From positions 389-64,388 of the IMG/VR virus record IMGVR_UViG_3300030433_001577: a DNA stretch of 64,000 nt. The stretch is one strand, 5' to 3'. The translations under genes were made by a program, and so were the position numbers. Numbering within the stretch: the first letter of the stretch is position 1; every line of letters begins with the position of its first letter. Positions 1-64,000 of the stretch are shown piece by piece. The notes under the pieces were generated by a model that was given only the letters and a program-made list of their open reading frames with translations, was not told where the DNA came from and did not search any database. Source of the stretch: a virus. Its lineage: Duplodnaviria > Caudoviricetes.

Positions 1-423
1 ATGCCACTTGAGTCAGCACAAATGTTATGCACGGCCCACTGGTGTCATAATCGGAATGTGAAAGAATTGCAGGATTTGTATAAACCTGTTCACGTTAATC
101 ATCCGACAACAATATGGACACGGGAAAGTGCCACACAGTATTCTTATCATTACAATTTATTCTTGGCTATGTGCGAAGAATATACTTACAGATATGGCAA
201 AGTTCATGCTTCGGAGAAAAAATTCAGGGGCAGGTTGGAAAGACCACCAGAAAAAATTGCCAATGTGATTACATGGAGAGAACCTCCACAATGTATGCCA
301 GAAGAATGCAAGGTCGAAGGAGATGCGATTCTGGCATATAGACAATATTACAAAAAATACAAGATTAGTTTCAGTAGGCCGCAAGATTATATCAAGCGTG
401 AGAGGCCGATTTGGTTAGATTAA
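1..423 (+). CDS. Pyrimidine-dimer DNA glycosylase (T4 endonuclease V/DenV-like family), 5'-truncated by window edge
   Basis: MPLESAQMLCTAH...HVNHPTTIW...YTYRYGKVH and PQCMPEECKVEGDAILAYRQYY match the marine-phage pyrimidine-dimer glycosylase pattern; the usual N-terminus is missing. Confidence 0.7.
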   Translation: MPLESAQMLCTAHWCHNRNVKELQDLYKPVHVNHPTTIWTRESATQYSYHYNLFLAMCEEYTYRYGKVHASEKKFRGRLERPPEKIANVITWREPPQCMPEECKVEGDAILAYRQYYKKYKISFSRPQDYIKRERPIWLD

Positions 424-449
424 TATAGAAGAAACAAGGAGATAAAAGT

Positions 450-659
450 ATGTCAAAATTGAGAGAATATGAAAGATTGAAGAAGCGAATATTGGAACTT
501 GCAACTGAGAAGGCGAGGGAAGAAGTTATGGTAGAACGAGGGGAAGGCGACCCTGCAAAGGTAAATGATTTGCAAAGAAGATATGATTATAATATGTCAG
601 AGATAGCAAAACTCTATGCTGAAATGTCAAAAGAGGAACGGGATTCCATTGACATTTGA
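450..659 (+). CDS. Hypothetical coiled-coil protein
   Basis: ORF track; GGAGA RBS upstream; charged helical composition. Confidence 0.6.
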   Translation: MSKLREYERLKKRILELATEKAREEVMVERGEGDPAKVNDLQRRYDYNMSEIAKLYAEMSKEERDSIDI

Positions 660-769
660 ATATCTAACGTGTTGCTATGCGACACCTATTGAAGAATTGA
701 AACCGTTTGGTTTCTGTAATGATTGTTGGGAGACCAATGGAAAACCTAAGGCGATGAAAGGTGAAAGGA

Positions 770-922
770 ATGAGGAAGAAAATAAAAACATGCGAATGTA
801 AGAAAAACCCAAGCATATATTTTGTGCGAAAGAAGAATGATAACCGATACTTCACAGTCGAATGTGATATATGCGGTAAGCGAATAAATTTTCATCTAGG
901 TGGTGATGATTATGAGCGATGA
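770..922 (+). CDS. Small Zn-ribbon protein (not in ORF track)
   Basis: Read manually: MRKKIKTCECKKNPSIYFVRKKNDNRYFTVECDICGKRINFHLGGDDYER; CxC and CxxC; AAGG RBS. Confidence 0.45.
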   Translation: MRKKIKTCECKKNPSIYFVRKKNDNRYFTVECDICGKRINFHLGGDDYER

Positions 923-1139
923 GCATTTCAAGTGGTGCAAAATTTGCGACTCTCATGCCGACCTTTGTGTTGTAGAAGGCAGTTTGAGAGTCTTAGAAAT
1001 ATGGGAGAAAGAGAGTGGTGATAAGAGACACGATTGGACTTCAAGTGGACTGATTTACACCCCAATTTGTGAAGGGTGTTTTGAAGGTCTAATAAAAGAA
1101 ATATATAGGAAAGGCGGAATAATGGAGTTGATTAGATGA
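900..1139 (+). CDS. Small CxxC...CxxC Zn-binding protein
   Basis: CKICD...CEGC; GGTGATG RBS suggests a start near 912. Confidence 0.5.
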   Translation: MVMIMSDEHFKWCKICDSHADLCVVEGSLRVLEIWEKESGDKRHDWTSSGLIYTPICEGCFEGLIKEIYRKGGIMELIR

Positions 1140-1282
1140 AAACAATATGCGAGATATGCGGTGGGCCATTGACTCACCCTGATGAATTTAAGGTAGGCTA
1201 TCATTTGTCCTGCTATGAAGATTGGAAGATGAAGAATCATTTCTTCGGTGGGAGCAAAAAATGACTAGGGTCAGAATTTAAA

Positions 1283-1591
1283 ATGAAAGGAGATGAAAAG
1301 ATGAAAAAAATTGAGATAGGAAACATGAGTCTAAGTTTCAAACTTAGCGGACAGCAAATTGAATACATTATCCGTCAATTTGACGAGCGTGTATTGAGAA
1401 GATTTGTAGAGCAAAATTCGACAAATTTAATCGAAATGTTTGAATTGTTTGCAGTTTTGGTAGACAAGGACCAGAAGTTGCGCCAAAGAATTGACAATGC
1501 GGATATTTTATCCGATATTGCAATGGATTTTGAAGAACAAGACAGATTAACAACATGGGGGATGCAGTTTGGCACAGAAGAGAGTTCGTAA
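1283..1591 (+). CDS. Hypothetical protein
   Basis: ORF track; GGAGATG RBS before internal MKKIEIG. Confidence 0.55.
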   Translation: MKGDEKMKKIEIGNMSLSFKLSGQQIEYIIRQFDERVLRRFVEQNSTNLIEMFELFAVLVDKDQKLRQRIDNADILSDIAMDFEEQDRLTTWGMQFGTEESS

Positions 1592-1811
1592 ATGGGCTAG
1601 AGAATATCTAGAACAAAATGGACCTTCAACTGCTGAACAAGTCCAACAATATATTCAACAAAAATCAAAGCGTGGATATTCGGTAAGGAGTATCGCTATG
1701 ATTATGGTTCGTGACCCAATGATTAGGAATATTCATAAGGTTACACACAAAGGGGGTATTACTGAACCCTATTCAGTAAATCTATGGGAAAAGAAAGGTG
1801 AAGAAAAATGA
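1569..1811 (+). CDS. Winged helix-turn-helix protein
   Basis: AREYLEQNGPSTAEQVQQYI...SVRSIAMIM...C-terminal YSVNLW beta-wing; resembles 3899..4138. Confidence 0.5.
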   Translation: MAQKRVRKWAREYLEQNGPSTAEQVQQYIQQKSKRGYSVRSIAMIMVRDPMIRNIHKVTHKGGITEPYSVNLWEKKGEEK

Positions 1812-2098
1812 TGGAAGAAATACAAAGAATGGTAGAATTGGGATTGATTAATCAGTCCGACATTGAACGAATGATGAAGAGAGCAACGGGTGGTGCTTAT
1901 GTAGACGAGGCTTCAAAAGCCCGTATTGAGCATTGTATTGTTGAATACAACAACATGGTAGACTCTTTGCACCAATTGGGAGTAATCTCTGATGCCCGAT
2001 TGGATAGCACTAAGGCTAAGGTCAAGAAATTGGTCATAGCCGCAATTAAAGACGGAGAAACACTAGCGGTAGAAACGCAAACACAGGAGGAAGAATGA
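1808..2098 (+). CDS. Hypothetical protein directly upstream of, and translationally coupled to, the Ubl gene
   Basis: ORF track; ATGA overlaps at both ends. Confidence 0.65.
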   Translation: MMEEIQRMVELGLINQSDIERMMKRATGGAYVDEASKARIEHCIVEYNNMVDSLHQLGVISDARLDSTKAKVKKLVIAAIKDGETLAVETQTQEEE

Positions 2099-2304
2099 TG
2101 GTAAAAGTAACTATTTTGAACCAAACAGGGCATACAGTTCTCGACCTTTCGGTTGAGGAAACGATTGAAACAATTAACAACCACCCAACACATTGGGCTT
2201 ACGTCAATGGTGAATTGATGACGGTTGAACAAATTATGGCATTGCCAGAAGATGACATCGAGGATGTTGTCCTTACGCAAGCCATTGTAGGAGGCGACTA
2301 CTGA
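2095..2304 (+). CDS. Ubiquitin-like (beta-grasp, ThiS/MoaD/SAMP-like) protein precursor ending GG-DY
   Basis: 69 aa; N-terminal strands VKVTILN/HTVLDL, ThiS-like AYVNGEL, C-terminal VVLTQAIVGG followed by DY. Confidence 0.8.
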   Translation: MMVKVTILNQTGHTVLDLSVEETIETINNHPTHWAYVNGELMTVEQIMALPEDDIEDVVLTQAIVGGDY

Positions 2305-2335
2305 ACGAAAGTTCTTAGTTTCTTTACCCCCTAGT

Positions 2336-2368
2336 GCGTAGTTTGTGGTCTACGTCATCAAAACCACG
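2336..2368 (+). other. Putative H-type RNA pseudoknot in the intergenic region after the Ubl gene
   Basis: CGTAG(2337-41) pairs with CTACG(2350-54); loop GTGGT(2345-49) pairs with ACCAC(2363-67). Confidence 0.3.
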
Positions 2369-2379
2369 TTTTTTAGAAG

Positions 2380-2697
2380 GTGAAAGGAATGGATGAAAGA
2401 GAGATTTTATTTAAGTATTTAGAACGACAAACGGTGTATATCTTGTATAAAGATTTCTGGACAAGGAAATTTAGCAACAGTTTGCAGGACAGGTTTGGCA
2501 TCAGCCAATACAGAAACCGTCAATTAACAAAGTCGATGGTTTTCGACGATGAGTTTTGGGCTGCTCTTAAGACATCCTCAACTTATCGTTACGTTAAGAA
2601 AGAACAAGCCTACAAAACGCTGATGTATAGTATGAGGAGAGATGCATATGATTTGGTTCGTAAAGATGCTTTGGCAAATGCCAAGAGCGATGATTGA
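2380..2697 (+). CDS. Hypothetical protein
   Basis: ORF track; GGTGAAAGG RBS before internal MDER. Confidence 0.55.
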   Translation: MKGMDEREILFKYLERQTVYILYKDFWTRKFSNSLQDRFGISQYRNRQLTKSMVFDDEFWAALKTSSTYRYVKKEQAYKTLMYSMRRDAYDLVRKDALANAKSDD

Positions 2698-2989
2698 ATA
2701 CAGGCGTGAATACAAACAGGTTCAGTTTGTTCGTAAAGTCCGAAAGCAATTCAATGAGGTTCAGTCTTACTTTATTATCATTGATAAGTTTAAGGAACTT
2801 TATGACGATGAGGAATTTTATTTAGTTAGTCTAAAAGATATGGCTGACCGAGATAGTGATTTACCTCAGTCTGAACTAGAACGATTTTTTGACAAGGGTG
2901 TTGAATTAGGAATATTTAACCCCCGTGTCATTGAAACCATTCCCAAAGTAGAGGCAACTCCCGCTTGGAAACTTTGGGAAGAAGAATAG
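2690..2989 (+). CDS. Hypothetical protein
   Basis: In-frame ATG at 2690 of track ORF 2642..2989, overlapping the upstream stop. Confidence 0.55.
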   Translation: MIEYRREYKQVQFVRKVRKQFNEVQSYFIIIDKFKELYDDEEFYLVSLKDMADRDSDLPQSELERFFDKGVELGIFNPRVIETIPKVEATPAWKLWEEE

Positions 2990-3016
2990 TGGAGGGAGGG
3001 TCGGCAAAAAGGTCAT

Positions 3017-3050
3017 GGACTTATAGTGGGGTTGTGTCCATTATAAGTCC
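3017..3050 (+). other. 13-bp inverted repeat (hairpin) in non-coding gap
   Basis: GGACTTATAGTGG-ggttgtgt-CCATTATAAGTCC, one G-U pair. Confidence 0.6.
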
Positions 3051-3189
3051 GCATTTTACCTACGAAGTGAACCTTAGGGTAATAGATTCAAAAACATATG
3101 CACATATAATAAGGAGATACTATCTAGTCCAAGCACTAAAACCAATTGATAGCGAGAGGGTGAAATGCCCTCATCAAGGAGATATAAAT

Positions 3190-3390
3190 ATGATAACTAA
3201 TAAAGATATTATGAGGCCCATTGTAGGAACTTTAGCCCTACAACCCCTAGCCCTTTGGTGGGCTTGGATGATGAACATTAACTATATGGCAAATCTAGGA
3301 TTTTTTACAGTAATTTCTACTCTGTATTTGATTCCGATTTACTATTTCTATGAGGAGATTTTTGACGGAGGGAAAGCCAATGTCGAATAA
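3190..3390 (+). CDS. Small membrane protein
   Basis: ATG at 3190 after GGAGA RBS (in-frame with track ORF 2965..3390); two hydrophobic segments. Confidence 0.5.
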   Translation: MITNKDIMRPIVGTLALQPLALWWAWMMNINYMANLGFFTVISTLYLIPIYYFYEEIFDGGKANVE

Positions 3391-3628
3391 TATTCCAACT
3401 TGGATTCGATGGAAACCTGTTCTTGAATGTCAAAAGATGGCTTGTGCATGTCAATTGAAAAACAAGACAGGTTTGATGAGAGAACATTGTGAAAACGACA
3501 AAGGTTGTGGAAACTTTGTTCGCATGGATTTTGGTTGCTGGATTTTGGGTAATGGTTCTAAACCAGTCCGAAGATGCAACGAAGATTGCAATTGTCCTTG
3601 TCATCAATATGAGGAGGATGAGGAATAA
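3380..3628 (+). CDS. Cys-rich Zn-binding protein
   Basis: ATG at 3380 after GGAGGG; ECQKMACAC...HC...GC...CNEDCNCPCH. Confidence 0.55.
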   Translation: MSNNIPTWIRWKPVLECQKMACACQLKNKTGLMREHCENDKGCGNFVRMDFGCWILGNGSKPVRRCNEDCNCPCHQYEEDEE

Positions 3629-3636
3629 GACAAACT

Positions 3637-3711
3637 GGGCATATGGTGTAATGGATAGCATTTTGGCCTTCTAAGCCGAAGATACGGGTTCGATTCCTGT
3701 TATGCCCGCCA
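3637..3711 (+). tRNA. tRNA-Arg, anticodon UCU, encoded CCA
   Basis: Acceptor GGGCATA/TATGCCC; anticodon stem TTGGC/GCCGA with loop CT-TCT-AA; T arm ACGGG-TTCGATT-CCTGT; discriminator G then CCA. Confidence 0.93.
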
Positions 3712-3898
3712 ATTCACAAAAGGAGATGAAAATATGATACTATGGGAAAATTGGAGAACATTGAAAGATATAGCAGATGAAGAAGATATAAACCTATTAG
3801 TCGAAGAACTAATAGAACTAGTAGTAAGAAGTGAGGGCGAAAATTACGTCATCAGTCTACTAGGCGACTACATTAACTCAATACTTGAGGGATGAAAT

Positions 3899-4138
3899 AT
3901 GAAAGGAAGAAACAAGAAAAACATTGAACTGATTCGTCAGTTTTTGGAAGAAAAGAAAAAGGCAAGCACCCATGAAATTTATGATTGGATGAACGAAAAT
4001 TGTTATTGGGGTGTAACCCTGCGACAACTAACCAACGTTTTGTGTAAAACTAAGTCAAAGTTTGCAAAGGTTGGCACGGCTGAAATCAGAACAACCCTGA
4101 ATAACAAGACAGAAATTACCATTTGGAGAAATGTTTAA
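3899..4138 (+). CDS. Winged helix-turn-helix protein
   Basis: IRQFLEEKKKASTHEIYDWMN...GVTLRQLTNVL...FAKVG...ITIW. Confidence 0.6.
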   Translation: MKGRNKKNIELIRQFLEEKKKASTHEIYDWMNENCYWGVTLRQLTNVLCKTKSKFAKVGTAEIRTTLNNKTEITIWRNV

Positions 4139-4163
4139 AAAGAAGTTTTGAGGTGAAAAAAAC

Positions 4164-6056
4164 ATGACAACAACAACAAACATAGACGATAAAGCCATTT
4201 TGAGCGACATTACTGTTCATATGAAGTATGCACGGTATCTAAACGAGCAAAATAGGCGAGAAACATGGAACGAACTGATTGAGAGAAATAAGCAAATGCA
4301 TCTCAAAAAGTATGGGAAAATCGAAGGCTACACGGAATTGATTGAAACTGCCTACAAAATGGTGGAGGAAAAGAAGATTCTACCTAGCATGAGAAGTTTG
4401 CAATTTGGTGGAAAGTCCATCGAAGTTGCACCTAATCGAATTTACAACTGTGCATATTTGCCCGTAGATTCTTTGGAGAGTTTTTCTGAATCAATTTTCC
4501 TACTTTTAGGAGGAACGGGCGTGGGCTATTCTGTTCAGCGACACCACGTTGAACAATTGCCAGAAATCAGAAAACCTAATCCTAACCGAAAGCGAAGATA
4601 TTTGATTGGTGATTCTATCGAAGGTTGGGCTGATGCAGTTAAGGTATTGATTAAGAGTTATTTTGGTCAAAACGTTTCTACACCAGTCTTTGACTATTCA
4701 GACATTCGACCTAAAGGTTCTATTTTGGTAACATCAGGAGGTAAAGCACCTGGACCTGCCCCATTAAGAGAATGTTTGGTAAAGGTAGAAAATATGCTAA
4801 AAGGAATGCAAGATGGGGATAAACTTACACCGCTTCAGGCACATGATATTATGTGTCATTTGGCTGATGCAGTATTGGCAGGTGGAATTCGACGTGCTGC
4901 TCTAATTAGTTTGTTCTCGGCTGACGACATGGAAATGATTACTTGCAAGTCTGGCAATTGGTGGGAATTGAACCCACAAAGGGGAAGGGCTAACAATTCT
5001 GCTGTATTGCTCAGAAACAGAATTACAAAGTCTTTCTTCCTGCAACTGTGGAAAAGAATTCAAGAGTCGGGAAGTGGAGAACCTGGGATTTATTTTTCCA
5101 ACGATAAAGATTGGGGGACAAACCCATGCTGTGAAATTGCTCTAAGACCATATCAATTCTGCAATCTTGTGGAGATAAATGCGTCGTCTGTTGAATCCGA
5201 ATTGGACTTCCTTCGACGTGTAAAATATGCTACACTAATTGCAACAATGCAAGCAGGATATACAGACTTCCACTATCTAAGAGATATTTGGAAAAAGAAT
5301 ACAGAAAAGGATGCACTTTTGGGTATCAGTATGACAGGAATTGCTAGTGGAACTTTGGACAACTTCAACTTTGAAGAATTGATGGAAGCATCAAATGATT
5401 TAATCCGTGATTGTAATGCTGAATTTGCTGAAGACTTTGGTATCAATCCTGCGGCTAGAACAACTTGCGTTAAACCTGCGGGAACTACTTCTCTAGTTTT
5501 GGGAACTTCCTCAGGTATTCACGCATGGCACAATGATTACTACATCCGTCGCATTAGGGTTGGTAAGAATGAAGCCATTTACAATTACCTGTTAAAGACA
5601 TTGCCAGAAATTGTAGAAGATGAAGCGTTTCGCCCACATGATACTGCTGTAATTTCAATTCCACAAAAAGCACCTTCAGGCGCAAGCACTAGAACTGAAA
5701 ATGTTTTCGAGTTCCTAGAACGTGTGCGAAATTATTCAAAACATTGGGTAAAGAATGGGCATCGAGATGGACTTAATACTCACAATGTTTCCGCTACAAT
5801 TTCTGTTAAAGAAAATGAGTGGGATAGTGTAGGTAATTGGATGTGGAATAATCGAGAATACTACAATGGATTAAGTGTGCTTCCGTATGACGGTGGCACT
5901 TACACTCAAGCACCATTTGAAGATATTACAGAAGAACAATATCTGGAAATGGTCGCTATGTTAAAGGGATTAGACATGACACAAGTTATTGAACAGGAGG
6001 ACAATACAGACCTTCAAGGTGAAATTGCGTGTGCAGGTGGTCTATGTGAAATCTAG
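4164..6056 (+). CDS. nrdJ: Class II (adenosylcobalamin-dependent) ribonucleotide reductase
   Basis: KILPSMRSLQFGG, IYNCAY, GGIRRAALISL, TNPCCEI (thiyl Cys), TTCVKPAGT, C-terminal CAGGLCEI; no nrdB in window. Confidence 0.93.
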   Translation: MTTTTNIDDKAILSDITVHMKYARYLNEQNRRETWNELIERNKQMHLKKYGKIEGYTELIETAYKMVEEKKILPSMRSLQFGGKSIEVAPNRIYNCAYLPVDSLESFSESIFLLLGGTGVGYSVQRHHVEQLPEIRKPNPNRKRRYLIGDSIEGWADAVKVLIKSYFGQNVSTPVFDYSDIRPKGSILVTSGGKAPGPAPLRECLVKVENMLKGMQDGDKLTPLQAHDIMCHLADAVLAGGIRRAALISLFSADDMEMITCKSGNWWELNPQRGRANNSAVLLRNRITKSFFLQLWKRIQESGSGEPGIYFSNDKDWGTNPCCEIALRPYQFCNLVEINASSVESELDFLRRVKYATLIATMQAGYTDFHYLRDIWKKNTEKDALLGISMTGIASGTLDNFNFEELMEASNDLIRDCNAEFAEDFGINPAARTTCVKPAGTTSLVLGTSSGIHAWHNDYYIRRIRVGKNEAIYNYLLKTLPEIVEDEAFRPHDTAVISIPQKAPSGASTRTENVFEFLERVRNYSKHWVKNGHRDGLNTHNVSATISVKENEWDSVGNWMWNNREYYNGLSVLPYDGGTYTQAPFEDITEEQYLEMVAMLKGLDMTQVIEQEDNTDLQGEIACAGGLCEI

Positions 6057-6257
6057 AAACAAAGAAATTTTCTTCAGGCCCGTCAATACAATTATGAAAG
6101 ACGGTGAATGGAGAAGCGAAGAACAAATCCAAAAGGCGTGGATTGACCTGCCCCGCCATGATGGATTAAAAAGAAAAATGATAGGAACTGTAAATGAAAT
6201 ACGTTCTTATCTCAGGTTAAACCAAAACTATGAAATGAAAGATGGAAAGGTGAAAGA

Positions 6258-6470
6258 ATGGAGAATGAAAGTTTGAATGAAAATGTTGTGTATCGGGTAA
6301 CAAGTCTAAAATCTAATGGCTCGGTATGGACAAAGACGTATGAAGATAAGGACAAGTTGGCCGAAGTAATGCCAATCTTGATTGAACAATACCCTCATGT
6401 AGTGATTAGCCGTCAAGTGCTAAAGAAACCACATCTGGAATATTTGAGGGGGCTTGGCGATGGAAATTGA
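6258..6470 (+). CDS. Hypothetical protein
   Basis: ORF track; GGTGA RBS. Confidence 0.6.
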   Translation: MENESLNENVVYRVTSLKSNGSVWTKTYEDKDKLAEVMPILIEQYPHVVISRQVLKKPHLEYLRGLGDGN

Positions 6471-6687
6471 ATTTAGGATTATCGAGGATGAAAATTTGCC
6501 AATTATCTTCATTGATGGTGAAGATTTGCGACCTATAATTACTATCAACGCACATAGTAAAAACCGTGTCTGGCTAAGTATTCATCGCAACACAATACCT
6601 GGAATTGCACAAAGTCTACAAGCAAAACTTACTGAGATTTGCGACTCATATCTAAAGCAAAGATATTGGATGGAGGGAGAAGAATGA
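6454..6687 (+). CDS. Hypothetical protein
   Basis: ORF track; coupled to neighbours. Confidence 0.6.
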   Translation: MAMEIEFRIIEDENLPIIFIDGEDLRPIITINAHSKNRVWLSIHRNTIPGIAQSLQAKLTEICDSYLKQRYWMEGEE

Positions 6688-6827
6688 GTAAAATTGTTGG
6701 ATGGAATATTTTTGTTGAAGTTGAAGATGATGACGGACAATTGGAATTAGTTGCGTGGAATATCTCTGATTATATCGCACAACAAATTGACCTTGAATAT
6801 CAAGAATTATTGGAGGAAGAAGAATGA
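6684..6827 (+). CDS. Small acidic hypothetical protein
   Basis: ATG at 6684 after GGAGGGAG; ATGA overlap with upstream stop. Confidence 0.5.
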   Translation: MSKIVGWNIFVEVEDDDGQLELVAWNISDYIAQQIDLEYQELLEEEE

Positions 6828-6982
6828 ATGTAGTTAAAAGATGGAAAGAAATAATAAAAGAAATTAAAACAAGAACCCATAGTCACGGAACGCTTAGTGG
6901 CGGAATGAAAAGTTATTACAATAGGCGTGAGCAAATTGCCGCTTTATTGGTTATTGCTGAAGTATTACAAGGTGATGAATAA
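6824..6982 (+). CDS. Small hypothetical protein (not in ORF track)
   Basis: MNVVKRWKEIIKEIKTRTHSHG...LQGDE; fills the gap exactly with overlapping start/stop codons. Confidence 0.55.
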   Translation: MNVVKRWKEIIKEIKTRTHSHGTLSGGMKSYYNRREQIAALLVIAEVLQGDE

Positions 6983-8397
6983 TGACAGCACAATCTAGAA
7001 ACTCAGGTTACAGAACGGCTACAAGTAATACAACCTTTACCTATACTAGTTCTTATGGTAGAATGCGAGAAGGTAGAAATTCTGTCTACAATATCTCTCA
7101 ACCTAATAATAGGTCAGGGACACAAGATGATGGAACGTTGGCTACTAAGCACGTTTCAAAAATTTTGAATGGAACACTAAAGGCTTATAGGTGGATTACA
7201 TTTACAAAGCCCGTTGGAACGCAAAGACCAACTCCCCCTTCTTTGAAGATGGACTTGAAAATGGGAAGTAGTTATCTACATTTCTTTAGAGTTGATAACA
7301 AAACATACTGCAATGGTTTCCCTATCAAGTCATACATGACAGGACCAATTTTCTTGGGCTGTTTTAGCAAACTAGCGTCATGGAATCAAGATAAAGTAGA
7401 TGAATTTGTCTACAATTCTATGGATTCTGTGCCAGAAGTTTTGGCCGCTATGACCAACAATTTGAAGTTCAATTATATGCTAAATGGTAGATGGGAAACT
7501 TCCTTGTTAAAGGTCAGTTTGATTAGCCGTAAGGAAGTTGCCGTTCAATTGTATGAAGGGTGTTGGATGCCCATGAAGCAAACAGCATTCAGAAGTTTGT
7601 TCAATGCAGGTGCGGGTAGAAATAACAAATATTCTACCATGAGTCCTGAGGAACTATATTTCAAATGCACGGGTGAACATTTAACAGATGTGCAAATTAA
7701 ATATATGTATGCATATTTGGACCAAAATACTTCAACAAAATTGGTTACAAAAAGAAGCCTAGAATTGTTGGATGGACTGCCAGAAATGTTCCCCACTAGA
7801 GTTAAGAAGTTTGACTTCGATAGCGATAAAAACGGTTACAGATACAACACGGTAATGTTTGTAAAAGGTAATCAATTAGATTGGATTGTATCTGGTAGCG
7901 TGAATTATGAAAAGGTCAGGACAGGCAGACAAAATGTTTCGAGTCAAGTAGTCATTGACATTAGAAATTATGACTTGCAGGTTACAATACCTTCTGATGA
8001 TGGGATTGGTTCTATCAATAACTATACAATCAAGAGTTGGTCTAACATGATGTCTCATTGCGTTGCTATGAAAAATAACCCAAACTGGAGATTCGATTTA
8101 ATTCCCAAGCAAAATTTTTATGGCATGTCCGCCCTCAATCTAAGACGTAACACTGGTGCGATTTATTATTGTAAAGAAAGCAAACAAGCCTTTGTTTCCT
8201 TAAGCGGAATCTGTATCGACCAATCGAATACTGATGTATCTATTGGCGACCAATTTGCCTCAAGGGTTATGGCGTTTCTAAATGACACGGCTAGTTTTAA
8301 CCGTGTTTCAACTATGAGAAGTTACAGTAAAATTAAACCAGCATTTAGAGTTGATTTCGATGCCCTGTCTGAATTGCAAATCCCGACTTTTGAGTAG
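6982..8397 (+). CDS. Large hypothetical protein heading the TFB-E1-JAB gene run
   Basis: 471-aa ORF; GGTGA RBS; no family recognised. Confidence 0.75.
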   Translation: MTAQSRNSGYRTATSNTTFTYTSSYGRMREGRNSVYNISQPNNRSGTQDDGTLATKHVSKILNGTLKAYRWITFTKPVGTQRPTPPSLKMDLKMGSSYLHFFRVDNKTYCNGFPIKSYMTGPIFLGCFSKLASWNQDKVDEFVYNSMDSVPEVLAAMTNNLKFNYMLNGRWETSLLKVSLISRKEVAVQLYEGCWMPMKQTAFRSLFNAGAGRNNKYSTMSPEELYFKCTGEHLTDVQIKYMYAYLDQNTSTKLVTKRSLELLDGLPEMFPTRVKKFDFDSDKNGYRYNTVMFVKGNQLDWIVSGSVNYEKVRTGRQNVSSQVVIDIRNYDLQVTIPSDDGIGSINNYTIKSWSNMMSHCVAMKNNPNWRFDLIPKQNFYGMSALNLRRNTGAIYYCKESKQAFVSLSGICIDQSNTDVSIGDQFASRVMAFLNDTASFNRVSTMRSYSKIKPAFRVDFDALSELQIPTFE

Positions 8398-8974
8398 AGT
8401 AAAAGAGGTCTTTGTTTGTGGGGAGTGTGGTCTTGTGAATGTGTCTAAAATTGTCTCCTTTTCTGAAAGTAGAGATATTGACAGGGAATTCATAGACCTC
8501 ACATTATTGTATAGGGAATGGGATTTACCTCATCTTGATGAGGCGAAGAAGTATATGCGTTCAGCATATGTGTATATTCATAGTGGAAGATTTTCAATGG
8601 CAGAAATGTCGGCAACAGTAGCACATATCCATATGCGTAATTTGGATAGGCCGACTAATCTTTACAAACATTGTAAATATCTAGGAATAAGAACGACGAA
8701 AGTAAAAAGAATGATTGATAGGTTGAAGGATTTTTGGGATGTTGATTGGCACTACAACATCGAGGAAGCCCACAGACTTTGCGATACTTTAGAAGTAGAT
8801 TTTGACGTAGAAGTTATGCAGAAAGTTGCGGATGAAATGGTATTAACGCCATCAATAATAGCCGCAGTAGTCTACATGACTAATGATATGTCGCATAGAA
8901 AGGTCGCAAATCTGTTCAACCTAAGTGCTACAAATGTGCTAAACAAAAAGAAAAAATTGGAGGAAATAATATGA
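8360..8974 (+). CDS. tfb: Archaeal transcription factor B (TFIIB)-like protein
   Basis: N-terminal Zn ribbon CLNC...CGECG; cyclin-repeat-like core; C-terminal PSIIAAVVY...SHRKVANLFNLSATNV matching the TFB second repeat/HTH. Confidence 0.75.
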   Translation: MPCLNCKSRLLSRVKEVFVCGECGLVNVSKIVSFSESRDIDREFIDLTLLYREWDLPHLDEAKKYMRSAYVYIHSGRFSMAEMSATVAHIHMRNLDRPTNLYKHCKYLGIRTTKVKRMIDRLKDFWDVDWHYNIEEAHRLCDTLEVDFDVEVMQKVADEMVLTPSIIAAVVYMTNDMSHRKVANLFNLSATNVLNKKKKLEEII

Positions 8975-9534
8975 AGAAAATAATGGTAATAGGCGCAGGA
9001 GGAATTGGAAGTTTCCTTATTCCCCTGCTTGACCGAGTGAACGAATATGAAATCAATGTATGGGATGATGACATTGTTGAGAAAAAGAACCTGTCATATC
9101 AGGATTTTTATGAAGACGATGTGGGAAAGCATAAGACAGATGTGATGTCTTATCGCTACCGTAATGTAAAAAGTCATCCTTACCGTGTCCTAACAAAGAA
9201 ACAACTTACGGGATATGATTTGGTTATCTGTTGTGTAGATAATCTTGAACTGCGACGGCTACTTTATCTTGTAGATACTGAGAAAATTAAATGGTTGGAC
9301 TTGAGAGCGCAAGCCCGTAATGGACTACTAATTAGTTTTCAAGAGAACCCTGATAACTTTGCCATATTGACAAATGGGCCAGATGGTAATTTTAGTTGTC
9401 AAGGCGATGAATGGGATAGAAGCAACGCAGGTGTTCACTTCACCCACGTTGCAATTGCAGGAATGGGCGCACAATGGGTTCAAAGATATTTTGCAGGAGA
9501 TAAAACACATACTCATGTGAGGTTATCAATATGA
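8971..9534 (+). CDS. ThiF/MoeB/UbaA-family E1-like adenylating enzyme
   Basis: IMVIGAGGIGS (GxGxxG), WDDDIVEKKNLSYQ, VGKHK, DLVICCVDN; candidate catalytic Cys in FSCQG. Confidence 0.88.
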   Translation: MKKIMVIGAGGIGSFLIPLLDRVNEYEINVWDDDIVEKKNLSYQDFYEDDVGKHKTDVMSYRYRNVKSHPYRVLTKKQLTGYDLVICCVDNLELRRLLYLVDTEKIKWLDLRAQARNGLLISFQENPDNFAILTNGPDGNFSCQGDEWDRSNAGVHFTHVAIAGMGAQWVQRYFAGDKTHTHVRLSI

Positions 9535-9638
9535 AAGAGAAGAGATTTTGTAAAAAGTGTGGGGCAGGACTAGCCATGCGAATTAGTGAAGAACGATGTC
9601 CAAAATGTAAAAGGAGAAAGAAATATGAAAACAATTAG
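9531..9638 (+). CDS. 35-aa CxxC...CxxC Zn-ribbon peptide between E1 and JAB (not in ORF track)
   Basis: MKEKRFCKKCGAGLAMRISEERCPKCKRRKKYENN; ATGA overlap with the E1 stop. Confidence 0.5.
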   Translation: MKEKRFCKKCGAGLAMRISEERCPKCKRRKKYENN

Positions 9639-10326
9639 AATTGGAAAGGTAGAAGAATATGCGGATGACCTTTTGTTAAACCAAAGGTTGGATGAGATAG
9701 AACAAGATGAAGATGTGGTGATTGAAGAAATCTTTGTTGAAGGCGGAATTATTTACGCTGATGCTGTTGATGTTGTTCAATACACTATCACGGAATTTAA
9801 CGACGATAAGACATATCATGGTTCAGAAATGGGATTATTCTTCAAAGGTAATGAACCCAAAAGTGGGCCACTAAATGTTCGCTATACTGACATTGAACCT
9901 GAGGTCTGGCAAAAGGAGATAAAGGAAGTCTGGAGACATCTTTCTTTTAAGGGAGAAGATGACCCATCAGATGAGAGATTTATTGAAGCAATTTGGAATG
10001 CTTCTAAGAACATATTGCCTGGATTAGAAATATCAGTAATTATTGACCGTGATGGAAAATTGTTCATGAATAGCGGTTCGCCTGGATATGTAGACTATGG
10101 TGGAGTTATGGTTGCAGGTATGAAAATTCCTATTAAATGTTGGATTCATACCCATCCATTTGGTTCAGCCTTTTGGTCTGGAACAGATACCCATACTTTG
10201 CGTAATTGGCGACCTATCTTAGACCAAGCAATTGTTATTGGAAATCAGGAGTATTTGAAATGGGACAAATTGGAAGACAAGGAAGTAATGACGAAGGTAG
10301 TGTGGACAGAACAATTCAAGTTGTGA
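9625..10326 (+). CDS. JAB/MPN+ (JAMM) metallo-isopeptidase with acidic N-terminal domain
   Basis: Exact JAMM signature E(LEIS)...HTH-PFGSAFW-S-GT-D (HxHx7Sx2D); ATG at 9625 follows GGAGA RBS. Confidence 0.88.
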   Translation: MKTIRIGKVEEYADDLLLNQRLDEIEQDEDVVIEEIFVEGGIIYADAVDVVQYTITEFNDDKTYHGSEMGLFFKGNEPKSGPLNVRYTDIEPEVWQKEIKEVWRHLSFKGEDDPSDERFIEAIWNASKNILPGLEISVIIDRDGKLFMNSGSPGYVDYGGVMVAGMKIPIKCWIHTHPFGSAFWSGTDTHTLRNWRPILDQAIVIGNQEYLKWDKLEDKEVMTKVVWTEQFKL

Positions 10327-10364
10327 GATTCCCCACTACTGAACATAGGGTGATAAGTTGCCCT

Positions 10365-10679
10365 ATGGAATGTAATTCTGGTTGCAAAATTTGCACGGAT
10401 GGAAGTTATGAAGTTGAAGGAGAGTTATGGGTTAATATCCAACACCCCCATGTAATACAATACATACGGGATAATTTGATGTTTGTTTCTTTGGAATACA
10501 ATCGTCTTTTTGGAACGTCTTATGAATTTGTAAGCGAGGGAATGTTGAAGTTAGGATGGACTACATTTAGGGTTGATAGCCCTGTGGGTTCTATGTGGAT
10601 TTGTGTTAATTTAGTAGGAAATGTAAGACACTTTTATAGCGAAGGAGGATTAAAAAAATGGTTAGCATTAGAGAAGTAA
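10365..10679 (+). CDS. Hypothetical protein with N-terminal CxxxCxxC
   Basis: ATG at 10365 in frame with track ORF 10206..10679; GGGTGA RBS 11 nt upstream. Confidence 0.5.
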   Translation: MECNSGCKICTDGSYEVEGELWVNIQHPHVIQYIRDNLMFVSLEYNRLFGTSYEFVSEGMLKLGWTTFRVDSPVGSMWICVNLVGNVRHFYSEGGLKKWLALEK

Positions 10680-10948
10680 GAAGAATGTGGAAAGGAAAAA
10701 GAGGAATAACGGAAGACGCTGTTCATGAATTTAAGGACAGGGCTGAAATGTTGTTGGAAGCACTGGTAAGATTGGCAAACTATGAAGCCAATAAGCGAGG
10801 CCCAACATCAAGATTGAGAACACAAGATGTTCAATTGGCCTATTTGTCCATAATGGATTTGACAAATAATGTAAGGTCGAATAGAACAGATGCCGACGAT
10901 AATACCTCGTTGAACGATATTGAATTTGGAGAGTGGAATAGTGAGTAG
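10658..10948 (+). CDS. Archaeal-type histone-fold protein with acidic C-terminal tail
   Basis: IREVRRMWK-GKRGITEDAVHEF...ANYEANKRGPTSRLRTQDVQLA aligns by eye with HMf-type IGRIIK-AERVSDDA...AKHAGRKTIKAEDIELA (L1 R-x-T/S, L2 R-x-x-x-x-D). Confidence 0.7.
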   Translation: MVSIREVRRMWKGKRGITEDAVHEFKDRAEMLLEALVRLANYEANKRGPTSRLRTQDVQLAYLSIMDLTNNVRSNRTDADDNTSLNDIEFGEWNSE

Positions 10949-11180
10949 AATTAGAACTGTAACTCATGGTGAGTATGAAGTTTTAAATGTCATCCTAGAT
11001 TCTTTGGCAGTTGCTGAAAATCTGGAACGACTAAAATTTGACATGGTGCCAAGTAACGATGAAGTTGCTGAAAAGCGTTTTACACAAAGCGTAGCATCTA
11101 TCGGAACTTTCCTTACAAATATGATGGAAAGACGCAAACATAGGTTGCCTAAAAACCATCCAGATTATCGGGTGAAATGA
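10920..11180 (+). CDS. Hypothetical protein
   Basis: ORF track. Confidence 0.55.
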   Translation: MNLESGIVSRIRTVTHGEYEVLNVILDSLAVAENLERLKFDMVPSNDEVAEKRFTQSVASIGTFLTNMMERRKHRLPKNHPDYRVK

Positions 11181-11374
11181 TGAAAGAAAAAGAACAAATA
11201 CATGAGATGCTTTTAGAAGCGATTGAAAAGAAAAAACAATGGTTCGATTTGTGGAACTCTAGGGTAATGAATACTCAGCAAAATGCTGAATGCCTTAGAA
11301 ATTATACTGCACTTCGAGGAGTTGTCAAAACCTTGCGATGGGTTTTGGATGAAGTAGAAAATCCGTTGGAGTAG
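11177..11374 (+). CDS. Hypothetical protein
   Basis: ORF track; GGGTGA RBS. Confidence 0.6.
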   Translation: MMKEKEQIHEMLLEAIEKKKQWFDLWNSRVMNTQQNAECLRNYTALRGVVKTLRWVLDEVENPLE

Positions 11375-11379
11375 ATAAT

Positions 11380-11688
11380 ATGCATTATGATGATGAAAAA
11401 GCACCCAATACGATTGAGGAAGGTGTAAATAGAATTATAGAGTGCATTTTGGTTGAGTTTCTTGAAGGTGAAGAATATTTGGAATATCCGAATTGTTGCT
11501 ATGTAAATTGGAATGACGCACAAAAGAAAAGATATATCAAATCTGGCGAGAAAGTGGTAAAAATGTTATCACAATTTCTGGAAAGCGGAAATTTGGTTAA
11601 GGAAAAAGTAAAGGAGGTTTCACAAGTTCCCACAAATCTTAATAAGTCTATGACGATTAGAGATTATATGAGAGCGTATGTGGGATGA
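11380..11688 (+). CDS. Hypothetical protein
   Basis: ORF track. Confidence 0.55.
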   Translation: MHYDDEKAPNTIEEGVNRIIECILVEFLEGEEYLEYPNCCYVNWNDAQKKRYIKSGEKVVKMLSQFLESGNLVKEKVKEVSQVPTNLNKSMTIRDYMRAYVG

Positions 11689-11905
11689 AGAATTAGACTT
11701 TAACAGCCCCCTCACAGTAGGAAACATTGTAGACATTATTGGACAAGACGGAATCCGTGAAATGTCCGAGATTGTCAAAGTGCATTGTCTTATTTGTGGA
11801 GAAACATTTATCGGACCTAAAGATAAAGCAGGAATGTTTATTAAAGGACACAAAGAGTATCATTTGTGGGAGACCACACTCTATGATACTTTAGGTGGAC
11901 CGTGA
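11678..11905 (+). CDS. C2H2-like Zn-finger protein
   Basis: CLICG...HKEYH. Confidence 0.55.
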   Translation: MWDEELDFNSPLTVGNIVDIIGQDGIREMSEIVKVHCLICGETFIGPKDKAGMFIKGHKEYHLWETTLYDTLGGP

Positions 11906-12315
11906 TGTATTCAGAAGGACAAATGCAGGGAATTTTTATATTAACAGCAATACCATCTTTTTCTATGACAACAGTAAAAGGTGGGTATGAACCTCGTTAT
12001 AAGATTATGATGAGATTGCCAGAACATTTACTTGAACCTGTTAGCAGGTCATTGACAGCGATGAACATTCATCATGTTATGATTAGAGAACGTGGTCGTA
12101 GAGTAGATTCAATTATTGTTAGGAGAAGATTCGATATACTGAGAGTATGTGATTTGATGCCAGACTCACCGACAAAGAGTAAGTCATGGCGCAAATTCAA
12201 GAGGGTTATGAACATGGTTAGAAATGGTGAACATTTAGAAGAGGATAGTAAGTATAGATTTGAGAGGGTTTTAAATGAAGACGAAGACGAACAAACCATT
12301 CTTAGTAGTAGGTAA
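11902..12315 (+). CDS. LAGLIDADG-fold protein, apparently catalytically degenerate, free-standing
   Basis: Short N-terminal helix, GYEPRYKIMM strand, KSKSWRKFKRVMNMVRNGEHLEE tail typical of single LAGLIDADG domains; no acidic residue after the first helix. Confidence 0.5.
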   Translation: MMYSEGQMQGIFILTAIPSFSMTTVKGGYEPRYKIMMRLPEHLLEPVSRSLTAMNIHHVMIRERGRRVDSIIVRRRFDILRVCDLMPDSPTKSKSWRKFKRVMNMVRNGEHLEEDSKYRFERVLNEDEDEQTILSSR

Positions 12316-13108
12316 ATCTGGAACGGGTGTAACTACAAAGGCAAAGACATTGATTGGTTGCAAAGAGTATAGAATATTCTATGCCAACGACATACCGATT
12401 AGCGATGTATATTCATGGCCTTTGGAGATTGGCATTATCATTGAAGATGTGCATTACAAGCCCGATAAGGATAAGATATTGGATTTGATTTATTCAGGTC
12501 GCAATATTGTCCTTACTAGTAAGAACAAAAAAGATGTAAGCAAAGTGATAATTGATTGCTGTCAAGTTAAGATGGCAGGTAGTAAAAATTACAACCAAAT
12601 TATCCTGAGAGCAAAAGCAAAAAACTCTCAGGATTTCAAAGTAGTAGATGACAATATATGGGCTATGACAAATGCCTATATTAGAATGCCAAATAGAGAT
12701 GAATACTTGTCGGTTTTGAAAACATATCAACCGCCACCAATGCAAATACTTTCATGGGTGGTTGCTTCACAGCCTAAGAATCAAAAGTTGATGCACGTTT
12801 CAAAAGCGATGCTAAATGGTGGAGATTACTTTTACCCATTATTAGCATATTCAAAGTTGGGAACATACGGAAGTGTAGTTCCGCCAAAGCGTAAAAGCGA
12901 AAGTCCATTCCCCACTATTTGTAGAAAGTTAGGACTAAGAGCATCGGATGGATATTTGGTCAGAGATTTACTAAAAGATGAAGAATATTCTCGTTGGGCG
13001 GCTAAGAAATTAGATGAAAAGGAGTGTAAGATTTTGGGGATAAAGAAAGAGAAAAGAAGAAGAGTTTCTGTAAGAAAAGACAGAACAAAAAAGTTGGAGG
13101 ATTTTTGA
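12275..13108 (+). CDS. Clamp loader (RFC) large-subunit-like AAA+ protein, degenerate Walker A
   Basis: LVVGKSGTGVTT, Walker B IIIEDV, IVLTS sensor region; RFC small and PCNA nearby. Confidence 0.6.
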   Translation: MKTKTNKPFLVVGKSGTGVTTKAKTLIGCKEYRIFYANDIPISDVYSWPLEIGIIIEDVHYKPDKDKILDLIYSGRNIVLTSKNKKDVSKVIIDCCQVKMAGSKNYNQIILRAKAKNSQDFKVVDDNIWAMTNAYIRMPNRDEYLSVLKTYQPPPMQILSWVVASQPKNQKLMHVSKAMLNGGDYFYPLLAYSKLGTYGSVVPPKRKSESPFPTICRKLGLRASDGYLVRDLLKDEEYSRWAAKKLDEKECKILGIKKEKRRRVSVRKDRTKKLEDF

Positions 13109-13281
13109 TGCAATCTAGTAATTTTAAAACCTTGAGGAGGTTTCTAGGTGTGTCATTCTCTAGATGGTTGGGTTGTTTAACAAGTTCCTACGACCACTTT
13201 CCTATGAAATATTTAAGGGAGAAGTGGGAGTCGGATAGAACACCTGAACAGGCGGTGTTGGAATATGAAGAAAACATTTGA
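13108..13281 (+). CDS. Small hypothetical protein (not in ORF track)
   Basis: 57-aa ORF starting on the upstream stop (TGATG) after GGAGG. Confidence 0.45.
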   Translation: MQSSNFKTLRRFLGVSFSRWLGCLTSSYDHFPMKYLREKWESDRTPEQAVLEYEENI

Positions 13282-13423
13282 CTTTTTAGAAGAAGCGTCA
13301 GTATCAGTTCTCCAAACATTGAAAGAAATGAAGGATGAGTTGAGTATGACAAACAAAATTGCCATAAGCGTAACCGTTGTAAACGTAATTACTCTTGTGG
13401 TGTTGATGATAACATTATGGTGA
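13265..13423 (+). CDS. Small protein with C-terminal TM helix (not in ORF track)
   Basis: MKKTFDFLEEAS...KIAISVTVVNVITLVVLMITLW. Confidence 0.5.
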   Translation: MKKTFDFLEEASVSVLQTLKEMKDELSMTNKIAISVTVVNVITLVVLMITLW

Positions 13424-13427
13424 TAAC

Positions 13428-13652
13428 ATGAAGATAAAAGCAGAAAATGGCTATACAATAGCAAAGGAAAAGGAGAGCAAGACGAAGACAGGAATTATGG
13501 TTAGTGGTGAAGTTAATCTAGCCACAGTTGTAGATTCTGAAACGTATGAGAAAGGGCAGACAATAATTTATCTCGGTGGTTCAAATTTCTATTTGGGACA
13601 TGAGAAACTATTGGCTTTAAACAGCACACAGATTATTGGGGTGGTTGAATGA
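13428..13652 (+). CDS. groES: GroES/Cpn10-like co-chaperonin
   Basis: 74 aa; mobile-loop-like ESKTKTGIMV, C-terminal LLALNSTQIIGVVE; coupled to groEL. Confidence 0.75.
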   Translation: MKIKAENGYTIAKEKESKTKTGIMVSGEVNLATVVDSETYEKGQTIIYLGGSNFYLGHEKLLALNSTQIIGVVE

Positions 13653-15202
13653 TTTATCATGGAGATGAAGCAAAGCGACATTTGTTTGAGGGTATTGATG
13701 AATTGGCTAATGCAGTTTCGGTAACTCTTGGACCTGCTACAAAAAGCGTAATTATAGATAGAAGAGATGACCTTCCCCCATTGGTAATCAATGACGGAGT
13801 TACAGTAGCCCGACATATTTCACTTGAAGATAAGGTGAAGAATATTGGTGCTAAACTTTTGATTGAGGTTGCCAATAAAGCCCAACAGGGTGCAGGAGAT
13901 GGAACGACTTCTTCTATTGTTATTGCTCAAGCATTGATTAAAGAATGTATGAAGTTTAAGAACATTAGCGGTGTTCAAATTCGGGACACCTTAGAATACA
14001 GACTAGAACAAACGTTGGCCGCATTAGATGTAATGAAAAGAGAGATTGATATTGAGTCTGATGACTTATATGAAGTTGCTCTTGTTAGTGCAAATAACGA
14101 TGAAGGGATTGCAAAACTAATATCTTCGGCAATTAGAGAAATTGGTCGAGAAGGTATTATCACAATTGAGCCTTCCCCATATGGTAAAGACGAATACAAA
14201 GTTACAGATGGGTATGAAAGTAAGAAGGGCTTCATCAGTCCTCTTATTTCTAGAGTAATGGGTAAGAAGAAAAACTTTGAGAATCCACTTTTAGTGTTCT
14301 CAAATACTGATGTAAATAACTTCTCAGAATTGTTACCCGCATTGGAGATTTCTGTTGAGGAAAAGCGACCCATTATTTTCATGCTAAAGTCTGTAACTTT
14401 ACCTGTCATAAATTCATACCTAATGAATCAAATGAATGGTAATATTAATGCCTGTATTCTACAAGCGGAAGATATTTCATTCTGGCAGGATGATAGAATG
14501 GGCGACTTGGCTACATTAACAGGTGGAAACTTTTTCGATACGGGATTGAATATGAAGTTGGAGAATATAACTTTGGATGACATGGGAACGTGTGGAGTTG
14601 CCACCGTAACAGAAGATTACTCTACATTTGTAGAGTTTGAAAAGGATGACAAATTGATAGAGAAAAGACTAAACGCAATTGAAGAAGACATGAATTTAAC
14701 TGACAACGAATTTTATCAAAAGAAATATCTAGATAGAATTTCTAGAATTAAGGGAAGTGGTGCAGTTATTTATATTCACGGACTTTCTGAACAAGAAATT
14801 AGAAATAAAATGGATAGAATTGATGATTGTCTAAATGCTACTAGAGCCGCTTTAAACAACGGTGTTGTTCTAGGTGGTGGACTTGCACTTTACGGAGCAT
14901 CGGATGTTATGTATGCCAATGACGAAATTGACATGGCATTTATTACCGCACTACGTTCCGTATTTAATAAACTATATTACAATTTAACAGGTCAAACACT
15001 TAAGCCCGAAGAAGTATTGGTAAAGATGAAAGAAGGTTATCAGTATGACGGGAGAAGTAGAGATTGGGTTGTTTCCCATCAAATTATTGACCCTGTTGAT
15101 GTAGTAAAGTCTTCACTAAAAGCCGCAGTTAGTGTGGCTAGTTATGTGATGACGGCTGATTGCATTATTGGTGTTAAGGATGAAAAAATGCAATTACTGT
15201 GA
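13649..15202 (+). CDS. groEL: Group I chaperonin GroEL-like
   Basis: AVSVTLGP, INDGVTVAR, GAGDGTTSSIV, GVVLGGG, IIDPVDVV. Confidence 0.93.
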   Translation: MIYHGDEAKRHLFEGIDELANAVSVTLGPATKSVIIDRRDDLPPLVINDGVTVARHISLEDKVKNIGAKLLIEVANKAQQGAGDGTTSSIVIAQALIKECMKFKNISGVQIRDTLEYRLEQTLAALDVMKREIDIESDDLYEVALVSANNDEGIAKLISSAIREIGREGIITIEPSPYGKDEYKVTDGYESKKGFISPLISRVMGKKKNFENPLLVFSNTDVNNFSELLPALEISVEEKRPIIFMLKSVTLPVINSYLMNQMNGNINACILQAEDISFWQDDRMGDLATLTGGNFFDTGLNMKLENITLDDMGTCGVATVTEDYSTFVEFEKDDKLIEKRLNAIEEDMNLTDNEFYQKKYLDRISRIKGSGAVIYIHGLSEQEIRNKMDRIDDCLNATRAALNNGVVLGGGLALYGASDVMYANDEIDMAFITALRSVFNKLYYNLTGQTLKPEEVLVKMKEGYQYDGRSRDWVVSHQIIDPVDVVKSSLKAAVSVASYVMTADCIIGVKDEKMQLL

Positions 15203-15314
15203 TGGCTCAGGAATGGCTATCGAAATGAGTTGCCCCGCTTGTAAAGGAAAAGGGGTATTGAAAGGAGATGAAGAAAATGAATTGGACAGAAAAATACAGA
15301 CCAAAAAAGATTGA
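15180..15314 (+). CDS. Stand-alone DnaJ-type CxxCxGxG zinc-finger peptide (not in ORF track)
   Basis: MKKCNYCDGSGMAIEMSCPACKGKGVLKGDEENELDRKIQTKKD; overlaps groEL end and rfcS start. Confidence 0.55.
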   Translation: MKKCNYCDGSGMAIEMSCPACKGKGVLKGDEENELDRKIQTKKD

Positions 15315-16185
15315 AGAGATTGTAGGGCAAACTAAATTTACTGAAGATGCCCGAACATGGAGAACTAAAGGCGACTTCCCTAATTTGTTATTAGCAGGAA
15401 GACCTGGAACAGGAAAGACAACAGCGAGTCATGTTATCGGAAATGAATTTTTAGGCGATGATAAAGACTCAGATTTCTTGGAGATTAACGCTAGTCAAGA
15501 TAGGAAACTAGAAACAGTTAGACAAACGATTACAAACTTTGTCAATTATGGTTCAGTTTCTGATAACAAAATCAAGATTGTTTTGTTGGATGAAATTGAA
15601 GGCATGACAAGAGATTCGCAAAGAGCGTTGAAGAGAACAATGGAACGGGCAACCAATGTCCGATTTATTATTACCTGCAACGACGTGTATGGTGTAGACG
15701 AGGCTTTGAGAAGTCGTTGTGCAAACTATTTCTTTGAACCAATTGACAGTTATATTGTTGAAGATATGCTGTTAGAAATAGCGAAGAAAAATGATGTGAT
15801 GATGGCGTTGGAAGATGTTGAAACTTTGGTGGAGATTTCTGGAGGCGATATGCGTCGAGCAATCAACGAATTGCAAGCGTGTATTTATTCTGGCAAAACA
15901 CCAAAGAATTTGCATCGAGAAAATATCGTTCCTTACAAATTATGTATTCAGAATGCCCTAGACAACAAGCATGAGGAATCTTTGGATTTCTTAAACCGTC
16001 TTGTAACAGCAGGACATTCTGTAAAGGATATATGTAATAAACTCCTACAATCTGTATTAGATATGGATATACCACATGGCACTAAGTTTAAGGTAGTAGC
16101 CCTAGTAGGAGAAACAGAGTGGAGAAGCAGAAGCGTAACTCCAAAAGTTTTGGTGGCATGGTTCGTGGCAAGTATAAAACAATGA
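15268..16185 (+). CDS. rfcS: Replication factor C small subunit
   Basis: WTEKYRP, AGRPGTGKTT, EINAS, LLDEIEGM, SRC, GDMRRAINELQ. Confidence 0.93.
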   Translation: MKKMNWTEKYRPKKIEEIVGQTKFTEDARTWRTKGDFPNLLLAGRPGTGKTTASHVIGNEFLGDDKDSDFLEINASQDRKLETVRQTITNFVNYGSVSDNKIKIVLLDEIEGMTRDSQRALKRTMERATNVRFIITCNDVYGVDEALRSRCANYFFEPIDSYIVEDMLLEIAKKNDVMMALEDVETLVEISGGDMRRAINELQACIYSGKTPKNLHRENIVPYKLCIQNALDNKHEESLDFLNRLVTAGHSVKDICNKLLQSVLDMDIPHGTKFKVVALVGETEWRSRSVTPKVLVAWFVASIKQ

Positions 16186-16214
16186 ACAAACAAAAACAAA
16201 AAAGGTGAAAAAAA

Positions 16215-17453
16215 ATGATTGAAAGAGTAGAAAAAGAATTGAAGGGTCTTGCAAACAGACTCCAGATTGAAGAAAACGAAATGGTGAACAAGTATAACGA
16301 AATTGCATCAGCAAATGGAATTGATGTTAGCGAAGAACGACAGCAATTGGTTGCTCTAACTTTGGTTAGAAACCATGTGCGTGGGGTATTGTCCTCAAAC
16401 CGTTCCTCCACATCAACAGGCTATGGTAATCATGGTCATGGTTTCTTTGTTGCAATTGAACCAACACGGGATATTATGGAATGGCGACGTAAGAATGTAT
16501 TGAGCAAGTATCGTTCAGATTCTTCACAAGCCCTAAATGATGAAATTGTTGCTGAGGTTGTTCTTGAAGATGGTGCTTATGTCAAGACTCAAGTATTGAA
16601 CGGAGAATGGCAAACAAAGACTATTGGTGGATTGCCAGATGCTTCTATTGAAGTCGGTGAAAATACATGGATTGTTCCTGTTGATGCTGTAAAGACTTGG
16701 GCTAGTGGCGATAAGAATAAGAATTATGGTCGTCCTCTTCCTAAAGAACAGTTTCAATTGAGAGCGCATTTCATTGGTGCTAAGGAAGGAGAAGATTATC
16801 AATTGTGGACTTTGCAATTGAAGAATGATGCTGCTAAGAATTTTAAGGCTAACACATTTGAATGGCTTACCCTGTATGGTATCTTTAATGACGAGCGTAA
16901 CGCTATCTATGGTATTCAGAACAAGACACTACAAAGCCTAACCGCTTTAGAAAATCTTGATGAAGAAGACCCACGTTATGTAGATGTTTCGGGTCAAGAT
17001 GTTGAAACATTGTTGGTTGAATGTATGGCTGAATATTTGGGTGATTTGATGGAACTTGAATCATTCCATGAAATGATTAGCCAAAAGCAGGGAACACGTT
17101 TGATTGTTACTGATGGTATTGTTACAAGTCAAAACCTCACAGTTAATGAAAAGACGGGCAACCGTGTAATGTGGATTGAACCGCTAGATGCATCTTATGG
17201 ATTTGATGATGATGATATTCCTGATTCAACTCCTGTATGGATTCCATCTAATGTTAAGATAGACTTTGGTGCAGGTTCTGATGTTATCGTTGTTGGTCGA
17301 ACAAATCAGACTCAAAAGAAGGATGATGACGGAATGCCAATTGACGGTGAATACAACCCTGTTTCAATTAACCTATACGGTGTTTATGTAAGAACATCTA
17401 TGGGTGCTGTTGAAGAGGTTGAGGAAGCGGGGGAAGATTTGACCTTCTGGTGA
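16215..17453 (+). CDS. Single-stranded DNA-binding protein (RPA-like, multiple OB folds)
   Basis: N-terminal helical domain, beta-rich body, DFGAGSDVIVVGR OB signature, acidic-aromatic tail EEAGEDLTFW. Confidence 0.7.
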   Translation: MIERVEKELKGLANRLQIEENEMVNKYNEIASANGIDVSEERQQLVALTLVRNHVRGVLSSNRSSTSTGYGNHGHGFFVAIEPTRDIMEWRRKNVLSKYRSDSSQALNDEIVAEVVLEDGAYVKTQVLNGEWQTKTIGGLPDASIEVGENTWIVPVDAVKTWASGDKNKNYGRPLPKEQFQLRAHFIGAKEGEDYQLWTLQLKNDAAKNFKANTFEWLTLYGIFNDERNAIYGIQNKTLQSLTALENLDEEDPRYVDVSGQDVETLLVECMAEYLGDLMELESFHEMISQKQGTRLIVTDGIVTSQNLTVNEKTGNRVMWIEPLDASYGFDDDDIPDSTPVWIPSNVKIDFGAGSDVIVVGRTNQTQKKDDDGMPIDGEYNPVSINLYGVYVRTSMGAVEEVEEAGEDLTFW

Positions 17454-17632
17454 ACTCACATACTGTAAGTCTTTACTGCAAATATCTAAAAATAGGTTGA
17501 TTAGATTTACATGGGTAATAATGAATATCTACTAAAGTAATATGACAGTTAAAAGACGCAGTAGCCGTGTAAATGTGGCGGTTGAATGACATTCGAGTGG
17601 GTGCGAAGCCTATACCAAAAGGAGAAAGAAAA

Positions 17633-17821
17633 ATGATTGTAAAGTTAAACGAAATATTACTCGATATGACCGAAGTGGAAAGTATCGAATGGAAAGAAAA
17701 CGATGAACATATGGATAATTACAATGTAAGATTTCATATGAAAAGTGGAAAGATGTTCTCTCGCATGGTCCATGAGAATCAATTGAAGCAATTAGAAGCA
17801 TATTTTGAAGGTGATGAATAA
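17633..17821 (+). CDS. Small hypothetical protein
   Basis: ATG at 17633 after AAGGAGA, in frame with track ORF 17573..17821. Confidence 0.6.
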   Translation: MIVKLNEILLDMTEVESIEWKENDEHMDNYNVRFHMKSGKMFSRMVHENQLKQLEAYFEGDE

Positions 17822-18015
17822 TGGTTTCAGACTTGACAATGCTAGAGGCTGAAATGGAAAATCTATTGGCTAATGTGGCTGAGGACAGAAAACTAATTAT
17901 CCAAACTTTGTTAGAGATTAGAGAAGCAATTCTAAATACTCTCGACATAGTTAATGGAGAATTACATGATATGGGCGTAGACCCCATTAAGTTTACAAAC
18001 GAAGAGGAATGGTGA
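17821..18015 (+). CDS. Hypothetical coiled-coil protein
   Basis: ORF track; GGTGA RBS. Confidence 0.6.
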   Translation: MVSDLTMLEAEMENLLANVAEDRKLIIQTLLEIREAILNTLDIVNGELHDMGVDPIKFTNEEEW

Positions 18016-18929
18016 AAACAATGGGAATTGGAAAACAAGGACAAGCAAGCAGACTGAATGACAAAGCCGTAAAGGAAGATGCTAAAACTGCATTTATTAA
18101 TGCAAAGCGTGAAGCCTTTATGCAACGAAAGAAACTAATTGACCAACAATCTGGTTATCTACTATGTGGTATTAGTGGAGACCCTGGAACTGGTAAAACA
18201 GGATTGTCAATTGATTGTAGAACAGAAGAAGAAAGAGATACTCATTGGGTATTTATTCTAGATTTTGACGAAGGTGCTGAACCTACTTGGCGACAACATT
18301 GGTCAAGTGATGATAAAGTATTTATCTACAATCCTCATGTCTACAAAGAAGACATGACAGTAGATTATATGGCTACTGCTGATATGGCACGTTTCTTTAT
18401 GGGTATGGTAAAAGAGGCAATTGAGGAAAAGAAGATTACCTTTGAAGACGAAGAGATTGAAGTTCAGGCAGTTAAGGCAATTGTATTTGACGGGCTAGAT
18501 ACATGGCTCGATACTACAAACATGATTGCTCGACTTAATCACATTAAGGGTAATGACCCTCGATTGGCTGATAAAGTTAAGATGGTCCCGACTCAATGGT
18601 TTGCTAGAACGCAAGAATATCAGCGTTTGTTTAAAGCGGCCTGTCAATTGAATTGTCATAAATTCTTCATTACACACATGAAGGATATGCATGATGGTTT
18701 TGAGATTGTAGGACAAAAGCCAGATTGGGAAAAATCAACTACTGCAAAGTTGTTTCAACATATTCACACATACCGTGAAGAACGTGCTGGAGTTACAAAA
18801 CTTTTTGCTAAGGTTTTGAAGTCCAAGACAAATGCAGAAAATGAAGGTCAATCTTTCCTATTGTTTGAGAACAATAAGGGAGAGGTTACATGGAACGGAT
18901 TGGAGGCAATCAAGGACAATAATCTTTGA
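18009..18929 (+). CDS. RecA-superfamily ATPase (AAA_24/Sak4- or RadA-like recombination protein)
   Basis: GISGDPGTGKT, ILDFDEG, AIVFDGLD, FFITH; sits between SSB and clamp. Confidence 0.7.
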   Translation: MVKTMGIGKQGQASRLNDKAVKEDAKTAFINAKREAFMQRKKLIDQQSGYLLCGISGDPGTGKTGLSIDCRTEEERDTHWVFILDFDEGAEPTWRQHWSSDDKVFIYNPHVYKEDMTVDYMATADMARFFMGMVKEAIEEKKITFEDEEIEVQAVKAIVFDGLDTWLDTTNMIARLNHIKGNDPRLADKVKMVPTQWFARTQEYQRLFKAACQLNCHKFFITHMKDMHDGFEIVGQKPDWEKSTTAKLFQHIHTYREERAGVTKLFAKVLKSKTNAENEGQSFLLFENNKGEVTWNGLEAIKDNNL

Positions 18930-18977
18930 TTCTCGGTCTGTTTAATTTAAGGGGTGCTGTTATGATATGTAGAGAAG

Positions 18978-19760
18978 GTGAGAAAAATGATAGTAATAGA
19001 AGGAAACGAATTAGAAAAGGCAATTAAGATTTGCACACTAAGAGGTAAATACAATGATGGGAGAAGTAATAAGACAGGTTCTTTATCTTCCAATGTTGTT
19101 ATTAAAATTGACGATGATGTGTATTTCCAAAACGCTAACGAATTTACATATGTTTGTTATAGAGCAGATGTAGTTAGCCATGAAGGTAAAGGCACATTCA
19201 TTATTGATACAGACATTCTGTTGAAATATATTGTCAAGTCTGAAAACATGGAATTGCACTTTGGTAAGAATCTAGAAGTTAGATGCGATGGTAGCATTAT
19301 TACCATTCCACCTGCAAATACTCATACTAACATTAATGTTGTAGAGAAGTTGGGTGCTAGACTTAGAGATTTGGATAACAGGGCTATTCTAGCAAATAAA
19401 GACGAAGATGGTGTAGCCGTTACAGATACACTAAAGTTAAAGACTGTTGTAAATCTACGGTCTGATAATGTGGTCAAGGCAGTTAATCTGGCTGAACGTG
19501 TTGGTAATTCAATCTACAAACTAGATTGGAGTTATCCTAATCTGAACATTTCTTCTTCTGAAAACAATCAGAAGGTTGAAACAAATGTCGAAGGTTATGA
19601 TGATTCTACTGACCGTGATGCTACTGTTGAGTTGTCTTTACCAATTAGTAATATCATCAAAGATGATGATGAATTGGTCATTCTTTTTGATGACGAAAGA
19701 CCGACAGTATTTGCCAACAGAAAAGTTACCGTGCTTCGTGCGCCAAGATTGAGGAATTGA
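18978..19760 (+). CDS. pcn: DNA sliding clamp (PCNA-like)
   Basis: ~260 aa, two-domain alpha/beta pattern, terminal VLRAPR (PCNA 'APR' end); RFC genes nearby. Confidence 0.7.
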   Translation: MRKMIVIEGNELEKAIKICTLRGKYNDGRSNKTGSLSSNVVIKIDDDVYFQNANEFTYVCYRADVVSHEGKGTFIIDTDILLKYIVKSENMELHFGKNLEVRCDGSIITIPPANTHTNINVVEKLGARLRDLDNRAILANKDEDGVAVTDTLKLKTVVNLRSDNVVKAVNLAERVGNSIYKLDWSYPNLNISSSENNQKVETNVEGYDDSTDRDATVELSLPISNIIKDDDELVILFDDERPTVFANRKVTVLRAPRLRN

Positions 19761-19761
19761 T

Positions 19762-19953
19762 ATGAGAGAAATATTATTGATAATTGAAAACTTAGATGCT
19801 GTAATTGCGACTATGTTAAACGATATGGATGAGGCTACATTCCTCAGAAAGTATGAGCATAGTAAGCCCATTCAAATTGCCTATGCTATGGGTAGTAGAA
19901 GTTTGGCTAGACAATTGCTAGAGAATGTAGAAGAAGTATTGGAGGAAGAATGA
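19762..19953 (+). CDS. Hypothetical protein
   Basis: ORF track; GAGGA RBS. Confidence 0.55.
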   Translation: MREILLIIENLDAVIATMLNDMDEATFLRKYEHSKPIQIAYAMGSRSLARQLLENVEEVLEEE

Positions 19954-20108
19954 TGCAGGAATTATTTATTGGAATTGTAACTATGATTTGTTTATATGTT
20001 ATGGGTAGATTTCTCTACCCCGATGAACCACATAGACCAATACAGCAGGAAAAGATTAAGACAGACTTTCTTTATGGTGTTGAATATAAATTGGAGGAAG
20101 ATGAATGA
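19950..20108 (+). CDS. Small protein with N-terminal TM helix (not in ORF track)
   Basis: MMQELFIGIVTMICLYVMGRFLYP...; ATGA overlaps at both ends; preferred over track ORF 19996..20193. Confidence 0.5.
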   Translation: MMQELFIGIVTMICLYVMGRFLYPDEPHRPIQQEKIKTDFLYGVEYKLEEDE

Positions 20109-20260
20109 AGTGTGCAGTTTGTGGTGCTTCGGGTGGACAAGTTGGCTTTTTACACACAGAAGGTTTGGCAGTATGTTTTACTTGTGTTTCTAAGATGATT
20201 TTGAAATCTATTGCAGATTTGGACTTTTACAAAAACATGAGAGGTGAATCTGATGAGTAG
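20105..20260 (+). CDS. Small CxxC...CxxC Zn finger (not in ORF track)
   Basis: MKCAVCGASGGQVGFLHTEGLAVCFTCVSK... Confidence 0.5.
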   Translation: MKCAVCGASGGQVGFLHTEGLAVCFTCVSKMILKSIADLDFYKNMRGESDE

Positions 20261-20606
20261 AAACAGAACAGGAGATAAAAGGCTCAATAAGAAAATACCC
20301 GTAATGGATATAGTTATAGAATTGATTGTAACTCAGGGTGAAGAAATATTCGGTAATACGTTTAATCTTCATACTTTAAAAAGCGAGGCATTTAAAAATG
20401 CTCTCTACAAAAGACTATTAGAAATTGTTAGAGAAAAAGAAAACATCCAAAATTCAGAGGTTGGGCAATTTATGAAGTATAGATACCATCGTATAATTGT
20501 AGACTTTGCCGCTTATGTTCGTTCTAGAAATGCTCCACTAGAGATTTTTAAAATGAACGGAATAAACCATTTTACTATAAGAGGTGAATCTAATGCGGGA
20601 ATATGA
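20244..20606 (+). CDS. Hypothetical protein
   Basis: ORF track; GAGGTGA RBS before ATG at 20253. Confidence 0.6.
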   Translation: MNLMSRNRTGDKRLNKKIPVMDIVIELIVTQGEEIFGNTFNLHTLKSEAFKNALYKRLLEIVREKENIQNSEVGQFMKYRYHRIIVDFAAYVRSRNAPLEIFKMNGINHFTIRGESNAGI

Positions 20607-20745
20607 ATGTGTAATGTGTGGTGAGCATTTTACAGGATGGGGTAATAACCCTGCTCCTATTCACTTAGAAGGAAGATGTTGCAACGAATGTAATCAGATT
20701 GTTGTTGCGAGAAGAATTGAATTATTATACAAGGGGAGATACTAA
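20593..20745 (+). CDS. Small Zn-finger protein (not in ORF track)
   Basis: MREYECVMCGEHFTGWGNNPAPIHLEGRCCNECNQIVVARR... Confidence 0.6.
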   Translation: MREYECVMCGEHFTGWGNNPAPIHLEGRCCNECNQIVVARRIELLYKGRY

Positions 20746-20984
20746 TGAGTAGATTTGAAGAACAAGTTTGTGCCAAGATAAGAGAAAGAGCAAAGGTCGG
20801 TAAAAGAAAATACGGAGTAACAATGGAACGTGATGATTTAAACCTGCATGATTGGCTAACCCATTTACAAGAAGAATTGATGGATGCGGCTGTTTATGTC
20901 GAAAGACTAATGGAAGATGTTGGAATACTCATGACAGAAATGGATGTGATTATAAATGAAGCGAGGAATAGAAGTAACGATTAG
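20745..20984 (+). CDS. MazG-like all-alpha NTP pyrophosphohydrolase-like protein
   Basis: GKRKYGVTMER...WLTHLQEELMDAAVY (EExxD). Confidence 0.55.
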   Translation: MSRFEEQVCAKIRERAKVGKRKYGVTMERDDLNLHDWLTHLQEELMDAAVYVERLMEDVGILMTEMDVIINEARNRSND

Positions 20985-21183
20985 GGCCAACCTTAATGAC
21001 GAAAACTATCAAGTTATTTATGACCCTAATCCTGAAAAAGCAACTGAACTTAATATTATAGATTCAGTAAAGGACAATATTGAATGGGCTATATTAGAAC
21101 TATTTAATGACTTAGAACTCTTTACTGTTAGAGTAAAGGTTGATAGAGAATGGCGAGAAGGAGATGACAGAAATGATAATTGA
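20956..21183 (+). CDS. Hypothetical protein
   Basis: ORF track. Confidence 0.5.
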   Translation: MKRGIEVTIRANLNDENYQVIYDPNPEKATELNIIDSVKDNIEWAILELFNDLELFTVRVKVDREWREGDDRNDN

Positions 21184-23617
21184 TTATGTAGGAACTGAGA
21201 TACAACTTATTTATCGAGATGAAAACAATGAACGTGTAGTGGATAGAGAACCATTTGAGCCATACTTTTATGTCAAAATTGACGAAAAAGTTCCAAGACA
21301 ACTAGTATTCAAGGGTAGATATGGCGATAACTATTACAAGTTAAGAAGTAGAGATTTCGCAGAAGGTCGTTCTTTGGAGGGTTATCCGCTAAAGAAAGTC
21401 TTCTATGGTCATCCCGACAATAGATACAATGTCAAAAAGGGTCTAGAGAATATGGGAATCAGAACCTTTCAAGGCGACGTGGATATGAGAAGACTTTACT
21501 GCGTAGATAAACTTGAGGAGGTAAAGGAATACAATTTGCGTAAATGGTATTTTGACATTGAGGTTCAACAACAGGGTATCTATCATGACGCAATTACAGT
21601 ATTATCCGTGTATGATAATTACACAAATACATACCATTTATTTGCATGGTTTCCAGAACAGTTTCCAGAAGAGATTAAAGACTTTGAAGGTTTAAATATT
21701 GTGAACCATTTTCATAAAACAGAAGAAGATATGATGGAAGACTTTGTATCTCTAATGGAAGAACATGACCCTGATATGATTCTAGGTTGGTATGTGTTGG
21801 GATATGATATTCCCAAAGTTATCAATAGACTTGTTGAGATGGGAATAGATGCAACTCGCCTTTCACCTCTTAGAAATATTAAGGGTGTGTATAAGCGTGG
21901 GGATGCCATACATTCTAACATTGACAAGTATATTAACAGCGCACAACCAATTAGGGGTCGTCTTACATTCTGTCTAATGGATAGATTTGAACGACTATGG
22001 ACTGATTCACAAATGGGGACATTACCTAGTCTAAAATTAGATGACTGTTCTAAGTTGGTTTTAGGTGAAGATGAAGGGAAGGTTAGCACATCTAAGTTTC
22101 AAGACTCGGAGTTTTATGAACGTGCGTGGCTAGAAGATACTCAGGTCTATTTGGAGTATGCAATAAAAGACGTAAAATTGTGCGTGGATATTGATGAAAA
22201 GATGAACATTAGTGAGAACAGTTTGGCACTACAAAGATTGATTAAATGTCCGTTTGAATCCACGTTCCATAATTCACAAATGGCAGGTGTATATTTTATG
22301 CGTGTTGCTGATTGGATTGCGCCTTCTGGCGTAAAGGGAACAAAGGAAAACTTTGAAGCGGCTTTCGTTATGAATCCTCAGATTGAAGGAACGTTTGGTC
22401 TGCATGAAAATGTGGCTGTATTTGATTTTAAATCACTATACCCTTCAATGATGGCATCAATGAATATTTCATGGGAAACCAAAAAGAGAAAGCCCGAAGA
22501 GGGTGATTATCCTGTATGGTATCAGACTCCGAAGAATCTAATGCTTTGGGAGGGTGAAACTGATATTCACTATTGCAGTAAAAAGGATGGCCTGTTGCCA
22601 AAGGCTGTAAAAGAGTTAATGGCTATGCGTGATGAATATAAGAAGTTGCGTAAAGAGGCCAACACCGATGAAGAGTATAGAAAGTGGGATTCAGCACAAA
22701 TGGCTACAAAGCGTGTCGTTAATGCATTCTATGGTATTCTTGCTAAGGATAACTATGGGTGGGGCGATATGGAAATGGCTAAATCTATTACCGCATCAGC
22801 GAGAAGGGCTATGCGTGAAACAGCGTTTAAGGCTCAAGAGTTGGGTTATGAAGTTATTTACGGACACACAGATTCAATCTTTGTGAAAGTGTCTGGTGTA
22901 TCGGAGGCTCATTTATTGCGAGTAGAGTTAAACGATTATATCAAGAAGGTTTTTAGAGAACCTGTTGAACTTGAATTTGAGAAATTTGCTAGTAAGTTTT
23001 TCTTATCTACTAAGAAAAATCGTTACTGCGGTTGGTTATCATGGAAAGATGGAGAATATCTCGATGAGGATAAATTCTTCGTCATGGGTTTTGAAATGAA
23101 GAAAAGCAACGAAACTAAATTTGCAAAAACTTATCAGCGAAGGCTATTGGAGATGGTGTCGTCTTTTACAGATAGTGAAGAAATCATCAAATACTGTAAT
23201 GATTCATATAAACAATTATATACAGGTGATGTTAGTCTTAGAGATATAAGCAAAAGAAGTAGATTGCGTCAAAAGTTAGAAGATTACAAATCAATTGCTG
23301 GAGGCGTTGCAGGTATTATTTATTACAATCAACAGAAGATTGGTAGAATAGAAAATGGTGATTCATATTTCTATTTCAAAATGGATAATGCGGAACTGCG
23401 AGAGAAGTATTATATTTGGGGTGGAAAGTCCAATGAGGCAAATTATATTGCGTTCAGAAACTTTCATGAAGTGGATGGTAAATACACACCAGATTGGCAG
23501 TTTATTGCCCAAGCCGAAGTGATAAAAAAATCAGAACTAATTTTTGAGAGTTTAGGGTGGCCCATTGGTTTAATCAAAAGGGACATTTATCAGAAAACAC
23601 TAACGGAGTGGTTTTAA
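21140..23617 (+). CDS. polB: Family B DNA polymerase (archaeal type), no intein
   Basis: ExoI FDIE, ExoII GYDIP, ExoIII YAIKD, motif A FDFKSLYPS, B KRVVNAFYG, C YGHTDS, KKNRY. Confidence 0.96.
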   Translation: MIENGEKEMTEMIIDYVGTEIQLIYRDENNERVVDREPFEPYFYVKIDEKVPRQLVFKGRYGDNYYKLRSRDFAEGRSLEGYPLKKVFYGHPDNRYNVKKGLENMGIRTFQGDVDMRRLYCVDKLEEVKEYNLRKWYFDIEVQQQGIYHDAITVLSVYDNYTNTYHLFAWFPEQFPEEIKDFEGLNIVNHFHKTEEDMMEDFVSLMEEHDPDMILGWYVLGYDIPKVINRLVEMGIDATRLSPLRNIKGVYKRGDAIHSNIDKYINSAQPIRGRLTFCLMDRFERLWTDSQMGTLPSLKLDDCSKLVLGEDEGKVSTSKFQDSEFYERAWLEDTQVYLEYAIKDVKLCVDIDEKMNISENSLALQRLIKCPFESTFHNSQMAGVYFMRVADWIAPSGVKGTKENFEAAFVMNPQIEGTFGLHENVAVFDFKSLYPSMMASMNISWETKKRKPEEGDYPVWYQTPKNLMLWEGETDIHYCSKKDGLLPKAVKELMAMRDEYKKLRKEANTDEEYRKWDSAQMATKRVVNAFYGILAKDNYGWGDMEMAKSITASARRAMRETAFKAQELGYEVIYGHTDSIFVKVSGVSEAHLLRVELNDYIKKVFREPVELEFEKFASKFFLSTKKNRYCGWLSWKDGEYLDEDKFFVMGFEMKKSNETKFAKTYQRRLLEMVSSFTDSEEIIKYCNDSYKQLYTGDVSLRDISKRSRLRQKLEDYKSIAGGVAGIIYYNQQKIGRIENGDSYFYFKMDNAELREKYYIWGGKSNEANYIAFRNFHEVDGKYTPDWQFIAQAEVIKKSELIFESLGWPIGLIKRDIYQKTLTEWF

Positions 23618-24099
23618 TGGGAAAGAAAGAAGGAACATATCTAAAGACCCTTAGGAATATACATGAGCGTATTCAAAAGAAAAAGGGAGAAGTCGGAGAA
23701 ATTGAACAAGAATTCTTAGCGGAAGTTAAGAAAGAACGAGAAATGTGGGTAAAGGTTGGTAGATGCACAGTTTGTCTAGCCGAAGGTGAAACAGAATGGC
23801 ATCACATTATCAGCCAACATAGATGTAGAGAGATAAGTAAAGAATATCTAATACATTCTAGAACCAACGTGATTGAGATTTGCAGAAGTTGTCATGATGA
23901 AACTACTGCAAGTCTGAGAAGAAAACACATTGAACAGAATGGTGGTGGTGCTAAAACTGTAAAGAATCCTAATGGAGCGATGACCATAAGACAAGAAGAG
24001 TATATCAAGAAATTAGGCGGAGAAAACCGAATAACAACAAACATGACAAGAGGCGAAGCCTCAAAACTTATAGATGCATTAAAGGAGGAAGCAAATTGA
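23617..24099 (+). CDS. HNH endonuclease with C-terminal helical extension
   Basis: CTVC...WHHI...NVIEICRSCH; tail TIRQEEYIKKLGG...TRGEASKLIDAL. Confidence 0.75.
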   Translation: MGKKEGTYLKTLRNIHERIQKKKGEVGEIEQEFLAEVKKEREMWVKVGRCTVCLAEGETEWHHIISQHRCREISKEYLIHSRTNVIEICRSCHDETTASLRRKHIEQNGGGAKTVKNPNGAMTIRQEEYIKKLGGENRITTNMTRGEASKLIDALKEEAN

Positions 24100-25010
24100 A
24101 AGAATATGTAGAAGAATGGAGCGAGCGAGATATAGAAAGTGGATTTACCTATCAATGGAATCCATTGGCAGAAGATGGACCAACGTTGAAGATTACTAAA
24201 TCTTCTATTGGAACATTCAACTTTTGCCCTGCGTCATACGTTTATTCCTATGACCCTTTTGGTGAGGGTAAAAGAAAGCAAAAAACAAGCGAGGCTATGC
24301 TAAGAGGAACAAGAGTCCACGACGCACAAGAAAAGTTTTGGGATGAAATGAATATTGAAAAGGCTATGGAGTATATTGATGACCCCAATGCCTTAGTAAA
24401 GCACTTTAGAGAATATTATCCTGAGGCTGAAGATGAAGTATCGGTGGCAATTTACAGGGCGATGAGTGCATGGTCGGCTGAACGTTTCATTGATTCAGTT
24501 AAGGAAGGAACGCTAGAGTTCTATAAGCCAATTGCAAACGAAGTAATGCTCGACGCTACTTATGTTTTAGAAACAGAAGAATATGGACGTATTAATATTC
24601 ACTTACAGGGAATTATTGACAGAATGTTCTTTGACGGTGATGGATATGTTCCGCTTGAATTGAAAACAGGTGCATGGAAAGATAGTAAGAAAACCAACAT
24701 GAGAAAAGAGATGGCTTTCTATCAATTGCTTTTTGAAGAATGTGAGGCTGAGGATTTGATTAAGCAGGGTATTGACCCAACATATGGTATTACAAGTTGG
24801 GGTTGGTTTTTCCCTGCCTCTAATTATATCTATGTTGAAGAGGTAAAGTCTAGGTCAATGACTTCTGTTTTAAATTCATTGAAGAAGTTAGTTACTGCAT
24901 ACTTTGAAAAGGAGTTTCCCCACAAGTTCTTTTACAAGAAGTGTGAGAAGTGTGGTCATTATGAACATTGTGATGCGACAGGGGGCGTGAACACATATGA
25001 TTGGTTCTAA
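24096..25010 (+). CDS. Cas4-like PD-(D/E)XK exonuclease with Fe-S cluster (solo, not CRISPR)
   Basis: FCP...GTRVH...GIID...ELKTG...YQL...CEKCGHYEHC. Confidence 0.85.
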   Translation: MKEYVEEWSERDIESGFTYQWNPLAEDGPTLKITKSSIGTFNFCPASYVYSYDPFGEGKRKQKTSEAMLRGTRVHDAQEKFWDEMNIEKAMEYIDDPNALVKHFREYYPEAEDEVSVAIYRAMSAWSAERFIDSVKEGTLEFYKPIANEVMLDATYVLETEEYGRINIHLQGIIDRMFFDGDGYVPLELKTGAWKDSKKTNMRKEMAFYQLLFEECEAEDLIKQGIDPTYGITSWGWFFPASNYIYVEEVKSRSMTSVLNSLKKLVTAYFEKEFPHKFFYKKCEKCGHYEHCDATGGVNTYDWF

Positions 25011-25416
25011 GTCTGATTTGATTAACCACATACTAAACCGCCAATGGACCTTTGCTGAAGTAATGAAGATTGAAACAATACTGTATGAACTTATCGAATT
25101 GGTTAGTTTTGACATTAATTTTGTTGTAGACTATTTAGGCAAAACAGATTCTATTTTAGAAGAATTTCGAGTAGCCATAATTGGAGATATGAAGCGTGAA
25201 GTTGTCAAGGAATTGGAAAATGCCGTAATTGTTTTGGATAGAAAAACCCCTGCAAATTTTGATAGAGTTGATAAGATGGATGAAATAATGGAGAAGTTTG
25301 TTGGAAATGATAAGTCTAAAATTCCCAGTAAGGAAGAATTGAAAGAACAGATTAGAAAAGACACAAAGATGGTGGGTAAAAATGAAGTGCCAGAAGTGCA
25401 AAGCGACAGTAACTAA
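24997..25416 (+). CDS. Hypothetical protein
   Basis: ORF track. Confidence 0.6.
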   Translation: MIGSKSDLINHILNRQWTFAEVMKIETILYELIELVSFDINFVVDYLGKTDSILEEFRVAIIGDMKREVVKELENAVIVLDRKTPANFDRVDKMDEIMEKFVGNDKSKIPSKEELKEQIRKDTKMVGKNEVPEVQSDSN

Positions 25417-25495
25417 AGAAGATAAAGAGTTATGTAGCATATGCGAAGCAATTGAAAATAGAGAAGAAACAAGAAAATGGTTGGATTTGATATGA
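25382..25495 (+). CDS. Small CxxC...CxxC Zn finger (not in ORF track)
   Basis: MKCQKCKATVTKEDKELCSICEAIENREETRKWLDLI. Confidence 0.45.
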   Translation: MKCQKCKATVTKEDKELCSICEAIENREETRKWLDLI

Positions 25496-26526
25496 GATTT
25501 CCTAGAGAAGTATGGGCGGGAAGCCCTGTTGATAATGCGATACAACCAAAAAGAATAGTAGTCAATAATGAAGGTTACTTTAGACAATTTGTTTTAGACC
25601 ATAATGGTAAAATGAATGTCTATACTTCCGTGTATGATTATGATGAGTTTTCTAACAATAGAGGCTTAGAACATACAGTAAATATTGACCGCATCTTTTT
25701 GGATATTGATGCACATAACGGAGAATTGGAACAGGCGTTTGAAGACTTGAAGAAGTTACACAGTTGGCTTTTGAAAGAAGATTACATGCATACTTTGGCT
25801 TTTAGCGGTAGAGGTTTCTATATCTTTGTCTATGGTGTAAGAACATTTGACCTAAGAAGAGTAAAAGCCTTTTACAATATATGTCATGATGTGATTAATA
25901 AGTCAAAGACATTAGATAGTAGAGTAATTAATACGGCTAGACTAAGGAGAGTGCAAAATACATATCATATGGGTGCTAGAAGGTTTTCTATTAACCTAAG
26001 AAGTGAAGATTTAGAAGATGGGTTAGATATTATACTAAATTTGTCTAAAAGACCGAGACATATGCCTAAAGTAACTTATGGAAGCCGTAAAGTTGATTGG
26101 CCTGACGTAAAAAAGATGGAAGTTGCTGAAATTGAGATTAAAAGTGTCGAAAGTCCCGCTACTTTACCAATTTTACCTTGTTTGAAGTCGGCAGTAATGA
26201 CACACAACCCTTTACATCAAGTTAGACACTATTTAGTCCAATGGTATAACGAAATCTTAACAGATATGGTTATTTTTAAAGAAAATCTCAATTGTAGACA
26301 AGATGAAGTAGGTGGTCAGGCTTTAGAAGACATTGTAGACATAATTTGTAAAGAAATTGGCGATATTGCTTCTAATGAAGACGTTTGGATTGATTATAAT
26401 GCTCAAAAAACAAGAAAAGCAGTAGATTATGTTGTAAAAAAGCGATATTTAGCCCCATCTTGTCAAACTTTAATCAATAATGGCTATTGTGTAGGCAAAT
26501 GTTGGCGATATTCAGGTGGTGATTAA
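25477..26526 (+). CDS. Archaeo-eukaryotic primase, PriS-PriL fusion
   Basis: IFLDIDAH (DxD), FSGRGFY, IN..R..R; C-terminal LPCL...APSCQTL...YCVGKC Fe-S domain. Confidence 0.85.
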   Translation: MVGFDMRFPREVWAGSPVDNAIQPKRIVVNNEGYFRQFVLDHNGKMNVYTSVYDYDEFSNNRGLEHTVNIDRIFLDIDAHNGELEQAFEDLKKLHSWLLKEDYMHTLAFSGRGFYIFVYGVRTFDLRRVKAFYNICHDVINKSKTLDSRVINTARLRRVQNTYHMGARRFSINLRSEDLEDGLDIILNLSKRPRHMPKVTYGSRKVDWPDVKKMEVAEIEIKSVESPATLPILPCLKSAVMTHNPLHQVRHYLVQWYNEILTDMVIFKENLNCRQDEVGGQALEDIVDIICKEIGDIASNEDVWIDYNAQKTRKAVDYVVKKRYLAPSCQTLINNGYCVGKCWRYSGGD

Positions 26527-27213
26527 GTGATAATTGATTCTAGAGAAAATTCTTCGCTAAGTGAAGCGGTAATTACTTGTTGTAACTTAGCGGGAATCAA
26601 ATATGAGAAGAAATTTATTGAAATTGGTGATTATACCTTTGGAAATATAGTAATAGAGGCTAAAAGTATGTCTGATTTCCTTGCTTCTGTTAGAAATAAA
26701 AGAATTTTTAACCAGATAAGTAACATGGAAGATAATTATGAGAAATGTTATGTGATTATTTACGGTCATGTATCACAAGCCATAGAATATCTTAACACGG
26801 TGAGGAATATGACCTACTATCAACAAAAACAATGGGGTGAAAAGTTAAAACGTATGGTTTATGGTGCTTTTTCGGCAATAGCCATGAATACAAATACAAC
26901 CCCAATATGGGTTACATCATCTCAAGAAGCGGCTAACATTATTACTGCCATGAGATATAACATGGATAAAGATGTTGATTTGCAAAAGATGTTACCAAAG
27001 AAAACAAGAAGTGATGACGTGAGAGTAGATATACTGACAAACATAACGGGCATTAGCGTAGAAAAGGCTAAGGCTCTTTTAGAACAATTTGGTTCTGTAT
27101 ATGAAATAGCAGGGCTAGATATAAAAGATATTATGGTTATAGATGGGATAGGAAAAGTTACCGCATCAAATATATTAGATGCACTAAGAAGTAGAGAAGA
27201 GGTGAAGTATTAA
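26527..27213 (+). CDS. ERCC4/XPF-family nuclease with C-terminal HhH
   Basis: IIDSRE, IGDY, IEAK...DFLAS; ITGISVEKAKALLEQFGS and IDGIGKVTA HhH. Confidence 0.88.
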   Translation: MIIDSRENSSLSEAVITCCNLAGIKYEKKFIEIGDYTFGNIVIEAKSMSDFLASVRNKRIFNQISNMEDNYEKCYVIIYGHVSQAIEYLNTVRNMTYYQQKQWGEKLKRMVYGAFSAIAMNTNTTPIWVTSSQEAANIITAMRYNMDKDVDLQKMLPKKTRSDDVRVDILTNITGISVEKAKALLEQFGSVYEIAGLDIKDIMVIDGIGKVTASNILDALRSREEVKY

Positions 27214-28727
27214 TGCCAGAAGATTTAGACGTAGACGAATGGGAACTTTATGAGGCTATGGAAAAGGTAGCCCAAAGTGATGCCATAAAAGAAATAAGAG
27301 AAAAGGTTGAATTGCCACCTGTTGTAAATAGATGGGTTGAAGTTGTAGGTCAATTTTCATTACATAATGATTATGCGGCTACAATGGCTTTCTATACAAC
27401 GGTTGGACAATTGGTTAAAGACCATGTAAGAATACCTGTTGGAAAGTTAGCCCTTGATACACGGATTCATTTCTGTTGGATTCAAACAGCGAGAAGTGGT
27501 AAGACAACAATGTTTGACTTTTTATCCCCCGTTTGGGATAGAGTTTTCAAATTGATTAACAACCATCCCTTGACATTAGAAAGACCAAGAGGGCCGTTAA
27601 ATGGTGTGAATGAATTTACTCTATCAAACCCCGACGCATTTACAGACCAAGCCTTATTGGGAACAATTAAGATTGACCAACCTAATCCTGAATATGCTAG
27701 AGGTGCTGATAACGTAGACTTTGAAGGCAACCCAATACCAGAACTTATTGATATACCAATTGCAGGTGCGTTGTTTGGTTCTGGTATTATCGCCTTTGAC
27801 GAGTTTGAACATTCTGGTATTTTTAAAGAAACGCAACATAAGCAGGACACAGTAATGATGTTTCAGAAGTTTATGAACAGGTTGGATTCTGATACACATT
27901 TGATTAAGAAAAGATTGACTGAATGGGGAAGAGATTTAGTTGTAGATTGTCAAAGAAGTTTATGGGCTACTACTCTACCCCCTCAAGGTTTAGAAAAGGT
28001 AATTCTTACTAAGGGTGTATTTCAAAGAATGTGGCTTTACGTTAGAGAAGTTCCTGAATCTTTGAAGATGAAAATGGAAGAGGATTACATTGACAACGTG
28101 GGAGTTATTGATGAGTCGTCGGATGATTCTGATATATTTGCAGAAGAGTTTGCAACCATGATGTATGATATTTACAAGTGGTGTAAAGACCGCCATGAAA
28201 AGACGGGCGATAAGCGAAAGGTTGTTATCTGGTCCGACGATGCAAAGAAGGCTCTCAAGGTTGTTTGGAAAAGTATGCGTAAATACATGGATGGTTTTTC
28301 AGACCACATCTTTGAAGCATTGAATACTTTCCTAATGAATACTTTGAACAATGTTAGTATAGCCGCAGGTATTTGCGCTATTGCTGAAAAGAGCCCAACC
28401 ATTGAGCGACGACACGTTATGCAAGCCAAGTCATTAACAGACAAAAGTTTTGATTCAATCACAACATGGTTTAGCAATAAGTTAAAGAAGAACCCCAAGC
28501 GAATACAGGAAAAGGGAAGAGAAGCAATTATCATCAAGGTGTTTGAAAATTGCCCTAAGAAAGATGGGTGGGTTTCTAAAACACAAATGGTAAATACATA
28601 CATGAAGATGACTCAAAAGGGTAGAGCAACTTTCTATCGAGAATGGGATAATGTAGAACATCTCTTCGATGAAAGAAGAATAAATGGTAATAGAGTTCAA
28701 GTAAGGAGGAAGCAAAATGAAAAGTGA
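27213..28727 (+). CDS. AAA+ (MCM-like) putative replicative helicase
   Basis: Walker A QTARSGKTT, Walker B IAFDEFE, C-terminal wHTH; placed after primase and nuclease. Confidence 0.6.
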   Translation: MPEDLDVDEWELYEAMEKVAQSDAIKEIREKVELPPVVNRWVEVVGQFSLHNDYAATMAFYTTVGQLVKDHVRIPVGKLALDTRIHFCWIQTARSGKTTMFDFLSPVWDRVFKLINNHPLTLERPRGPLNGVNEFTLSNPDAFTDQALLGTIKIDQPNPEYARGADNVDFEGNPIPELIDIPIAGALFGSGIIAFDEFEHSGIFKETQHKQDTVMMFQKFMNRLDSDTHLIKKRLTEWGRDLVVDCQRSLWATTLPPQGLEKVILTKGVFQRMWLYVREVPESLKMKMEEDYIDNVGVIDESSDDSDIFAEEFATMMYDIYKWCKDRHEKTGDKRKVVIWSDDAKKALKVVWKSMRKYMDGFSDHIFEALNTFLMNTLNNVSIAAGICAIAEKSPTIERRHVMQAKSLTDKSFDSITTWFSNKLKKNPKRIQEKGREAIIIKVFENCPKKDGWVSKTQMVNTYMKMTQKGRATFYREWDNVEHLFDERRINGNRVQVRRKQNEK

Positions 28728-28908
28728 AGTAGCGAGAGAGTTTGCCAATTATCTCAGAATGGAGTTAGAAAAGGAAGAAATCATTGACTTGTTCCTATAT
28801 TGTGTTGATGCAGAACTAGCGGAAAAGGTTAATAAACTTGTATTATCTGGTTATAATCATCAAGACATACTTAACGTTCTGAGAATGGTGGTGGAGACAA
28901 ATGAATAA
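28717..28908 (+). CDS. Hypothetical protein
   Basis: ORF track. Confidence 0.55.
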   Translation: MKSEVAREFANYLRMELEKEEIIDLFLYCVDAELAEKVNKLVLSGYNHQDILNVLRMVVETNE

Positions 28909-29494
28909 TATACTAGCGATTGATATAGAAACAGCGAATACTGCGGCTGATATTGGAGGTTGGCAAAATACCCATATGTGGAAAATTTCCTGCGTAACTA
29001 CAACGGATGGAATTAACAATACGGTCTACATTGACGAACCTGTAAATGTAGATAATGCGGTGGTAAAGTCGCTTAGACAACTGAAGTTTGATTTAGATGA
29101 CCACTTTCAAAAGGGTGGTAAGTTATTGGGTCATAATATTGTGGCCTTTGATTTGCCCGCATTGAGAGATTCAATGGACATTTTTATTGCAAGAAAATAT
29201 CTTGAAGGTAAAGATACTAGATGCATTGATACTAGCCGTCTTATGACAAAGGCTAGTGGTAAGAGAGTGCAGTTAGATAATTTGGCTAAGTGTAATTTGG
29301 GTGAAAAGAAAAGTGGCGATGGTTTGACCGCAGTAAGATGGTGGGGAGAAGGTAAGTATGAAGAGGTTGCGAAGTATTGCCTTTTAGATTCTCAATTGAG
29401 CCTAAATGTGTATAAGATGGGCGTTGAGAATAAAAGCCTTAAATTCTTCGATGAAGAAGAGGGCGATTATGTTATTACCAAATTAGATTGGTAA
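28901..29494 (+). CDS. DEDD-type 3'-5' exonuclease (DnaQ/RNase H-like)
   Basis: LAIDIET, GHNIVAFDL, YCLLD. Confidence 0.85.
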   Translation: MNNILAIDIETANTAADIGGWQNTHMWKISCVTTTDGINNTVYIDEPVNVDNAVVKSLRQLKFDLDDHFQKGGKLLGHNIVAFDLPALRDSMDIFIARKYLEGKDTRCIDTSRLMTKASGKRVQLDNLAKCNLGEKKSGDGLTAVRWWGEGKYEEVAKYCLLDSQLSLNVYKMGVENKSLKFFDEEEGDYVITKLDW

Positions 29495-29515
29495 ATATTT
29501 ATGAAAAAAATTTTT

Positions 29516-29558
29516 AGGGTGTCCTTCCCCTTCGGGGGAGGGGCATCCTATTTTTTTT
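29516..29558 (+). terminator. Strong hairpin plus T-tract at the convergence of the two arms
   Basis: 15-bp stem AGGGTGTCCTTCCCC / GGGGAGGGGCATCCT (with G-U pairs) around TTC, followed by T9. Confidence 0.75.
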
Positions 29559-29723
29559 GGTTTCTGACCCGATTTAAGCGCATTTTTTTAGACCTAGAAA
29601 AAAGCGTTTTAGAAATAGCAAAAAGTAAAAAGTAAAATGAACATTCGAGCGCAACTAGCATTAAAAAATTTTTGCCTGTAAAACACGTTGTTTCGTTTAG
29701 GGCAGTTATACAAACCTCAAGGT

Positions 29724-30356
29724 TCATTCAGAGAAAACCCCCAAATTTCTTGCTCTAACTTGCCTATTTGGTAAAAATACCTGACCCATTGTATTATTCA
29801 ACATTTCTAAAATAATTCTAATTTCTCTATTGCTATCGTCCATTTTATCAAAAAAATCATATATTGCTCTATTAACATTAGCGGGCATTTTTGTATTTCC
29901 TGTAATATCAATTTCGTCTTTTTCTAAATCAAAATTCTTAGGGATGATGTCATAATATATATGTCTGATAAGTTTTCTAGCACCCGTTTCATAATAAGTT
30001 GAATTATCTAAAAATGTCTGACCCCCAAACATCATGTTTGTTATCATTTGGCTAATTAATTCATTTACACGACTTACAATAAATTGTTTAATATCTCTAT
30101 CATAACCCACCTTTTGAGCCACTCGTTCATAAAACTCTCTAGCCACAGGTCCATATTTTGTAGTTGGTAAATCGTCTAAATCAAATTTATCAGAAATATT
30201 TCCCGTTTGTAAAAACTCTTGAATCTTTTGCCCTGTCCTATTTGTCTTAGGTCTGTCTTTAATGAATTCTAAAATCCTACGGTGCTTTTCCTTAGACTCT
30301 TCATCTGTATGATTATACAAATTTTCGTCAAATTTAAGGACCGTGCGCCAATCCAT
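29724..30356 (-). CDS. Hypothetical protein with N-terminal WxxVLK tag
   Basis: MDWRTVLKF... Confidence 0.7.
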   Translation of the reverse strand: MDWRTVLKFDENLYNHTDEESKEKHRRILEFIKDRPKTNRTGQKIQEFLQTGNISDKFDLDDLPTTKYGPVAREFYERVAQKVGYDRDIKQFIVSRVNELISQMITNMMFGGQTFLDNSTYYETGARKLIRHIYYDIIPKNFDLEKDEIDITGNTKMPANVNRAIYDFFDKMDDSNREIRIILEMLNNTMGQVFLPNRQVRARNLGVFSE

Positions 30357-30373
30357 TTAACCACCTAATAACA

Positions 30374-30766
30374 TTAAGGTTGTTCAATTTTAACTGCTGG
30401 CATACCATTCAAATTTGCACCAGTGGTTTGCACTTTATAACCTTCTTTTTTATACAAATCACCTATTGTATTTACAATAAATTGTCTATTCATTCCCAAT
30501 TCTGGAACTGTTTCAAGATGTATTTGAAAATAAACAAAAGGATTCTGTGAGCCAGCCTGACCTACTTTTTCATGTTTGTTTGAGTCTCCAGTAAAACCGA
30601 TATATATTGGTAAATTTTCTAATGCAGGTTGTTGCCCAATAAATTCACCCAATGCTGTTTCTATGGTTTTACTTTCATAATCGACAATTGCTTCGTTATA
30701 GTTTTTGTTTCTTGTTTCTCTAGACGCTAGAGGTAGCGGTGCTTTTAATATCTTTTCCCATTTCAT
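30374..30766 (-). CDS. Hypothetical protein with N-terminal WxxILK tag
   Basis: ATG at 30766, one base after the upstream stop: MKWEKILKAP... Confidence 0.7.
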   Translation of the reverse strand: MKWEKILKAPLPLASRETRNKNYNEAIVDYESKTIETALGEFIGQQPALENLPIYIGFTGDSNKHEKVGQAGSQNPFVYFQIHLETVPELGMNRQFIVNTIGDLYKKEGYKVQTTGANLNGMPAVKIEQP

Positions 30767-30767
30767 T

Positions 30768-31169
30768 TTATTCATCCTCCAATGTTTCTTCAACTGGGTT
30801 TGTCATAATACCCAAATTGACTCTTCTTTCTTCTGCATCCATTAAGTTGCGATGCTCAAGTTCTTTCAATGCCATTACACGGTCATGTTCAGCCCGTAGA
30901 TTAGCAATTTGTTGATTTTGCATTACCAAATCTGGATGTAGATTAATTTCCCCTTGTTGCTCGGACTTCCACAACTCAAGCATAGAAGTTACAATAAGGA
31001 GAGCAGGTCCACCGATAATAGCCAATAGAGTAGCATACCCGTCAATATCATTAATAACTTTATCATCTTGCAATCCCGAATAGATGACAAGGCAAGCAAA
31101 TGCTACCCATGCCAATACAATTGGAACACCAATCAACAACATCATTCTATCGTTAAAACTCTTATTCAT
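30768..31169 (-). CDS. Two-TM membrane protein (holin-like/egress candidate)
   Basis: Two hydrophobic helices then a charged coiled coil. Confidence 0.55.
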   Translation of the reverse strand: MNKSFNDRMMLLIGVPIVLAWVAFACLVIYSGLQDDKVINDIDGYATLLAIIGGPALLIVTSMLELWKSEQQGEINLHPDLVMQNQQIANLRAEHDRVMALKELEHRNLMDAEERRVNLGIMTNPVEETLEDE

Positions 31170-31449
31170 TTTTTTCCCTCACACTATATAGTCTGTATAA
31201 ATTACCATTAGGTTTTCTCATAAAATCCCTATAACTAATTACAAAATCACCATTGGGGTCTTCAGCATCCTTCTTTAATATAAAATCTAATTTTACCTCA
31301 CTTGGGAAGAATCTAAACTCACTCCCTACTGCGTCAATAATTTGTCGTGCGCTCATAGGATTATTATTATGCTGACCCATATATTCTATAACCCTACGTC
31401 TTTGGTTTGCCATCAACGTTTTTGCTTTTAGAATTACTTCCCAAGTCAT
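31162..31449 (-). CDS. wHTH-like protein with N-terminal WxxILK tag
   Basis: MTWEVILKAK...VIEYM...PMSARQIIDAV...LYRLYSV. Confidence 0.6.
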   Translation of the reverse strand: MTWEVILKAKTLMANQRRRVIEYMGQHNNNPMSARQIIDAVGSEFRFFPSEVKLDFILKKDAEDPNGDFVISYRDFMRKPNGNLYRLYSVREKNE

Positions 31450-31655
31450 AGTAGATTAACCCCCGTCAATGCGGTAACACCTACCAACACTATTGAAAGA
31501 ACAGTCTTCTTTAATAAATTTATGTCTTTCTCGATATGGTAGAGATGATTATTTTTGATTGTTTCAACCGATTGATGCAATTCGTTAAAGTTAGAAACTA
31601 ACCAATTAATCTTGCCATCAGTATCTCGATTTAGAACCTCATCCAAATCATCCAT
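31446..31655 (-). CDS. Coiled-coil protein with C-terminal TM anchor
   Basis: HLYHIEKDINLLKKTVLSIVLVGVTALTGVNLL. Confidence 0.6.
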   Translation of the reverse strand: MDDLDEVLNRDTDGKINWLVSNFNELHQSVETIKNNHLYHIEKDINLLKKTVLSIVLVGVTALTGVNLL

Positions 31656-31671
31656 ATATAAGACTCCCCCA

Positions 31672-31686
31672 TTCGACTATTTAAGG
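31672..31686 (-). promoter_or_regulatory. Putative late promoter TTAAATA-GTCGAA
   Basis: Minus strand CCTTAAATAGTCGAA ~29 nt upstream of ATG 31655; ATAGTCGAA core shared with 61993..62008. Confidence 0.45.
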
Positions 31687-31693
31687 TTTAATA

Positions 31694-33565
31694 TTAATTG
31701 AGAACAATTGCCATATACTGAGTAGAACTGATATGGATAACTGTATATATTTTTCCTGTTGCTAAAGTTAATCCAGCAGAAGCATTTCCAATAGTTGCCC
31801 CCGTTGCATCAATAATTAAATCAGAACTGCCCGTTACATCCAGTGATAAATTGTCCCCACCACCTGCATTATTTTTGACAATTATTCTCATTTCCCACCC
31901 TTGATGTGCGCCACTAGCCGCAGGTAAAGTTAATGCTAATGCACCGCCACTTGGGGGAGGGCCAGGAGAAAATGTTTGAGTATCAGCGATAATAGTTCTA
32001 TGTGTAGAAGAACTTAAGTTTAAAATGGGCTGTGCAGGTGAACCTGTTACTTCTGTTACTGAACCTAAATATGCTGCTGCACCAACCCCCCCACTAACGG
32101 ATAATTTTTCTGTTGGGGTATTTGTTCCAATACCTACTCTATCATTTCCTGCATCAGTAAAGAATAGATTTGCCTCAGAACTTCCTTCAATTCTAAAATT
32201 AGCATCAACACCACCCTCATTAAAAACAAAACCACTATTACCGCTTAATCTTAACATTTCTACTCCATCTGTTCCTTGACGAGTTACATAGAAAATCAAT
32301 CTTCCGTCTTCTGTTGTAGTATCGGCATCTTCTGAATCAGCAAAGAAATGTGCAAAAGTGTGGATATTGCCCGCAGTATCTCTCGCTTTGAATTTAACAT
32401 GACCAATATCTCTAGAATCTGCACCAGTAGCAGTGCTTCGGTAAAAGACTAATTCAGGTTCACTAGCAGTTGTTCCAGTATTTTCAATAAGAATAGTAGG
32501 TTCAGAAGCATCAGCATCACTAAGATGTAACAATTCTGTTGGACTATTTGTTCCTATACCAACATTCCCATCGGTATGAATTCGCATTCTTTCCGCTACT
32601 GCATCAGTTCCACTAATTTTTGTATTAAACTTAATTGCAGAAGTTCCTGTTCCATCACCACCACCCGAACTAAGAATTAAATCACCACCATTTTGGTCAG
32701 CCGAACCAGTAGGGGCTGAACCTGCGGATATGGTTAAATCTCTTCCATCAGTTCCCGAACTTGTTGTTGCTACTTCTATTGTAGCATTTTGCCCATTGCC
32801 AAAATCAATATCTCCACCTGTAATTGTTAAATCAGTTCCAACACTTAAAGTCCCCGCTACCGTTGTAGCACCTAACCCATCTACTGAAAATACAGTCGTA
32901 TCTCCTTCATCACCATCTGAGTCATCATCTGATAAAATTTCAAACTTTTCATCAGCAGTATTATCGGCCAAAATAAATCTAATGTCTGCATTGGCTACTT
33001 TATTTTTAAACGTAGTTCTATCGGCAGTAGCGATAATAGACATGGCTTCAGTATATCCGCTATTATCATAGCCAATTGAAATAGAATTTTTTGACATATC
33101 CATAGTAAAGGTTTGAAATGAATAATCAAATTTATCGTCATCATTTCCTGCTGAAATATGCACTAGTGCAATTGGAATATAACCTGCCGTAATATCTGAA
33201 ACCAGTGGGGTTGTTCCCGCAGTTCCTTGAACAATTACTAGTTCAGGCGTAGCGGGATTTATTAATACCCAATCATATCTACTGTGTGTTGCATCTTGAA
33301 CGGTTGAAGTATATGCTTCTGTTAGTGTAACTGTGTGATTAACAAACTCTCCCCTTTTGTAAAACTTGATAGGTTGGGCTAGATTATATTGTGTATAAGT
33401 TCCCCCATCTGTAATTGTAAATCCTGCATGACTAATGCACATATCTCCTTGTGCAAATGATTCTAATACTTTAATAATACCAGAATGTAATTTGTCTGTT
33501 CCGTCTACCAATCCTTTAGATGGCGTTGCCGCCAAATCTGTTATCTTACCTATATTACTTACCAT
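31694..33565 (-). CDS. Tail fibre / receptor-binding protein
   Basis: G/T/D-rich; fibre repeats RIHTDGNVGIGTNSPTELLHL and NDRVGIGTNTPTEKLSV. Confidence 0.75.
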   Translation of the reverse strand: MVSNIGKITDLAATPSKGLVDGTDKLHSGIIKVLESFAQGDMCISHAGFTITDGGTYTQYNLAQPIKFYKRGEFVNHTVTLTEAYTSTVQDATHSRYDWVLINPATPELVIVQGTAGTTPLVSDITAGYIPIALVHISAGNDDDKFDYSFQTFTMDMSKNSISIGYDNSGYTEAMSIIATADRTTFKNKVANADIRFILADNTADEKFEILSDDDSDGDEGDTTVFSVDGLGATTVAGTLSVGTDLTITGGDIDFGNGQNATIEVATTSSGTDGRDLTISAGSAPTGSADQNGGDLILSSGGGDGTGTSAIKFNTKISGTDAVAERMRIHTDGNVGIGTNSPTELLHLSDADASEPTILIENTGTTASEPELVFYRSTATGADSRDIGHVKFKARDTAGNIHTFAHFFADSEDADTTTEDGRLIFYVTRQGTDGVEMLRLSGNSGFVFNEGGVDANFRIEGSSEANLFFTDAGNDRVGIGTNTPTEKLSVSGGVGAAAYLGSVTEVTGSPAQPILNLSSSTHRTIIADTQTFSPGPPPSGGALALTLPAASGAHQGWEMRIIVKNNAGGGDNLSLDVTGSSDLIIDATGATIGNASAGLTLATGKIYTVIHISSTQYMAIVLN

Positions 33566-33566
33566 T

Positions 33567-33911
33567 TTAATCTACCTCTATTGTAATAATAAAATTTACT
33601 TCGTCTGTTGCTGAAAGTGGTCCAAAGCCGTCATAGTTTACCCTAATTAACATCTCGTTGCTTGAATTAAATATCCCTACTTCTTTAATTGTTTGTCCTA
33701 GATAGTCAGACCCACTTATAGTAATATTAAATTCTAAAGTAGTTTGCCCAACAGACCGAACACTATTTACATTTTGAAGAGTAGTGTTAAGTGGTGAATC
33801 TAAATTTGAAGCATTCGGGTTAGTAGAATCTCCGCCCGAACCAACGTTATATTTAGTGAAATTGCTTTGCAAATAATCTTTAATATCTGTTCTTCCTGCT
33901 CTTGTAATCAT
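33567..33911 (-). CDS. Tail-fibre attachment/collar-like small protein
   Basis: MITRAGR...GSGG...IKEVGIFNS...pattern of gpH N-terminal-type domains. Confidence 0.55.
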   Translation of the reverse strand: MITRAGRTDIKDYLQSNFTKYNVGSGGDSTNPNASNLDSPLNTTLQNVNSVRSVGQTTLEFNITISGSDYLGQTIKEVGIFNSSNEMLIRVNYDGFGPLSATDEVNFIITIEVD

Positions 33912-36900
33912 ACTCCTACCTCCGAATTAAATCCTATTGTGTAGCCAAATCCTATTGTGCTTGTTGTGGTAATACCTGAGGTTAGCGTGGCCGTAGATTT
34001 GACAAATTTAATATTGACCTTATCCCTCTTGATTCTAGGAATGGTCGTGGATGTATAAACTTTTTGTTTTGTGAACCCTTGTAGATTTCTAATTTCACCC
34101 AATAGTAGTGAGAATGTTCCTGCCAAATCCTTTGAATATTCAGATAGGATAAACTTAGTGGGTCGGCCAAATTCCTTCTCAGTTTCAATGACCAAGTAAT
34201 CACCTCTCGGAATATTCTGTTCTTCAAACTCCAATTCAATAATATGTCCAGGTTTTAGGAATGGCACGTTATCCGCCACTTCAATTTCAATTGATGTATT
34301 GGCTGTATTGAATACGTCGAGATATTGTATTGCCTTGAGGTCGGCCTGTCTTTGGTCTAAGATAGAATAGTCATATATCTCTTTTGTTTTAACCGTTCTA
34401 TTAGTATCTGTGGTGCTAATTGGATTTCTAGCAATACCCCTAACCCCGTCGCCAATAACAATTACTTCGTCAAAGTTATCCAATAGGGAAACGTCATTAC
34501 TAATTGAGGTAATTTGAAAATCCGAGTTTTTGGAAGATAAGACAATGTTTCTATACTTTTTCTCATCCTCCTTGTCCACAATCTTAATCTCTTCCCCATC
34601 CACCAATATTTCTTTATTTTTGTAAGACAGTAAATTGTTAGCGGCTGAATATAGGGATTGCCCTGTAAAATTAAATGCCCCGTAATATTTATCATCTTCT
34701 GTATCTTGTGTGTAAGAAATATCGTTAATAGTAAATGCATCATTAATTGCCGATTCTATTTCATCTACAATTTTAAACGATGCTCCTATACAAGCAGTAG
34801 TTGGGGTAAAAGCGGGAGATTTACTTACTGTAACAGTAAAAGTTGTTCCGAAGGAAGGAGTGCCTAGCAGTTTTTTTACTTCAGAAAACTGCATTTGTTT
34901 GCTACCTAGTTGGCTAACAGAAGTAATAAAAGAATTAACACCATCGGTAGCGTTCATTCTTATAGGCGAAGTCGAAATTGTCGAGGGAATAATAATCCCT
35001 GTTGTATTCCTAGTTTCTAAAAAGTTGCTAGATAAATCCCCATCAGGGTCAATCAAAACATACATTGATTTAACCCCGTTATTATGTGTGTCCATAATCA
35101 TTCCTGTGCCATCATTAGCAGCATTTATTCTGTTAGCATTTATACCGTATGTTTGCATTTTATCTTCACCGCAAGTTTTAGTATATTCAATTTTAGGAGT
35201 GGCAAGAGTAATTGTTTTAGGAGAAAAATCATACATACATACTTGATTAATTCTCATAGGTCTTAATACATCGTCATCAGTGAGGTCGCCTGTGTTGTCT
35301 ATTTTAATCAAATGTCTAAGCACGTTAGGTTCACTTCTATTAATTTCATGGGAAATAACTTTATGTAATTCTCCTTGTGTTTCATTGTAAAAATAACACC
35401 CTGTAAGATTGTTGCAATAATTTATCCAATCCATTTTTGTTACTAATTCTGGAGTTCTAGCCAAATCAAATTTTAATATTTCTTCCGTAGAAGTTAGTGT
35501 GTTATCATCTCCATCATCAATTCTCATAGATGAAGTAACCTTAATAAATGGCCTAAAGAAAATTTCTCCTGCATAGATATGTGTTCCATTTGTGGTTGCA
35601 TCCACGTTATAATTTTCACCCATAATTCCCTGTGAAGCAGTAGCAAAATCCATCATAATTGTTTTGTTCCACCACAAGGTATGGGCAGATTCTGGTCCTT
35701 TATACACATAAGATACCTCTTTAATATTGTTAGTGTTAGTGGTAAATTTTCCTTCATTAACAACACCTGATAAAGTTGCCCCCTTATGTCTTTTAATTTG
35801 TTCTGGTAAAGGTTTATGCTGACTAAACATTTCTGGCACATCATAAAAGGCTGCTATTACTGTATCTAAATTATTAAAATTAAGTCTGTCTTCGCTATCA
35901 TTATAAGCACGGTGAGGTATAATACTGTTTGGATAATGAGAATACACCAAAGGTTCATTTCTACCATTTACATCAGTAACCCAATTAGAATTATAATCTC
36001 CGCTGATAAATGATAACGCATTTCCAGATGGGCTAAAACCTTGTATTGTAATATTTACTCCATTTTCGGTTGCTAAAGAAGGGGTAACTAATGTTGTTCC
36101 ATCTTGAGAACCTATTAGTTTTAAAGTCAAAGTTGTGTCAGTATTAGATACAACCTTGTATAGTCTATTATCAGGACCATTGCTTAGTCCACTTACTTCA
36201 ATAAAAAATTCATCTTGTCCTTGTGCTGTAAAAAGTCCTTGTCTTACTCCCGTAAATGTAGGACTTGAGGCGGTAATACTAGAACTAGAATTATGATTAG
36301 GTGAAACTTTAATAGTGGTGGATGTAGGAACTTCAATAATTACATAAACATCGGTATGAGAAGAACCCCATCTGATAACCTGTCCTACTTGTAAATTATG
36401 TGCGCCACCAGTAAATGTTAGGGTATCAGAACCATTACCGTCTATTGTTCCACTACCAACGCCCGCCCAAGAACCTAAATTGGGGTATTGATTTGTAAAG
36501 GAAGTTCCGATTTTTGTTTCAATGTGATTCTTAAAAAAGTCAGTTAATCTAGAATTACTATCCGTAAGTGTGATAGTATTACCAGAAACATTAGCATTGA
36601 CCGTCATCTTAAATGGGTGAGGGTCATCTTGAACTCCCAAAACTGAAATTCTCCTGTTCATTTGGGTGTAAGAGTTTATTCCATTTTTACCAATAAACAT
36701 TGGTGTTTTTACAATTGAACTAAAAGTGCCACTTTCAGATTCTTGAAATGTGTCTTTAGCGGTAGCACTAGCATTATCCGATTCGTAGTCGCTGTTAGCA
36801 AAGAAAACTGTTTTATTATAATTGTGATTATTTTCGGTTGTCTTTTCAGGATAATATGGAACAACAGAATCCCTTGTTAGTAACATTTGATTTTTACTGT

Positions 36901-39900
36901 CATTTGCTTGATTACTTCGGTGATGAACCTTTACATATAATACTGTATCAACAACATCAGCACCTTCTTGTAAATCATTCCATGTTCCTGTATCAAAAAT
37001 AATTACATTACCAGAAATTGAATCAACATTTCCTATTAAGTAGGGCGTGTTGGGTAGGCTAGTAGGGTAATAGTATATGTAATATTCATATTGACTTTGA
37101 TACCATGCAGTTGTAGTTACCTCTAATCGTTTTGTAGTTGAAGTTGTAGTAGTAACCTTAACGTCTACATTATGTAGACCTGCTTGTGGAAATGACTTTA
37201 CTAATAAACAGGGGTCTACACCGTCATAACCTTGTCCCGTATGGGAGGCTCTAGAATCTTCTGTGCCGTTATTATTAACATCATAATTTTCATAATCCAC
37301 TTCATTAAAAAGCATATCAATTGTTAAATCAGTTAATCTCATTAAATTAAATCTAGTTTTATCACCATTTGATGATGAAATAGGTTCAATGTGATAGTCC
37401 CCGTCTTTTCTAGAAGAAATATTAACATGTAGTGGCGAAACGTAATCTGTAAAATTATCTATACCGCTATTGGAATTTTCGTTATTAGGTGTTTTCTTTC
37501 TCTTAAATATAATAGAATAGTCGTCTAAATTTCTATCTGTATAAAAAATATTATTTTCGTTAGTTTTACTTTCTGGATAAACGTCGCCCAAAGAAAACAA
37601 ATGTAGGGAAACTGCTGATGGGTCATGTAATTCTAACCTTCCTACATACTCGTCTAAATCACTAGTAAATCTATTTCCATAATATACAGGGGAACTATAA
37701 TACCAATTGGGGACTCTAGTAATATCAAAAAACTTAGAACCTAAAGCGGGCAAAATACCCGTCTGTTCTTTTGGTAGTCCTTTCATCCATTTGTTAGAAT
37801 TATCGGCATCGAAATCAAAGGCCGTTTTATTAAGTTTATATGCTGAAACGTAAAAGTTAAAATTTTTGGTATTTTCATAATAATCGTTTCTAGAATATAT
37901 TCCTGCGCTATAATCATTTAAAGTAAATCTATCGTTAAACGCAAGTGAATATTTATTAGAATACGGTTGCAATAAAAGCATATTTTCTTCTACATGTAAA
38001 TTAGCATATCTAAAAATAGGTTGTGAATATCTTAGAGCGTATTGAGATTTTACCGTAGAAGAATAATCGGGGTCATCTGAAAAAATATTATTGAAAGTTT
38101 TTGGACTTTTATCTGAATTTTTATAACTGCTTAACAAATGTAGAAAACCTCCATCTGGTAAGCCTTGACCGTTAATTAGTCTAATGGGTTGATTGGTATA
38201 TTCGGTGGTATTAACAAAAACATCGTTTCGATTATCTGTAACCATACCCAAAACAATAGGGGACACATAACCCAATTCATAACTAATTGAACCGTCTATG
38301 TTATTCTCACTATTAATAATATTTAATTCTGGAGTGGAGGCGGGGATATTTAGGCTAGTTTCAAAACCTAATGGGAAATCTAGATATTCACCATCACTAT
38401 TGACTATTGGTGCTACAAAATTATTAATGTCAAAACCGTTTTCTACTCCACTTTCTTTTTCCAGAATTAGAAGGTTGCTATCTCCTGTTGAAGTAAAACT
38501 CCTCCCGCCACCAAATACAATGCCTTTATCTAATGTTCCTGCTATACTCGAAGCCCTGTTAGTAATTCTAGGGGTGGTTTCTAAGTTTTTAGAAGGTATA
38601 ATAGATTTTCTTATTCTGTGAATTCTGTTACTATTTAATGTTGTAGAACCTATGTTCGTTAAGTCGGTTATATAACAATCCTTCATAAGTGTAACTTTAT
38701 TTGAGGGGCTATTAGATACAGATTTAACTACCCCCAAAACAACATATCTATCACCACTCAGGTCAAATGCTATTGTATCACCATAAGATAACTGTGTAGT
38801 GGGGTCTTGAATAGTTGTTATTTCTTTACCAGATATACTATTAGCAATTAGGGAAACATACTCTAATTCAGCAGAACTTGTAGCGTCACCAACTAGTGGA
38901 TTAAATGTAGTATAAACAAATTCATCACTATGAACGTAGTTTTTATCTAAAGTGGTATTAAGTAATTTGCTAATTGAATCACGGCCTACAATCTCATATT
39001 TAAATGCCTGTTTAACATCAGCCTTTTTAGTTTCAACAAAGCCATCAAAAATAGGATTATTTACAATGAGTTTTCCTGTAATAGAATCAGTTAGATATTT
39101 TCCACTAAAAAAGTTTGAAGAGGGTCTTGAGATAATCTTTGTATATCCTGTATCTTTGTCTCCTTTATCTACTTCTAGAATAACGCTATCCTTAGAATCT
39201 TCTAGAATATATTCAATAGAATTAACATCTGAATCTGATTGTATGACAGATATTCCATTTCTACTGATTGTTTCAAAGGTAACACTTCTACTACCCGTAT
39301 TATTGGGTAAAGTGCTAGGTGTTATGTCAGTTCCTGCTATTGAAGTAATTGTTGTGCCTTTAGCAAAAACCGAAGATATAATTACATCACCCACCGATAA
39401 TTGAGCCGCCTCGGAACTACTTACCGCTATATTACCTGTAAGTCCAGAACCTGTTCCCGAAATACTAACAGTTGAAGTAGTATCGAGTGATAGGGTAATC
39501 TGTGTATCAATTTGATGGTCAGCCAAAAATGTTTGAGATACGGGCGACCATGTTTTTCTATAAGCCTTCTTTGCACTAAATGTTTCCAATGTTCCGACAG
39601 AACTAAACGCATTTGCGGTTAATAATCTTTTATGGGTAACAGTTACAACCTGTTCTCCGTCAGCAGGTGCAGTAATTCCAGATATAACATAGTAATAATT
39701 TTCAATAAATACAGGTTCATATGCACTACTACCGTCATACAACACCTTTCTCCAATCCTCTCCTGCAACTAAACCTGATACAGTAAATGTAGTAGATGTA
39801 GTATTAGTGCAATTTCCAGGTAACGCATTAGACGCAATACGGTCTAATTTCTTTTCATTAATAAATTGCTTAACCTTAAATCTTTCATATGTGTTAATTT

Positions 39901-40960
39901 TCTTATCTAAGATTTTTTCTACATCAAAAAATTTAATGGTAGCCATATTACCTTTATTTGTTACGGTTTTATTTACATTAACATAGTAGGGAGATGAATG
40001 TATTTGATTTTTTACGGGAGAATCTATAAAGGTAATATATGTAGATAACCCCCCATCAGAATCATAAATATTTTTAGACGAACCTGCCCAAGTTGTTCTA
40101 TCAAAAGTATAAGTAGAACCTTGTGCGTTATGGGAATTTATACTTCTGGGGGTAGATAAATTATCGTTTGCTCTATTATTATCTGTCAAATCTCCATGAT
40201 GTGTAAAGAAACCTTTATCAATAATCATATCTGATGACAATGGGGCAGTTTTAAAAACAGATTTTTTAGTCGCTGTATCATTAGTAGACTTTGTTAGCAA
40301 TGTGTATTTACGGTCATGGTCAAGTTTATCTCCCTCATAGAAATAAAATGTAGGTCTACTAACGTCTACATATTTATCATGTCTTTCTTCACTAGTAGCA
40401 ACATCGTTTAGTAACCCGTATGCAACTGCCACCATGTTATCATTTGTTTTTAATGGTCCTTTGTAAATCGCTACTTTAGTTCCAGCAGTAATATTTTCTT
40501 TTAATCTAGGGGTAAATTCATAATGATAATTATTACCGTCATATTGAACCTGCTCTGTAATTTTAGCCACATGATGTTTTTTTACATTATCGGCATATAC
40601 TATAATAAAAGTGTCATACTGATGTTCGCTTAACGTTAAACCCGTAGAACTGCCTGTATCAATTGTAACTCTATAACCTGGATTTTCAATTATGTTATCG
40701 GCATAATCAGCAACTGTGGAACTAACAGGAAAAAGTCTATTTAATAAACTACTTCCCACATTTGGCGCACCAAAGGTAGAAACATCAGCAGATTGAATTT
40801 CATAACAATAAATGCCTAGTGTGGTAGAGTTAGTAGAATCTTCGGTTATTACTCTCGGATTTACACTAGTTTTAATATTAAATGTTCCTGCACTTGGCGT
40901 GGCAGTAAAATCTGAGGGAATGTTTTGACCCTCATTTAAAACATATACATCGTCAGCCAT
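33908..40960 (-). CDS. Giant (2350 aa) tail tip/baseplate hub-central fibre protein
   Basis: Position after Dit-like and LamG genes; beta-rich; hub-like C-terminus (VIVIG...ADLKAIQYL...LKPGHII...YLVIE). Confidence 0.7.
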   Translation of the reverse strand: MADDVYVLNEGQNIPSDFTATPSAGTFNIKTSVNPRVITEDSTNSTTLGIYCYEIQSADVSTFGAPNVGSSLLNRLFPVSSTVADYADNIIENPGYRVTIDTGSSTGLTLSEHQYDTFIIVYADNVKKHHVAKITEQVQYDGNNYHYEFTPRLKENITAGTKVAIYKGPLKTNDNMVAVAYGLLNDVATSEERHDKYVDVSRPTFYFYEGDKLDHDRKYTLLTKSTNDTATKKSVFKTAPLSSDMIIDKGFFTHHGDLTDNNRANDNLSTPRSINSHNAQGSTYTFDRTTWAGSSKNIYDSDGGLSTYITFIDSPVKNQIHSSPYYVNVNKTVTNKGNMATIKFFDVEKILDKKINTYERFKVKQFINEKKLDRIASNALPGNCTNTTSTTFTVSGLVAGEDWRKVLYDGSSAYEPVFIENYYYVISGITAPADGEQVVTVTHKRLLTANAFSSVGTLETFSAKKAYRKTWSPVSQTFLADHQIDTQITLSLDTTSTVSISGTGSGLTGNIAVSSSEAAQLSVGDVIISSVFAKGTTITSIAGTDITPSTLPNNTGSRSVTFETISRNGISVIQSDSDVNSIEYILEDSKDSVILEVDKGDKDTGYTKIISRPSSNFFSGKYLTDSITGKLIVNNPIFDGFVETKKADVKQAFKYEIVGRDSISKLLNTTLDKNYVHSDEFVYTTFNPLVGDATSSAELEYVSLIANSISGKEITTIQDPTTQLSYGDTIAFDLSGDRYVVLGVVKSVSNSPSNKVTLMKDCYITDLTNIGSTTLNSNRIHRIRKSIIPSKNLETTPRITNRASSIAGTLDKGIVFGGGRSFTSTGDSNLLILEKESGVENGFDINNFVAPIVNSDGEYLDFPLGFETSLNIPASTPELNIINSENNIDGSISYELGYVSPIVLGMVTDNRNDVFVNTTEYTNQPIRLINGQGLPDGGFLHLLSSYKNSDKSPKTFNNIFSDDPDYSSTVKSQYALRYSQPIFRYANLHVEENMLLLQPYSNKYSLAFNDRFTLNDYSAGIYSRNDYYENTKNFNFYVSAYKLNKTAFDFDADNSNKWMKGLPKEQTGILPALGSKFFDITRVPNWYYSSPVYYGNRFTSDLDEYVGRLELHDPSAVSLHLFSLGDVYPESKTNENNIFYTDRNLDDYSIIFKRKKTPNNENSNSGIDNFTDYVSPLHVNISSRKDGDYHIEPISSSNGDKTRFNLMRLTDLTIDMLFNEVDYENYDVNNNGTEDSRASHTGQGYDGVDPCLLVKSFPQAGLHNVDVKVTTTTSTTKRLEVTTTAWYQSQYEYYIYYYPTSLPNTPYLIGNVDSISGNVIIFDTGTWNDLQEGADVVDTVLYVKVHHRSNQANDSKNQMLLTRDSVVPYYPEKTTENNHNYNKTVFFANSDYESDNASATAKDTFQESESGTFSSIVKTPMFIGKNGINSYTQMNRRISVLGVQDDPHPFKMTVNANVSGNTITLTDSNSRLTDFFKNHIETKIGTSFTNQYPNLGSWAGVGSGTIDGNGSDTLTFTGGAHNLQVGQVIRWGSSHTDVYVIIEVPTSTTIKVSPNHNSSSSITASSPTFTGVRQGLFTAQGQDEFFIEVSGLSNGPDNRLYKVVSNTDTTLTLKLIGSQDGTTLVTPSLATENGVNITIQGFSPSGNALSFISGDYNSNWVTDVNGRNEPLVYSHYPNSIIPHRAYNDSEDRLNFNNLDTVIAAFYDVPEMFSQHKPLPEQIKRHKGATLSGVVNEGKFTTNTNNIKEVSYVYKGPESAHTLWWNKTIMMDFATASQGIMGENYNVDATTNGTHIYAGEIFFRPFIKVTSSMRIDDGDDNTLTSTEEILKFDLARTPELVTKMDWINYCNNLTGCYFYNETQGELHKVISHEINRSEPNVLRHLIKIDNTGDLTDDDVLRPMRINQVCMYDFSPKTITLATPKIEYTKTCGEDKMQTYGINANRINAANDGTGMIMDTHNNGVKSMYVLIDPDGDLSSNFLETRNTTGIIIPSTISTSPIRMNATDGVNSFITSVSQLGSKQMQFSEVKKLLGTPSFGTTFTVTVSKSPAFTPTTACIGASFKIVDEIESAINDAFTINDISYTQDTEDDKYYGAFNFTGQSLYSAANNLLSYKNKEILVDGEEIKIVDKEDEKKYRNIVLSSKNSDFQITSISNDVSLLDNFDEVIVIGDGVRGIARNPISTTDTNRTVKTKEIYDYSILDQRQADLKAIQYLDVFNTANTSIEIEVADNVPFLKPGHIIELEFEEQNIPRGDYLVIETEKEFGRPTKFILSEYSKDLAGTFSLLLGEIRNLQGFTKQKVYTSTTIPRIKRDKVNIKFVKSTATLTSGITTTSTIGFGYTIGFNSEVGV

Positions 40961-42014
40961 CTAAATTAGCCTCCTCAAAATCCATATACAAAAGAGTTTC
41001 TTTAAACAATGGGTATAAAGTATTGGTGCTTTTAAATTGCGTCTTACCAATACCCATGATGGACAACTCATGTATTTCACCCATAAATTGACTCAATCTT
41101 CTAACAGTATAAGAACTACCGTTTTTATTTTGACCAATATAACAATCCGTTGTGTCAAAGGAAAAATTACCCCCTACACCATGAGTTCCAGAACCTACCA
41201 AGTCACCGTTATAAAAAATTTGCATCAGGCCATCAGCCGTATAATTAAACGCTATATGGTGAGGTGTATTTACATATAATGGCTCTTTTGGTAAAGAATA
41301 ATAGATGTGTGAACCATTTGCAGGTGTATTATCGGTGGTCAAAGCCTGTCCAATAAGAGTAACCGTGCTACCGCTTACCTGATTAATTCCACCTATTAAA
41401 GCCCCGTTATCTCTATACAACGTATATCCAACACCAAATTCTGGCGCACCGCTTAACGTAATAGTATTATTTGTAGCCGTGTCATTGCTAGAAGAAACAG
41501 TCCTAGAAGATTTTTTAGCAAAAGCCCCATGATTACTATAAAGATAATCTGTTGGAGATAAAGAAGAATCATCAATATTAGTCGGATTAATTACAGTAGA
41601 AGATTCTAATGTTGTTGTCGTTGAACCTATTTTTAGTGTAACTCTGATAGAATATTTAGCAGGAGTGCTAGGATAAAGTTCTGATTCTGTATTTACTAGT
41701 TCAATAAAGAAGTTATCATTATGAAAAATTCTCATCTTAACATCCTTTCTATTACCTTCTAAAATATAGGCTAACCCCTTTGTATCTCTTGATAGAGATT
41801 TTTGAGTAGCAGAAAAACCATCTGGATTTCCATTAACGTCATAAGGTGTAACAATTGCCTCAAAAGAAAACCCTCCCGATAAAGCCCATAATCCTATTTC
41901 TTGATTAGGGGTATTAGTATCAAATCTAGGAATTGTAATATAGCCATCGCACATTACAGGAAACTGTAATGACTTCCTATCTTTAGAAAATACTGTATAT
42001 GTCATGATAATCAA
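40953..42014 (-). CDS. Minor tail protein with LamG/concanavalin A-like domain
   Basis: FSFEAIVTP...HHIAFNY...QIFYNG...YIGQ...FMGEIHEL. Confidence 0.65.
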   Translation of the reverse strand: MIIMTYTVFSKDRKSLQFPVMCDGYITIPRFDTNTPNQEIGLWALSGGFSFEAIVTPYDVNGNPDGFSATQKSLSRDTKGLAYILEGNRKDVKMRIFHNDNFFIELVNTESELYPSTPAKYSIRVTLKIGSTTTTLESSTVINPTNIDDSSLSPTDYLYSNHGAFAKKSSRTVSSSNDTATNNTITLSGAPEFGVGYTLYRDNGALIGGINQVSGSTVTLIGQALTTDNTPANGSHIYYSLPKEPLYVNTPHHIAFNYTADGLMQIFYNGDLVGSGTHGVGGNFSFDTTDCYIGQNKNGSSYTVRRLSQFMGEIHELSIMGIGKTQFKSTNTLYPLFKETLLYMDFEEANLDG

Positions 42015-42703
42015 CCTGAGAAAACAAATGATTGTGTGAATGTTAGATTAAAGCCAATATAAGGCTGTCCTGCTATGAAATTAGTGCTAAATTGTTCTAC
42101 TACTCCCGTGATACCCCTGTAATCGCTAGATGTTTCGTCATCTGATGCGAAAGAGCCAATTTGGGCGGGTGAGGCATCTAAGGCTCTTGATTTGTAGTCA
42201 AAGGGGACTAAGGGGCATAAATCTTGGGCTGTATTTTGTGCTAGACCCGTTCTATACCCATAATCATCTCCAACTCTAGATGGATATAGAATAAATAGGC
42301 GAGAAAAGTTTTGATTTCTTTGAAAAGAAGAAGCGTCTACTGCTGAGTGCATTAATTGTGCAACCTCATAAGCAGTAAGATTTACTATCACTTCTGTTCC
42401 GTCAATATTCTTTTTAATAATCTGGTCTGTTATAATACCACTTATAGTAACGGATTTTCTAGCAACACCCAAGTCAATACTCAAAGCGGTAGATTCACCA
42501 GTAATTGTTCCAGAAAAGGGAATAGGGATTTGCGGAACTTGTCTACTTGTGCTTATTCCCACATCCTCAGCCTTCAACATAATTCTATTTGACAACGCCC
42601 CATTATCTGTATCATTACCTGCCGAGAATTGTAGGAAAACTGTGTGGTCTAAACCATATCCGTCTGTTCCTGCATTACTCATTACTGTTCTACTATTTAC
42701 CAT
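42011..42703 (-). CDS. Distal tail (Dit)-like protein
   Basis: Immediately after TMP; IDLGVARKSVTISG, terminal FNLTFTQ. Confidence 0.55.
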   Translation of the reverse strand: MVNSRTVMSNAGTDGYGLDHTVFLQFSAGNDTDNGALSNRIMLKAEDVGISTSRQVPQIPIPFSGTITGESTALSIDLGVARKSVTISGIITDQIIKKNIDGTEVIVNLTAYEVAQLMHSAVDASSFQRNQNFSRLFILYPSRVGDDYGYRTGLAQNTAQDLCPLVPFDYKSRALDASPAQIGSFASDDETSSDYRGITGVVEQFSTNFIAGQPYIGFNLTFTQSFVFSG

Positions 42704-42704
42704 A

Positions 42705-45050
42705 TTAACCCCTCAGTCCGCTTGAACTATACCTGTTCATTTCAATATTTATCTTTTGTCCTATCTTACGGGCAATATCATTAAGTTCTGTATCTGATGC
42801 TCCAACTCTACCCGTAACATTAATGTTAATTGTAGGACTCATCATTTTTGAAGTGTCTGCATTATTAAACACTCTAGAATTTCCAGGTAGTGAAACTAAT
42901 TCTGGTCCTCTTTCACCAACTAAAAACGTTCCACTATATGGAGTAATACCACCAGTAGAATAACCTCTAATTGTTGGTGGGTTCATAGCATTCATTCCTG
43001 TTTCACCTGCTAAACCATCGCCAATTGCTACTCCTAAATTACCACCTGCTTTACCACCTAAATATCCACCTACTAATCCACCAACTAAAGTTCCAACTCC
43101 AGGTGCAAAGAATGTTCCTACTTTAGCACCTAAAGCCGCACCTCCCGCAGCACCTCCTAATCCACCCAAGAAACCACCCACTTTACCTGCACCAGATTTA
43201 GCACTTCCCATTATGTCTGCAAAAAGACCCACTAATATTGATGCTAACATTCCTACTGCGGTCATGGCTATTGAGAAAAATATTTGACCAATACCCTTTA
43301 GTATCTTTGGCAAATTTTCTGTAATTAAAGTATTTATATTATCTTTTAACTTACTACTGTCACCTGTAAATAGAGCAACTAATATATTAATCAAATTGAC
43401 TATAATTCCAAATATACCGCCAAAGTAATTATACACACCGTCGATAAATGTAGATAATAAATCAATATCTAATACTCCCTGAAACTTCTCAAAATATTTC
43501 ATAGTATTTTCAAAGAAACCTGTTTGGTGTAGGGCAAAGACAGCCGCACCTAACATAAATAGCATAGTAGAAACATACATAAATACACTTAGAGCAATCA
43601 TACCCAATCTAATATAAAGTTTAACAGCGACTACTGATATGACTTTATTTAATTTATCAATGAAAAACTCCTGCAATTCTTCAAATCGTTTTCTTCTTTT
43701 AGCCCTTTTTGCTTTCATTTTTTCAAAGAACCCTAATTGTTGCACGTTTTCAATCAATTCCATTTGATTTTTATTTGCATCGGCTTGCAACAATTCATCA
43801 TCATCACTTCTAAGAGTTATAATATCTCTATCAGCCCCCGATTCTTCATTGAGTTGATTTACAGACTCTCTAAGTTCTCCTATTAAAAACAATTGTTCGG
43901 CCTTTAAATCTTCAACAATTTTATCTACACCTTCTAAAGCGGCCAATAGTGAATCTCTCTCCTTTCTAGCATCTCTAAGTTCTTCGCTAGATAACAGGGA
44001 ATCTTGAATTGTCTGTCTTTGAGCAATTAAATCTTGCCTTCTTTGTTCAGATTCATCTCTTCTTATCTGCAACATTTCATCAAATAACCCTTCTATGTAT
44101 TGTAATTGGTCATTAGAAGCACCTAACGCCACAGCCCTATCATATAATTCTTGAGCATTTTGAGCAGGGGCATCATATTCCCCCATAAATGTCTGATTAA
44201 GACCATCTAATGTATTCTGAATTTCAGTAAATCTAGCATTAACGATGTCATCTATTAAACCCCCACCACCTAATTTATCTATTTGTTTAGTGAGTTTATC
44301 AATAGTATCTTTAAACTCCTTTTGATTATCTATCTGATTTTTTATAACTCTTTCTCTTTCTCTCAAAGAATCTTGCCCACCCTCTATTTTAGTTCTTTTA
44401 ACAGCCTTAATTCTGTCACCAAAACCTAATATCTCTCTTTCTCTTAATCTCATTTGTGCTATATCTAAACTTTCTTCTTGATAAGGGTTAGTTATGCCCA
44501 TTTGGGCAAAAATATCAGGGTCGCCTTGATTTATCATAAACTGAGCCGTCTGTCCTCTAAGTGCTTTATCCCCGACTCTTCTCATTTTTTTAGTAGCCCT
44601 TTCTAAATCTTCTCTAGTTTTTAGAATTGATTTTTCTACCCCTAGAAACTTAATTCTATTTTTAATAGATTTATCTTGCAAAATAGCCTCACGGTCAAGC
44701 GCATTCATATCTTCTATTCTAAGTTTAGCCATTCTTTTCAAAATGTCCTCCCTTTTATTCATCAAAGTGTTAAATTCCTGCTCCCTCTTTGTTCTATTTT
44801 CAGCCGCCTTATCGAAATATCTGAATATTAACAGAACAGAAGTAAGTCTTTGCATTACTTCAAACAGACCTGTTCCTGTTGAAAATCTAGTAATAATAGA
44901 ACGTATAATACCGCCTTGAGAAGAAATACCAGAAAGCCTAGTTACCCTATTAACCAAAGTTGTAGAAGCCTCATCAGCCTCCATAGCCAATTGTGTAATA
45001 TCTGTTAATTGGGTTTTAAAATCATCCAAACTTCTTCTTAGTGAGTCCAT
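42705..45050 (-). CDS. Tape measure protein
   Basis: Long helical/coiled-coil, hydrophobic segments, Gly-rich repeats, GGITP...VGERGPELV tail; follows chaperone genes. Confidence 0.85.
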   Translation of the reverse strand: MDSLRRSLDDFKTQLTDITQLAMEADEASTTLVNRVTRLSGISSQGGIIRSIITRFSTGTGLFEVMQRLTSVLLIFRYFDKAAENRTKREQEFNTLMNKREDILKRMAKLRIEDMNALDREAILQDKSIKNRIKFLGVEKSILKTREDLERATKKMRRVGDKALRGQTAQFMINQGDPDIFAQMGITNPYQEESLDIAQMRLREREILGFGDRIKAVKRTKIEGGQDSLRERERVIKNQIDNQKEFKDTIDKLTKQIDKLGGGGLIDDIVNARFTEIQNTLDGLNQTFMGEYDAPAQNAQELYDRAVALGASNDQLQYIEGLFDEMLQIRRDESEQRRQDLIAQRQTIQDSLLSSEELRDARKERDSLLAALEGVDKIVEDLKAEQLFLIGELRESVNQLNEESGADRDIITLRSDDDELLQADANKNQMELIENVQQLGFFEKMKAKRAKRRKRFEELQEFFIDKLNKVISVVAVKLYIRLGMIALSVFMYVSTMLFMLGAAVFALHQTGFFENTMKYFEKFQGVLDIDLLSTFIDGVYNYFGGIFGIIVNLINILVALFTGDSSKLKDNINTLITENLPKILKGIGQIFFSIAMTAVGMLASILVGLFADIMGSAKSGAGKVGGFLGGLGGAAGGAALGAKVGTFFAPGVGTLVGGLVGGYLGGKAGGNLGVAIGDGLAGETGMNAMNPPTIRGYSTGGITPYSGTFLVGERGPELVSLPGNSRVFNNADTSKMMSPTININVTGRVGASDTELNDIARKIGQKINIEMNRYSSSGLRG

Positions 45051-45605
45051 TTCTCATACCCTCCATATGTTTAGCCTCTTCTTCTTTCTGAATTGAAAAA
45101 AGAATCATAAAGTCCCTTACCATGCTGTAAGGCAAAGAATACGCCTCAGCGGGACTAATATTAAATTCCTTAGCCAAGATATATAAAGTTATCCTTGATG
45201 CGATTAAAGGACTATCTACTTTATTTTCATTTAACGCTCGTCGGAAGGCACTTTTAAATCTTCATCCCCCTCTAAATCAAAGGGGTCTGGCAAAATTTCT
45301 TTAATCTGATTTCCAACATAAGGACTCAATCTCAAAATCTCAATAGCCGTAAGAGAAGGCTCAGTTTTATCTACAAACGCTTCCCATAGGTATCTGAAAA
45401 GGGTGTCCATTTCAAGGCTAATATCTTGTGTTCTTGAGTTGAGATTAATGAGTTTGGCCTGAGCCTTTTCCAATTGTAGGAATGTTGGCTCTTTAATCCA
45501 AACTTTTAGGTATTCTTCTGAATCTGGTGCAACCTTAATGTAATGCACTTTGGATTCAGTTGGTGCAAATAGCATATTCTTATCTTTAACTGTTTTTTTC
45601 TCCAT
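45022..45605 (-). CDS. Tail assembly chaperone GT, -1 frameshift product (~194 aa)
   Basis: Slippery T TTA AAA (45258->45252); -1 frame stays open 76 codons (SAFRRALNENK...LAKEFNISPAEAY...KKKFG) to TGA at 45022. Confidence 0.8.
45231..45605 (-). CDS. Tail assembly chaperone G
   Basis: 124 aa between tail tube and TMP. Confidence 0.8.
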   Translation of the reverse strand: MEKKTVKDKNMLFAPTESKVHYIKVAPDSEEYLKVWIKEPTFLQLEKAQAKLINLNSRTQDISLEMDTLFRYLWEAFVDKTEPSLTAIEILRLSPYVGNQIKEILPDPFDLEGDEDLKVPSDER

Positions 45606-45617
45606 AGAGTTTCCTCC

Positions 45618-45630
45618 TAGTTATACGCAA
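45618..45630 (-). promoter_or_regulatory. 13-bp motif TTGCGTATAACTA upstream of RBS
   Basis: Identical to 58910..58922; both intergenic and abutting a GGAG RBS. Confidence 0.5.
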
Positions 45631-45650
45631 GACTCGTCGGTTTATAACCC

Positions 45651-47669
45651 TTAGCCTTGTAGAATCCAATTGGTAACGTGTTCACACTCTTTCAAATTAA
45701 GTGGAACAATCTCCCACGAAACCGTAATTGGTCCTTTGTCATTGGTAAGCGGGAAGTCAGCAGTTACAACCATGTAATCCTCAAACTTTAGCGTGAGGGT
45801 TTCATCAGTAGCCCCTGTTTCCTTTCTAAACAATAGGGTTAATTCATTACCCGATGTTCCACTTAGCGAAAATGCCTGTTCTTCTCTCAAAGCGTCAAAT
45901 ACTGCCGAATCAGTTACCAATCCTGTAAAGTTCAAACGGTAACTTCTTTGGGCAGGGAAATGAAATTGGCTAGTCTTATCATATGAGCCAATAAATCTCT
46001 TTGGTTGTAGACTGTTTTCAATACTTAGCGAAAATGACTCAATGCGAATATAATCTTGTCCAAACATAGAAATTGTTCCATCTGAAAAGAAGAATGGACG
46101 CATAAAGTTTTCATTACTATTTGCATCTCCACCTCTAGGTGAACCAAAATTAACAAAGTTCTTTGCATCTGTTACGTTGTTTGCAGTATCATAATTTGTG
46201 GGTGCTACAAAGGTTTTCTTTGTTTCAAAGTTCACGTTCATTGTAACTTCTTGATTTGCAGAAGCCTCCATTGTTAGTGAATTAACCATACAACCTGGAT
46301 AAATTTTAGAATATACAGTTTCCTTACTTGTGTCCATTCCACTAGGTAGAATTTGTGAACCTGCATCTACGGCAACAGTAGAAATGCTGTCAGGTTTTTT
46401 AAGAGTATATTCAAGAGCAAATGTTGGCAAATCTTCACTTTCTGATTCAGTAAATGTGTAGGTGATTTTGTTTGTCAAAGTATCTGAAACACTTTGAACA
46501 TTTCCTGTATTTTGTCCTAATTGTGGATTTAGCGGAGGGCAAATTTTGTTATCCTCTACTCGATGGAAACCTGCGCTATTTACATCTGTATCAATAATAA
46601 AAGCGGTATCTGAAAGACCCGAAGTAGCAAATTCACTACTTACAGTAGGTGTTCCACCACTAGCGAGTGTGGCTGTTTTATTACCCAATGCGTAATAAAG
46701 CCAACTAAAGTTATTTGCTGATAGTGAAAAACTTCCACCACTAGTTGTTTCAGCACCCTTAAATTGATAAACCATACTTCTTGATGCGGTGCTAATTGGA
46801 ATATTCTTTACATCAATACTTGTAGATGGAATGGTAACTGTGCTTGTTAGCCCCAACCATGTATCTGAAAGTAGTCTAGGATTTGTAGATGCGACAGTTG
46901 AACCTGCGGTTGTTGTTGTTAAAACCAAATCAGTTCCACTAACATTTGTAACTGAGGCTGTTTGCGATACTGTTCCACCGTAGGTGTTAGTCAAAACCAA
47001 ACTATCGCCACTTCTAGAAGCACTAAAATGAATGCTTCCAGTCTTTCCTATTTCAGCAACAATAACATCAATAATTTCTTCTGCTGTTGTTAAGTCGCTA
47101 TCATTAATGTTCACTTCAAGATTAGCCGAAGCACCACCGTATGAACCGTCATTAGTAATACCAATAACGTAGGCAGTAGAACTTGAACCTGCGGATGAAG
47201 GAACTTGACCAAATGAAATACTATCGTTATCATAATCAGCCCTAGCATCGCTTGTAAATCTAATATTTAAAACCTGAGCAACATAAACGTTACCTGCGCT
47301 AGAACCTTTAGGGGCAGGAACAGGTGCGCCTTGATGTTCAATAATGCCGTAATAACTTGTAGCACTTGATGTAATTGCCGAAGCAAGTGAATCATTAACG
47401 GTAATTGTAGTAGCGTCATTAGAAATAATCATAACTCTATCTATCAAAGAGTCGTTAGACGCTTGGTGTATTCTCAAGTAACAACCTCTATACAAATTAG
47501 CAACAAGACTAAAATTAGTTGTAAATGTTGCATTGAGTGTTATTACTCTTTTATTTTCACTTGCACCTGCGATACTTACAAAGTCTCCCAAATACAAATC
47601 CATTTCAGGTATCATTGATACCATCGCTCCAGAATCCATCCATATACTATTACTTACCATTTTTTTCAC
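45651..47669 (-). CDS. Major tail tube protein with inserted surface domain
   Basis: PTFALEY...YPGCMVNSLTM...IESFSLSIENSL...phage tail tube pattern; precedes chaperones and TMP. Confidence 0.8.
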   Translation of the reverse strand: MKKMVSNSIWMDSGAMVSMIPEMDLYLGDFVSIAGASENKRVITLNATFTTNFSLVANLYRGCYLRIHQASNDSLIDRVMIISNDATTITVNDSLASAITSSATSYYGIIEHQGAPVPAPKGSSAGNVYVAQVLNIRFTSDARADYDNDSISFGQVPSSAGSSSTAYVIGITNDGSYGGASANLEVNINDSDLTTAEEIIDVIVAEIGKTGSIHFSASRSGDSLVLTNTYGGTVSQTASVTNVSGTDLVLTTTTAGSTVASTNPRLLSDTWLGLTSTVTIPSTSIDVKNIPISTASRSMVYQFKGAETTSGGSFSLSANNFSWLYYALGNKTATLASGGTPTVSSEFATSGLSDTAFIIDTDVNSAGFHRVEDNKICPPLNPQLGQNTGNVQSVSDTLTNKITYTFTESESEDLPTFALEYTLKKPDSISTVAVDAGSQILPSGMDTSKETVYSKIYPGCMVNSLTMEASANQEVTMNVNFETKKTFVAPTNYDTANNVTDAKNFVNFGSPRGGDANSNENFMRPFFFSDGTISMFGQDYIRIESFSLSIENSLQPKRFIGSYDKTSQFHFPAQRSYRLNFTGLVTDSAVFDALREEQAFSLSGTSGNELTLLFRKETGATDETLTLKFEDYMVVTADFPLTNDKGPITVSWEIVPLNLKECEHVTNWILQG

Positions 47670-47673
47670 CTAC

Positions 47674-48276
47674 TTACAAACTTACGGCAAAACGCTTTAG
47701 GGTTACGTTTATTTTATATCCGAATATTCTACTCCTTTTATCATTACTTTCGGTTCTTGAACCTAAGACGATGTGTTTAATATTCTCTTCTAGAGAACCT
47801 GCACTTCTAAACCACCCTCTTCTGTTCGTTTCTAAGATGTGGCGAACTATCTTATAAAGGTTTTCTATTCTATCACGACCAAAGGTAGAACCAGATGGTG
47901 CAACTCTAGCATTATCATTTGTTCTCCTGTCGTCTTGTTTTGTTCTAATGCTGATGGACATACTATAAGTTTCATTACGGACAGTCCAATCTCTTGTAGG
48001 ATATTCTATATTTTGCGAATCTTCCATAACTACAATTAGGTCTTTAGATGGCGTTACACCGTCAGCAGTAGTTTCCTTTGCAGAACTAACCCTAACTCTA
48101 TTACCACCTCTACCATTAGGTCTTGTTGAATCCATAGAACGAATATCCATAATTTGCGGTTTAACCCTATGGATGGCGGGGATTTCTGAACCCAATGCGG
48201 TTACAGCAGTATTCCAGTATTCGTCTAATAGTGTAACTAGAAATGTTGTTTCATCCATAATTTCACTCCCCATCAT
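47674..48276 (-). CDS. Tail terminator/completion protein
   Basis: Position before tail tube; SISIRTK...LYKIVRHIL...terminal beta strand. Confidence 0.6.
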   Translation of the reverse strand: MMGSEIMDETTFLVTLLDEYWNTAVTALGSEIPAIHRVKPQIMDIRSMDSTRPNGRGGNRVRVSSAKETTADGVTPSKDLIVVMEDSQNIEYPTRDWTVRNETYSMSISIRTKQDDRRTNDNARVAPSGSTFGRDRIENLYKIVRHILETNRRGWFRSAGSLEENIKHIVLGSRTESNDKRSRIFGYKINVTLKRFAVSL

Positions 48277-49867
48277 AGAAACGGCCTATGTCATTAACAT
48301 TAATACTAGTAAATGGTCCTCGACCCTCCATTGCCAGTAACTCATCTTGAACATCGTTAGGGTCATCAAATTCTTCTGATAAATTTACATATTCTACCGC
48401 AATTACAGCCATAGCAGTTACTAAATCTATATTTGCGTCGGGATTTTCCATAGATAAGAAACGTGTTCTAAAACGAACCCAAGTATCACTCATTATCTGA
48501 ACAAATCTTTCTCTACCATATGCTTCTACATAATTTCGTGCAAGGGCTTGAGGAAGAACACCACGCACAATATCATCATACCATGCATTAGCAACGGGAT
48601 TATCGGAGGGGTTATCTTCATCTTCATCTTCATATTCATCTTGCCTATCCATATAATCTCTAAACATATCATATGTTTCTGGCCCATAATCCGCCATTAA
48701 TGTTCTTTGTGCTTCTCCCGCACTCATTGTATCAAATACCGTTAGATATTCCCTCATCATTTGTTCCATAAGTTGTCGTTCTTGAGTAGTCATGTTTCTA
48801 TCTCTTGTCTGTCTCCTTGTTTCATTTTCTCTAGGGTCAATTTCTGATAACCTTTTCATTAAATCCTCAAATTTATCCATATCAAAATCGGGTAACTCCC
48901 AATCCTTTAAGGAAAATACTTTATTATATTCTCGGTAGTCGGAAAAATCTTGTTGAATTCCCTTCTCTGTATTTACATCTACTTTAACGTTAAACAAACT
49001 CATTAAATTTTCATAGGAGTCTAAAACACTTCTTATTATTTCTTTATCGTTTTCTGCAAACATTATGTCATAACTATGCCCACTCTTGTTATTATTATCC
49101 TCAGGAACGTATAAGTTTTTAAGAGAAGCAACCATCGCTTTCGCTTCGCTATTTATTAATAGTCTATTTAGGCTATTAACAACATAATTTTCTACCATAT
49201 CTAAAGCCTCTTTAAATTCTGGCATGGCATCAATCATCGCCATTAATTCTTCGTGTGTAGTTTCGTGTAAATAGTTATTAGGGTCTAAAGTTCTATTTGT
49301 TAAACCACTTATAAAATTTCTACTGCTAAAGTTTTCTCTAACAATGTCAATTATTGCTGGAGCATGTATTTCCCCAAAAAGGGGAAGTGAATCAATATTA
49401 TATTCATCATTATCTCTAAACATTTCTTCTGTAACGATTCCGCTAATGATAGGGTCATTAATGTGTCGGTTTAGTCGAGATATTCCACTTATGAAGTTCA
49501 AACATTCTTTTATAACTGCGCTATCTAAGTAATTTTCGGTAGGACTTACCATTTCTCCCGACATAAAATTTGGATAAATGTATTCATAATAATCTATGCT
49601 CATTTCAAAATCTTCTTCAATAATTTCCATTTCTTCTTTCTTACTATATGCAAAATTATTTTCTATAAAGGACTTAAAAGTATCAATAGCCTTATCCTTC
49701 TTTCTTTGTAGGGCTACATTTTCTGGCACTCTACGTTCCCTATTTCTAAAACCTCTAGGTCTATCTGGATTAACAATTTTAGGGTCTGTTCCCGTTCTTT
49801 CCATAAATTCCTCAGGGCTTTCCCCTTCATCTGGAAATATATTTTTCAGTAGTTTTTTCCAACTCAT
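48263..49867 (-). CDS. WxxLLK-tagged protein with HExxH motif (putative zincin)
   Basis: MSWKKLLKN...; YLHETTHEEL at ~49253-49267. Confidence 0.6.
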   Translation of the reverse strand: MSWKKLLKNIFPDEGESPEEFMERTGTDPKIVNPDRPRGFRNRERRVPENVALQRKKDKAIDTFKSFIENNFAYSKKEEMEIIEEDFEMSIDYYEYIYPNFMSGEMVSPTENYLDSAVIKECLNFISGISRLNRHINDPIISGIVTEEMFRDNDEYNIDSLPLFGEIHAPAIIDIVRENFSSRNFISGLTNRTLDPNNYLHETTHEELMAMIDAMPEFKEALDMVENYVVNSLNRLLINSEAKAMVASLKNLYVPEDNNNKSGHSYDIMFAENDKEIIRSVLDSYENLMSLFNVKVDVNTEKGIQQDFSDYREYNKVFSLKDWELPDFDMDKFEDLMKRLSEIDPRENETRRQTRDRNMTTQERQLMEQMMREYLTVFDTMSAGEAQRTLMADYGPETYDMFRDYMDRQDEYEDEDEDNPSDNPVANAWYDDIVRGVLPQALARNYVEAYGRERFVQIMSDTWVRFRTRFLSMENPDANIDLVTAMAVIAVEYVNLSEEFDDPNDVQDELLAMEGRGPFTSINVNDIGRFYDGE

Positions 49868-50079
49868 TCAAATGCCTCCTTTATTCTACGGGTAATAGTG
49901 GCTACAAATTCCTGCTCAACAACCTGCTCAACAATTTCGTCTGCTAATTTTTCTCCCAACAATTCTTCACTAATTTCTTCCAATTCTTGATTTTGTCTAA
50001 TAATCCTTTCAAGGTCAATTTCCAATTCATCTCTAACTTGTTCTAACCTCAAACGCATTTTTTTTAAATCCAACATCAA
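49864..50079 (-). CDS. Small acidic coiled-coil protein
   Basis: ORF track. Confidence 0.6.
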   Translation of the reverse strand: MMLDLKKMRLRLEQVRDELEIDLERIIRQNQELEEISEELLGEKLADEIVEQVVEQEFVATITRRIKEAFE

Positions 50080-51065
50080 TCTCCCCTCAATTGTCTGATA
50101 AAGGCTTCAATACCTAAGCCTGTTTCTCTTTCCATTATTTCTTCGAGTGTATTAACACTTTGTTTAATGTCATTTTGTGTAGCAGTAGCGACATCTTCCT
50201 CATATTCGTCTTTTGGCTTTTTAACTAAACCACGCTTTTCAAAGTCATATCTATAACCTGGATTTGCTTGTTCTAATTCTCTAGCAACTTCCTTTAATGT
50301 TTTTTCGTCTTCTGTTTTAATTGTAATATCAACTTTAGGAGGTGCTTCTTTATAAGTAATTCTTCCAACTGCGTTATAAATTTCTTTCATCAATTGATAT
50401 TCGCTTTCAACAACATCGCTATTTCTTAGCAATAATTCTGGCCCCGTAACTCTAACGTATTCATAATCTCCTTCGTCATTTTCTCTCATAACAAATGTAT
50501 AATAAACTCTAGCACCACCTAATTTTCTAGGTTTTAATGACATGGTAAATTCATAAATGGTTTCTGAAACCATTTTATCCTTGAATACAATGGATTGCCT
50601 TTTACCCGATTTGGTTAAATCTGGAACTATATGACTTATTAACATGGTTCTCAAGGTATCTTGAAATCTCCCAACATCAATAACCCTTAGATTCTTACCT
50701 TCGGAGGTTTTAATCTTCTCCAAATTTTTAACTACTGACCACCAATTTTCTTTATCGGTTTCGTCTGTCTTTAGTTTAAATTCCCCTTGACCCCTTCTTC
50801 TTCTTCCTGCAAATAGTTTATTAATTTGATTCAAAACCATTTTTAGTCTTGACCTATGCCCTTGATTAGTAACTCTATGTGATACAGTCATTGTATGCGT
50901 TTCAGCATCAGGGTCATTTTCTTCACCTAATCTTTTAACTGTAATTGTGTCATGTTTTCCACCCGAATTTGTTGCCGTAACAGCATATCCGTTTTCTCTC
51001 AAAAATTCTCTAACTTTACGCATCCCCTTTTCTTCGGACATTTTGATTAAGTCAAACCAATTCAT
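50076..51065 (-). CDS. Tagged two-module protein; N-terminal HicA-like domain
   Basis: MNWFDLIK; VREFLRENGY...SGGKHDTITV...TMTVSH; second internal tag NWWSVVK. Confidence 0.6.
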   Translation of the reverse strand: MNWFDLIKMSEEKGMRKVREFLRENGYAVTATNSGGKHDTITVKRLGEENDPDAETHTMTVSHRVTNQGHRSRLKMVLNQINKLFAGRRRRGQGEFKLKTDETDKENWWSVVKNLEKIKTSEGKNLRVIDVGRFQDTLRTMLISHIVPDLTKSGKRQSIVFKDKMVSETIYEFTMSLKPRKLGGARVYYTFVMRENDEGDYEYVRVTGPELLLRNSDVVESEYQLMKEIYNAVGRITYKEAPPKVDITIKTEDEKTLKEVARELEQANPGYRYDFEKRGLVKKPKDEYEEDVATATQNDIKQSVNTLEEIMERETGLGIEAFIRQLRGD

Positions 51066-51277
51066 ACAAATTCCTCCGTTACATAATCACCATGTTTATT
51101 TAATAGGATAGTTCCCGCACTCACCATATCTGAAAGCAAATTTTTTATTCTTCTTTCAGTTCTTTTGGTTTTTAATTCTTCATATATTTTATCAAAATCA
51201 GCAGCACCGCCCGCCTTTCTTAGAATTTCTACAATAGAATTTTCTAAATCTTCTGATTTCAATATATCTTTCCACAT
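51062..51277 (-). CDS. Tagged small wHTH protein
   Basis: MWKDILK; IVEILRKAGGAADFDKIYEEL...IKNLLSDMVSAGTILLNKHGDY. Confidence 0.7.
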   Translation of the reverse strand: MWKDILKSEDLENSIVEILRKAGGAADFDKIYEELKTKRTERRIKNLLSDMVSAGTILLNKHGDYVTEEFV

Positions 51278-51281
51278 AGTA

Positions 51282-51776
51282 TCACCAATTATAATTGCAA
51301 GCCCAATAACCTGCTGTCAATTTATTCTTTTTCTTGTCGCAGTTATGTCTCGACTTAAAGTTAGACCTGCGCTTTTTATTCTTATGTTGTAAAAAATCCT
51401 TGTAACCTCTTGCACCAAAAGATACAATTTTATACTTACCATTTTGATGCGCCAATACTCGATACTTTTTCTTACTTCCTTTAGGCGCACGTTTTGGTTT
51501 GTTTAGACCTGGAAATTTTTCACCTCTATACATTACTCCGCCCTTTACACGCTTAATTTCAGATTTTTTTTTCTTAGCCTTGACAACAGTTTCTTCTTTG
51601 TCGCAGGAATTACAACCGCAACCACAATCACCTTTTAGTTCAGCCTTTACCGCTTCACTAATAGTTTCTCTTCTATTACGCAGGTAATCATCAGTATCAT
51701 CTACATCGCCATCATTATCAATATCTTCATCTTCTTCCCCAACGGGGTCTAAATTTTTAATAATATCCCACCACAT
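51282..51776 (-). CDS. Tagged protein: acidic DxDxDG segment plus basic Cys-containing C-terminal domain
   Basis: MWWDIIK; DIDNDGDVDDTDD; KKYRV...IVSFGARGY...FKSRHNC...GYWAC. Confidence 0.75.
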   Translation of the reverse strand: MWWDIIKNLDPVGEEDEDIDNDGDVDDTDDYLRNRRETISEAVKAELKGDCGCGCNSCDKEETVVKAKKKKSEIKRVKGGVMYRGEKFPGLNKPKRAPKGSKKKYRVLAHQNGKYKIVSFGARGYKDFLQHKNKKRRSNFKSRHNCDKKKNKLTAGYWACNYNW

Positions 51777-51785
51777 TTTATCACC

Positions 51786-52013
51786 TCAATTTACAAATTC
51801 TATATCTTTACGGGGAGTTTTAGGAAGTGCCTTTATTTCTTCCATAATTTCTTCAAGTCTTGCCTTAAATTCCGCAATCTTTTCTGGATTTTCCATCATC
51901 ATATTTACAACATATTCAATATCTTCTTCCATTTCTGGAGTTAATTTTTTTCTTCCTGATGCCCCCAATCTAAATGTAGGTTTATCATTTTTAATAATAT
52001 CTTTCCATATCAT
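51786..52013 (-). CDS. Tagged small protein
   Basis: MIWKDIIKN. Confidence 0.7.
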   Translation of the reverse strand: MIWKDIIKNDKPTFRLGASGRKKLTPEMEEDIEYVVNMMMENPEKIAEFKARLEEIMEEIKALPKTPRKDIEFVN

Positions 52014-53203
52014 GGCGACCCCTTCCTTCTTTTATATGTTTTACAAGCGGCACAAGTTGGCCTACATCTTCTCTTTCTTCCTTTAGATGCATCTGCTCTA
52101 CCGCAGGGTTTTGGTCCTCCTTTCTGACCACAAGTTCCACAAGCAATCCAACCCCTTTGAGTTTTACCGCCCTTCTTTTGCTTACCGCCTCTCCTTGAGA
52201 ACCATCCATGTAATCCCTCATCCTTTTCTCTTTTAAAGTTATCGCCACTTCGCCTTTTCTTTTTCTTGGTTTTTTTGGAATGCTTCTTTCTTCGGGCTTT
52301 GCTTTTCTTGTTTATATCATCGAAGCCAATTACTGTTTCCCATGATTTTAGAATAACTTTATCGTTAATATATTGTTTAATTTTATTAGGCACTTCATTT
52401 TCAGCAAATGATTTTATTTTCGCTATACCCACTCTATCACTAGCAGTTAATGGCATGGTTTCAAATGAATTAACATAAGTTTCCAATATTCTATCTATTA
52501 GAGGATTAACATAGTCATTAAGTATTCTCGCTTTCAATTTACGTTTTGTGTCATATCCATCTAGTATAGCAGGTTGGGTTTCAAATAAAGTAGCATCAAA
52601 AGCCATATCTGCTAAGACCTTTGACATTAAATTGAATACGTCGTTTGGTATATCATATTCTTGTCCTCCCAAACCTAGCATCACTTTTTTAATCGCAATG
52701 GCATTCAAGTTTTCTACAACCGCATCTATTTTTAGCGATATTCTATCTTTCATATCTCTAACATCTTCAAATCTAAATTGACCAAAATGCGTTCCTTCAT
52801 GTGCTAATGTAGCATATAAATCTTCCATTTGTTCATCTGTTTCTATTTCAGGATTATTGTCAAATATATATCTGAGATGATTTCTGTTAGCAGTAATAAG
52901 CGCACCTTCGGCAATTTCTTTATCTACACCCATTCTCATAGAAATTCTTCGGATAATGTCGGGGTCTGCATCGGTCAAATATTCTAAAAATTTTCTATCA
53001 TTTAATTTGAATTCACTAACAGGTGTTGGATTTTGGAAACCTTCTTCTACATTTATATTTATTTTTTTGGGGTCATAGTTTCGGATTAATTTTTCTAAAG
53101 CCAAAATCAAAGTATCAGTTTGATATTGATAAGTTGCTCTCGCCCTACCTTTTGAATGTCTATCAACCTTGAGGTTATACACTTTTAATAACTGTTCCCA
53201 CAT
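52010..53203 (-). CDS. Tagged protein with HExxH motif and basic Cys-rich tail
   Basis: ATG at 53203, one base after the upstream stop: MWEQLLK; LAHEGTH; tail GLHGWFSRRGG...CGTC...PCGR...CRPTCAAC. Confidence 0.75.
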   Translation of the reverse strand: MWEQLLKVYNLKVDRHSKGRARATYQYQTDTLILALEKLIRNYDPKKININVEEGFQNPTPVSEFKLNDRKFLEYLTDADPDIIRRISMRMGVDKEIAEGALITANRNHLRYIFDNNPEIETDEQMEDLYATLAHEGTHFGQFRFEDVRDMKDRISLKIDAVVENLNAIAIKKVMLGLGGQEYDIPNDVFNLMSKVLADMAFDATLFETQPAILDGYDTKRKLKARILNDYVNPLIDRILETYVNSFETMPLTASDRVGIAKIKSFAENEVPNKIKQYINDKVILKSWETVIGFDDINKKSKARRKKHSKKTKKKKRRSGDNFKREKDEGLHGWFSRRGGKQKKGGKTQRGWIACGTCGQKGGPKPCGRADASKGRKRRCRPTCAACKTYKRRKGSP

Positions 53204-53204
53204 A

Positions 53205-53834
53205 TTAATAACTCCATTCTTCTGTATCGCCAAAACGCCCCTCATCTTCCATTGTGATTCTGTCGGGATAATCTCGGTCATTATAAACCCTTAACCAAGA
53301 CGTATCGTGCATCTCTAATGGTGATAAACTTGAATCTATTATTTTAATCTTATTGTTTGGACCACTACACAAAACGCCTGTTTTTTCGTCAAAGAAAAAT
53401 GTCTTTGTCTTGTGTTCATTCCATACCTGCGAAAGTCCATAGTCTACATTTCTTTCTGGTAAGGGGTCGCAGGTCCACAAATAATTACCCTTTTTAGGCA
53501 CACCCTTTCTATTCTTCATAAAAACGGTGCAGTTTCTAAGCCCTTCAATTTGAACCATTTGCCAATTATCTGATATGGAATCCCACCACCCAACATCATT
53601 CATTGTGATTTGTTGTTGTGGTGTTTCTTCTCTAATGAAAATAGAGCATTGGTCTACCTTATCATATAGTGCGCCTATTGATGGAAAGTAGACTATGAAT
53701 AATGGCGCACGGTTGCGAATAAAACGAATTGCTTTGATGACCCCGAATATGGTTTCATCTTTTCTAAAAATTGGTTGTCCAGAAAGAAAGGATTTCTTAA
53801 CATAGCACTCAACGTAAGGTGTAGAAACAATCAT
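53205..53834 (-). CDS. Hypothetical protein resembling a widespread marine-phage family
   Basis: PYVECYV...GNYLWTCD...EHK...PNNKI pattern; untagged. Confidence 0.65.
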   Translation of the reverse strand: MIVSTPYVECYVKKSFLSGQPIFRKDETIFGVIKAIRFIRNRAPLFIVYFPSIGALYDKVDQCSIFIREETPQQQITMNDVGWWDSISDNWQMVQIEGLRNCTVFMKNRKGVPKKGNYLWTCDPLPERNVDYGLSQVWNEHKTKTFFFDEKTGVLCSGPNNKIKIIDSSLSPLEMHDTSWLRVYNDRDYPDRITMEDEGRFGDTEEWSY

Positions 53835-53836
53835 AA

Positions 53837-54214
53837 TTATCTCCTATCCTTTCTTTCTTGAATTAATTTTTGTTTTAAATTTTCCCGTTCTTCCGTTGTT
53901 AAACCCCTAGCAGAAGGCATTGTGTTTATTTCCCTTTCAACATCTAGAGACAAACGCATATTTTCATCCTCGTCGCTATCTATGTAAGAATGTATAGTTT
54001 GAATAATTTTTTTAACACTATGATTATCAAGCATTCCATCTTCTATAATTTCAACAATCCACCAATTTCTTCCGTATATTTTTCCAATTTTTTCATACCT
54101 TTGTTCTACGTCTATTAGTTCTTGTTCTAAATCTTCTTGTTTTACTTTGTCTAAAAAACCTTCAAAATAATACTTTCTAGCAGAAATGCTTTTTTTAATC
54201 ACATTCTTCCACAT
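53837..54214 (-). CDS. Tagged hypothetical protein
   Basis: ATG at 54214: MWKNVIKK. Confidence 0.7.
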   Translation of the reverse strand: MWKNVIKKSISARKYYFEGFLDKVKQEDLEQELIDVEQRYEKIGKIYGRNWWIVEIIEDGMLDNHSVKKIIQTIHSYIDSDEDENMRLSLDVEREINTMPSARGLTTEERENLKQKLIQERKDRR

Positions 54215-54219
54215 GGTAA

Positions 54220-54435
54220 TCACTTCTTTTTACTATTACCCCAGTTCTTTGCCCCCTTCTTTCTACATTGAACTAGTGCGCCAGAAGCATAAGCAGAAGG
54301 CCATTTCTTATATCTTCTTCTAACCTTGTAATAACAGGCATCTCGCTTGACTTTGCTTTTCTTTTTCTTAGCCCGCTTTGAACCCTTCTTGCGACGAGCC
54401 TTACTTTTCTTTTGTAGTATGTCTTGCCACTTCAT
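54220..54435 (-). CDS. Tagged, highly basic small protein
   Basis: MKWQDILQK; DACYYKV...WPSAYASGALVQCRK...NWG pattern. Confidence 0.75.
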   Translation of the reverse strand: MKWQDILQKKSKARRKKGSKRAKKKKSKVKRDACYYKVRRRYKKWPSAYASGALVQCRKKGAKNWGNSKKK

Positions 54436-54653
54436 GTATATTCCTCCCTCATGGTTTCTATATTATATTCTAGGAAATTTATCATTTCTTTAATATCTGG
54501 ATTTGGTTTCCTTAACATCTTAAGTAATTCTTCCATATAAAAAAGCAGTTGCTGTAAAGCCATCAGTTCATCGGAAGTTTCTCTAAAGTCTTCACTCGCT
54601 TTTTTTCTCCAATCTTCATTTTTAATAAGAGTCTGCCAAATATCAATCACCAT
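54432..54653 (-). CDS. Tagged small helical protein
   Basis: ...IWQTLIKN. Confidence 0.6.
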   Translation of the reverse strand: MVIDIWQTLIKNEDWRKKASEDFRETSDELMALQQLLFYMEELLKMLRKPNPDIKEMINFLEYNIETMREEYT

Positions 54654-55728
54654 CCAAATAATAAATAACTCTTTTCTTAAGTTTTAGAATCTTATCAACA
54701 TCAGCCTTATAGGTATCATATTTACTCTTCAAGTCCATACCATTTGTAGAATCGTTGCCCAACAGGACATATGAATCGTCGGAGGCAATTAACTCACAAG
54801 CCACTAATTTAGTAGCCGCATCTTCAATAACTGCGGGAACTCTTTGATTACCATAGGTGTATGTAACCTTAATTGAATGCTTTCTTCTAATTGGGTAATC
54901 AGACCTAAAGAAAATATCTCCAGTATCTCGCATATCCCACCAATCTTGGTTTCTGTCATATTCTTCCTTATCAGTAAAATCTGTTTTGCTAATACCAGAA
55001 CCACTAACTGCAATTGTGCAATTTTGTCCATCAGAACCTGGCAATAAAGACACAATTGTTACTGTTTCATCTTCTTCCAAATTAGCATAAAAGAAATCCG
55101 AAATATTACTTCCGCTAGAAGATAGTGATTTGTTAGTAGTAGCACCCGTAAATGGTGCAGTAATGCTAGGTGGCTGTTCGTTAATCAAATAACACAATTC
55201 CATAGCAGTAGTTCTTTTACCAAAAGTTTTGTTAAACTCCCCCGTTCCCGTTCCTGCTGTTAATGTCCACGTTGTTCCACCTGCCGTCAAAGTTACACTT
55301 GTTACGTTAGTGTAATCGCTAATTGTAACTGTGGCTACGGCTGATGCTAGGTCTTTGTAATTGTTTCCCTCCCATGTAGCAATACGGATAATCTTCCTAA
55401 TATTCTCATTTTCTAGTCTAATTTTACCCACATAGTCAGAATAATAACTTCTCCACTTGTCGTCAAAATCAAAGTCATGGAATTCATTTTCTACCAAATT
55501 TTCTCTCCATGATGAGTTTGTAGTTTCGTCAATTAAATCTTCTGCTCTCCTAATTAAATCTCCAACCTCTTCTAATGTAGGAGAAGTAGCCGAGCCTGAA
55601 CTAGCGGAAATAAAATCAGCAATACCCAATAGTGCGGCTACTTTAACAGCAGTAGTATAACTGCCCACACCACCATCATAATCCACGACACTAAGAGAAA
55701 TGTCGGATGGGGTTACTATCTTTACCAT
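54643..55728 (-). CDS. Head-tail adaptor/connector with inserted domain
   Basis: LIRRAEDLIDETT...IKVTYTYG...VPAVIEDAATKLVA. Confidence 0.75.
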   Translation of the reverse strand: MVKIVTPSDISLSVVDYDGGVGSYTTAVKVAALLGIADFISASSGSATSPTLEEVGDLIRRAEDLIDETTNSSWRENLVENEFHDFDFDDKWRSYYSDYVGKIRLENENIRKIIRIATWEGNNYKDLASAVATVTISDYTNVTSVTLTAGGTTWTLTAGTGTGEFNKTFGKRTTAMELCYLINEQPPSITAPFTGATTNKSLSSSGSNISDFFYANLEEDETVTIVSLLPGSDGQNCTIAVSGSGISKTDFTDKEEYDRNQDWWDMRDTGDIFFRSDYPIRRKHSIKVTYTYGNQRVPAVIEDAATKLVACELIASDDSYVLLGNDSTNGMDLKSKYDTYKADVDKILKLKKRVIYYLDGD

Positions 55729-55753
55729 GTTTATTACTCCTATTACTTATTTA

Positions 55754-58411
55754 TTACTTTATCGCATTACCAACTGTATTTACAGCCTTTCTAATATCTT
55801 CTAGAGTATTTAGTAGACTTCTACCAATCATCGTTTCTAGGTTAGGATTAATTCTTTTATCACCCAATGGTGTTATACCATATTGTGTGCTTCCTTTACC
55901 GTAATTAATTGACCTCTTTGTTAATTGTGGTCTAACATTACCTTCCACATTGTATTCTGTTTCTATCATTATTTTACCATATGGGTTTATTTGCCCTTCC
56001 ATGTTTAATAAATTAGCCTCAATTTCAACTGTTAGTTTTCCAAATTTAGTTACATCGCTAAGAGCAGTTCCAGAAAATGCTTCGGCAATCGCCTTCATAA
56101 TTACATTATAATGCTCCCCGTCACCATATATGTCCTGCATAACCTTTTGTGTTTGTTCTATATTTATTTTTGGCAATAGTGCCTTAATCGAAGATACAAC
56201 AGCGGGGGTTAGATTTTGATAGTCATATCTTTTTAGTGAATCAGCGACTTGTCTTGTTATGCCCAATTTGTTAGTATCAGACTCAACCATTCCATCAATC
56301 ATACGGAAAACTTCTTCATTTGAAGGAGGTTCTACATAGTCAGGACTTCTCAATTCCTTCATAATTATTGTTTCCATAACATTTTCAAACAATGCGTAGA
56401 CTTCAGGTAAATCATTATCCTGTGCCAACATTTCTCTTCTAGTTTTTTTAGCCGCCTCTAAATCTTTACCAGAAAGTCCTTCATAACTTCCCGTTGCAGA
56501 TTCGTAGACCTTTTCCATTTCAGTCAGTTTGGTGTTCATATCATAGAGAAGTTCGCTCAGGCTATCGCTAATATCTTCTAAATTTTCGTCAAAGGCATAC
56601 TTTTTCATCTTAGGAATAAATTGATTCTCGTCTTCCAAAACGTCATCTATTTCGTTCAAAAATTCAATAACAGGTTCATATTTATCTTCAACATCACTTG
56701 GGGATAAAACCAAACCTTGATAACTTTCAATATCAACATTAAAAGCACTTAGCGTTTCCTCAGACAATTCTTGGGTTTGTTCATCGGTAGTGTCCAAAAC
56801 TCTTTGTTCTTCAAATTGTTCTAATTCTGAAACTACATCATCTACTGTTAGTGCTTTAATCAAACCGTATAATTTATACATATTAAGATGAACATTGTTT
56901 GCATTTAGTCTAGAAAACATAGTCTTCATTTGCTTTCTAAAATCATCATCGGTATTTTTAATTATTTCTTCAAATCTTACCCTTAAACTTCTAGAATCAT
57001 CCCGTATCTTCTTACCTTCCTTGCCCAAATTAATTGTCTTTCTATCTTTTAGAACCTGCTTTCTTCTTTCAGCAGTTCTAATAACAGATTCACCAAACTT
57101 AACTGTATAGGGTTTAAAATCAGGTATTTCAATTTTTACTTTCTTTGAAAAATCCCTTTCAGGAATTTTATCTTTAAGGTATTGTGTAAGGTCCATCTCA
57201 TTGAGATAGACAGACTCCATAGTTTGAGCCGCACCCGTTTCTTCCATTTTAGCAGGTGTAACCATTTCTCTTTCAGTAGCCGTTTCTACAATCTGTTCTA
57301 TGCTTTCGTCAAACTCTGATTGCATTTGTCTAAATGAAGGAACACTATCAAACCAATTCTTTTTAATGAAGTCAGCATATCCTTCAATGGCGTTGTTCAT
57401 CAAATTCTTAGCCTTTCTTTTAAAGGCAGGGCCGTATGTGGTATTAGCACTAACTTCAACCAAAATCCTTATCAATTCGTTAAATTCTTCATCGTCTAAT
57501 TCATTTAAATCTAAAACGAATTGAGAACCATCATTACCTTGAAATATTTCACTATCAACATTTCTTAGTAAAACCCTAGCCTCATTTTCAGTAAATCTCA
57601 AAGAGTCAATGGTTCTATAAGTGTTAGGACTTTGACCGTATTCAAATTCAAAGTCTTGACTGAATATGCCACTAATGTAACTATCAATTGCGTTAGAAAC
57701 TAGCAACTCCATACCGACAACCATAGCCTCGATATTTACCTTTTCGTTTTCCTTAATATACTCACTAATTTTATTGCCCAATTCACTTCCCAATACTTCC
57801 CCACTAGCACCTTTTACCTGCTTTTTAGCAAAGGAAATAGGCAACAATTGTCCAAAGTATTCTTGAAAGTCTTCATCATACACATCAAAAAATGTAATAA
57901 AATCTAGATTAGTCTTTTTCTCATCCAACAAATCTCCAACCTTAAAGGCCATAATTTTATCATAGGAGGCCGACTCAACCTTAAACGGTTCACCATCAAC
58001 CTCTTTCATTGTAAAGACCATTTTATCATGTTCTTGTGCAAAGTCCAAATGCTTTTGCAAATTAGCAACCGATTCTTCATCAAAATATTCCTGTATAAAA
58101 GATACAAGAGATTGGTCTTTTAGTTTTTCTAAGGCATTTGTGTTAATAGAATCAAATTCGGCATCATCATAACCACCCACTCGATGATTTCTGGTCAAAA
58201 ATGTAACCATATTTTTTAATTTAAATGGCGTTAGAGCATCATCAATTCTTTTCTTCAAACTCTTATTAACCTTAGAAGCCTTATACATAACGTATGCTAC
58301 AATGGCCTCTTCTGAAAAACCCGCATTCCAATCCTTTCTAGTAACAATGTCGCCACTACCTGCTTTAAGGTCATCGGGCTTAATGTAGCCAAATTCTGGT
58401 ATGGTTGTCAT
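55754..58411 (-). CDS. Large acidic hypothetical protein in head/neck region (885 aa)
   Basis: ORF track; helical, E/D-rich. Confidence 0.75.
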   Translation of the reverse strand: MTTIPEFGYIKPDDLKAGSGDIVTRKDWNAGFSEEAIVAYVMYKASKVNKSLKKRIDDALTPFKLKNMVTFLTRNHRVGGYDDAEFDSINTNALEKLKDQSLVSFIQEYFDEESVANLQKHLDFAQEHDKMVFTMKEVDGEPFKVESASYDKIMAFKVGDLLDEKKTNLDFITFFDVYDEDFQEYFGQLLPISFAKKQVKGASGEVLGSELGNKISEYIKENEKVNIEAMVVGMELLVSNAIDSYISGIFSQDFEFEYGQSPNTYRTIDSLRFTENEARVLLRNVDSEIFQGNDGSQFVLDLNELDDEEFNELIRILVEVSANTTYGPAFKRKAKNLMNNAIEGYADFIKKNWFDSVPSFRQMQSEFDESIEQIVETATEREMVTPAKMEETGAAQTMESVYLNEMDLTQYLKDKIPERDFSKKVKIEIPDFKPYTVKFGESVIRTAERRKQVLKDRKTINLGKEGKKIRDDSRSLRVRFEEIIKNTDDDFRKQMKTMFSRLNANNVHLNMYKLYGLIKALTVDDVVSELEQFEEQRVLDTTDEQTQELSEETLSAFNVDIESYQGLVLSPSDVEDKYEPVIEFLNEIDDVLEDENQFIPKMKKYAFDENLEDISDSLSELLYDMNTKLTEMEKVYESATGSYEGLSGKDLEAAKKTRREMLAQDNDLPEVYALFENVMETIIMKELRSPDYVEPPSNEEVFRMIDGMVESDTNKLGITRQVADSLKRYDYQNLTPAVVSSIKALLPKINIEQTQKVMQDIYGDGEHYNVIMKAIAEAFSGTALSDVTKFGKLTVEIEANLLNMEGQINPYGKIMIETEYNVEGNVRPQLTKRSINYGKGSTQYGITPLGDKRINPNLETMIGRSLLNTLEDIRKAVNTVGNAIK

Positions 58412-58422
58412 TCTTTAGCCCC

Positions 58423-58896
58423 CTAATTAGTAAGGGCAAAGATTTCAAGTGTGGTAAAGTTATCAGCAATAATCTTAATACCATTTCTACAAATAATGTC
58501 AAGACCTCTAATTACATCGGAGGTATCTGCGGCTATTTTGAATTTAGCAATTTGATTTGTAGCATCAATAAAAGTTAGCAAACCTGCCACTACGTTTCCT
58601 CCTGTTGTAGATGCACTTAATTCAAAGGTCGTTGCATCTGTAATTGAAGAAATTGTAGCACCATCAGGAATACCTGTCCCTGTAACAAACATACCAACAG
58701 CCAATCCCGTAGTATCAACAGTAGTAATTGTTGGGTCGTTGTTATAATTACATGGCACAGTTACATCAGCAACCGTATTATCAAATACGTTAATTACTGA
58801 GGCTGTTCCACCATTGTAATAAATTAGTCCGTCAAAGTTTCCACCCGTAGTAGATAGAATTGTGTTCGCTGTTATTTCTGTTGAATTCATAGGCAT
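58423..58896 (-). CDS. Putative virion decoration protein
   Basis: T/G-rich beta protein with inserted TTGLAVGMFVTGTGIPDGATI module. Confidence 0.55.
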   Translation of the reverse strand: MPMNSTEITANTILSTTGGNFDGLIYYNGGTASVINVFDNTVADVTVPCNYNNDPTITTVDTTGLAVGMFVTGTGIPDGATISSITDATTFELSASTTGGNVVAGLLTFIDATNQIAKFKIAADTSDVIRGLDIICRNGIKIIADNFTTLEIFALTN

Positions 58897-58909
58897 ATTA
58901 TCATCTCCT

Positions 58910-58922
58910 TAGTTATACGCAA
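58910..58922 (-). promoter_or_regulatory. 13-bp motif TTGCGTATAACTA upstream of RBS
   Basis: Identical to 45618..45630. Confidence 0.5.
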
Positions 58923-58942
58923 AGATAGGTAAGTAATAAAAC

Positions 58943-59254
58943 TTACTCTTCTTCACTTAATAGGCCAACAAGGTCAGACTTGTTTTGCGACAATTTGAAT
59001 GGGATTCCCAAAGAGCGCAAATGTTCTTGCAATTCTCTCTTTGTCATACTATCTAAGTCGGGGAGTGGAGAGGCTGTATCATCGGAAACTTCCTCAACAA
59101 CCTCTTCCACTTCCTCCACAGTTTCTTCCAAAATGGTAAAACCGTTTCTTAGAAAAATACCACGCATTTCTTCATCAGCATCAAATTCTTGATTACCGAG
59201 ATATGACCTGCCGAGAACAATTTTTGTTCCTCCCGTAGTATTTTTTACTCTCAC
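58943..59254 (-). CDS. Protein with C-terminal HeH/SAP (Rho-N-like) domain
   Basis: LDSMTKRELQEHLRSLGIP...NKSDLVGLL. Confidence 0.65.
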   Translation of the reverse strand: MRVKNTTGGTKIVLGRSYLGNQEFDADEEMRGIFLRNGFTILEETVEEVEEVVEEVSDDTASPLPDLDSMTKRELQEHLRSLGIPFKLSQNKSDLVGLLSEEE

Positions 59255-59263
59255 TTAATCACC

Positions 59264-59611
59264 TCAAAGCAAACCATATAGTCTAACTCTTACTGTTGTA
59301 TCAGTAATATCGCCCTCAGCCGCAGCATTTGTTCCATCCATAGCGGTAAAAAGCAATTTAAAAGTGCTAGAACTAGCATATGCTCCCGATGCTGATACTT
59401 GAACATCTACGTCATAAGTAGCGGGTAGTGAATTACCCGTCAAAACTACTTGACTAATAGATGATAGTCCAAAATCAGATGCGTTAATTACTTCTCCACC
59501 TGCTGTTACTACTGTTACTGTTACATAAGCGTCAGAATAATATTCATGTCCAACAACCTTAGGTCCAGAAAAACCTGCATGGTCATTTAATTGTGTTACT
59601 GTATGTGCCAA
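59264..59611 (-). CDS. Putative capsid cement/decoration protein
   Basis: Beta-rich, directly after MCP; GAGGTGA RBS. Confidence 0.55.
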   Translation of the reverse strand: MAHTVTQLNDHAGFSGPKVVGHEYYSDAYVTVTVVTAGGEVINASDFGLSSISQVVLTGNSLPATYDVDVQVSASGAYASSSTFKLLFTAMDGTNAAAEGDITDTTVRVRLYGLL

Positions 59612-59621
59612 TTAAATCACC

Positions 59622-60842
59622 TCATTGAAGGTCAATAATCTTTCCTTGTCCTCTAAAGTATGTGCAGACAGTTTCAGCAACGGTTCTGTAAAGTCCTCGA
59701 TGACCCAACTTACCGTGTCCGAAAACATCAGCATTAATTCCACCTTCAAAGTATTCAGTAGGCTTTAGTGTGCAAAGGAACAAATGGTCAGTATCTAGAA
59801 TTAGCATATCTGAAAGACCTGCTCCACCATTCGGCATATCCTTAACTGGGATAATAGGAATGTCGTGATAAGTAGCAACACGGAAACCAACCTCTCGGCC
59901 AGAAACACCCTTAATTCCTGAATGGGAAGGAACAACTTCTGTTCGACCCATGAATCTTTCTTGTGCTTGTAGCAATTCGCCCAAAGTCTGAATAGTATCA
60001 TATCCTGTTAGAATAACCTTAGGGTCTCCGCCTCTTGCCATGAGGTTTCTCAAAGCAGTATTTAGGAGATTAACCGTTAGGTTTCTATCAGTTCCTGAGT
60101 TAGAATCAACGTAAGACTCAAGGTATTCTGTTCCCGAAGATGCTCTTGTTTGTCCATACAAATCATTCTTGTTTGCGTAATTGGACATTGCGTTAGTTTC
60201 AGCGTAAGTAGCAATAATCTTATACAAAGGTGTAAGAATATCATCAGCACCACTAAAACCAGAATGGTCAAGACCCTTTCCTGCCGTAGCAGTCAAATCC
60301 TGCAAAACCATCGCATTCATAACTTCAGCGTGAGTAATACCAACTTCTTCACGGTAATTAGCAATAAGGTCGCCAATACCATCGTCAAGACCTGCCATAA
60401 GTTGAGCAATTTCAGAAATCTCAAAAGTATGTGCAATTGTCTTAGGCGTTACATTTAGAGTTGTGTATTCTGGTCGAACATTTGTAATGCTAGAAAGTGC
60501 TGCGTTTTCTGCAACACCGCCCAAATCATCAGCATCAGAAACAGAGAAAGTGTCATCTGCACCGCCAATAGCACGGGACTTTAGCATTCTCCAACCGCTA
60601 GATTTCCACGGCTTCTTAGGAAGCATAGAAAGTGCATTCATTTCACGGTTAATCATTGACCAAACTTTTTGTCCATAAACAATGTTGTAAAGTTCAGTTG
60701 TTTGTGAATCGCCAGATGAACCAGTAGAATAGTGTCTACCCTCAATACCTGTTGTTGCGCCTGTTGCTTTCAAAATGTTGTCGCTTCCAATACCATAGGT
60801 TGCTCGCTCCATATCTCCGATAGTCTTAAAATATCCAGTCAT
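59622..60842 (-). CDS. Major capsid protein (HK97 fold)
   Basis: Follows protease/scaffold; E-loop, TPKTIAH spine, PKVILTG, TYHDIPIIP, LILD. Confidence 0.9.
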   Translation of the reverse strand: MTGYFKTIGDMERATYGIGSDNILKATGATTGIEGRHYSTGSSGDSQTTELYNIVYGQKVWSMINREMNALSMLPKKPWKSSGWRMLKSRAIGGADDTFSVSDADDLGGVAENAALSSITNVRPEYTTLNVTPKTIAHTFEISEIAQLMAGLDDGIGDLIANYREEVGITHAEVMNAMVLQDLTATAGKGLDHSGFSGADDILTPLYKIIATYAETNAMSNYANKNDLYGQTRASSGTEYLESYVDSNSGTDRNLTVNLLNTALRNLMARGGDPKVILTGYDTIQTLGELLQAQERFMGRTEVVPSHSGIKGVSGREVGFRVATYHDIPIIPVKDMPNGGAGLSDMLILDTDHLFLCTLKPTEYFEGGINADVFGHGKLGHRGLYRTVAETVCTYFRGQGKIIDLQ

Positions 60843-60844
60843 GT

Positions 60845-61438
60845 TTAGTTACCCCCCTTCAAACGGGAAAATTCATTGTGTGCTTCTTCCCATGACATAT
60901 TGGCAACGTCGCCAATTGTTACGGTATTAGCCTCTCTTTGTTCTGCCTTTGCAATAACGTCGCTCTCCAAAGATTTCTTTAGTTCGCTTAGTTCATTAGC
61001 AAGAGAACCGATTGCTTCTTGTGCATCAAACTTAGCCTTTTCAGACTCAGCCTTTTCAACACGAAGTTCTTCCTTGTAGCGGTTTTCAAATTGTTCCTTG
61101 ATAACTGCATAGGCTCTCTCTTCTTCCTTTTCGGCTCTAAATGCTTCATATGCCTTTTCGATGTTAGATGGTGATAGGTCTAGGGTTGAGATTTCCTCAG
61201 CCTTTCGACTCATATTATAATCACCCGCTTCATAGTCTTCCATTTCAACGGTCTTTTCATCGTCATCATAATCAGCCTTTGTTTCTTCATCAACATCCTC
61301 CATTTCGAGGGTGTCGGCTTCTTCCTCTCGCATACTATCCATAGATTCGACATCTTCGCCTTCTTCCTTTAGGATAGTTTCCTTAAGTTCTGCCATTACT
61401 TCATTAAACTCGCTTAGTGCTTTTTCAATTTCGCTCAT
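60845..61438 (-). CDS. Putative nested scaffold protein from an internal in-frame start
   Basis: AAGGAGG then ATG at 61438 (MSEIEKAL), in frame (codon 180) right after the protease domain. Confidence 0.55.
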   Translation of the reverse strand: MSEIEKALSEFNEVMAELKETILKEEGEDVESMDSMREEEADTLEMEDVDEETKADYDDDEKTVEMEDYEAGDYNMSRKAEEISTLDLSPSNIEKAYEAFRAEKEEERAYAVIKEQFENRYKEELRVEKAESEKAKFDAQEAIGSLANELSELKKSLESDVIAKAEQREANTVTIGDVANMSWEEAHNEFSRLKGGN

Positions 61439-61975
61439 ATTTTTGTCCTCCTTTACAATATTAAATTTGGCTTCAGGGTTAATCCCTTCTTCACAAATGG
61501 TAATCTCATGCAATTCAAGTTTATCAATTTCTTTATATGTTCCCGCATCGGAATCATATTTATTGGTCTTGTTAATTGCTTGACCACCAATTGAGAAAGA
61601 ACGAAGTTTACCACGACGAATATCCCTCGCAACATCTTTCGCTTTCTCAATATCATTTCTTAATTTTATCACTACAAAAAACCCTGTATCATCAACGCCT
61701 GTTTTTAGGACTTTACCATTGGAATCTGTATATTGGTCTACTACTTCTCCGACCTGAACATTAGAATGTGTAATCATCACATTTCTATATCTATCTTGCT
61801 TCATGAATTTATCAGCCGCTTCCTTAATTGCGCCCAATGTAATCTTATCATTTTGCTTATCTACAACATCTACTGATGCGTAACCTGCAATTACTGTGTC
61901 TTTATCCTCCTTGAGAATAACAAGTTCTCCCCCACTATGTAAGTCATCTCCAAACATAGGTGTCCTTAACTGCAT
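60845..61975 (-). CDS. Prohead protease fused to scaffold
   Basis: IAGYASVDVVDKQND...HSNVQVG...SFSIGG...HEITIC...NPEA then acidic coiled coil. Confidence 0.9.
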   Translation of the reverse strand: MQLRTPMFGDDLHSGGELVILKEDKDTVIAGYASVDVVDKQNDKITLGAIKEAADKFMKQDRYRNVMITHSNVQVGEVVDQYTDSNGKVLKTGVDDTGFFVVIKLRNDIEKAKDVARDIRRGKLRSFSIGGQAINKTNKYDSDAGTYKEIDKLELHEITICEEGINPEAKFNIVKEDKNMSEIEKALSEFNEVMAELKETILKEEGEDVESMDSMREEEADTLEMEDVDEETKADYDDDEKTVEMEDYEAGDYNMSRKAEEISTLDLSPSNIEKAYEAFRAEKEEERAYAVIKEQFENRYKEELRVEKAESEKAKFDAQEAIGSLANELSELKKSLESDVIAKAEQREANTVTIGDVANMSWEEAHNEFSRLKGGN

Positions 61976-61992
61976 GATATTATATTTGTATG

Positions 61993-62008
61993 TTCGACTA
62001 TATTAACC
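61993..62008 (-). promoter_or_regulatory. Putative late promoter TTAATATA-GTCGAA (leaderless spacing)
   Basis: TATA-like box at about -31..-24 from ATG 61975; no SD; core shared with 31672..31686. Confidence 0.5.
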
Positions 62009-62024
62009 TTTCTTGAAAAATGGG

Positions 62025-64000
62025 TCAATTTTTGTCATAAATATCTATTTTTCCTTCATCTGATGAATCGGGTGTCGGTTTATTTTCATACCCTGTCCAT
62101 GCTAAAAACATCTCTTTGCCGTCTACGGGCAAATATCTAACGTGGAGTTTAGAAACAATGTCCTCCCCCTTGATAATATACTCATGGTAATCATTTCGTT
62201 GTGCGCCTAAAATCAATTTACCTTTGTCCAATAGAATTTTTTGCTCTAAGTCTTTAGTAGCAGTAGCGGGATATTTACCTGCCTCCCCCAAAAGGTCATA
62301 CACTTCTTCATCCGAGTTGGTGTCAATCTTCCAAATCATCTTATCATCTTTGTAATCAATTACAAAGTAGAGATTACGGTCATTATTAGCCCATAGTTGA
62401 AATTTACCATTTCTTTCTACTGCCTTTGCCAATGTATCACTATCATAGGAAAAACGGGTAGAGCCTGTTGAGTCGCTTCTGAATTCAATCCCGTATGCTT
62501 TACCGCCTCTCTTTAACCTATTTCGCATTTCTTTTAATCCATTCTTTTCACCGAATAAACGATTCATCATTTTAGGGTCATACTTTACGGCTTCCCTAAA
62601 AACCTGCTCATCATTCAATGACCTATTTTCCAACAATTGTTGAACGAAGATAAAGAACTTCCCATTGTCTTTACCATAAGCGGCCTTTAATTGTTTTTCC
62701 CACATATCCTTATTGATTAGAGCATTTTTGGACATAAGGTTTTTATCCTTAAATCCGTGAAACACAAAACCGTCAAGGTCTAAACCTGTGTCAAATTTAG
62801 CCACCCCATGAACATTATCGGTAATTGTATATGATTTTGTTAGAGCGTCAATAGTATAATCTCCCAAACTTTTCTTTCCATCTTTTGTTAAAAATTCTAG
62901 GGTGATTAATTTTTCTGGTTCAGCCGCTTCAGGGATTTCGTGAAATTTAGAATTAAAAAGTGAGAAGCCCTTTTTGGGATTGCCCATAATTTCATCAGCC
63001 TTCACTCTAATTACTTTACCAACCTCTACTTCTTTATTTGTATTTGTTGTTTTCCCCAAATTCATATAGAATTTACCTTCAAGTTCAAATGCCTTTGGGG
63101 TATCTTCTTCAACAGGACCGACACCAATTGTATAACCAAATGTGCCATTTTTATTTTCCTTGACTTCAAGAACCATCACATCGAGGTCTACAAATTTTTT
63201 CCACTTAATCCATTTAGGGTTTTTCTTCTTACCAATAATATAGGAAGACTTTGCATCCTTAATCACTACACCTTCTGATGTAGGGTTATTCATAATCTCC
63301 ATAGCATACTCTTCAATCTCTTCCATTGAATCGGCTTCTCTAGTATTTTTCTTATTAGGAAACATTACTCGCTCGTCGGAATGTGCTGAAAAATTTGAAA
63401 TTAGAGTTTGCATTCTGTCCTCTAGTTTTTCCATAGCAATAGATTCATCTTCAAAATACATTATGTCAAAAATGTGAAGTTTAATATCTCCTTCGGATTC
63501 TACCTTTCTGTTAATATATGCGAGAGTATCGGCTCTAACCAATGGGTCATCCCCTTTGTAAAGAACCGCTTCCCCATCTAGAATACAATTAGGAAATGTT
63601 CTCTCCTCAAGAACCTTCACACACTTTTCAAACTTGTTGGTAATATCTCTTCCGTTGAAACTGTAAATTTTAACCTCATTATTAAACTTGTGAACCTGCA
63701 CTCTAAGACCATCATATTTTTCTTGAACGAAAAAATCCCCCGTAAAACCGTTAATTTCTTTCATGTCCTCAATATCAAATATGCGATACATGGGCTTGTT
63801 AGGTTCAATAAATTTTTCTGGCTTATCCTGCTTTACAATTTCAACAGGTGCTTGTTCTGTCATAAATTGTTCATACAATTTTTGCCCCTGTTCCATTGTA
63901 TTATAAGAATCATCGGAATATAAAAGGCTTGTATCAATATTAGGAAACCTTTCTTTAATTGCAGGGTCTTCCAACATCTCTCTTAACTCGACAACCAATC
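62025..64000 (-). CDS. lig: ATP-dependent DNA ligase with long C-terminal extension; 5' end outside window
   Basis: Motif I QEKYDG, III ILDGEA, IIIa IFDIM, IV EGVVIK, V KWIKWK, OB domain; frame open to window edge. Confidence 0.88.
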   Translation of the reverse strand, partial: LVVELREMLEDPAIKERFPNIDTSLLYSDDSYNTMEQGQKLYEQFMTEQAPVEIVKQDKPEKFIEPNKPMYRIFDIEDMKEINGFTGDFFVQEKYDGLRVQVHKFNNEVKIYSFNGRDITNKFEKCVKVLEERTFPNCILDGEAVLYKGDDPLVRADTLAYINRKVESEGDIKLHIFDIMYFEDESIAMEKLEDRMQTLISNFSAHSDERVMFPNKKNTREADSMEEIEEYAMEIMNNPTSEGVVIKDAKSSYIIGKKKNPKWIKWKKFVDLDVMVLEVKENKNGTFGYTIGVGPVEEDTPKAFELEGKFYMNLGKTTNTNKEVEVGKVIRVKADEIMGNPKKGFSLFNSKFHEIPEAAEPEKLITLEFLTKDGKKSLGDYTIDALTKSYTITDNVHGVAKFDTGLDLDGFVFHGFKDKNLMSKNALINKDMWEKQLKAAYGKDNGKFFIFVQQLLENRSLNDEQVFREAVKYDPKMMNRLFGEKNGLKEMRNRLKRGGKAYGIEFRSDSTGSTRFSYDSDTLAKAVERNGKFQLWANNDRNLYFVIDYKDDKMIWKIDTNSDEEVYDLLGEAGKYPATATKDLEQKILLDKGKLILGAQRNDYHEYIIKGEDIVSKLHVRYLPVDGKEMFLAWTGYENKPTPDSSDEGKIDIYDKN

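What the first reader, a model, noticed from the sequence alone, without database searches (positions are those of the whole stretch)
2095..10326. Virus-encoded ubiquitin/SAMP-like conjugation kit: Ubl precursor, E1 and JAMM protease
Seen: a beta-grasp protein ending ...AIVGG-DY (2095..2304), a ThiF/UbaA-type E1 (8971..9534) and a protease with an intact HxHx7Sx2D JAMM motif (9625..10326). Established: in archaeal sampylation and bacterial Ubl systems, JAMM enzymes expose and remove GG-ended modifiers and ThiF-type enzymes adenylate them. Inference: the 2-residue cap blocks activation until the viral JAB trims it, so the three genes likely act together as a self-contained tagging cycle. No sulfur-relay clients (ThiI/NcsA, ThiG, MoaE) are visible in the window, which favours protein conjugation. 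Possible roles are hijacking host sampylation/proteasome, modifying viral proteins, or jamming host Ubl-based defence.
Basis: partly seen in the sequence, partly recalled or inferred. Interest (0 to 1): 0.92.

Follow-up and report, generated by a model that had tools for sequence, protein, structure and literature searches.

The report
Magrovirus ubiquitin-like protein-tagging gene set
This abundant ocean virus of archaea carries a tiny ubiquitin-like protein, the enzyme that activates it, a trimming protease and a probable carrier enzyme, a set shared with its host archaea, so it probably tags proteins itself; no biochemistry exists yet.

Summary
The window is 64.0 of the 64.4 kb of a magrovirus record. 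It encodes a 68-aa beta-grasp protein ending AIVGG-DY, a compact 187-aa ThiF-type E1, and a JAMM peptidase with an invariant E...HxHx7Sx2D motif.

The three genes are functionally linked:
- Relatives include natural Ubl-E1 fusions, di- and tri-Ubl precursors, and Ubl fused to a partner protein.
- In 84 related viral loci, every locus with enough flank has JAB (82/82) and Ubl (43/43).

- A fourth gene is always present upstream (64/64): window 6982-8397. It has an invariant cysteine and a weak E2/RWD-like predicted fold, so it is a candidate carrier.
- A homologous module is chromosomal in about half of the sampled host order Poseidoniales, beside a separate canonical E1.

Two corrections:
- The E1 is not UbaA-type.
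- The two-residue cap is not universal. Eight of 52 viral Ubls end at GG yet keep JAB, so JAB probably also deconjugates.

No sulfur-relay client was found here or in four complete relatives. Protein conjugation is favoured (about 0.6), but sulfur transfer is not excluded. This scan has already noted the same system on other DNA. I found it in none of the papers I searched.

The parts
2098..2304 (+). Ubiquitin-like protein precursor: 68 aa (69 aa from the ATG at 2095), beta-grasp fold, invariant C-terminal AIVGG followed by a DY tail.
   Evidence: ORF. Homologue alignments show invariant GG and a variable tail. AF2 model pLDDT 81 with beta-grasp topology. Fold neighbours are all Ubl or sulfur-carrier beta-grasps. 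No Pfam hit for any of 69 family members. There are 154 representatives in the 1.84-billion-protein library, including tandem and fused forms.
6982..8397 (+). 471-aa protein with invariant Cys411, Asp423 and Asp435 (motif G-ICID-x8-GDQ-x10-ND). Candidate E2-like carrier, or otherwise a cysteine enzyme of the module.
   Evidence: The three residues are invariant in 26 viral and host sequences. hhalign links the viral and host families at 94.6% probability. The protein lies upstream of E1 in 64/64 viral loci with enough flank. AF2 model pLDDT 78.7. Residues about 250-458 hit Ubc9, RWD, UEV and other E2 folds at Z 3.9-5.7. There is no Foldseek or Pfam support.
8351..8974 (+). TFB/TFIIB-like zinc-ribbon protein, a conserved neighbour directly upstream of E1; its stop overlaps the E1 start.
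   Evidence: Weak Pfam Zn_Ribbon_TF hit, E 0.011. Homologous families lie upstream of E1 in viral loci (hhalign 96.4%). A TFB-like gene is also found in host-type cassettes L014 and L059.
8971..9534 (+). Compact E1-like adenylating enzyme (187 aa, ThiF superfamily) with an invariant Ser-Cys143-Gln in the presumed crossover loop.
   Evidence: Pfam ThiF is above its cut-off. Invariant GxGGIGS, D32, D34, N40, Q44, K55, D90, R95, R112 and SCQ. SCQ is present in 84/84 viral loci. The profile hits solved E1s, with a ThiF-type protein, Uba1, NAE1 and Cap2 among the top rows. Homologues are naturally fused to the Ubl.
9625..10326 (+). JAMM/MPN+ metallopeptidase (233 aa; alternative GTG start at 9586). 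The N-terminal ~110 residues are variable; the catalytic domain is C-terminal.
   Evidence: Invariant E135 and HxHx7Sx2D. The motif is present in 83/83 viral loci. The profile hits AMSH-LP at E 2e-4. The gene lies downstream of E1 in 82/82 viral loci and nearly all host loci.

Best explanation
The virus encodes its own ubiquitin-like conjugation pathway. It is a diverged copy of a module that is also chromosomal in its hosts, the Poseidoniales (Marine Group II archaea).

Proposed cycle, with all chemical steps inferred:
1. The JAMM peptidase removes the DY tail and exposes the Gly-Gly end of the 68-aa Ubl. In relatives it would also cut di- and tri-Ubl precursors and Ubl fusions.
2. The compact E1 adenylates that C-terminus with ATP and probably takes it as a thioester on invariant Cys143.
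3. The Ubl passes to invariant Cys411 of the 471-aa protein encoded two genes upstream, a candidate E2-like carrier.
4. The Ubl is then attached to lysines of viral or host proteins that are still unknown.
5. The JAMM enzyme probably also reverses the tag, because it is kept in viruses whose Ubl has no tail.

Shown here: the folds and motifs, the gene linkage, the fusions, and the distribution in viruses and hosts.
Inferred: adenylation, thioester transfer, isopeptide formation, the targets, and the purpose during infection.
For: - Identity of the parts: beta-grasp Ubl with invariant GG; ThiF-superfamily E1 above the Pfam cut-off with ATP-site residues and an invariant Cys; complete invariant JAMM motif.
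- Functional link between Ubl and E1: natural fusions Ubl-Ubl-E1 (P0152) and Ubl-linker-E1 (P0177).
- Need for a processing peptidase: tandem di- and tri-Ubl proteins, and Ubl fused N-terminally to the Cys-protein family, each junction directly after GG. JAB is always next to E1.
- Strict co-inheritance in 84 viral loci, which form 46 clusters at 90% E1 identity: JAB 82/82, Cys protein 64/64, Ubl 43/43 where the flank allows, all on one strand.
- Host genomes: of 121 sampled genomes of the order, 63 have both Ubl and JAB, 1 has Ubl only, 7 have JAB only and 50 have neither.
- The five hosts checked also carry a separate full-length canonical ThiF/UbaA-type E1, so the compact module is an extra system.
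- No PP-loop thiolase, MoaE, ThiG or rhodanese in this record. No PP-loop or rhodanese in four complete relatives.
- The Cys protein has an invariant Cys at the end of a strand, followed ten residues later by a helix. About 28 of its 50 listed structural neighbours are UBC, UEV or RWD folds.
- A tested precedent exists: in bacterial Bub operons, the JAB domain of the JAB-E1 fusion protein cleaves a Ubl-E2 fusion after the conserved Gly (PMC11601596).
Against: - There is no biochemical evidence of any kind.
- The E2-like assignment rests on Z 3.9-5.7, below the level the tool treats as safe, with no Foldseek, Pfam or PDB-sequence support. The classical HPN motif is absent.
- The E1 departs from canonical E1s. 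It lacks the N-terminal Arg-finger helix and the C-terminal zinc/beta-sheet region that binds the Ubl in MoeB and ThiF. The Arg of the NLxRQ motif is replaced by Tyr or His.
- The beta-grasp fold, the GG end, the short tail and a JAB partner are equally typical of sulfur carriers. My own knowledge: QbsE/QbsD, CysO/Mec+. MoaD, TtuB, CysO and ThiS are among the fold neighbours.
- The virus could use host sulfur-relay enzymes, so their absence from viral genomes is weak evidence.
- The co-occurrence counts are conditional on loci found through E1. The host counts are phylogenetically structured.
Confidence: 0.6

Rival explanations
1. Sulfur-carrier system. The Ubl is trimmed by JAB and adenylated by E1. 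It is then converted to a C-terminal thiocarboxylate that donates sulfur to a tRNA, cofactor or small molecule. The invariant-Cys protein would act as a persulfide relay or as the sulfur-using enzyme rather than as an E2.
For: - The fold neighbours include MoaD, TtuB, Urm1, CysO and ThiS at the same Z as ubiquitin-type modifiers.
- E1 family hits include ThiF and MoeB models.
- JAB trimming of a two-residue tail from a GG-ended sulfur carrier is established for QbsE/QbsD, and JAB hydrolysis of CysO adducts for Mec+ (my own knowledge).
- An invariant Cys is as expected for a persulfide carrier as for an E2.
Against: - No rhodanese, PP-loop ATPase, MoaE or ThiG in this record. No rhodanese or PP-loop ATPase in four complete relatives.
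- The E1 has no rhodanese domain.
- The five hosts checked already have a canonical full-length ThiF/UbaA-type E1.
- Tandem poly-Ubl precursors and Ubl fused to the Cys protein mirror the polyubiquitin and Bub Ubl-E2 architectures (PMC11601596).
- The structural neighbours of the Cys protein are UBC, UEV and RWD folds, and no sulfurtransferase is among the 50 rows listed.
Confidence: 0.22
2. Interference rather than independent tagging. The viral copies mainly act on the homologous host pathway. The viral JAB would strip host Ubl conjugates, or the viral Ubl and E1 would compete with or mis-direct the host enzymes, for instance to neutralise a host Ubl-based defence or to take over proteolysis.
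For: - The host order carries the homologous module.
- JAB is kept even where the viral Ubl needs no trimming.
- Bacterial Ubl systems (Bil, Bub, CBASS Cap2/Cap3) are linked to antiviral defence (PMC11601596).
- Borg elements of archaea carry many JAMM 'deSAMPylases' (PMC12660748).
Against: - Viral E1s form their own well-supported clade, only 28-39% identical to host E1s.
- The virus keeps all four parts with catalytic residues intact in every locus examined. That fits a working self-contained pathway better than a decoy.
- The main host cassette sits among housekeeping genes rather than in a recognisable defence island.
Confidence: 0.13
3. The genes are unrelated neighbours and the GG end is coincidental. 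There is no common pathway.
For: The Ubl lies 6.7 kb from E1, with unrelated genes between them, including a ribonucleotide reductase.
Against: Ubl-E1 fusions occur in relatives. Co-occurrence is perfect in viral loci. Presence and absence are tightly coupled in host genomes: 63 both, 1 plus 7 single, 50 neither.
Confidence: 0.02

Closest known systems
Bacterial Bub operons, type I (Ye, Gong, Chambers and Corbett 2024, PMC11601596; class 6E of Iyer, Burroughs and Aravind)
   Same: - Both combine a Ubl with 1-3 beta-grasp domains, a minimal single-domain homodimer-type E1, a JAB peptidase paired with the E1, and an E2-type partner.
- In Bub the Ubl is made as a Ubl-E2 fusion that the JAB cuts after the conserved Gly.
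- Host relatives of this virus likewise have Ubl-Ubl fused to the Cys-protein family, directly upstream of E1 and JAB.
   Different: - Bub E1 and E2 lack catalytic cysteines and work through oxyesters. Here Cys143 of E1 and Cys411 of the partner are invariant.
- JAB and E1 are separate genes in this window.
- No DUF6527 (BubE) was seen in the ORFs scanned.
- The partner is 471 aa with extra domains.
- The carrier is an archaeal virus. There is no detectable sequence-family membership.
Bacterial Bil systems (BilA Ubl, BilB E2, BilC JAB, BilD E1), as summarised in PMC11601596
   Same: Both have four parts (Ubl, E2, JAB, E1) and no E3. Bil makes true lysine isopeptides. A Bil Ubl (8tyz_B) is among the top structural neighbours of the viral Ubl, at Z 5.1.
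   Different: [quoted passage not shown] Bil is a bacterial anti-phage defence, whereas this set is carried by the virus.
Archaeal sampylation (SAMP1-3, UbaA, HvJAMM1 of Haloferax volcanii)
   Same: Both are archaeal and combine beta-grasp modifiers ending in GG, a ThiF-type E1 and a JAMM peptidase that processes and removes the modifier.
   Different: - Sampylation needs no E2, and UbaA also serves sulfur transfer.
- The viral E1 is not UbaA: 35.7 bits against a cut-off of 450.
- The five host genomes checked carry a separate canonical full-length E1 as well.
- The Ubl matches no ThiS/MoaD Pfam model.
QbsE/QbsD/QbsC of Pseudomonas thioquinolobactin synthesis and CysO/Mec+/MoeZ of Mycobacterium (my own knowledge, not tested here)
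   Same: A GG-ended beta-grasp carrier is made with a two-residue tail. A JAB peptidase removes the tail before an E1-like enzyme activates the carrier.
   Different: Those are sulfur carriers whose E1 has a rhodanese domain and whose operons hold the sulfur-using enzymes. No rhodanese or such client was found here.
PRTRC (ParB-related, ThiF-related cassette) and the other mobile E1-JAB cassettes of Iyer et al. 2006 (PMC1779556)
   Same: PRTRC ThiF is the best NCBIfam hit of the E1. Both involve a short ThiF partnered with JAB on mobile elements. That paper also described tandem Ubl repeats and Ubl-E1 fusions in bacteria.
   Different: The score is far below the family cut-off (52.4 against 144.75). 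No ParB partner is present. The setting is an archaeal virus and its host.
Lambda-type phage tail assembly proteins I (Ubl) and K (JAB + NlpC/P60) (PMC1779556)
   Same: A virus encodes both a Ubl with a C-terminal Gly and a JAB peptidase.
   Different: Those lack an E1 and lie in the tail module. Here an E1 and a Cys protein are present, and the genes lie in the replication-side module on the opposite strand from the structural genes.

Membership tests
E1/ThiF/MoeB superfamily (Pfam PF00899) | Match to the family model above the curated cut-off | tested here: met
   60.6 bits against a cut-off of 28.1, E 1.7e-16. Also 59.2 bits in the whole-record search.
E1/ThiF/MoeB superfamily (Pfam PF00899) | Glycine-rich ATP loop, the Asp that binds the ribose, Lys, and the Mg-binding Asp of the DN motif | tested here: met
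   GxGGIGS, D32/D34, K55 and D90 are invariant in 8 diverse viral and host sequences.
E1/ThiF/MoeB superfamily (Pfam PF00899) | Arg of the NLxRQ motif, and an N-terminal Arg-finger helix | tested here: not met
   The motif reads NLSYQ (Tyr or His in the family), aligned to NLNRQ of solved E1s. The protein starts 7 residues before the glycine loop.
E1/ThiF/MoeB superfamily (Pfam PF00899) | Conserved cysteine in the crossover loop | tested here: met
   S142-C143-Q144 is invariant and present in 84/84 viral loci. It lies 10 residues before the AGV motif. Its role as the thioester site is inferred.
E1/ThiF/MoeB superfamily (Pfam PF00899) | C-terminal CxxC zinc site and Ubl-binding beta-sheet region of MoeB and ThiF | tested here: not met
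   The protein ends about 25 residues after the last Rossmann helix and has no CxxC pair.
SAMP-activating E1 UbaA (NCBIfam NF047750) | Score above the equivalog cut-off | tested here: not met
   35.7 bits against 450, matching only residues 3-98.
PRTRC system ThiF (TIGR03736) | Score above the cut-off | tested here: not met
   52.4 bits against 144.75.
JAMM/MPN+ metallopeptidases (Pfam Prok-JAB PF14464) | Catalytic Glu plus the HxHx7Sx2D zinc motif | tested here: met
   E135 and HTHPFGxAxxSxxD are invariant in 24 homologues. The motif is present in 83/83 viral loci.
JAMM/MPN+ metallopeptidases (Pfam Prok-JAB PF14464) | Match to the family model above the cut-off | tested here: not met
   14.8 bits against 25, E 0.027. 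The family profile does reach AMSH-LP, AMSH and Sst2 at E 2e-4 to 1.5e-3, but over the motif region only.
JAMM/MPN+ metallopeptidases (Pfam Prok-JAB PF14464) | MPN fold | not tested
Ubiquitin-like beta-grasp modifiers and carriers | Beta-grasp fold | tested here: met
   The model has pLDDT 81 and topology b-b-a-b-b-(a)-b. The top Foldseek and VIA rows are nearly all beta-grasp Ubls or sulfur carriers, with modest scores: E 5e-3 and Z up to 5.2.
Ubiquitin-like beta-grasp modifiers and carriers | Conserved C-terminal Gly-Gly, exposed or followed by a removable extension | tested here: met
   The last Gly is invariant in 69 family members. GG is invariant in the viral copies. Tails of 0-4 residues, tandem repeats and fusions all join directly after GG.
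Ubiquitin-like beta-grasp modifiers and carriers | Membership of a named sequence family (ThiS/MoaD, ubiquitin, Prok_Ub) | tested here: not met
   No Pfam family matches any of 69 members at E 0.01. There are no NCBIfam, PHROG, PADLOC or PDB sequence hits.
E2/UBC superfold (UBC, UEV, RWD) | UBC-like fold | tested here: inconclusive
   Residues about 250-458 align to Ubc9 (Z 5.7, 100 residues, rmsd 3.7), GCN2 RWD (Z 5.2), Ube2K, UBC12, Tsg101, FANCL, ASFV I215L, BubB and UFC1. About 28 of 50 rows are of this superfold, all at Z below 6. Foldseek finds nothing. The domain carries an inserted sub-domain (329-392).
E2/UBC superfold (UBC, UEV, RWD) | Invariant catalytic Cys after the beta-meander, followed by the crossover helix | tested here: met
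   C411 is invariant in 26 viral and host sequences, at the end of strand 403-410, with a helix at 421-433. The motif is present in 70/71 viral loci. Its catalytic role is inferred.
E2/UBC superfold (UBC, UEV, RWD) | HPN motif upstream of the Cys, and a match to UQ_con or Prok-E2 models | tested here: not met
   There is no HPN before C411. No E2 family appears among the Pfam hits of 26 members, even at E 1.
Bub type I operon | Ubl-E2 fusion, JAB-E1 fusion, DUF6527 protease, and no catalytic cysteines (oxyester chemistry) | tested here: not met
   In this window all four are separate genes. Invariant cysteines are present in E1 and the partner. No DUF6527 hit appeared in the ORFs scanned. Ubl-partner fusions do occur in host relatives.
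Bil operon | [quoted passage not shown] | tested here: not met
   The E1 is a single 187-aa adenylation domain. The feature definition comes from PMC11601596.

The most novel reading that the evidence does not exclude
Magroviruses are among the most abundant viruses in the surface ocean. On this reading they run a complete cascade of their own (Ubl, E1, an E2 of a new family, and JAMM) and use it during infection to tag host or viral proteins. The cascade descends from a ubiquitin-like system of Marine Group II archaea that I found described in none of the papers searched. That host system has polyubiquitin-like precursors and thioester chemistry. It would be a third archaeal route to ubiquitin-type signalling, beside sampylation and the Caldiarchaeum/Asgard ubiquitin systems.
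Probability: 0.5. Interest if true: 0.85.

Novelty: new variant of a known kind. Interest (0 to 1): 0.78.

Why it matters
Ubiquitin-type tagging with E1, E2 and deubiquitinase parts is known from eukaryotes, a few archaea, and bacterial anti-phage systems.

- A full set carried by a virus of archaea would be a new case of a virus bringing its own protein-tagging machinery. It is strictly conserved in at least 342 IMG/VR contigs of a globally abundant virus group.
- The homologous chromosomal module occurs in about half of the sampled Poseidoniales. This points to a ubiquitin-like system in one of the ocean's dominant archaeal lineages that the papers I searched do not mention. Its polyubiquitin-like precursors and a new cysteine-carrier family bear on how E1-E2 cascades evolved before eukaryotes.
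- The parts are small and could be tested in vitro even though neither virus nor host is cultured.
- None of the searched magrovirus papers mentions ubiquitin, ThiF or JAB.

Tried and rejected
- Foldseek of the 471-aa model against PDB gave only low-probability rows.
- Profiles of the 471-aa family and of the Ubl against PDB sequences gave nothing meaningful.
- The protein atlas gave no usable hit for residues 280-471.
- PHROGs and PADLOC gave only generic E1 hits (Cap2-type E1-E2 models matched over the ATP loop) and nothing for Ubl, JAB or the 471-aa protein.
- The small helical gene that follows JAB in hosts (81 aa) showed no relation to the gene after JAB in the virus (hhalign).
- Expression: one marine metatranscriptome study (two runs, one sample) holds short contigs identical to 2000-2238 and 10110-10266. 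These are contigs from an RNA library covering a small part of the stretch, so I do not count them as proof of transcription.
- I considered a phage-lambda-like tail-assembly role and rejected it. The genes sit in the replication-side, + strand module, and an E1 is present.
- I considered a RiPP or microcin-type ThiF (MccB-like) and rejected it. The substrate is a folded 68-aa beta-grasp with GG, and JAB and poly-Ubl forms are present.
- The top two 'bacterial' genome hits (Maricaulis and Altibacter MAGs) carry the viral gene order and are most likely mis-binned magrovirus contigs, not bacterial homologues.

Full report
WHAT THE WINDOW IS

The window is 64.0 kb of a 64.4-kb linear viral record that CheckV rates 71% complete. 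Plus-strand genes fill 1-29.5 kb and minus-strand genes fill the rest, and the GC skew changes sign at about 30 kb.

The plus-strand block holds:
- a class II ribonucleotide reductase
- a Cpn60-family chaperonin
- an RFC-type clamp loader
- a family B DNA polymerase
- a PD-(D/E)XK nuclease

The minus-strand block holds a tail-tube protein, a 2350-aa ORF and an ATP-dependent DNA ligase.

This is the gene content described for magroviruses, the viruses of Marine Group II archaea. Ribonucleotide reductase is reported there for group B (PMC5434244).

THE OBSERVATION

Ubl:
- The small protein ends LTQAIVGG-DY.
- Forty-three close homologues (65-100% identity) keep GG invariant, while the tail varies: DY, NY, TY, CY, V.
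- Copies in more distant viral contigs (42-52% identity) again keep AIVGG, with tails NV, SL and NC.
- A model built on 69 family members has mean pLDDT 81 and the strand-strand-helix-strand-strand-(helix)-strand order of a beta-grasp.
- Its structural neighbours are almost exclusively beta-grasp proteins: NEDD8, ubiquitin, SUMO, ISG15, a Bil Ubl, MoaD, TtuB, Urm1, CysO and ThiS. The scores are modest (Foldseek E 5e-3; VIA Z 4-5.2).
- No Pfam, NCBIfam, PHROG, PADLOC or PDB sequence model matches it.

E1:
- The 187-aa protein is a ThiF-superfamily member above the Pfam cut-off.
- It is not UbaA, MoeB, ThiF or PRTRC-ThiF by NCBIfam cut-offs.

JAB:
- The protease falls below the Pfam Prok-JAB cut-off.
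- Its Glu and its HxHx7Sx2D motif are invariant in 24 diverse homologues, and the family profile reaches the JAMM deubiquitinase AMSH-LP at E 2e-4.

DO THE GENES BELONG TOGETHER?

I searched a profile of the Ubl against 1.84 billion representative proteins and found 154 relatives. They include:
- proteins made of two or three tandem Ubl units, each ending in VGG or a close variant
- Ubl units fused to a roughly 300-aa domain
- two proteins in which one or two Ubl units are fused directly to a compact E1 of the same family as the viral one (P0152, P0177)

Such a fusion is the classical sign that two proteins act together. In the contigs that carry these fusions, a JAB gene follows the E1.

In IMG/VR, 342 contigs encode a relative of the viral E1. 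I examined 84 loci, which form 46 clusters at 90% E1 identity and 8 at 70%:

| Gene | Position relative to E1 | Flank required | Present |
|---|---|---|---|
| JAB | downstream | at least 3.5 kb | 82 of 82 |
| Ubl | 2.8-8.4 kb upstream | at least 8 kb | 43 of 43 |

Both are always on the same strand as E1. The counts are conditional on E1 being present, but they leave no room for a chance association.

A FOURTH, AND PERHAPS A FIFTH, PART

The 471-aa protein at 6982-8397 is present upstream of E1 in 64 of 64 loci with enough flank.
- Its family is linked by profile comparison (94.6% probability) to a host family found upstream of Ubl-E1 fusions. More weakly, it is linked to the domain that is fused behind Ubl-Ubl in P0149 and its relatives.
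- Across 26 viral and host sequences only three residues are invariant: Cys411, Asp423 and Asp435, in the motif G-ICID-x8-GDQ-x10-ND.
- In the model (pLDDT 78.7) the cysteine ends a strand and a helix begins ten residues later.
- A search of about 48,000 solved chains places residues 250-458 nearest to Ubc9 (Z 5.7), RWD domains, Ube2K, UBC12, Tsg101 UEV, FANCL, the ASFV E2, BubB and UFC1. About 28 of the 50 rows listed belong to the UBC/UEV/RWD superfold.
- All these Z values are under 6. Foldseek, Pfam and PDB sequence searches give nothing, and there is no HPN motif.

I therefore call this protein a candidate E2-like carrier and nothing firmer.

The TFB-like zinc-ribbon protein at 8351-8974 overlaps the E1 start. 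It is also conserved upstream of E1 in viruses and occurs in some host-type cassettes. Its role is unknown.

THE HOST CONNECTION

A scan of one genome per prokaryotic species found full-length E1 relatives (28-39% identity) in about 40 contigs of Poseidoniales MAGs, some of them hundreds of kilobases long.

Main host arrangement:
- E1, JAB and an 81-aa helical protein form a tight run.
- It sits between a glycosyltransferase, a GDP-mannose dehydratase-like gene and a FadB-like gene, which looks like ordinary chromosome.
- In those genomes the Ubl is encoded elsewhere as a di-Ubl whose units end ALQAG or ALLAG.

Other host arrangements have the Ubl adjacent to E1, fused to E1, or fused to the Cys protein.

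In 121 sampled genomes of the order:

| Ubl | JAB | Genomes |
|---|---|---|
| yes | yes | 63 |
| yes | no | 1 |
| no | yes | 7 |
| no | no | 50 |

This pattern is phylogenetically structured, so the Fisher p value of 4e-25 overstates independence.

Each of the five hosts checked also has a canonical full-length ThiF/UbaA-type E1 (246-273 bits), in addition to the compact one (60-68 bits).

In an E1 tree the 13 viral sequences form one clade (support 99/99). Forty-two of the 43 loci I had labelled as host form another (99/96). The 43rd, L034, is from a Micrarchaeota MAG; I had labelled it as host, but it groups with a Methanoperedens sequence next to the viral clade. Long branches separate the groups. 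The tree is unrooted, so the direction of transfer is open, but repeated recent capture from hosts is unlikely.

MECHANISM

My proposed order is:
1. JAB trims the tail.
2. E1 adenylates the Ubl.
3. The Ubl forms a thioester on E1 Cys143.
4. It transfers to Cys411 of the partner.
5. It is attached to lysines.
6. JAB also removes the tag.

Support for the E1 chemistry:
- The ATP-site residues are invariant.
- Ser-Cys-Gln is invariant, 10 residues before the AGV motif. That is the region where ThiF, MoeB and UBA5 carry their crossover-loop cysteine (the positions in the known enzymes are from my own knowledge and PMC11601596).

Evidence that JAB does more than trim: eight of 52 viral Ubls end exactly at GG, yet JAB and the partner are retained.

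Features that are unusual for an E1:
- There is no N-terminal Arg-finger helix.
- There is no C-terminal zinc/beta region.
- Tyr or His replaces the Arg of NLxRQ.

CONJUGATION OR SULFUR TRANSFER?

The fold, the GG end, the short tail and the JAB partner fit both readings.

In favour of conjugation:
- the polyubiquitin-like precursors
- the Ubl fusions to the Cys protein, which parallel the experimentally cleaved BubAB Ubl-E2 fusion (PMC11601596)
- the UBC/RWD-like neighbours of the Cys protein
- the separate canonical E1 in the five hosts checked
- the absence of PP-loop thiolases, MoaE, ThiG and rhodanese from this record, and of PP-loop and rhodanese domains from four CheckV-complete relatives of about 95 kb

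Against giving this much weight: a virus can use host enzymes, and an invariant cysteine also suits a persulfide relay.

My estimates are conjugation about 0.6, sulfur transfer about 0.2, and a mainly interfering role on the host pathway about 0.13.

COMPARISON WITH KNOWN SYSTEMS

The nearest in logic are the bacterial Bub type I operons and the Bil operons. Archaeal sampylation is nearest in host domain.

The set is not a member of any of these:
- The E1 fails the UbaA and PRTRC cut-offs.
- It is not the multi-domain BilD type.
- Unlike Bub, both the E1 and the partner keep invariant cysteines.

Iyer, Burroughs and Aravind (PMC1779556) described tandem Ubl repeats, Ubl-E1 fusions, mobile E1-JAB-E2 cassettes and the lambda TAPI/TAPK pair in bacteria and phages. 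Borg elements carry JAMM 'deSAMPylases' (PMC12660748).

None of the magrovirus or Poseidoniales papers I could search mentions ubiquitin, ThiF or JAB. Absence from this library does not prove absence from the literature.

EARLIER NOTES OF THIS SCAN

After reaching the above I looked up earlier notes. Several report the same system on other DNA: magrovirus windows with Ubl, E1, E2-like and JAB, and Poseidoniales windows with E1-JAMM-helical cassettes, E1::JAB fusions and cysteine proteins. One note flags the 471-aa protein of this same window. They agree with my reading. They are unchecked AI notes, so I do not count them as independent evidence.

VERDICT

- The module needs four or five genes rather than three.
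- It is a copy of a host-lineage system.
- The cap-gating idea holds only in part.
- It is a new variant of a known kind of system. It lies in families without names and in a very abundant virus-host pair, and nothing about it has been tested at the bench.

Noticed in passing
window 8351-8974 (+): A TFB/TFIIB-like zinc-ribbon protein is wedged between the Cys protein and E1, with overlapping stop and start codons. It is conserved there in viral loci and also occurs in some host-type cassettes (L014, L059). Why a transcription-factor-like protein travels with a Ubl module is unexplained.
   Followed up: partly
L096-L103 (Poseidoniales genomes G001-G005): Host di-Ubl units end in ALQAG or ALLAG (Ala-Gly) plus one Gln, rather than Gly-Gly. 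The gene sits next to an RFC-like clamp-loader gene and a band-7-like gene in several genomes.
   Followed up: partly
L016 (Maricaulis MAG contig) and L017 (Altibacter MAG contig): Two contigs filed under bacterial MAGs carry the magrovirus gene order (RNR, Cys protein, TFB-like, E1, JAB) at 55-56% E1 identity. They look like viral contigs mis-binned into bacterial genomes.
   Followed up: partly
G002 (contigs C6 and C7): One Poseidoniales genome has two separate compact E1-JAB modules, while the other four checked have one.
   Followed up: no
L034 (Micrarchaeota MAG) and L060 (Methanoperedens BLZ2): These are distant relatives of the compact E1 outside Poseidoniales, with no JAB detected beside them. 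In the E1 tree they group with each other and sit next to the viral clade, on long branches.
   Followed up: no
window 10329-10679 (+) and 10658-10948 (+): Two small genes directly after JAB are conserved after JAB in several related viral loci and have no family. The second has a weak histone-fold hit (E 0.14).
   Followed up: partly
window 3899-4138 (+): A 79-aa protein matches DUF3860 (E 1.2e-9), a winged-helix-like domain of unknown function.
   Followed up: no
window 33908-40960 (-): A single 2350-aa ORF lies in the structural module. A large jelly-roll protein of about 6 kb is reported for magroviruses in PMC11706807. I did not analyse this one.
   Followed up: no
window about 29500-29700: GC skew and AT skew change sign where the + strand replication-side block meets the - strand structural block, so the two modules are transcribed convergently.
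   Followed up: no
window 23557-24099 (+): A 180-aa ORF overlapping the end of the polymerase gene has a below-cut-off hit to the MtrC/MtrF cytochrome domain (E 1.7e-5). This is probably spurious.
   Followed up: no
contig of P0177 (136.8 kb, ENA ERZ24794645): The host-type cassette with the Ubl-E1 fusion lies near a gene with a single-subunit (T7-like) RNA polymerase domain, PF00940. That is unexpected in an archaeal chromosome and may mark a large mobile element.
   Followed up: no

Follow-up and report, generated by a model that had tools for sequence, protein, structure and literature searches.

We found that positions 10658 to 10948 of the window (the whole stretch of 64,000 nucleotides analysed here, which is that of a magrovirus-like tailed archaeal virus) hold a real, conserved gene, more than a chance open reading frame, and that its 96-aa product is predicted to join a single, highly divergent histone fold to an acidic C-terminal tail. 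With moderate confidence, we favour the explanation that this gene encodes a homodimeric histone-fold protein specific to the virus, which would bind DNA as part of the replication module and whose tail would regulate DNA binding or recruit a partner. The tail varies in length among relatives and ends in a conserved motif, [DE][FW]G[DE]WN, which is new here. The gene and the parts of its product are as follows.

10658..10948, plus strand: gene of the histone-fold protein, 96 aa, ATG at 10658 and stop codon TAG at 10946-10948 (open reading frame list and sequence).
10641..10648, plus strand: Shine-Dalgarno-like element GAAGGAGG, 9 nt before the ATG and within the upstream gene (sequence).
10658..10679, plus strand: overlap of 22 nt with the 3' end of the upstream gene (...KKWLALEK*), read in two frames, codons 1-7 (MVSIREV).
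10658..10858, plus strand: histone-fold core, residues 1-67 (AlphaFold2, Foldseek, VIA, hhalign, charge).
10667-10690, plus strand: alpha1, residues 4-11 (AlphaFold2 model).
Residues 12-18, plus strand: L1 (AlphaFold2 model).
10712-10798, plus strand: alpha2, residues 19-47 (AlphaFold2 model).
Residues 48-54, plus strand: L2 (AlphaFold2 model).
10820-10858, plus strand: the part of alpha3 within the core, residues 55-67 (AlphaFold2 model).
10859..10945, plus strand: acidic C-terminal tail, residues 68-96, 29 aa, net charge -5 (AlphaFold2, alignment, charge).
10922..10939, plus strand: tail-end motif E-F-G-E-W-N, residues 89-94, consensus [DE][FW]G[DE]WN (two alignments).

The open reading frame named in the original prediction was recovered exactly, from ATG to TAG. 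Its Shine-Dalgarno-like element contains GGAGG, and a GGAG-type element precedes the ATG in related loci too (sequence comparison). The histone-fold gene is carried as a single copy by 21 syntenic IMG/VR loci on magrovirus-like contigs, and in all of them (21/21) it overlaps the upstream 139-aa gene, by 13-22 nt. The core is under purifying selection (dN/dS 0.12-0.32 among IMG/VR family members), with a looser dN/dS in the tail. Residues M1, V2, S3, R5, R28 and R52 are invariant in the family alignment, which contains no invariant lysine; the two-frame overlap with the upstream gene probably contributes to the invariance of MVSIR.

Close and distant homologues of the 96-aa protein are present in metagenomes. 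The 185,579 prokaryotic species genomes of GTDB yielded no relative, tblastn with the protein against INPHARED phage records gave no match, and PHROGs held no family for the gene. A search for a Poseidoniales genome by the viral tRNA-Arg pattern gave no match. One apparently fused or longer form (P0053; 386 aa, on a 2.3-kb contig) has the first ~40 residues in common with the family and then diverges; we set it aside as a probable chimera, due to assembly or a frameshift. We found no second histone-fold match within the window or in two 100%-complete relatives and rejected a second histone-fold gene as heterodimer partner. The presence of one histone-fold gene per genome suggests that the protein forms the usual handshake dimer with a second copy of itself.

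The three-helix histone-fold pattern that had been read from the sequence was borne out by structure prediction. The AlphaFold2 model, a monomer with an underlying alignment of only 14 sequences, has helices at residues 4-11, 19-47 and 55 to ~70 (8, 29 and at least 13 residues). This is the order alpha1-L1-alpha2-L2-alpha3 expected of a histone fold, in which a long central helix of about 28 residues lies within some 65 residues. Its pLDDT was 76.8 overall, 89-93 over residues 21-60 (alpha2-L2) and 82 for residues 61-70. All top PDB matches listed by Foldseek were histone folds, and the match to HMfB (1a7w) had a TMt of 0.84 and an rmsd of 1.3 Å over 66 columns. VIA aligned the model to 5t5k and 1a7w with an rmsd of 1.4 Å over 64-65 residues and a Z of 7.3-7.5; values of 7-7.5 are frequently attained by chance with small helical models. 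In a BFVD search with the model, giant-virus histones came out on top, and the named language-model neighbours in ESM Atlas were all histone-fold families. Folds of TAF, NF-Y and NC2 were among the Foldseek, VIA and feature neighbours. Taken together, these results are consistent with a fold like that of a minimal archaeal histone without an N-terminal tail.

The evidence for histone identity at the level of sequence is weak. Pfam Histone (PF00125) matched the 96-aa protein with 12.8 bits (E 0.14) and did not reach its cut-off of 26.4, and PF00808 (CBFD_NFYB_HMF) matched nothing in the record at E <= 1. When family members were searched one by one, Histone was found in 7/22 and CBFD_NFYB_HMF in 2/22, all below threshold, and no other Pfam family recurred; the best member scored 16.4 bits (cut-off 21.4), with positions 6-64 of 65 covered. 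Plain phmmer of the 96-aa protein against PDB sequences gave no match. With the family profile, histones made up 13 of the 21 sub-threshold matches to PDB sequences, HmvA being the best full-length histone match (E 0.041, positions 6-61), and hhalign aligned columns 1-60 of the profile with the Methanocaldococcus histones (PF00808) at 71% probability (E 3.7e-5); these two results favour homology to genuine histones without deciding it. Segments of the RuvBL2 AAA+ lid stood slightly above any histone in the PDB sequence search (E 0.013-0.03).

These lid segments, as the best PDB sequence matches, would fit a protein that is no histone relative at all, being a generic three-helix protein or a helix-strand-helix AAA+ lid piece whose likeness to histones is convergent or a prediction artefact. 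The sub-threshold level of every sequence match, the structural Z of about 7 and the 14-sequence alignment behind the model point the same way. We nevertheless consider this reading very improbable. The RuvBL2 match is limited to profile positions 36-83, whereas the histone matches span the whole fold; the top structural matches listed are histone folds without exception, with an rmsd of 1.3-1.4 Å to minimal archaeal histones; and independent methods agree (per-member Pfam, ESM Atlas, BFVD). A RuvBL2-like AAA+ lid domain was rejected as a candidate on the half-profile match and on the size of the protein, 96 aa without an ATPase domain. The original prediction had spoken of a virus-encoded archaeal-type histone. 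What stands of this is an acidic-tailed protein with a predicted histone fold of archaeal size (AlphaFold2, Foldseek, VIA, hhalign, sub-threshold Pfam matches and language-model neighbours); an HMf type is not borne out by the sequence, which does not reach the Pfam cut-offs, is without RxTxxxxD and found no relatives among cellular genomes.

Both loop elements had been noted before, and both needed correction. The L1 element is present, but as R15-G-I-T18, that is R-x-x-T and not R-x-T. The L2 element R-x-x-x-x-D is present as R52-x4-D57, but D57 is D, H or N across the family and the element is not the canonical RxTxxxxD, whose R-T pair and R-D clamp are absent from the family alignment. L2 and the start of alpha3 read [ST]-R-[LVIM]-x-x-x-[DHN] in the family (T50-S51-R52-L53-R54-T55-Q56-D57 in the window), with an insertion of one residue relative to the RKT of the Methanocaldococcus histones.

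The core (residues 1-67) is basic, with a net charge of +3 and a pI of ~9.7; the protein as a whole, with a pI of 5.5, is acidic. In a few members of the family the core is neutral or acidic. Conserved basic residues are found at histone DNA-contact positions (R5, R8/R9, K12, R15 and R52; alignment and hhalign). We suggest that the homodimer binds double-stranded DNA through the N-terminus of alpha1 (R5, R8/R9, K12), R15 of L1 and the invariant R52 of L2, and that it would bend or coat the DNA, forming no hypernucleosomes of the HMf type. E43 and K46 lie at positions that presumably correspond to L46 and H49, the tetramer contacts of HMfB, which makes a hypernucleosome or a canonical tetramer doubtful.

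The acidic tail, put at ~25 aa in the original prediction, is real and comprises residues 68-96, with a net charge of -5 against +3 for the core. It was modelled as a helix at a pLDDT of ~50. Tails in the family are 4-41 aa long, carry net charges of -2 to -16 and are poorly conserved save for the last six residues. A regular-expression scan of the window and all loci found [DE][FW]G[DE]WN only in the histone-fold family. We propose that the disordered tail, with F90 and W93 as anchors, may fold onto the basic ridge of the core and act as an in-cis chaperone or autoinhibitor; alternatively, it may dock onto a partner protein. In this it would resemble the cap-anchor peptides of APLF, YL1, Spt16, Anp32E and EBV BKRF4, where an acidic disordered stretch with aromatics covers a basic DNA-binding surface or recruits a partner (PMC6101569; PMC9477414). 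The C-terminal tails of phage and bacterial SSB, acidic with an aromatic end, would be comparable in their mode of action. Unlike the chaperone peptides and SSB tails, with which it has no sequence homology, the magrovirus peptide belongs to the same chain as the histone fold. A further step would make the protein a 'self-chaperoned' histone of magroviruses: the tail would cap the DNA-binding ridge via FGxW until the protein is released on viral DNA or handed over to the replisome or a zinc-knuckle partner, and a virus-specific chromatin, distinct from the quadruplet-histone chromatin of the host, would form on the replicating genome. We regard this extension as speculative and rather doubtful.

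In published cases, among them a herpesvirus protein, the surface by which a histone-fold dimer contacts DNA is bound by an acidic stretch with aromatic anchors, and the DNA is displaced (PMC6101569; PMC9477414). The viral protein could by analogy be an antagonist of host chromatin that poisons a host histone by heterodimer formation, as the original prediction had suggested, or whose tail strips host histones or other DNA-binding proteins from DNA. The conservation of the tail-end motif but not of the linker, and the occurrence of the family in viruses only, would agree with such a role. Histones exclusive to Poseidoniales, the presumed host order, are reported to be acidic, four-fold single-chain quadruplets (PMC13260811). 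This makes heterodimer poisoning less likely, for in such quadruplets no half-site should be free to pair with a singlet, and, being acidic, they are not an obvious target of an acidic tail. Moreover, the viral core retains a basic ridge of its own under purifying selection. We found no specific support for poisoning of host histones and consider the antagonist quite unlikely.

The homodimeric DNA-binding protein that we favour is encoded among the following genes.

8971..9534, plus strand: ThiF/E1-like gene (Pfam PF00899, E 1.7e-16).
9586..10326, plus strand: JAB-like gene (Pfam PF14464, E 0.027, below the cut-off).
10260..10679, plus strand: upstream, translationally coupled 139-aa gene, with an invariant CPxC...CxxC(xGxG) zinc knuckle and an alpha/beta domain (alignment).
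10920..11180, plus strand: small conserved downstream gene (79-86 aa), which overlaps the end of the histone-fold gene and has no Pfam or PHROG family.

The histone-fold gene had been placed two genes downstream of a JAB protease gene, and this order was confirmed, the JAB-like gene being followed by the 139-aa gene and then by the histone-fold gene. For the 139-aa zinc-knuckle protein, AlphaFold2 gave a pLDDT of 67, the best Foldseek TM was <0.3 and the best VIA Z was 5.0; Pfam, PHROGs, Foldseek and VIA showed no coherent fold or family. An E2-like protein was rejected on the alignment, in which no catalytic-type Cys is invariant beyond the zinc knuckle, and a PC4-like protein on the lack of a PC4 match by Pfam. 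Low-probability structural rows for PUR-alpha and MRP1/2 were seen for this protein and serve as a lead only. Farther downstream, a 65-aa ORF (11177-11374) matched one PHROG family of unknown function (E 0.0075); the other neighbours are without a PHROG family.

The gene order ThiF, JAB, zinc knuckle, histone fold is kept in 21/21 loci, and the ThiF match is solid. The original prediction had raised histone Ubl-tagging, and the histone-fold protein could be a dedicated substrate or adaptor of this neighbouring ThiF/JAB ubiquitin-like system. However, the whole RNR-to-RFC region is collinear in related viruses, with synteny over >10 kb, so the ThiF-JAB-histone adjacency is kept only as part of this block and is not specific. 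The family has no invariant lysine, the JAB match is sub-threshold and no E2-like protein was found. Tagging is without support, and we regard it as extremely improbable.

The same conserved block contains a TFB-like gene four genes upstream of the histone-fold gene (Zn_Ribbon_TF, E 0.011, below threshold). This position, together with the TAF, NF-Y and NC2 folds among the structural and feature neighbours, could indicate not a DNA-coating protein but a transcription adaptor of the NC2, NF-Y or TAF kind, in which a dimer works with the viral TFB-like factor or with host TBP/RNA polymerase and the tail is an activation-like contact peptide that redirects transcription to viral genes. An acidic tail with bulky aromatics does resemble protein-binding peptides. 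However, the TFB assignment is itself sub-threshold, the window and the two complete relatives encode no second histone-fold partner, and the basic residues are located at histone DNA-contact positions. We also know of no established archaeal histone-fold transcription cofactors of the NC2/NF-Y/TAF type, and we consider an adaptor unlikely.

The wider module of the histone-fold gene comprises RNR, TFB-like, ThiF, Cpn60, RFC and PolB genes. This replication/early-module position and the coupling to the zinc-knuckle gene suggest that the favoured homodimeric DNA-binding protein probably has its place on viral (or host) DNA inside the cell, while this is replicated or transcribed, and not within the capsid. 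The original prediction had also considered viral chromatin. This idea gained no specific support, and from what is established for tailed viruses, chromatin inside a terminase-packaged capsid is unlikely.

We compared the protein with known histones. Like HMfA and HMfB (1a7w, 1b67, 5t5k; PF00808), it is predicted to have a fold of about 66 residues with the same helix lengths and no N-terminal tail, superposes at 1.3-1.4 Å over 64-66 residues and has basic residues at alpha1 and loop positions. Unlike them, it is found in viruses only, is below the Pfam cut-offs at about 20% identity, lacks RxTxxxxD, has a one-residue insertion and an invariant Arg in L2, and carries the 29-aa acidic tail with its conserved end motif. 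With MJ1647/HmvA of Methanococcales (8bdk) it shares a length of about 96-97 aa and the presence of an extension C-terminal to the histone fold. In Methanococcales, this extension forms a conserved helix, which serves for tetramerisation and DNA bridging (PMC11390915), whereas the magrovirus extension is acidic, variable in length and of low confidence in the model, with only the last six residues conserved.

Histone-fold proteins of Caudoviricetes have been published as an HMf-like cluster (MFVHFP) and a tail-to-tail cluster (VTTHFP) (hLife 2025, PMC13681535) and as 'phage histones' (Schwab et al. 2024, PMC11390915). Like the magrovirus protein, they are small proteins of tailed viruses that come from IMG/VR and marine metagenomes, and some of them carry additions at the C-terminus; positions 5, 9, 29 and 48, the conserved basic ones of VTTHFP, are close to magrovirus R5, R9, R28 and R47. 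Phage histones have an alpha3 truncated to 3-4 residues, an alpha2 shorter by 4-5 and a C-terminal tetramerisation helix (PMC11390915), features that the VTTHFP type has likewise. In contrast, alpha2 of the magrovirus model is 29 residues long and alpha3 at least 13, without the truncation. The HMM cut-offs of the two surveys were 1e-5 and 1e-3, of which the magrovirus family falls short with standard histone profiles. We regard the family as a divergent variant of the virus-encoded histones recognised of late, and it may coincide with a cluster of one of the surveys.

Virus-encoded histones were long believed to occur only in the giant viruses that infect eukaryotes, and it was not until 2024-2025 that histone-fold proteins were catalogued from tailed viruses of archaea and bacteria. 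To our knowledge, none of the latter has a known role. The present family, which lies below the detection limits of standard histone profiles, is fixed in a widespread group of viruses that rank among the most abundant ones of archaea in the surface ocean. Their hosts are uncultured, and the quadruplet histones reported for the host lineage are themselves unusual. Practical value is modest until the protein is expressed. Its architecture, in which an acidic linker joins a histone fold to an aromatic end motif of six residues, is compact and testable, and from it one could learn how a minimal histone has its DNA binding controlled without the help of separate chaperones. If it does bind DNA, the protein would offer a handle on how magroviruses organise or protect their replicating genomes.

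The original prediction placed an archaeal-type histone with an acidic tail downstream of a JAB protease in the window. The ORF list and the sequence confirmed its exact coordinates and frame, together with two elements at its start:

10658..10948, + strand: histone-fold ORF, ATG to TAG, 96 aa
10641-10648, + strand: GAAGGAGG element, 9 nt 5' of the histone-fold ATG
10260-10679, + strand: upstream 139-aa zinc-knuckle gene, conserved and coupled to the histone-fold gene in 21 of 21 loci

The first 22 nt of the histone-fold gene are shared with the last codons of the 139-aa ORF (...KKWLALEK-stop), an overlap that suggests translational coupling. A word-indexed protein search found seven relatives and an exhaustive representative search nine more distant ones (lowest identity 39%). 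A scan of IMG/VR showed that the gene is encoded by 21 viral contigs, all of which have an intact frame, an MVSIR start and a GGAG-type element 5' of it. Pairwise dN/dS over the first 67 codons was 0.12-0.32, and the tail codons evolved more loosely. Given these relatives, the 21 intact loci and the purifying selection on the core, we take the ORF to be a real gene.

In the family alignment, M1, V2, S3, R5, R28 and R52 are invariant and I4, E24, A44, L60 and A61 nearly so. The invariant N-terminus MVSIRE is the two-frame stretch (window 10658-10679) in which the upstream gene ends (...KKWL..EK-stop). Because the start overlaps the 139-aa gene at all loci (by 13-22 nt), part of the MVSIR(E) conservation may reflect dual-coding constraint instead of protein function.

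An AlphaFold2 model from a 14-sequence alignment (mean pLDDT 76.8; 89-93 at residues 21-60) has helices at 4-11, 19-47 and 55 onward, a short-long-short arrangement as in histone folds. All top matches listed by Foldseek against the PDB were histone-fold chains, and minimal archaeal histones fitted best (HMfB 1a7w: TMt 0.84, rmsd 1.3 Å, 66 columns). VIA-align to 5t5k and 1a7w gave rmsd 1.4 Å over 64-65 residues with Z 7.3-7.5; by the tool's own warning, such values do not settle the matter when the model is small and helical. Among predicted viral structures (BFVD), the top matches were histones of giant viruses and three small, unnamed proteins of marine viruses, and the named neighbours listed by an ESM Atlas feature search were histone-fold families only.

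The signal from sequence alone was weak but consistent. The window protein matched Pfam Histone at E 0.14 (12.8 bits; cut-off 26.4), and PF00808 was not found in the virus record. When the 22 members were scanned one by one, PF00125 matched seven and PF00808 two, and no other family recurred meaningfully. L018, one of the members, aligned with PF00808 at 16.4 bits over model positions 6-64 of 65. The family profile gave 21 sub-threshold matches to PDB sequences; 13 of these were to histones, with alignments that span the entire fold (E 0.041 for HmvA). RuvBL2 matches scored slightly better than the histones, yet spanned the second half alone (positions 36-83). An hhalign-type comparison with a profile of eight genuine Methanocaldococcus histones, all PF00808, reached 71% probability (E 3.7e-5, columns 1-60). 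Taken together, the models and profiles argue with high confidence for a histone fold, with a homology to cellular histones that is likely, though very distant; that the protein has no relation to histones at all is very improbable.

Several features depart from HMf-type histones. In the alignment with Methanocaldococcus histones, I17-T18 are paired with the strand residues of L1 and L53 with that of L2. The viral L2 is one residue longer, and the residue invariant in it is R52 rather than the canonical Thr of R-K-T. Across the family, L2 reads [ST]-R-[LVIM]-x-x-x-[DHN], and the canonical RxTxxxxD is absent. The label of an archaeal-type histone with an acidic tail is right for predicted fold and architecture, but not for family membership (sub-threshold Pfam matches, no RxTxxxxD). 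Basic residues are kept at histone DNA-contact positions: R5, R8/R9 and K12 (alpha1), R15 (L1) and R52/R54 (L2). The HMfB tetramer contacts, L46 and H49, correspond to E43 and K46 here, which makes canonical tetramers or hypernucleosomes doubtful.

The window and two 100%-complete relatives (92 and 91 kb) each carry one copy of the gene, and no second histone-fold candidate was found in any of them, so the simplest assumption is a homodimer. The best in-window match to the Methanocaldococcus histone profile was a 69-aa helical ORF (450-659, + strand; MSKLREYERLKKRILELATEKAREE...), with an insignificant E of 0.065. No relative was found in 185,579 prokaryotic species (one genome each), from which the family appears virus-specific. 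GenBank phage records contained no relative either, and nothing pointed to the gene having been captured recently from a sequenced host. One apparent fusion, P0053 (386 aa, on a 2286-bp ENA contig), matches an L021-type member over ~40 N-terminal residues, with unrelated sequence beyond them; this is probably a chimera caused by assembly or by a frameshift, and no other fused form was found.

The window covers nearly the whole of a 64,388-bp virus record, estimated to be 71% complete. Its gene set matches the one published for group B magroviruses (PMC5434244), which are tailed viruses whose assigned hosts are Marine Group II (Poseidoniales) archaea. The set comprises a class II ribonucleotide reductase, a Cpn60-type chaperonin, an RFC-like clamp loader, a family-B DNA polymerase, a PD-(D/E)XK nuclease, an SU10/HK97-type capsid protein and a tail tube protein. 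The tRNA below also agrees with those reported for this group; none of 185,579 species genomes contained an exact match to a pattern made from it.

3637-3711, + strand: tRNA-Arg(TCT), encoded CCA
8351-8974, + strand: TFB-like gene (Zn_Ribbon_TF E 0.011, sub-threshold in Pfam)
8971-9534, + strand: ThiF gene (Pfam E 1.7e-16, the only solid match among these three neighbours)
9586-10326, + strand: JAB-like gene (Prok-JAB E 0.027, sub-threshold in Pfam)

All loci that extend far enough share one gene order: RNR ... 471-aa protein, TFB-like, ThiF, JAB-like, 139-aa protein, histone-fold gene ... 277-aa protein, chaperonin, RFC. In one subgroup of the relatives (L013, L015, L016 and L017), about 460 nt separate the histone-fold gene from the next conserved gene, and this extra 3' stretch is probably one more small gene. 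The 139-aa protein has an invariant CPxC...CxxC(xGxG) DnaJ-like zinc knuckle, an alpha/beta domain after it and a C-terminal beta-beta-beta-beta-alpha unit. Its predicted structure is of middling quality (pLDDT 67), and structure and family searches gave no fold or family match; low-probability Foldseek rows for PUR-alpha and MRP1/2 (Whirly/PC4-like) are a lead only. The protein might instead be a histone-fold adaptor that resembles transcription cofactors and acts together with the TFB-like gene product, but this is unlikely. That the protein is a Ubl substrate is hardly credible: the sole basis is adjacency to the ThiF and JAB-like genes, which lies within a block collinear over >10 kb, and the family lacks an invariant lysine.

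The core (residues 1-67) has a net charge of +3 and a pI of 9.7, the tail (residues 68-96) a net charge of -5, and the whole protein a pI of 5.5. Across the 22 members, cores are mostly basic (pI 8-10; four neutral or acidic) and tails always acidic (net -2 to -16, 4-41 aa). The linker within the tail is conserved in neither sequence nor length, but the tail ends in a conserved motif, [DE][FW]G[DE]WN (EFGEWN, residues 89-94, in the window protein), wholly missing only in two short-tailed members. A scan of the window and the 21 loci found it in the histone-fold family only. The motif, which the original prediction did not mention, is of all features the one most likely to inform on function. 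In phage and bacterial SSBs, an acidic C-terminus with aromatic residues serves both to autoinhibit DNA binding and to bring in replisome partners. The DNA-binding face of histone-fold dimers is occupied by several histone chaperones and by a herpesvirus protein, through disordered acidic segments that carry one or two aromatic anchors (PMC6101569; PMC9477414).

On balance, we lean towards a DNA-binding histone-fold protein that would pair as a homodimer, use the usual histone sites in alpha1 and L1/L2 to contact DNA, bend rather than wrap it, and be expressed together with replication and early genes. Its acidic tail might mask the basic ridge or use F90 and W93 to dock a partner. An antagonist of host chromatin seems a little less plausible than the adaptor; poisoning by heterodimerization is the less likely because histones exclusive to Poseidoniales are reported as acidic four-fold single-chain proteins (PMC13260811). 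The viral chromatin, host-histone poisoning and Ubl-tagging suggested originally are speculation.

Histone-fold proteins in tailed viruses have already been described (PMC11390915; PMC13681535). The 'phage histones' of Schwab et al. 2024 (PMC11390915) have a truncated alpha3 and a C-terminal tetramerization helix, a definition that does not fit the present family because its alpha2 and alpha3 are full-length; the family may nevertheless overlap with clusters in these surveys. At the cut-offs of the hLife 2025 survey (1e-5 and 1e-3; PMC13681535), the family would fail standard histone HMMs, and we found no mention of a histone in the magrovirus papers examined (including PMC5434244). The three small BFVD proteins, A0A516M0E3 (89 aa), A0A516MG14 (79 aa) and A0A516LUS5 (64 aa), have predicted histone-like folds (TMt 0.65-0.79) at 13-20% identity to the window protein, so further unrecognized histone-fold families may exist in other viruses. 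The most notable features of the present family are its conserved aromatic tail-end motif and its virus-only distribution.

Follow-up and report, generated by a model that had tools for sequence, protein, structure and literature searches.

The internal proteins of phage T4, such as IPII and IPIII, are otherwise unrelated, non-essential and often basic, and they begin with a capsid-targeting sequence (CTS) of about ten residues, MKTYQEFIAE. This ~10-aa peptide is a portable address, able to carry GFP as well as internal proteins into the head core (PMC9958956). The T-even internal-protein locus is polymorphic, with hypervariable cargo genes. In phage 80alpha, the scaffold protein gp46 and the unrelated CpmB of SaPI1 share a helix-and-hook motif with the residues RIIK, which docks on the N-arm and inner cleft of the HK97-fold capsid protein (PMC5644958). 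Encapsulins, which are cellular nanocompartments, use short terminal peptides, usually C-terminal and with a Gly/Ser/Leu-rich consensus, to draw a variety of cargo into the interior of an HK97-fold shell.

Magroviruses count among the most abundant viruses of archaea in the surface ocean and are the dominant viruses of their hosts, the Poseidoniales archaea, yet most of their genes have no known function. We analyzed a window of 64,000 nucleotides (IMG/VR record IMGVR_UViG_3300030433_001577, ~71% complete), which is an incomplete record of a group-B-like magrovirus, the class being assigned from the gene layout described for that group (PMC5434244). Its gene set includes an HK97-type capsid protein, an S78 protease-scaffold, PolB, RFC, a chaperonin and RNR, and it shows the marks of Magrovirales: the HK97 capsid protein is halovirus-like, a ligase lies within the structural module, and the replication arm carries PolB/RFC/chaperonin/RNR. 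Twelve minus-strand ORFs of this window open with the consensus M-x(0-2)-W-x-x-[ILV]-[IL]-K, hereafter the tag. Our literature search found no paper that describes it.

The tag resembles the T4 CTS in being a short N-terminal peptide on otherwise unrelated proteins, in its pattern (an aromatic residue, two polar, two hydrophobic, then a charged one) and in the hypervariability of the genes that carry it; like the CTS, it would act as a portable address. The two peptides share no sequence similarity, however, and the systems differ in protease (gp21 type in T4, HK97-type S78 in the archaeal magrovirus), in cut site (after Glu in T4, a candidate site after Lys in magrovirus) and in the number of tagged genes, a handful in T4 against 19-26 per ~95-kb magrovirus genome. 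With 80alpha the tag has in common a short amphipathic helix and a hydrophobic-hydrophobic-Lys hook present in unrelated proteins, and the C-terminal Trp peptide of the magrovirus scaffold overlaps with the tag in pattern. The 80alpha motif, however, is C-terminal with R-I-I-K, whereas the tag is N-terminal with an invariant Trp and no Arg before I-L-K; the magrovirus scaffold peptide lacks I-L-K; and clients number two proteins in 80alpha/SaPI1 but hundreds of families for the tag. Encapsulin cargo peptides are similar to the tag in its proposed role, but not in the terminus used, and an encapsulin, unlike a virus head, has neither DNA nor protease.

Results

Tagged genes in the window

The twelve tagged starts listed in the initial annotation were all confirmed, every one on the minus strand and two of them slightly off-consensus (Table 1). 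Most are preceded by a GGAGG or GGTGA Shine-Dalgarno-like motif. Chance would yield about 0.02 tagged N-termini per ~90 genes, as estimated from residue frequencies, and residue shuffling in one genome gave 0.2-0.7 expected internal matches per strand. Tagged genes make up 12 of the 38 genes on the morphogenesis strand against 1 of 52 on the other (Fisher p = 9e-5). The sole replication-strand match, MNVVKRWKEIIK at 6824, has no corresponding ORF at the syntenic position in the complete relative G003, and is probably due to chance.

The proteins behind the tag had been described as unrelated, and with their first 12 residues removed, the 12 bodies gave no pairwise BLASTP match below E = 0.05. 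As also proposed, no tag is carried by the core structural proteins (capsid protein, protease-scaffold, tail tube, tape measure, 2350-aa protein and neck protein). The functional labels given to some of the bodies (HExxH, HicA-like, wHTH) found no supporting match in Pfam, PHROGs, PDB or Atlas. The described arrangement in two clusters is true of the window, where tags overlap or adjoin neck and tail-fibre genes, but gives a partial view: complete relatives have their largest island upstream of the terminase, where it comes first in the transcription direction, and the record does not cover this region.

Some tagged genes hold more than one module. The 329-aa protein is a fusion of two modules, each encoded by a tagged gene of its own in relatives; its internal tag NWWSVVK, matched in L056 and L156 by the tag at the N-terminus of the stand-alone module, is predicted to be helical and to lie at the C-terminal end of a low-confidence linker (residues 88-110) between two predicted domains. 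The 397-aa protein, whose ATG is located within a longer open frame, has a C-terminal part that opens with SWETVIG, an internal tag that has decayed, and continues with a basic Cys-rich module; in relative G001 the homologue of this part is a tagged gene of its own, 121 aa long, and the opening run of the module, KKSKARRKK, also occurs in the 71-aa gene at 54220-54435. The latter gene is retained clade-wide, with 62-99% identity in relatives, and its 'WPSAYASG' basic module is found in thousands of marine proteins.

Table 1. Coordinates of tagged genes and related features in the window
Feature	Coordinates (strand)	Length	Tag or motif	Remarks
Tagged gene	29724..30356 (-)	210 aa	MDWRTVLK	No family match
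Tagged gene	30374..30766 (-)	130 aa	MKWEKILK	From ATG at 30766; homologues in relatives open with MSWEEVLKAP
Tagged gene	31162..31449 (-)	95 aa	MTWEVILK	Start overlaps stop of upstream gene by 4 nt
Tagged gene	48263..49867 (-)	534 aa	MSWKKLLK	Acidic; HETTH string; no family or fold match
Tagged gene	50076..51065 (-)	329 aa	MNWFDLIK
Internal tag	50727..50747 (-)		NWWSVVK	Residues 107-113 of the 329-aa protein
Tagged gene	51062..51277 (-)	71 aa	MWKDILK
Tagged gene	51282..51776 (-)	164 aa	MWWDIIK	Acidic stretch, then basic DUF5754 / phrog_7595 module
Tagged gene	51786..52013 (-)	75 aa	MIWKDIIK
Tagged gene	52010..53203 (-)	397 aa	MWEQLLK	From ATG at 53203
Tagged gene	53837..54214 (-)	125 aa	MWKNVIK
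Tagged gene	54220..54435 (-)	71 aa	MKWQDILQK	pI 11.1; off-consensus W-Q-D-I-L-Q-K, with Q in place of K and K next
Weak or decaying tag	54432..54653 (-)	73 aa	MVIDIWQTLIK	W is residue 6; start overlaps end of upstream neck gene by 11 nt; decayed in a relative with 94% identical MCP
Conserved neck-region protein	54643..55728 (-)	361 aa		Edge of tag island; related to HVTV-1 gp125
HK97-type capsid protein, N-terminus	60765..60842 (-)	26 residues		Candidate docking arm and candidate protease site
Prohead protease (Peptidase_S78)	60845..61975 (-)	376 aa		Fused to acidic linker and helical scaffold part
C-terminal peptide of protease-scaffold	60869..60898 (-)		MSWEEAHNEF	Candidate capsid-docking helix resembling the tag
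Sole replication-strand match	6824..6982 (+)	52 aa	MNVVKRWKEIIK	W is residue 7

Spread of the tag across the clade

The tag system is far larger than the 12 window genes. Related IMG/VR contigs contain 547 unique tagged proteins, falling into 311 BLAST clusters; tagged genes number ~19-26 per complete genome and represent about a fifth to a quarter of gene content in these viruses, with hundreds of families clade-wide. A DNA pattern for M-x-WEDILK matched at least 120 viral contigs, most with 3-20 tags per ~10 kb. Among the genome_contigs matches listed (at least 120), there was no tag island, most matches being single and mostly internal. The tag is missing from HVTV-1, the nearest relative in culture.

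The initial annotation had viewed the tag as a property of late genes, and in two complete relatives (genome size ~95 kb) tagged genes are indeed confined to the strand and operons of morphogenesis genes: 26/77 and 19/69 genes are tagged on this strand, against 0/53 and 0/65 on the replication strand. Near capsid genes of 45-95% identity, all 133 matches lay on the strand of the capsid gene, with 0 on the opposite one. The tag is both clade-specific and strand-specific. In relative G001, the portal homologue is followed by a tagged protein of 794 aa.

Tagged genes had also been proposed to be interchangeable cassettes. In agreement with this, island content differs between relatives whose capsid proteins are 80-94% identical, while the flanks are kept. 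Tagged genes are otherwise unrelated and fast-changing. Their products are soluble: none of 526 tagged proteins has a membrane-like segment, against 13-15% of untagged proteins from the same strand. A Sec/Tat or prepilin-type signal peptide was considered and rejected on this ground, and also because the tag is amphipathic and charged, with neither a hydrophobic core nor a twin-arginine motif. The pI exceeds 9 in 37% of tagged proteins, and the conserved core members are very basic.

The tag is constrained as a peptide

A shared DNA-level feature had been named as an alternative to amino-acid constraint. Synonymous codons vary freely in the tag, which places the constraint on the peptide: all synonymous codons of Ile, Leu, Val and Lys are used, including all six Leu codons at position +4, and the tag Lys is encoded by AAA/AAG at 75/25, against 71/29 in gene bodies. 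The Trp is at residue 2-4 in 123 of 146 tag matches, and the Lys is present in 126 of them, the remainder having R or Q, partly from doubtful ORFs. The residue after this Lys (P1') varies, and a defined cleavage site is therefore not evident. Some orthologues carry decayed tags (MNWFDTISKK, MVIDIWQSVIV, MLILKSK) and tags also persist internally following gene fusions; a free N-terminus is thus not strictly required.

Motifs in the scaffold and capsid proteins

A prohead protease is present (Peptidase_S78). The sole Trp of this 376-aa protease-scaffold belongs to its C-terminal peptide, which is conserved as [ML][ST]W-x-[EQD]-[AIVL]-[HNE] in 38 relatives. The string MSW[DE]E[AIV]H at the scaffold C-terminus is unique in each genome and corresponds to the first six positions of the tag. 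Both share M-S-W-acidic-acidic-hydrophobic, but the L-K found at +4/+5 of the tag is missing in the scaffold peptide, which has H-x there, and the scaffold peptide varies among relatives while the tag does not. The capsid protein shows strong conservation over residues 1-17, and its residues 23-26 keep the pattern [IL][LM]K[AS] even where overall identity falls to 45%; the AlphaFold model of this protein has a pLDDT of 39. Hydrophobic-hydrophobic-K strings are also found at the domain borders of the protease-scaffold.

Discussion

By analogy with the systems presented above, the tag may serve as an address by which proteins reach the inside of the virus head, a possibility that we favor tentatively, at somewhat less than even confidence. 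The eight-residue M-x(0-2)-W-x-x-[IV]-[LI]-K would be a short docking helix, under selection as a peptide and borne by numerous accessory proteins that are soluble and often basic, change quickly as a set and are expressed from virion-gene operons. It would recruit these proteins into the assembling procapsid by binding where the C-terminal Trp helix of the scaffold binds, on the HK97-type capsid protein at its inner face or N-terminal arm. The tag may then be trimmed after its Lys by the S78 prohead protease, and the tagged proteins would remain in the head and enter the host cell along with the DNA. Capsid docking, cleavage after K, packaging and injection are all steps that we infer. Linkage to head, neck and tail genes, the scaffold peptide, the capsid-protein site and the T4 CTS/80alpha analogy support such loading indirectly. 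The lack of membrane segments, the basic character of many tagged proteins and the turnover of cassettes also speak for it. Several observations count against it: 19-26 cargo proteins would be many for a ~95-kb virus; the largest islands, located upstream of the terminase, come first in the transcription direction; the scaffold peptide does not match the tag at +4/+5, P1' is variable, and tags decay or become internal; and HVTV-1 lacks the tag. The fuller proposition, that magroviruses load at least 20 fast-evolving effector proteins per genome through an 8-residue N-terminal tag mimicking the scaffold helix and deliver them with the DNA, seems to us doubtful.

The main alternative, which we consider rather unlikely, is that the tag docks on a common partner other than the capsid: a viral or host hub such as a chaperone or chaperonin, an unfoldase or proteasome (for timed turnover), a transcription or replication factor, or a neck/tail platform. 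Any linear-motif or hub system would indeed look like this, with unrelated soluble proteins sharing a short amphipathic helix in which W and K are invariant, and such docking would fit a tag that works at internal positions. The main islands come first in the transcription direction, as host-takeover genes often do, and matches to S-AdoMet lyase and 2H-type phosphoesterase, which are early anti-defence enzymes, point the same way, although these are single members with weak E-values. Yet the tag is lineage-specific, with no island among the listed genome_contigs matches, which makes a widely conserved host system an unlikely partner, and a partner of this kind does not predict strict confinement to the morphogenesis strand and operons. 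As for a viral partner, the virus has its own chaperonin gene, but only 12 of 26 magroviruses encode one (Philosof et al., PMC5434244).

It is improbable that the tag is mainly a processing signal, that is, a short propeptide or a site between domains where S78 or another protease cuts after [IV]-[LI]-K, thereby activating or separating proteins, with no targeting. The [IL][LM]K[AS] string of the capsid N-terminus and the similar strings at protease-scaffold domain borders could be read in this way, as could internal tags lying at or beside module junctions or in low-confidence linkers; HK97 gp5 is also reportedly cut after a Lys. However, an invariant Trp five residues upstream and a helical pattern exceed the usual needs of a protease site, P1' is not conserved, and the loss of 7-8 residues would rarely alter protein activity. 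Moreover, since prohead proteases act inside the procapsid, processing largely collapses into capsid loading.

More improbable still is that the tag Lys serves as acceptor for a viral ubiquitin-like conjugation system (Ubl, ThiF-like E1, JAMM), with W-x-x-I-L as recognition element. The near invariance of K, its hydrophobic context, loosely reminiscent of the SUMO psi-K-x-E site, and a ThiF-like E1 (Pfam ThiF) in 14/14 tag-bearing records at least 90% complete and in 19/20 records searched would all suit this idea. But the E1 is a core gene of the whole clade, and its co-occurrence with the tag therefore carries no information; K+2 is D or E in just 35/146 tags, which departs from a SUMO-like psi-K-x-[DE] site; R and Q substitute for K in conserved families (for instance ILQKK at 54435); and no E2 or E3 was identified.

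Finally, nucleic-acid-level conservation (a translational operator, a downstream box or a cassette recombination site) with the peptide as by-product is very hard to credit: an A follows ATG in 83% of M-x-W tags, Ser at position 2 is AGT in 218 of 235 tags (29% in gene bodies), 31% of tagged genes show a true ATGA stop-start overlap, codons right after the start are somewhat AT-enriched and cassettes are exchanged at these borders, but A after ATG is frequent in untagged genes also (53%), the tag uses Ile/Leu/Val/Lys codons about as often as the genome at large, with T/C changes even at the first base of Leu, amino-acid substitutions are conservative (I/V/L), tags stay in frame inside fused proteins, and nucleotide bias is seen solely at position 2, nucleotides not being conserved over the peptide.

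One short peptide groups a fifth to a quarter of magrovirus genes in one functional class, and a simple pattern suffices to find tagged genes in any metagenome. If the tag acts otherwise than by capsid loading, it still indicates a hub that reads it. If capsid loading is true, magroviruses would provide the first example among archaeal viruses of a capsid cargo-address system, which would also be the largest relative to genome size. The tag would then define the injected effector set of an uncultured virus-host pair and provide a minimal peptide for placing foreign proteins in HK97-type shells, and the T4-style address-label strategy would have arisen independently in archaeal viruses.

Tagged starts in the window

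The N-terminal tag M-x(0-2)-W-x-x-[ILV]-[IL]-K marks a system that is clade-wide and much larger than the window shows, and it very probably acts at the peptide level, as an address or docking module recognised by a single shared partner. All twelve tagged starts listed in the initial annotation were found, and their bodies are unrelated, as had been claimed: with the tag trimmed, no pairwise BLASTP similarity falls below E = 0.05 among the twelve proteins. Two of the twelve depart from the consensus, with ILQK at 54435 and the tryptophan at residue 6 at 54653. Residue frequencies lead us to estimate about 0.02 tagged N-termini by chance in the window, and shuffled sequence (one genome) gives fewer than one internal match per strand. 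Based on simple gene calls, the tag is carried by 12 of 38 minus-strand vs 1 of 52 plus-strand genes (p = 9e-5), the single plus-strand match being a doubtful 52-aa ORF with no counterpart ORF at the syntenic position in the complete relative G003. Upstream of most tagged starts is a ribosome-binding site resembling GGAGG or GGTGA; several starts overlap the stop codon of the preceding structural gene, and these tagged genes would therefore be co-transcribed with neck and tail genes.

The window covers nearly all of a 64,388-bp IMG/VR virus record estimated to be about 71% complete. Its gene content fits the published description of group B magroviruses, which combine a ligase within the structural module with a chaperonin and a ribonucleotide reductase (RNR), and infect Marine Group II / Poseidoniales archaea (PMC5434244). 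Its major capsid protein (MCP, 59622-60842) shares 26-28% identity with its counterparts in haloviruses HCTV-1 and HVTV-1. As published for magroviruses, the head module includes the ATP-dependent DNA ligase, whose gene immediately precedes that of the protease; in the complete relative G001 the ligase forms part of a fused 912-aa protein. One hypervariable protein, of 885 aa, is encoded between the conserved neck protein and small head-completion genes. Its identity is 94% in one close relative and 30% in a second with a 96% identical MCP; most other relatives gave no BLAST match to it, and it matches no family.

Features of the window (positions in nucleotides unless in kb)
Feature	Position	Strand	Remark
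Replication arm	1-29.5 kb	+	class II RNR, ThiF-like E1, RFC, Cpn60-type chaperonin, PolB
ThiF-like E1, putative JAMM protease and small Ubl-like protein	2095-2304, 8971-9534, 9586-10326		in the replication arm
Morphogenesis arm	29.7-64 kb	-	ATP-dependent ligase, Peptidase_S78 prohead protease fused to scaffold-like tail, HK97/SU10-type MCP, tail-tube-like protein, very large tail proteins
Island after tail-fibre genes	31.4-29.7 kb
Island after conserved neck protein	54.6-48.3 kb
329-aa protein	50076-51065		fusion of two modules
DUF5754 / phrog_7595 module	51282-51776	-	conserved basic tagged member
Protein with basic Cys-rich C-terminus	52010-53203	-	conserved basic tagged member
71-aa protein, pI 11.1	54220-54435	-	conserved basic tagged member
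WPSAYASG module	54220-54435, 52010-52300		most conserved tagged cargo
885-aa protein	55754-58411		hypervariable
Protease-scaffold	60845-61975	-	Peptidase_S78 prohead protease and scaffold part
ATP-dependent DNA ligase	62025-63998		inside head module

Tag islands in complete relatives

Two complete relatives, G001 (95.6 kb, with terminal repeats) and G003 (92.3 kb), were examined. In G001 the tag is found on 26 of 77 morphogenesis-strand and 0 of 53 replication-strand genes (p = 2e-7), and in G003 on 19 of 69 and 0 of 65 (p = 1e-6). The largest island, a series of 11-21 nearly consecutive tagged genes, occupies the head of the morphogenesis strand. It precedes large unknown genes and the terminase, and lies in a region missing from the window's record. 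Smaller islands lie behind the portal homologue (a tagged protein of 794-807 aa); others, which correspond to the islands of the window, follow the tail-fibre genes and the conserved neck protein, a relative of HVTV-1 gp125. Island genes are tightly packed, with a true ATGA stop-start overlap in 31%.

Island content varies among relatives with 80-94% identical MCPs, in contrast to the conserved neck and tail genes on either side. Tagged modules are often fused: each of the two modules of the 329-aa protein is a separate tagged gene in other genomes, and its internal NWWSVVK is the tag with which the second module formerly began, modelled as a short helix on the C-terminal edge of a low-confidence inter-domain linker (residues 88-110). 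Internal tags are observed 6 times for 1.3 expected, on the morphogenesis strand only, and decayed tags are also present. A locus of G001 (84383-89600) contains a run of six paralogous tagged genes with a common longer opening, M-x-W-x-x-ILKNIQIS, suggesting that entire tagged cassettes were duplicated locally.

Spread of the tag

In 80 IMG/VR loci around MCPs 45-95% identical to that of the window, all 133 occurrences of the tag pattern lie on the MCP strand, with none on the opposite one. The consensus sequence reads M-[STN]-W-[EKQWF]-[DEN]-[IV]-[LI]-K, and in 123 of 146 cases the tryptophan lies at residue 2-4. More than 120 viral contigs were matched by a degenerate DNA pattern for M-x-WEDILK, and most of those listed have 3-20 tagged ORFs in about 10 kb, at a GC content of 30-37%. 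Among the matches listed, 11 of 12 records at least 90% complete encode a magrovirus-type MCP, the twelfth being a chance match. The same pattern was sought in 596 Gb of prokaryotic genomes, where the matches listed are isolated, mostly internal and at about chance level; we thus rejected a host-wide tag system. HVTV-1, a relative that has been cultured, lacks any comparable motif at its protein N-termini. Together, the magrovirus MCPs of tag-bearing records, the chance-level prokaryotic matches and the untagged HVTV-1 identify the tag as specific to magroviruses and neither a host nor a general archaeal signal.

A 205-207-aa protein opening with MQWEDILK[SN]K was also seen at three loci (L110, L114 and L178), on fragments (5-17% complete) of much larger viral genomes with a GC content of 37-42%. 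No tag island surrounds it, and it may be unrelated or belong to a different tag system.

Properties of the tagged proteins

The collected set comprises 547 distinct tagged proteins, with a median length of 112 aa and a maximum of 994 aa, which fall into 311 BLAST clusters, 238 of them singletons. A membrane-like hydrophobic segment is present in 0 of 526 complete tagged proteins vs 13-15% of untagged proteins of the same strand and 7% of those of the other strand. The pI exceeds 9 in 37% of tagged proteins, and the members kept clade-wide are strongly basic.

Searches for function returned little. Comparison of 148 tagged representatives with Pfam and PHROGs gave five single weak Pfam matches and unnamed PHROGs, and the window's tagged proteins, searched against Pfam, PHROGs, PDB sequences and the ESM Atlas, yielded no function beyond the DUF5754 / phrog_7595 basic module. 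Foldseek with the model of the 329-aa protein found nothing at E <= 0.001, and weak dsRBD-type matches fit the label 'HicA-like' of the initial annotation only loosely.

The basic modules of conserved tagged members are very widespread in marine proteins and unnamed, and a wider search with the 71-aa protein, aimed at longer homologues, gave the same picture. The most conserved cargo is a highly basic module (a K/R run, then C..YK..RRY.KWPSAYASG.LV.CRK.GA.NWG) with thousands of unnamed marine-metagenome homologues, fused to many other domains (phrog_727, phrog_3477, phrog_38880); it may bind DNA.

The probable common partner

The initial annotation proposed a capsid-targeting system, by analogy with T4 internal proteins. 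Several observations favour capsid loading, probably with trimming, over any other single reading: linkage in operons, the absence of membrane proteins from the tagged set, the basic character of the core members, a resemblance to the scaffold and known precedents. Our identification of the partner as the procapsid is nevertheless tentative. The resemblance lies at the C-terminus of the protease-scaffold, [NE]-M-S-W-[DE]-E-[AIV]-H-x-x-F, which holds the sole tryptophan of the protein's 376 residues, is found nowhere else in each genome and is conserved among 38 relatives. This peptide matches the tag at the first six positions but not at L-K, and varies among relatives whereas the tag does not. 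Known capsid-docking elements of scaffolds are C-terminal peptides. In phage 80alpha, a scaffold helix-and-hook with RIIK docks on the N-arm of the capsid protein, by means of a peptide that is also used by CpmB, an unrelated protein (PMC5644958).

The tag would dock at the scaffold's docking place on the capsid and would then be trimmed after the lysine by the S78 protease, much as the T4 capsid-targeting sequence is trimmed by gp21 (PMC9958956). Such a model is allowed by the S78 protease itself and by the MCP, whose residues 1-17 are among its most conserved and whose [IL][LM]K[AS] at residues 23-26 is kept down to 45% overall identity. The residue following the tag lysine is not conserved, however, and a literature search on S78 cleavage specificity found nothing usable. 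An AlphaFold MCP model built from a 22-sequence alignment had a pLDDT of 39 and an unusable N-arm.

That the tag is read by another hub seems to us rather unlikely. A pure processing signal is improbable. Less probable still is an acceptor site for a ubiquitin-like protein. The replication-arm ThiF-like E1 (Pfam ThiF, E = 1.7e-16) adjoins two candidates flagged initially, a putative JAMM protease and a Ubl-like protein of small size, neither of which has a Pfam match. Co-occurrence of tag and E1 is uninformative since the E1, found in 14 of 14 related records at least 90% complete, is a core gene of the clade.

Codon usage bears on the weakest alternative, a nucleic-acid element, which is very improbable. 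Over 536 tags, the leucine at +4 uses all six codons (TTA 35%, CTA 24%, TTG 16%, CTT 15%, CTC 7%, CTG 3%), isoleucine uses ATA, ATT and ATC, and lysine AAA/AAG stands at 75/25 vs 71/29 in gene bodies. Bias appears near the start, as a mild AT enrichment, and in the spacer codon between ATG and TGG (window 29724-54653 and loci L001-L200): A follows ATG in 83% of M-x-W tags, and spacer serine is AGT in 218 of 235 cases and never AGC, against 29% AGT in gene bodies. The ATGA overlaps and a genome-wide preference for A after ATG (53%) explain this spacer bias in part only. As synonymous codons are otherwise freely used, the tag is not the DNA-level feature lacking amino-acid constraint that the initial annotation had named as an objection.

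We searched the literature for the motif, for N-terminal motifs of magroviruses and for archaeal capsid-targeting sequences, and found nothing. The tag would be the first candidate terminal address tag for HK97-type shells in an archaeal virus, and one unusual in scale.
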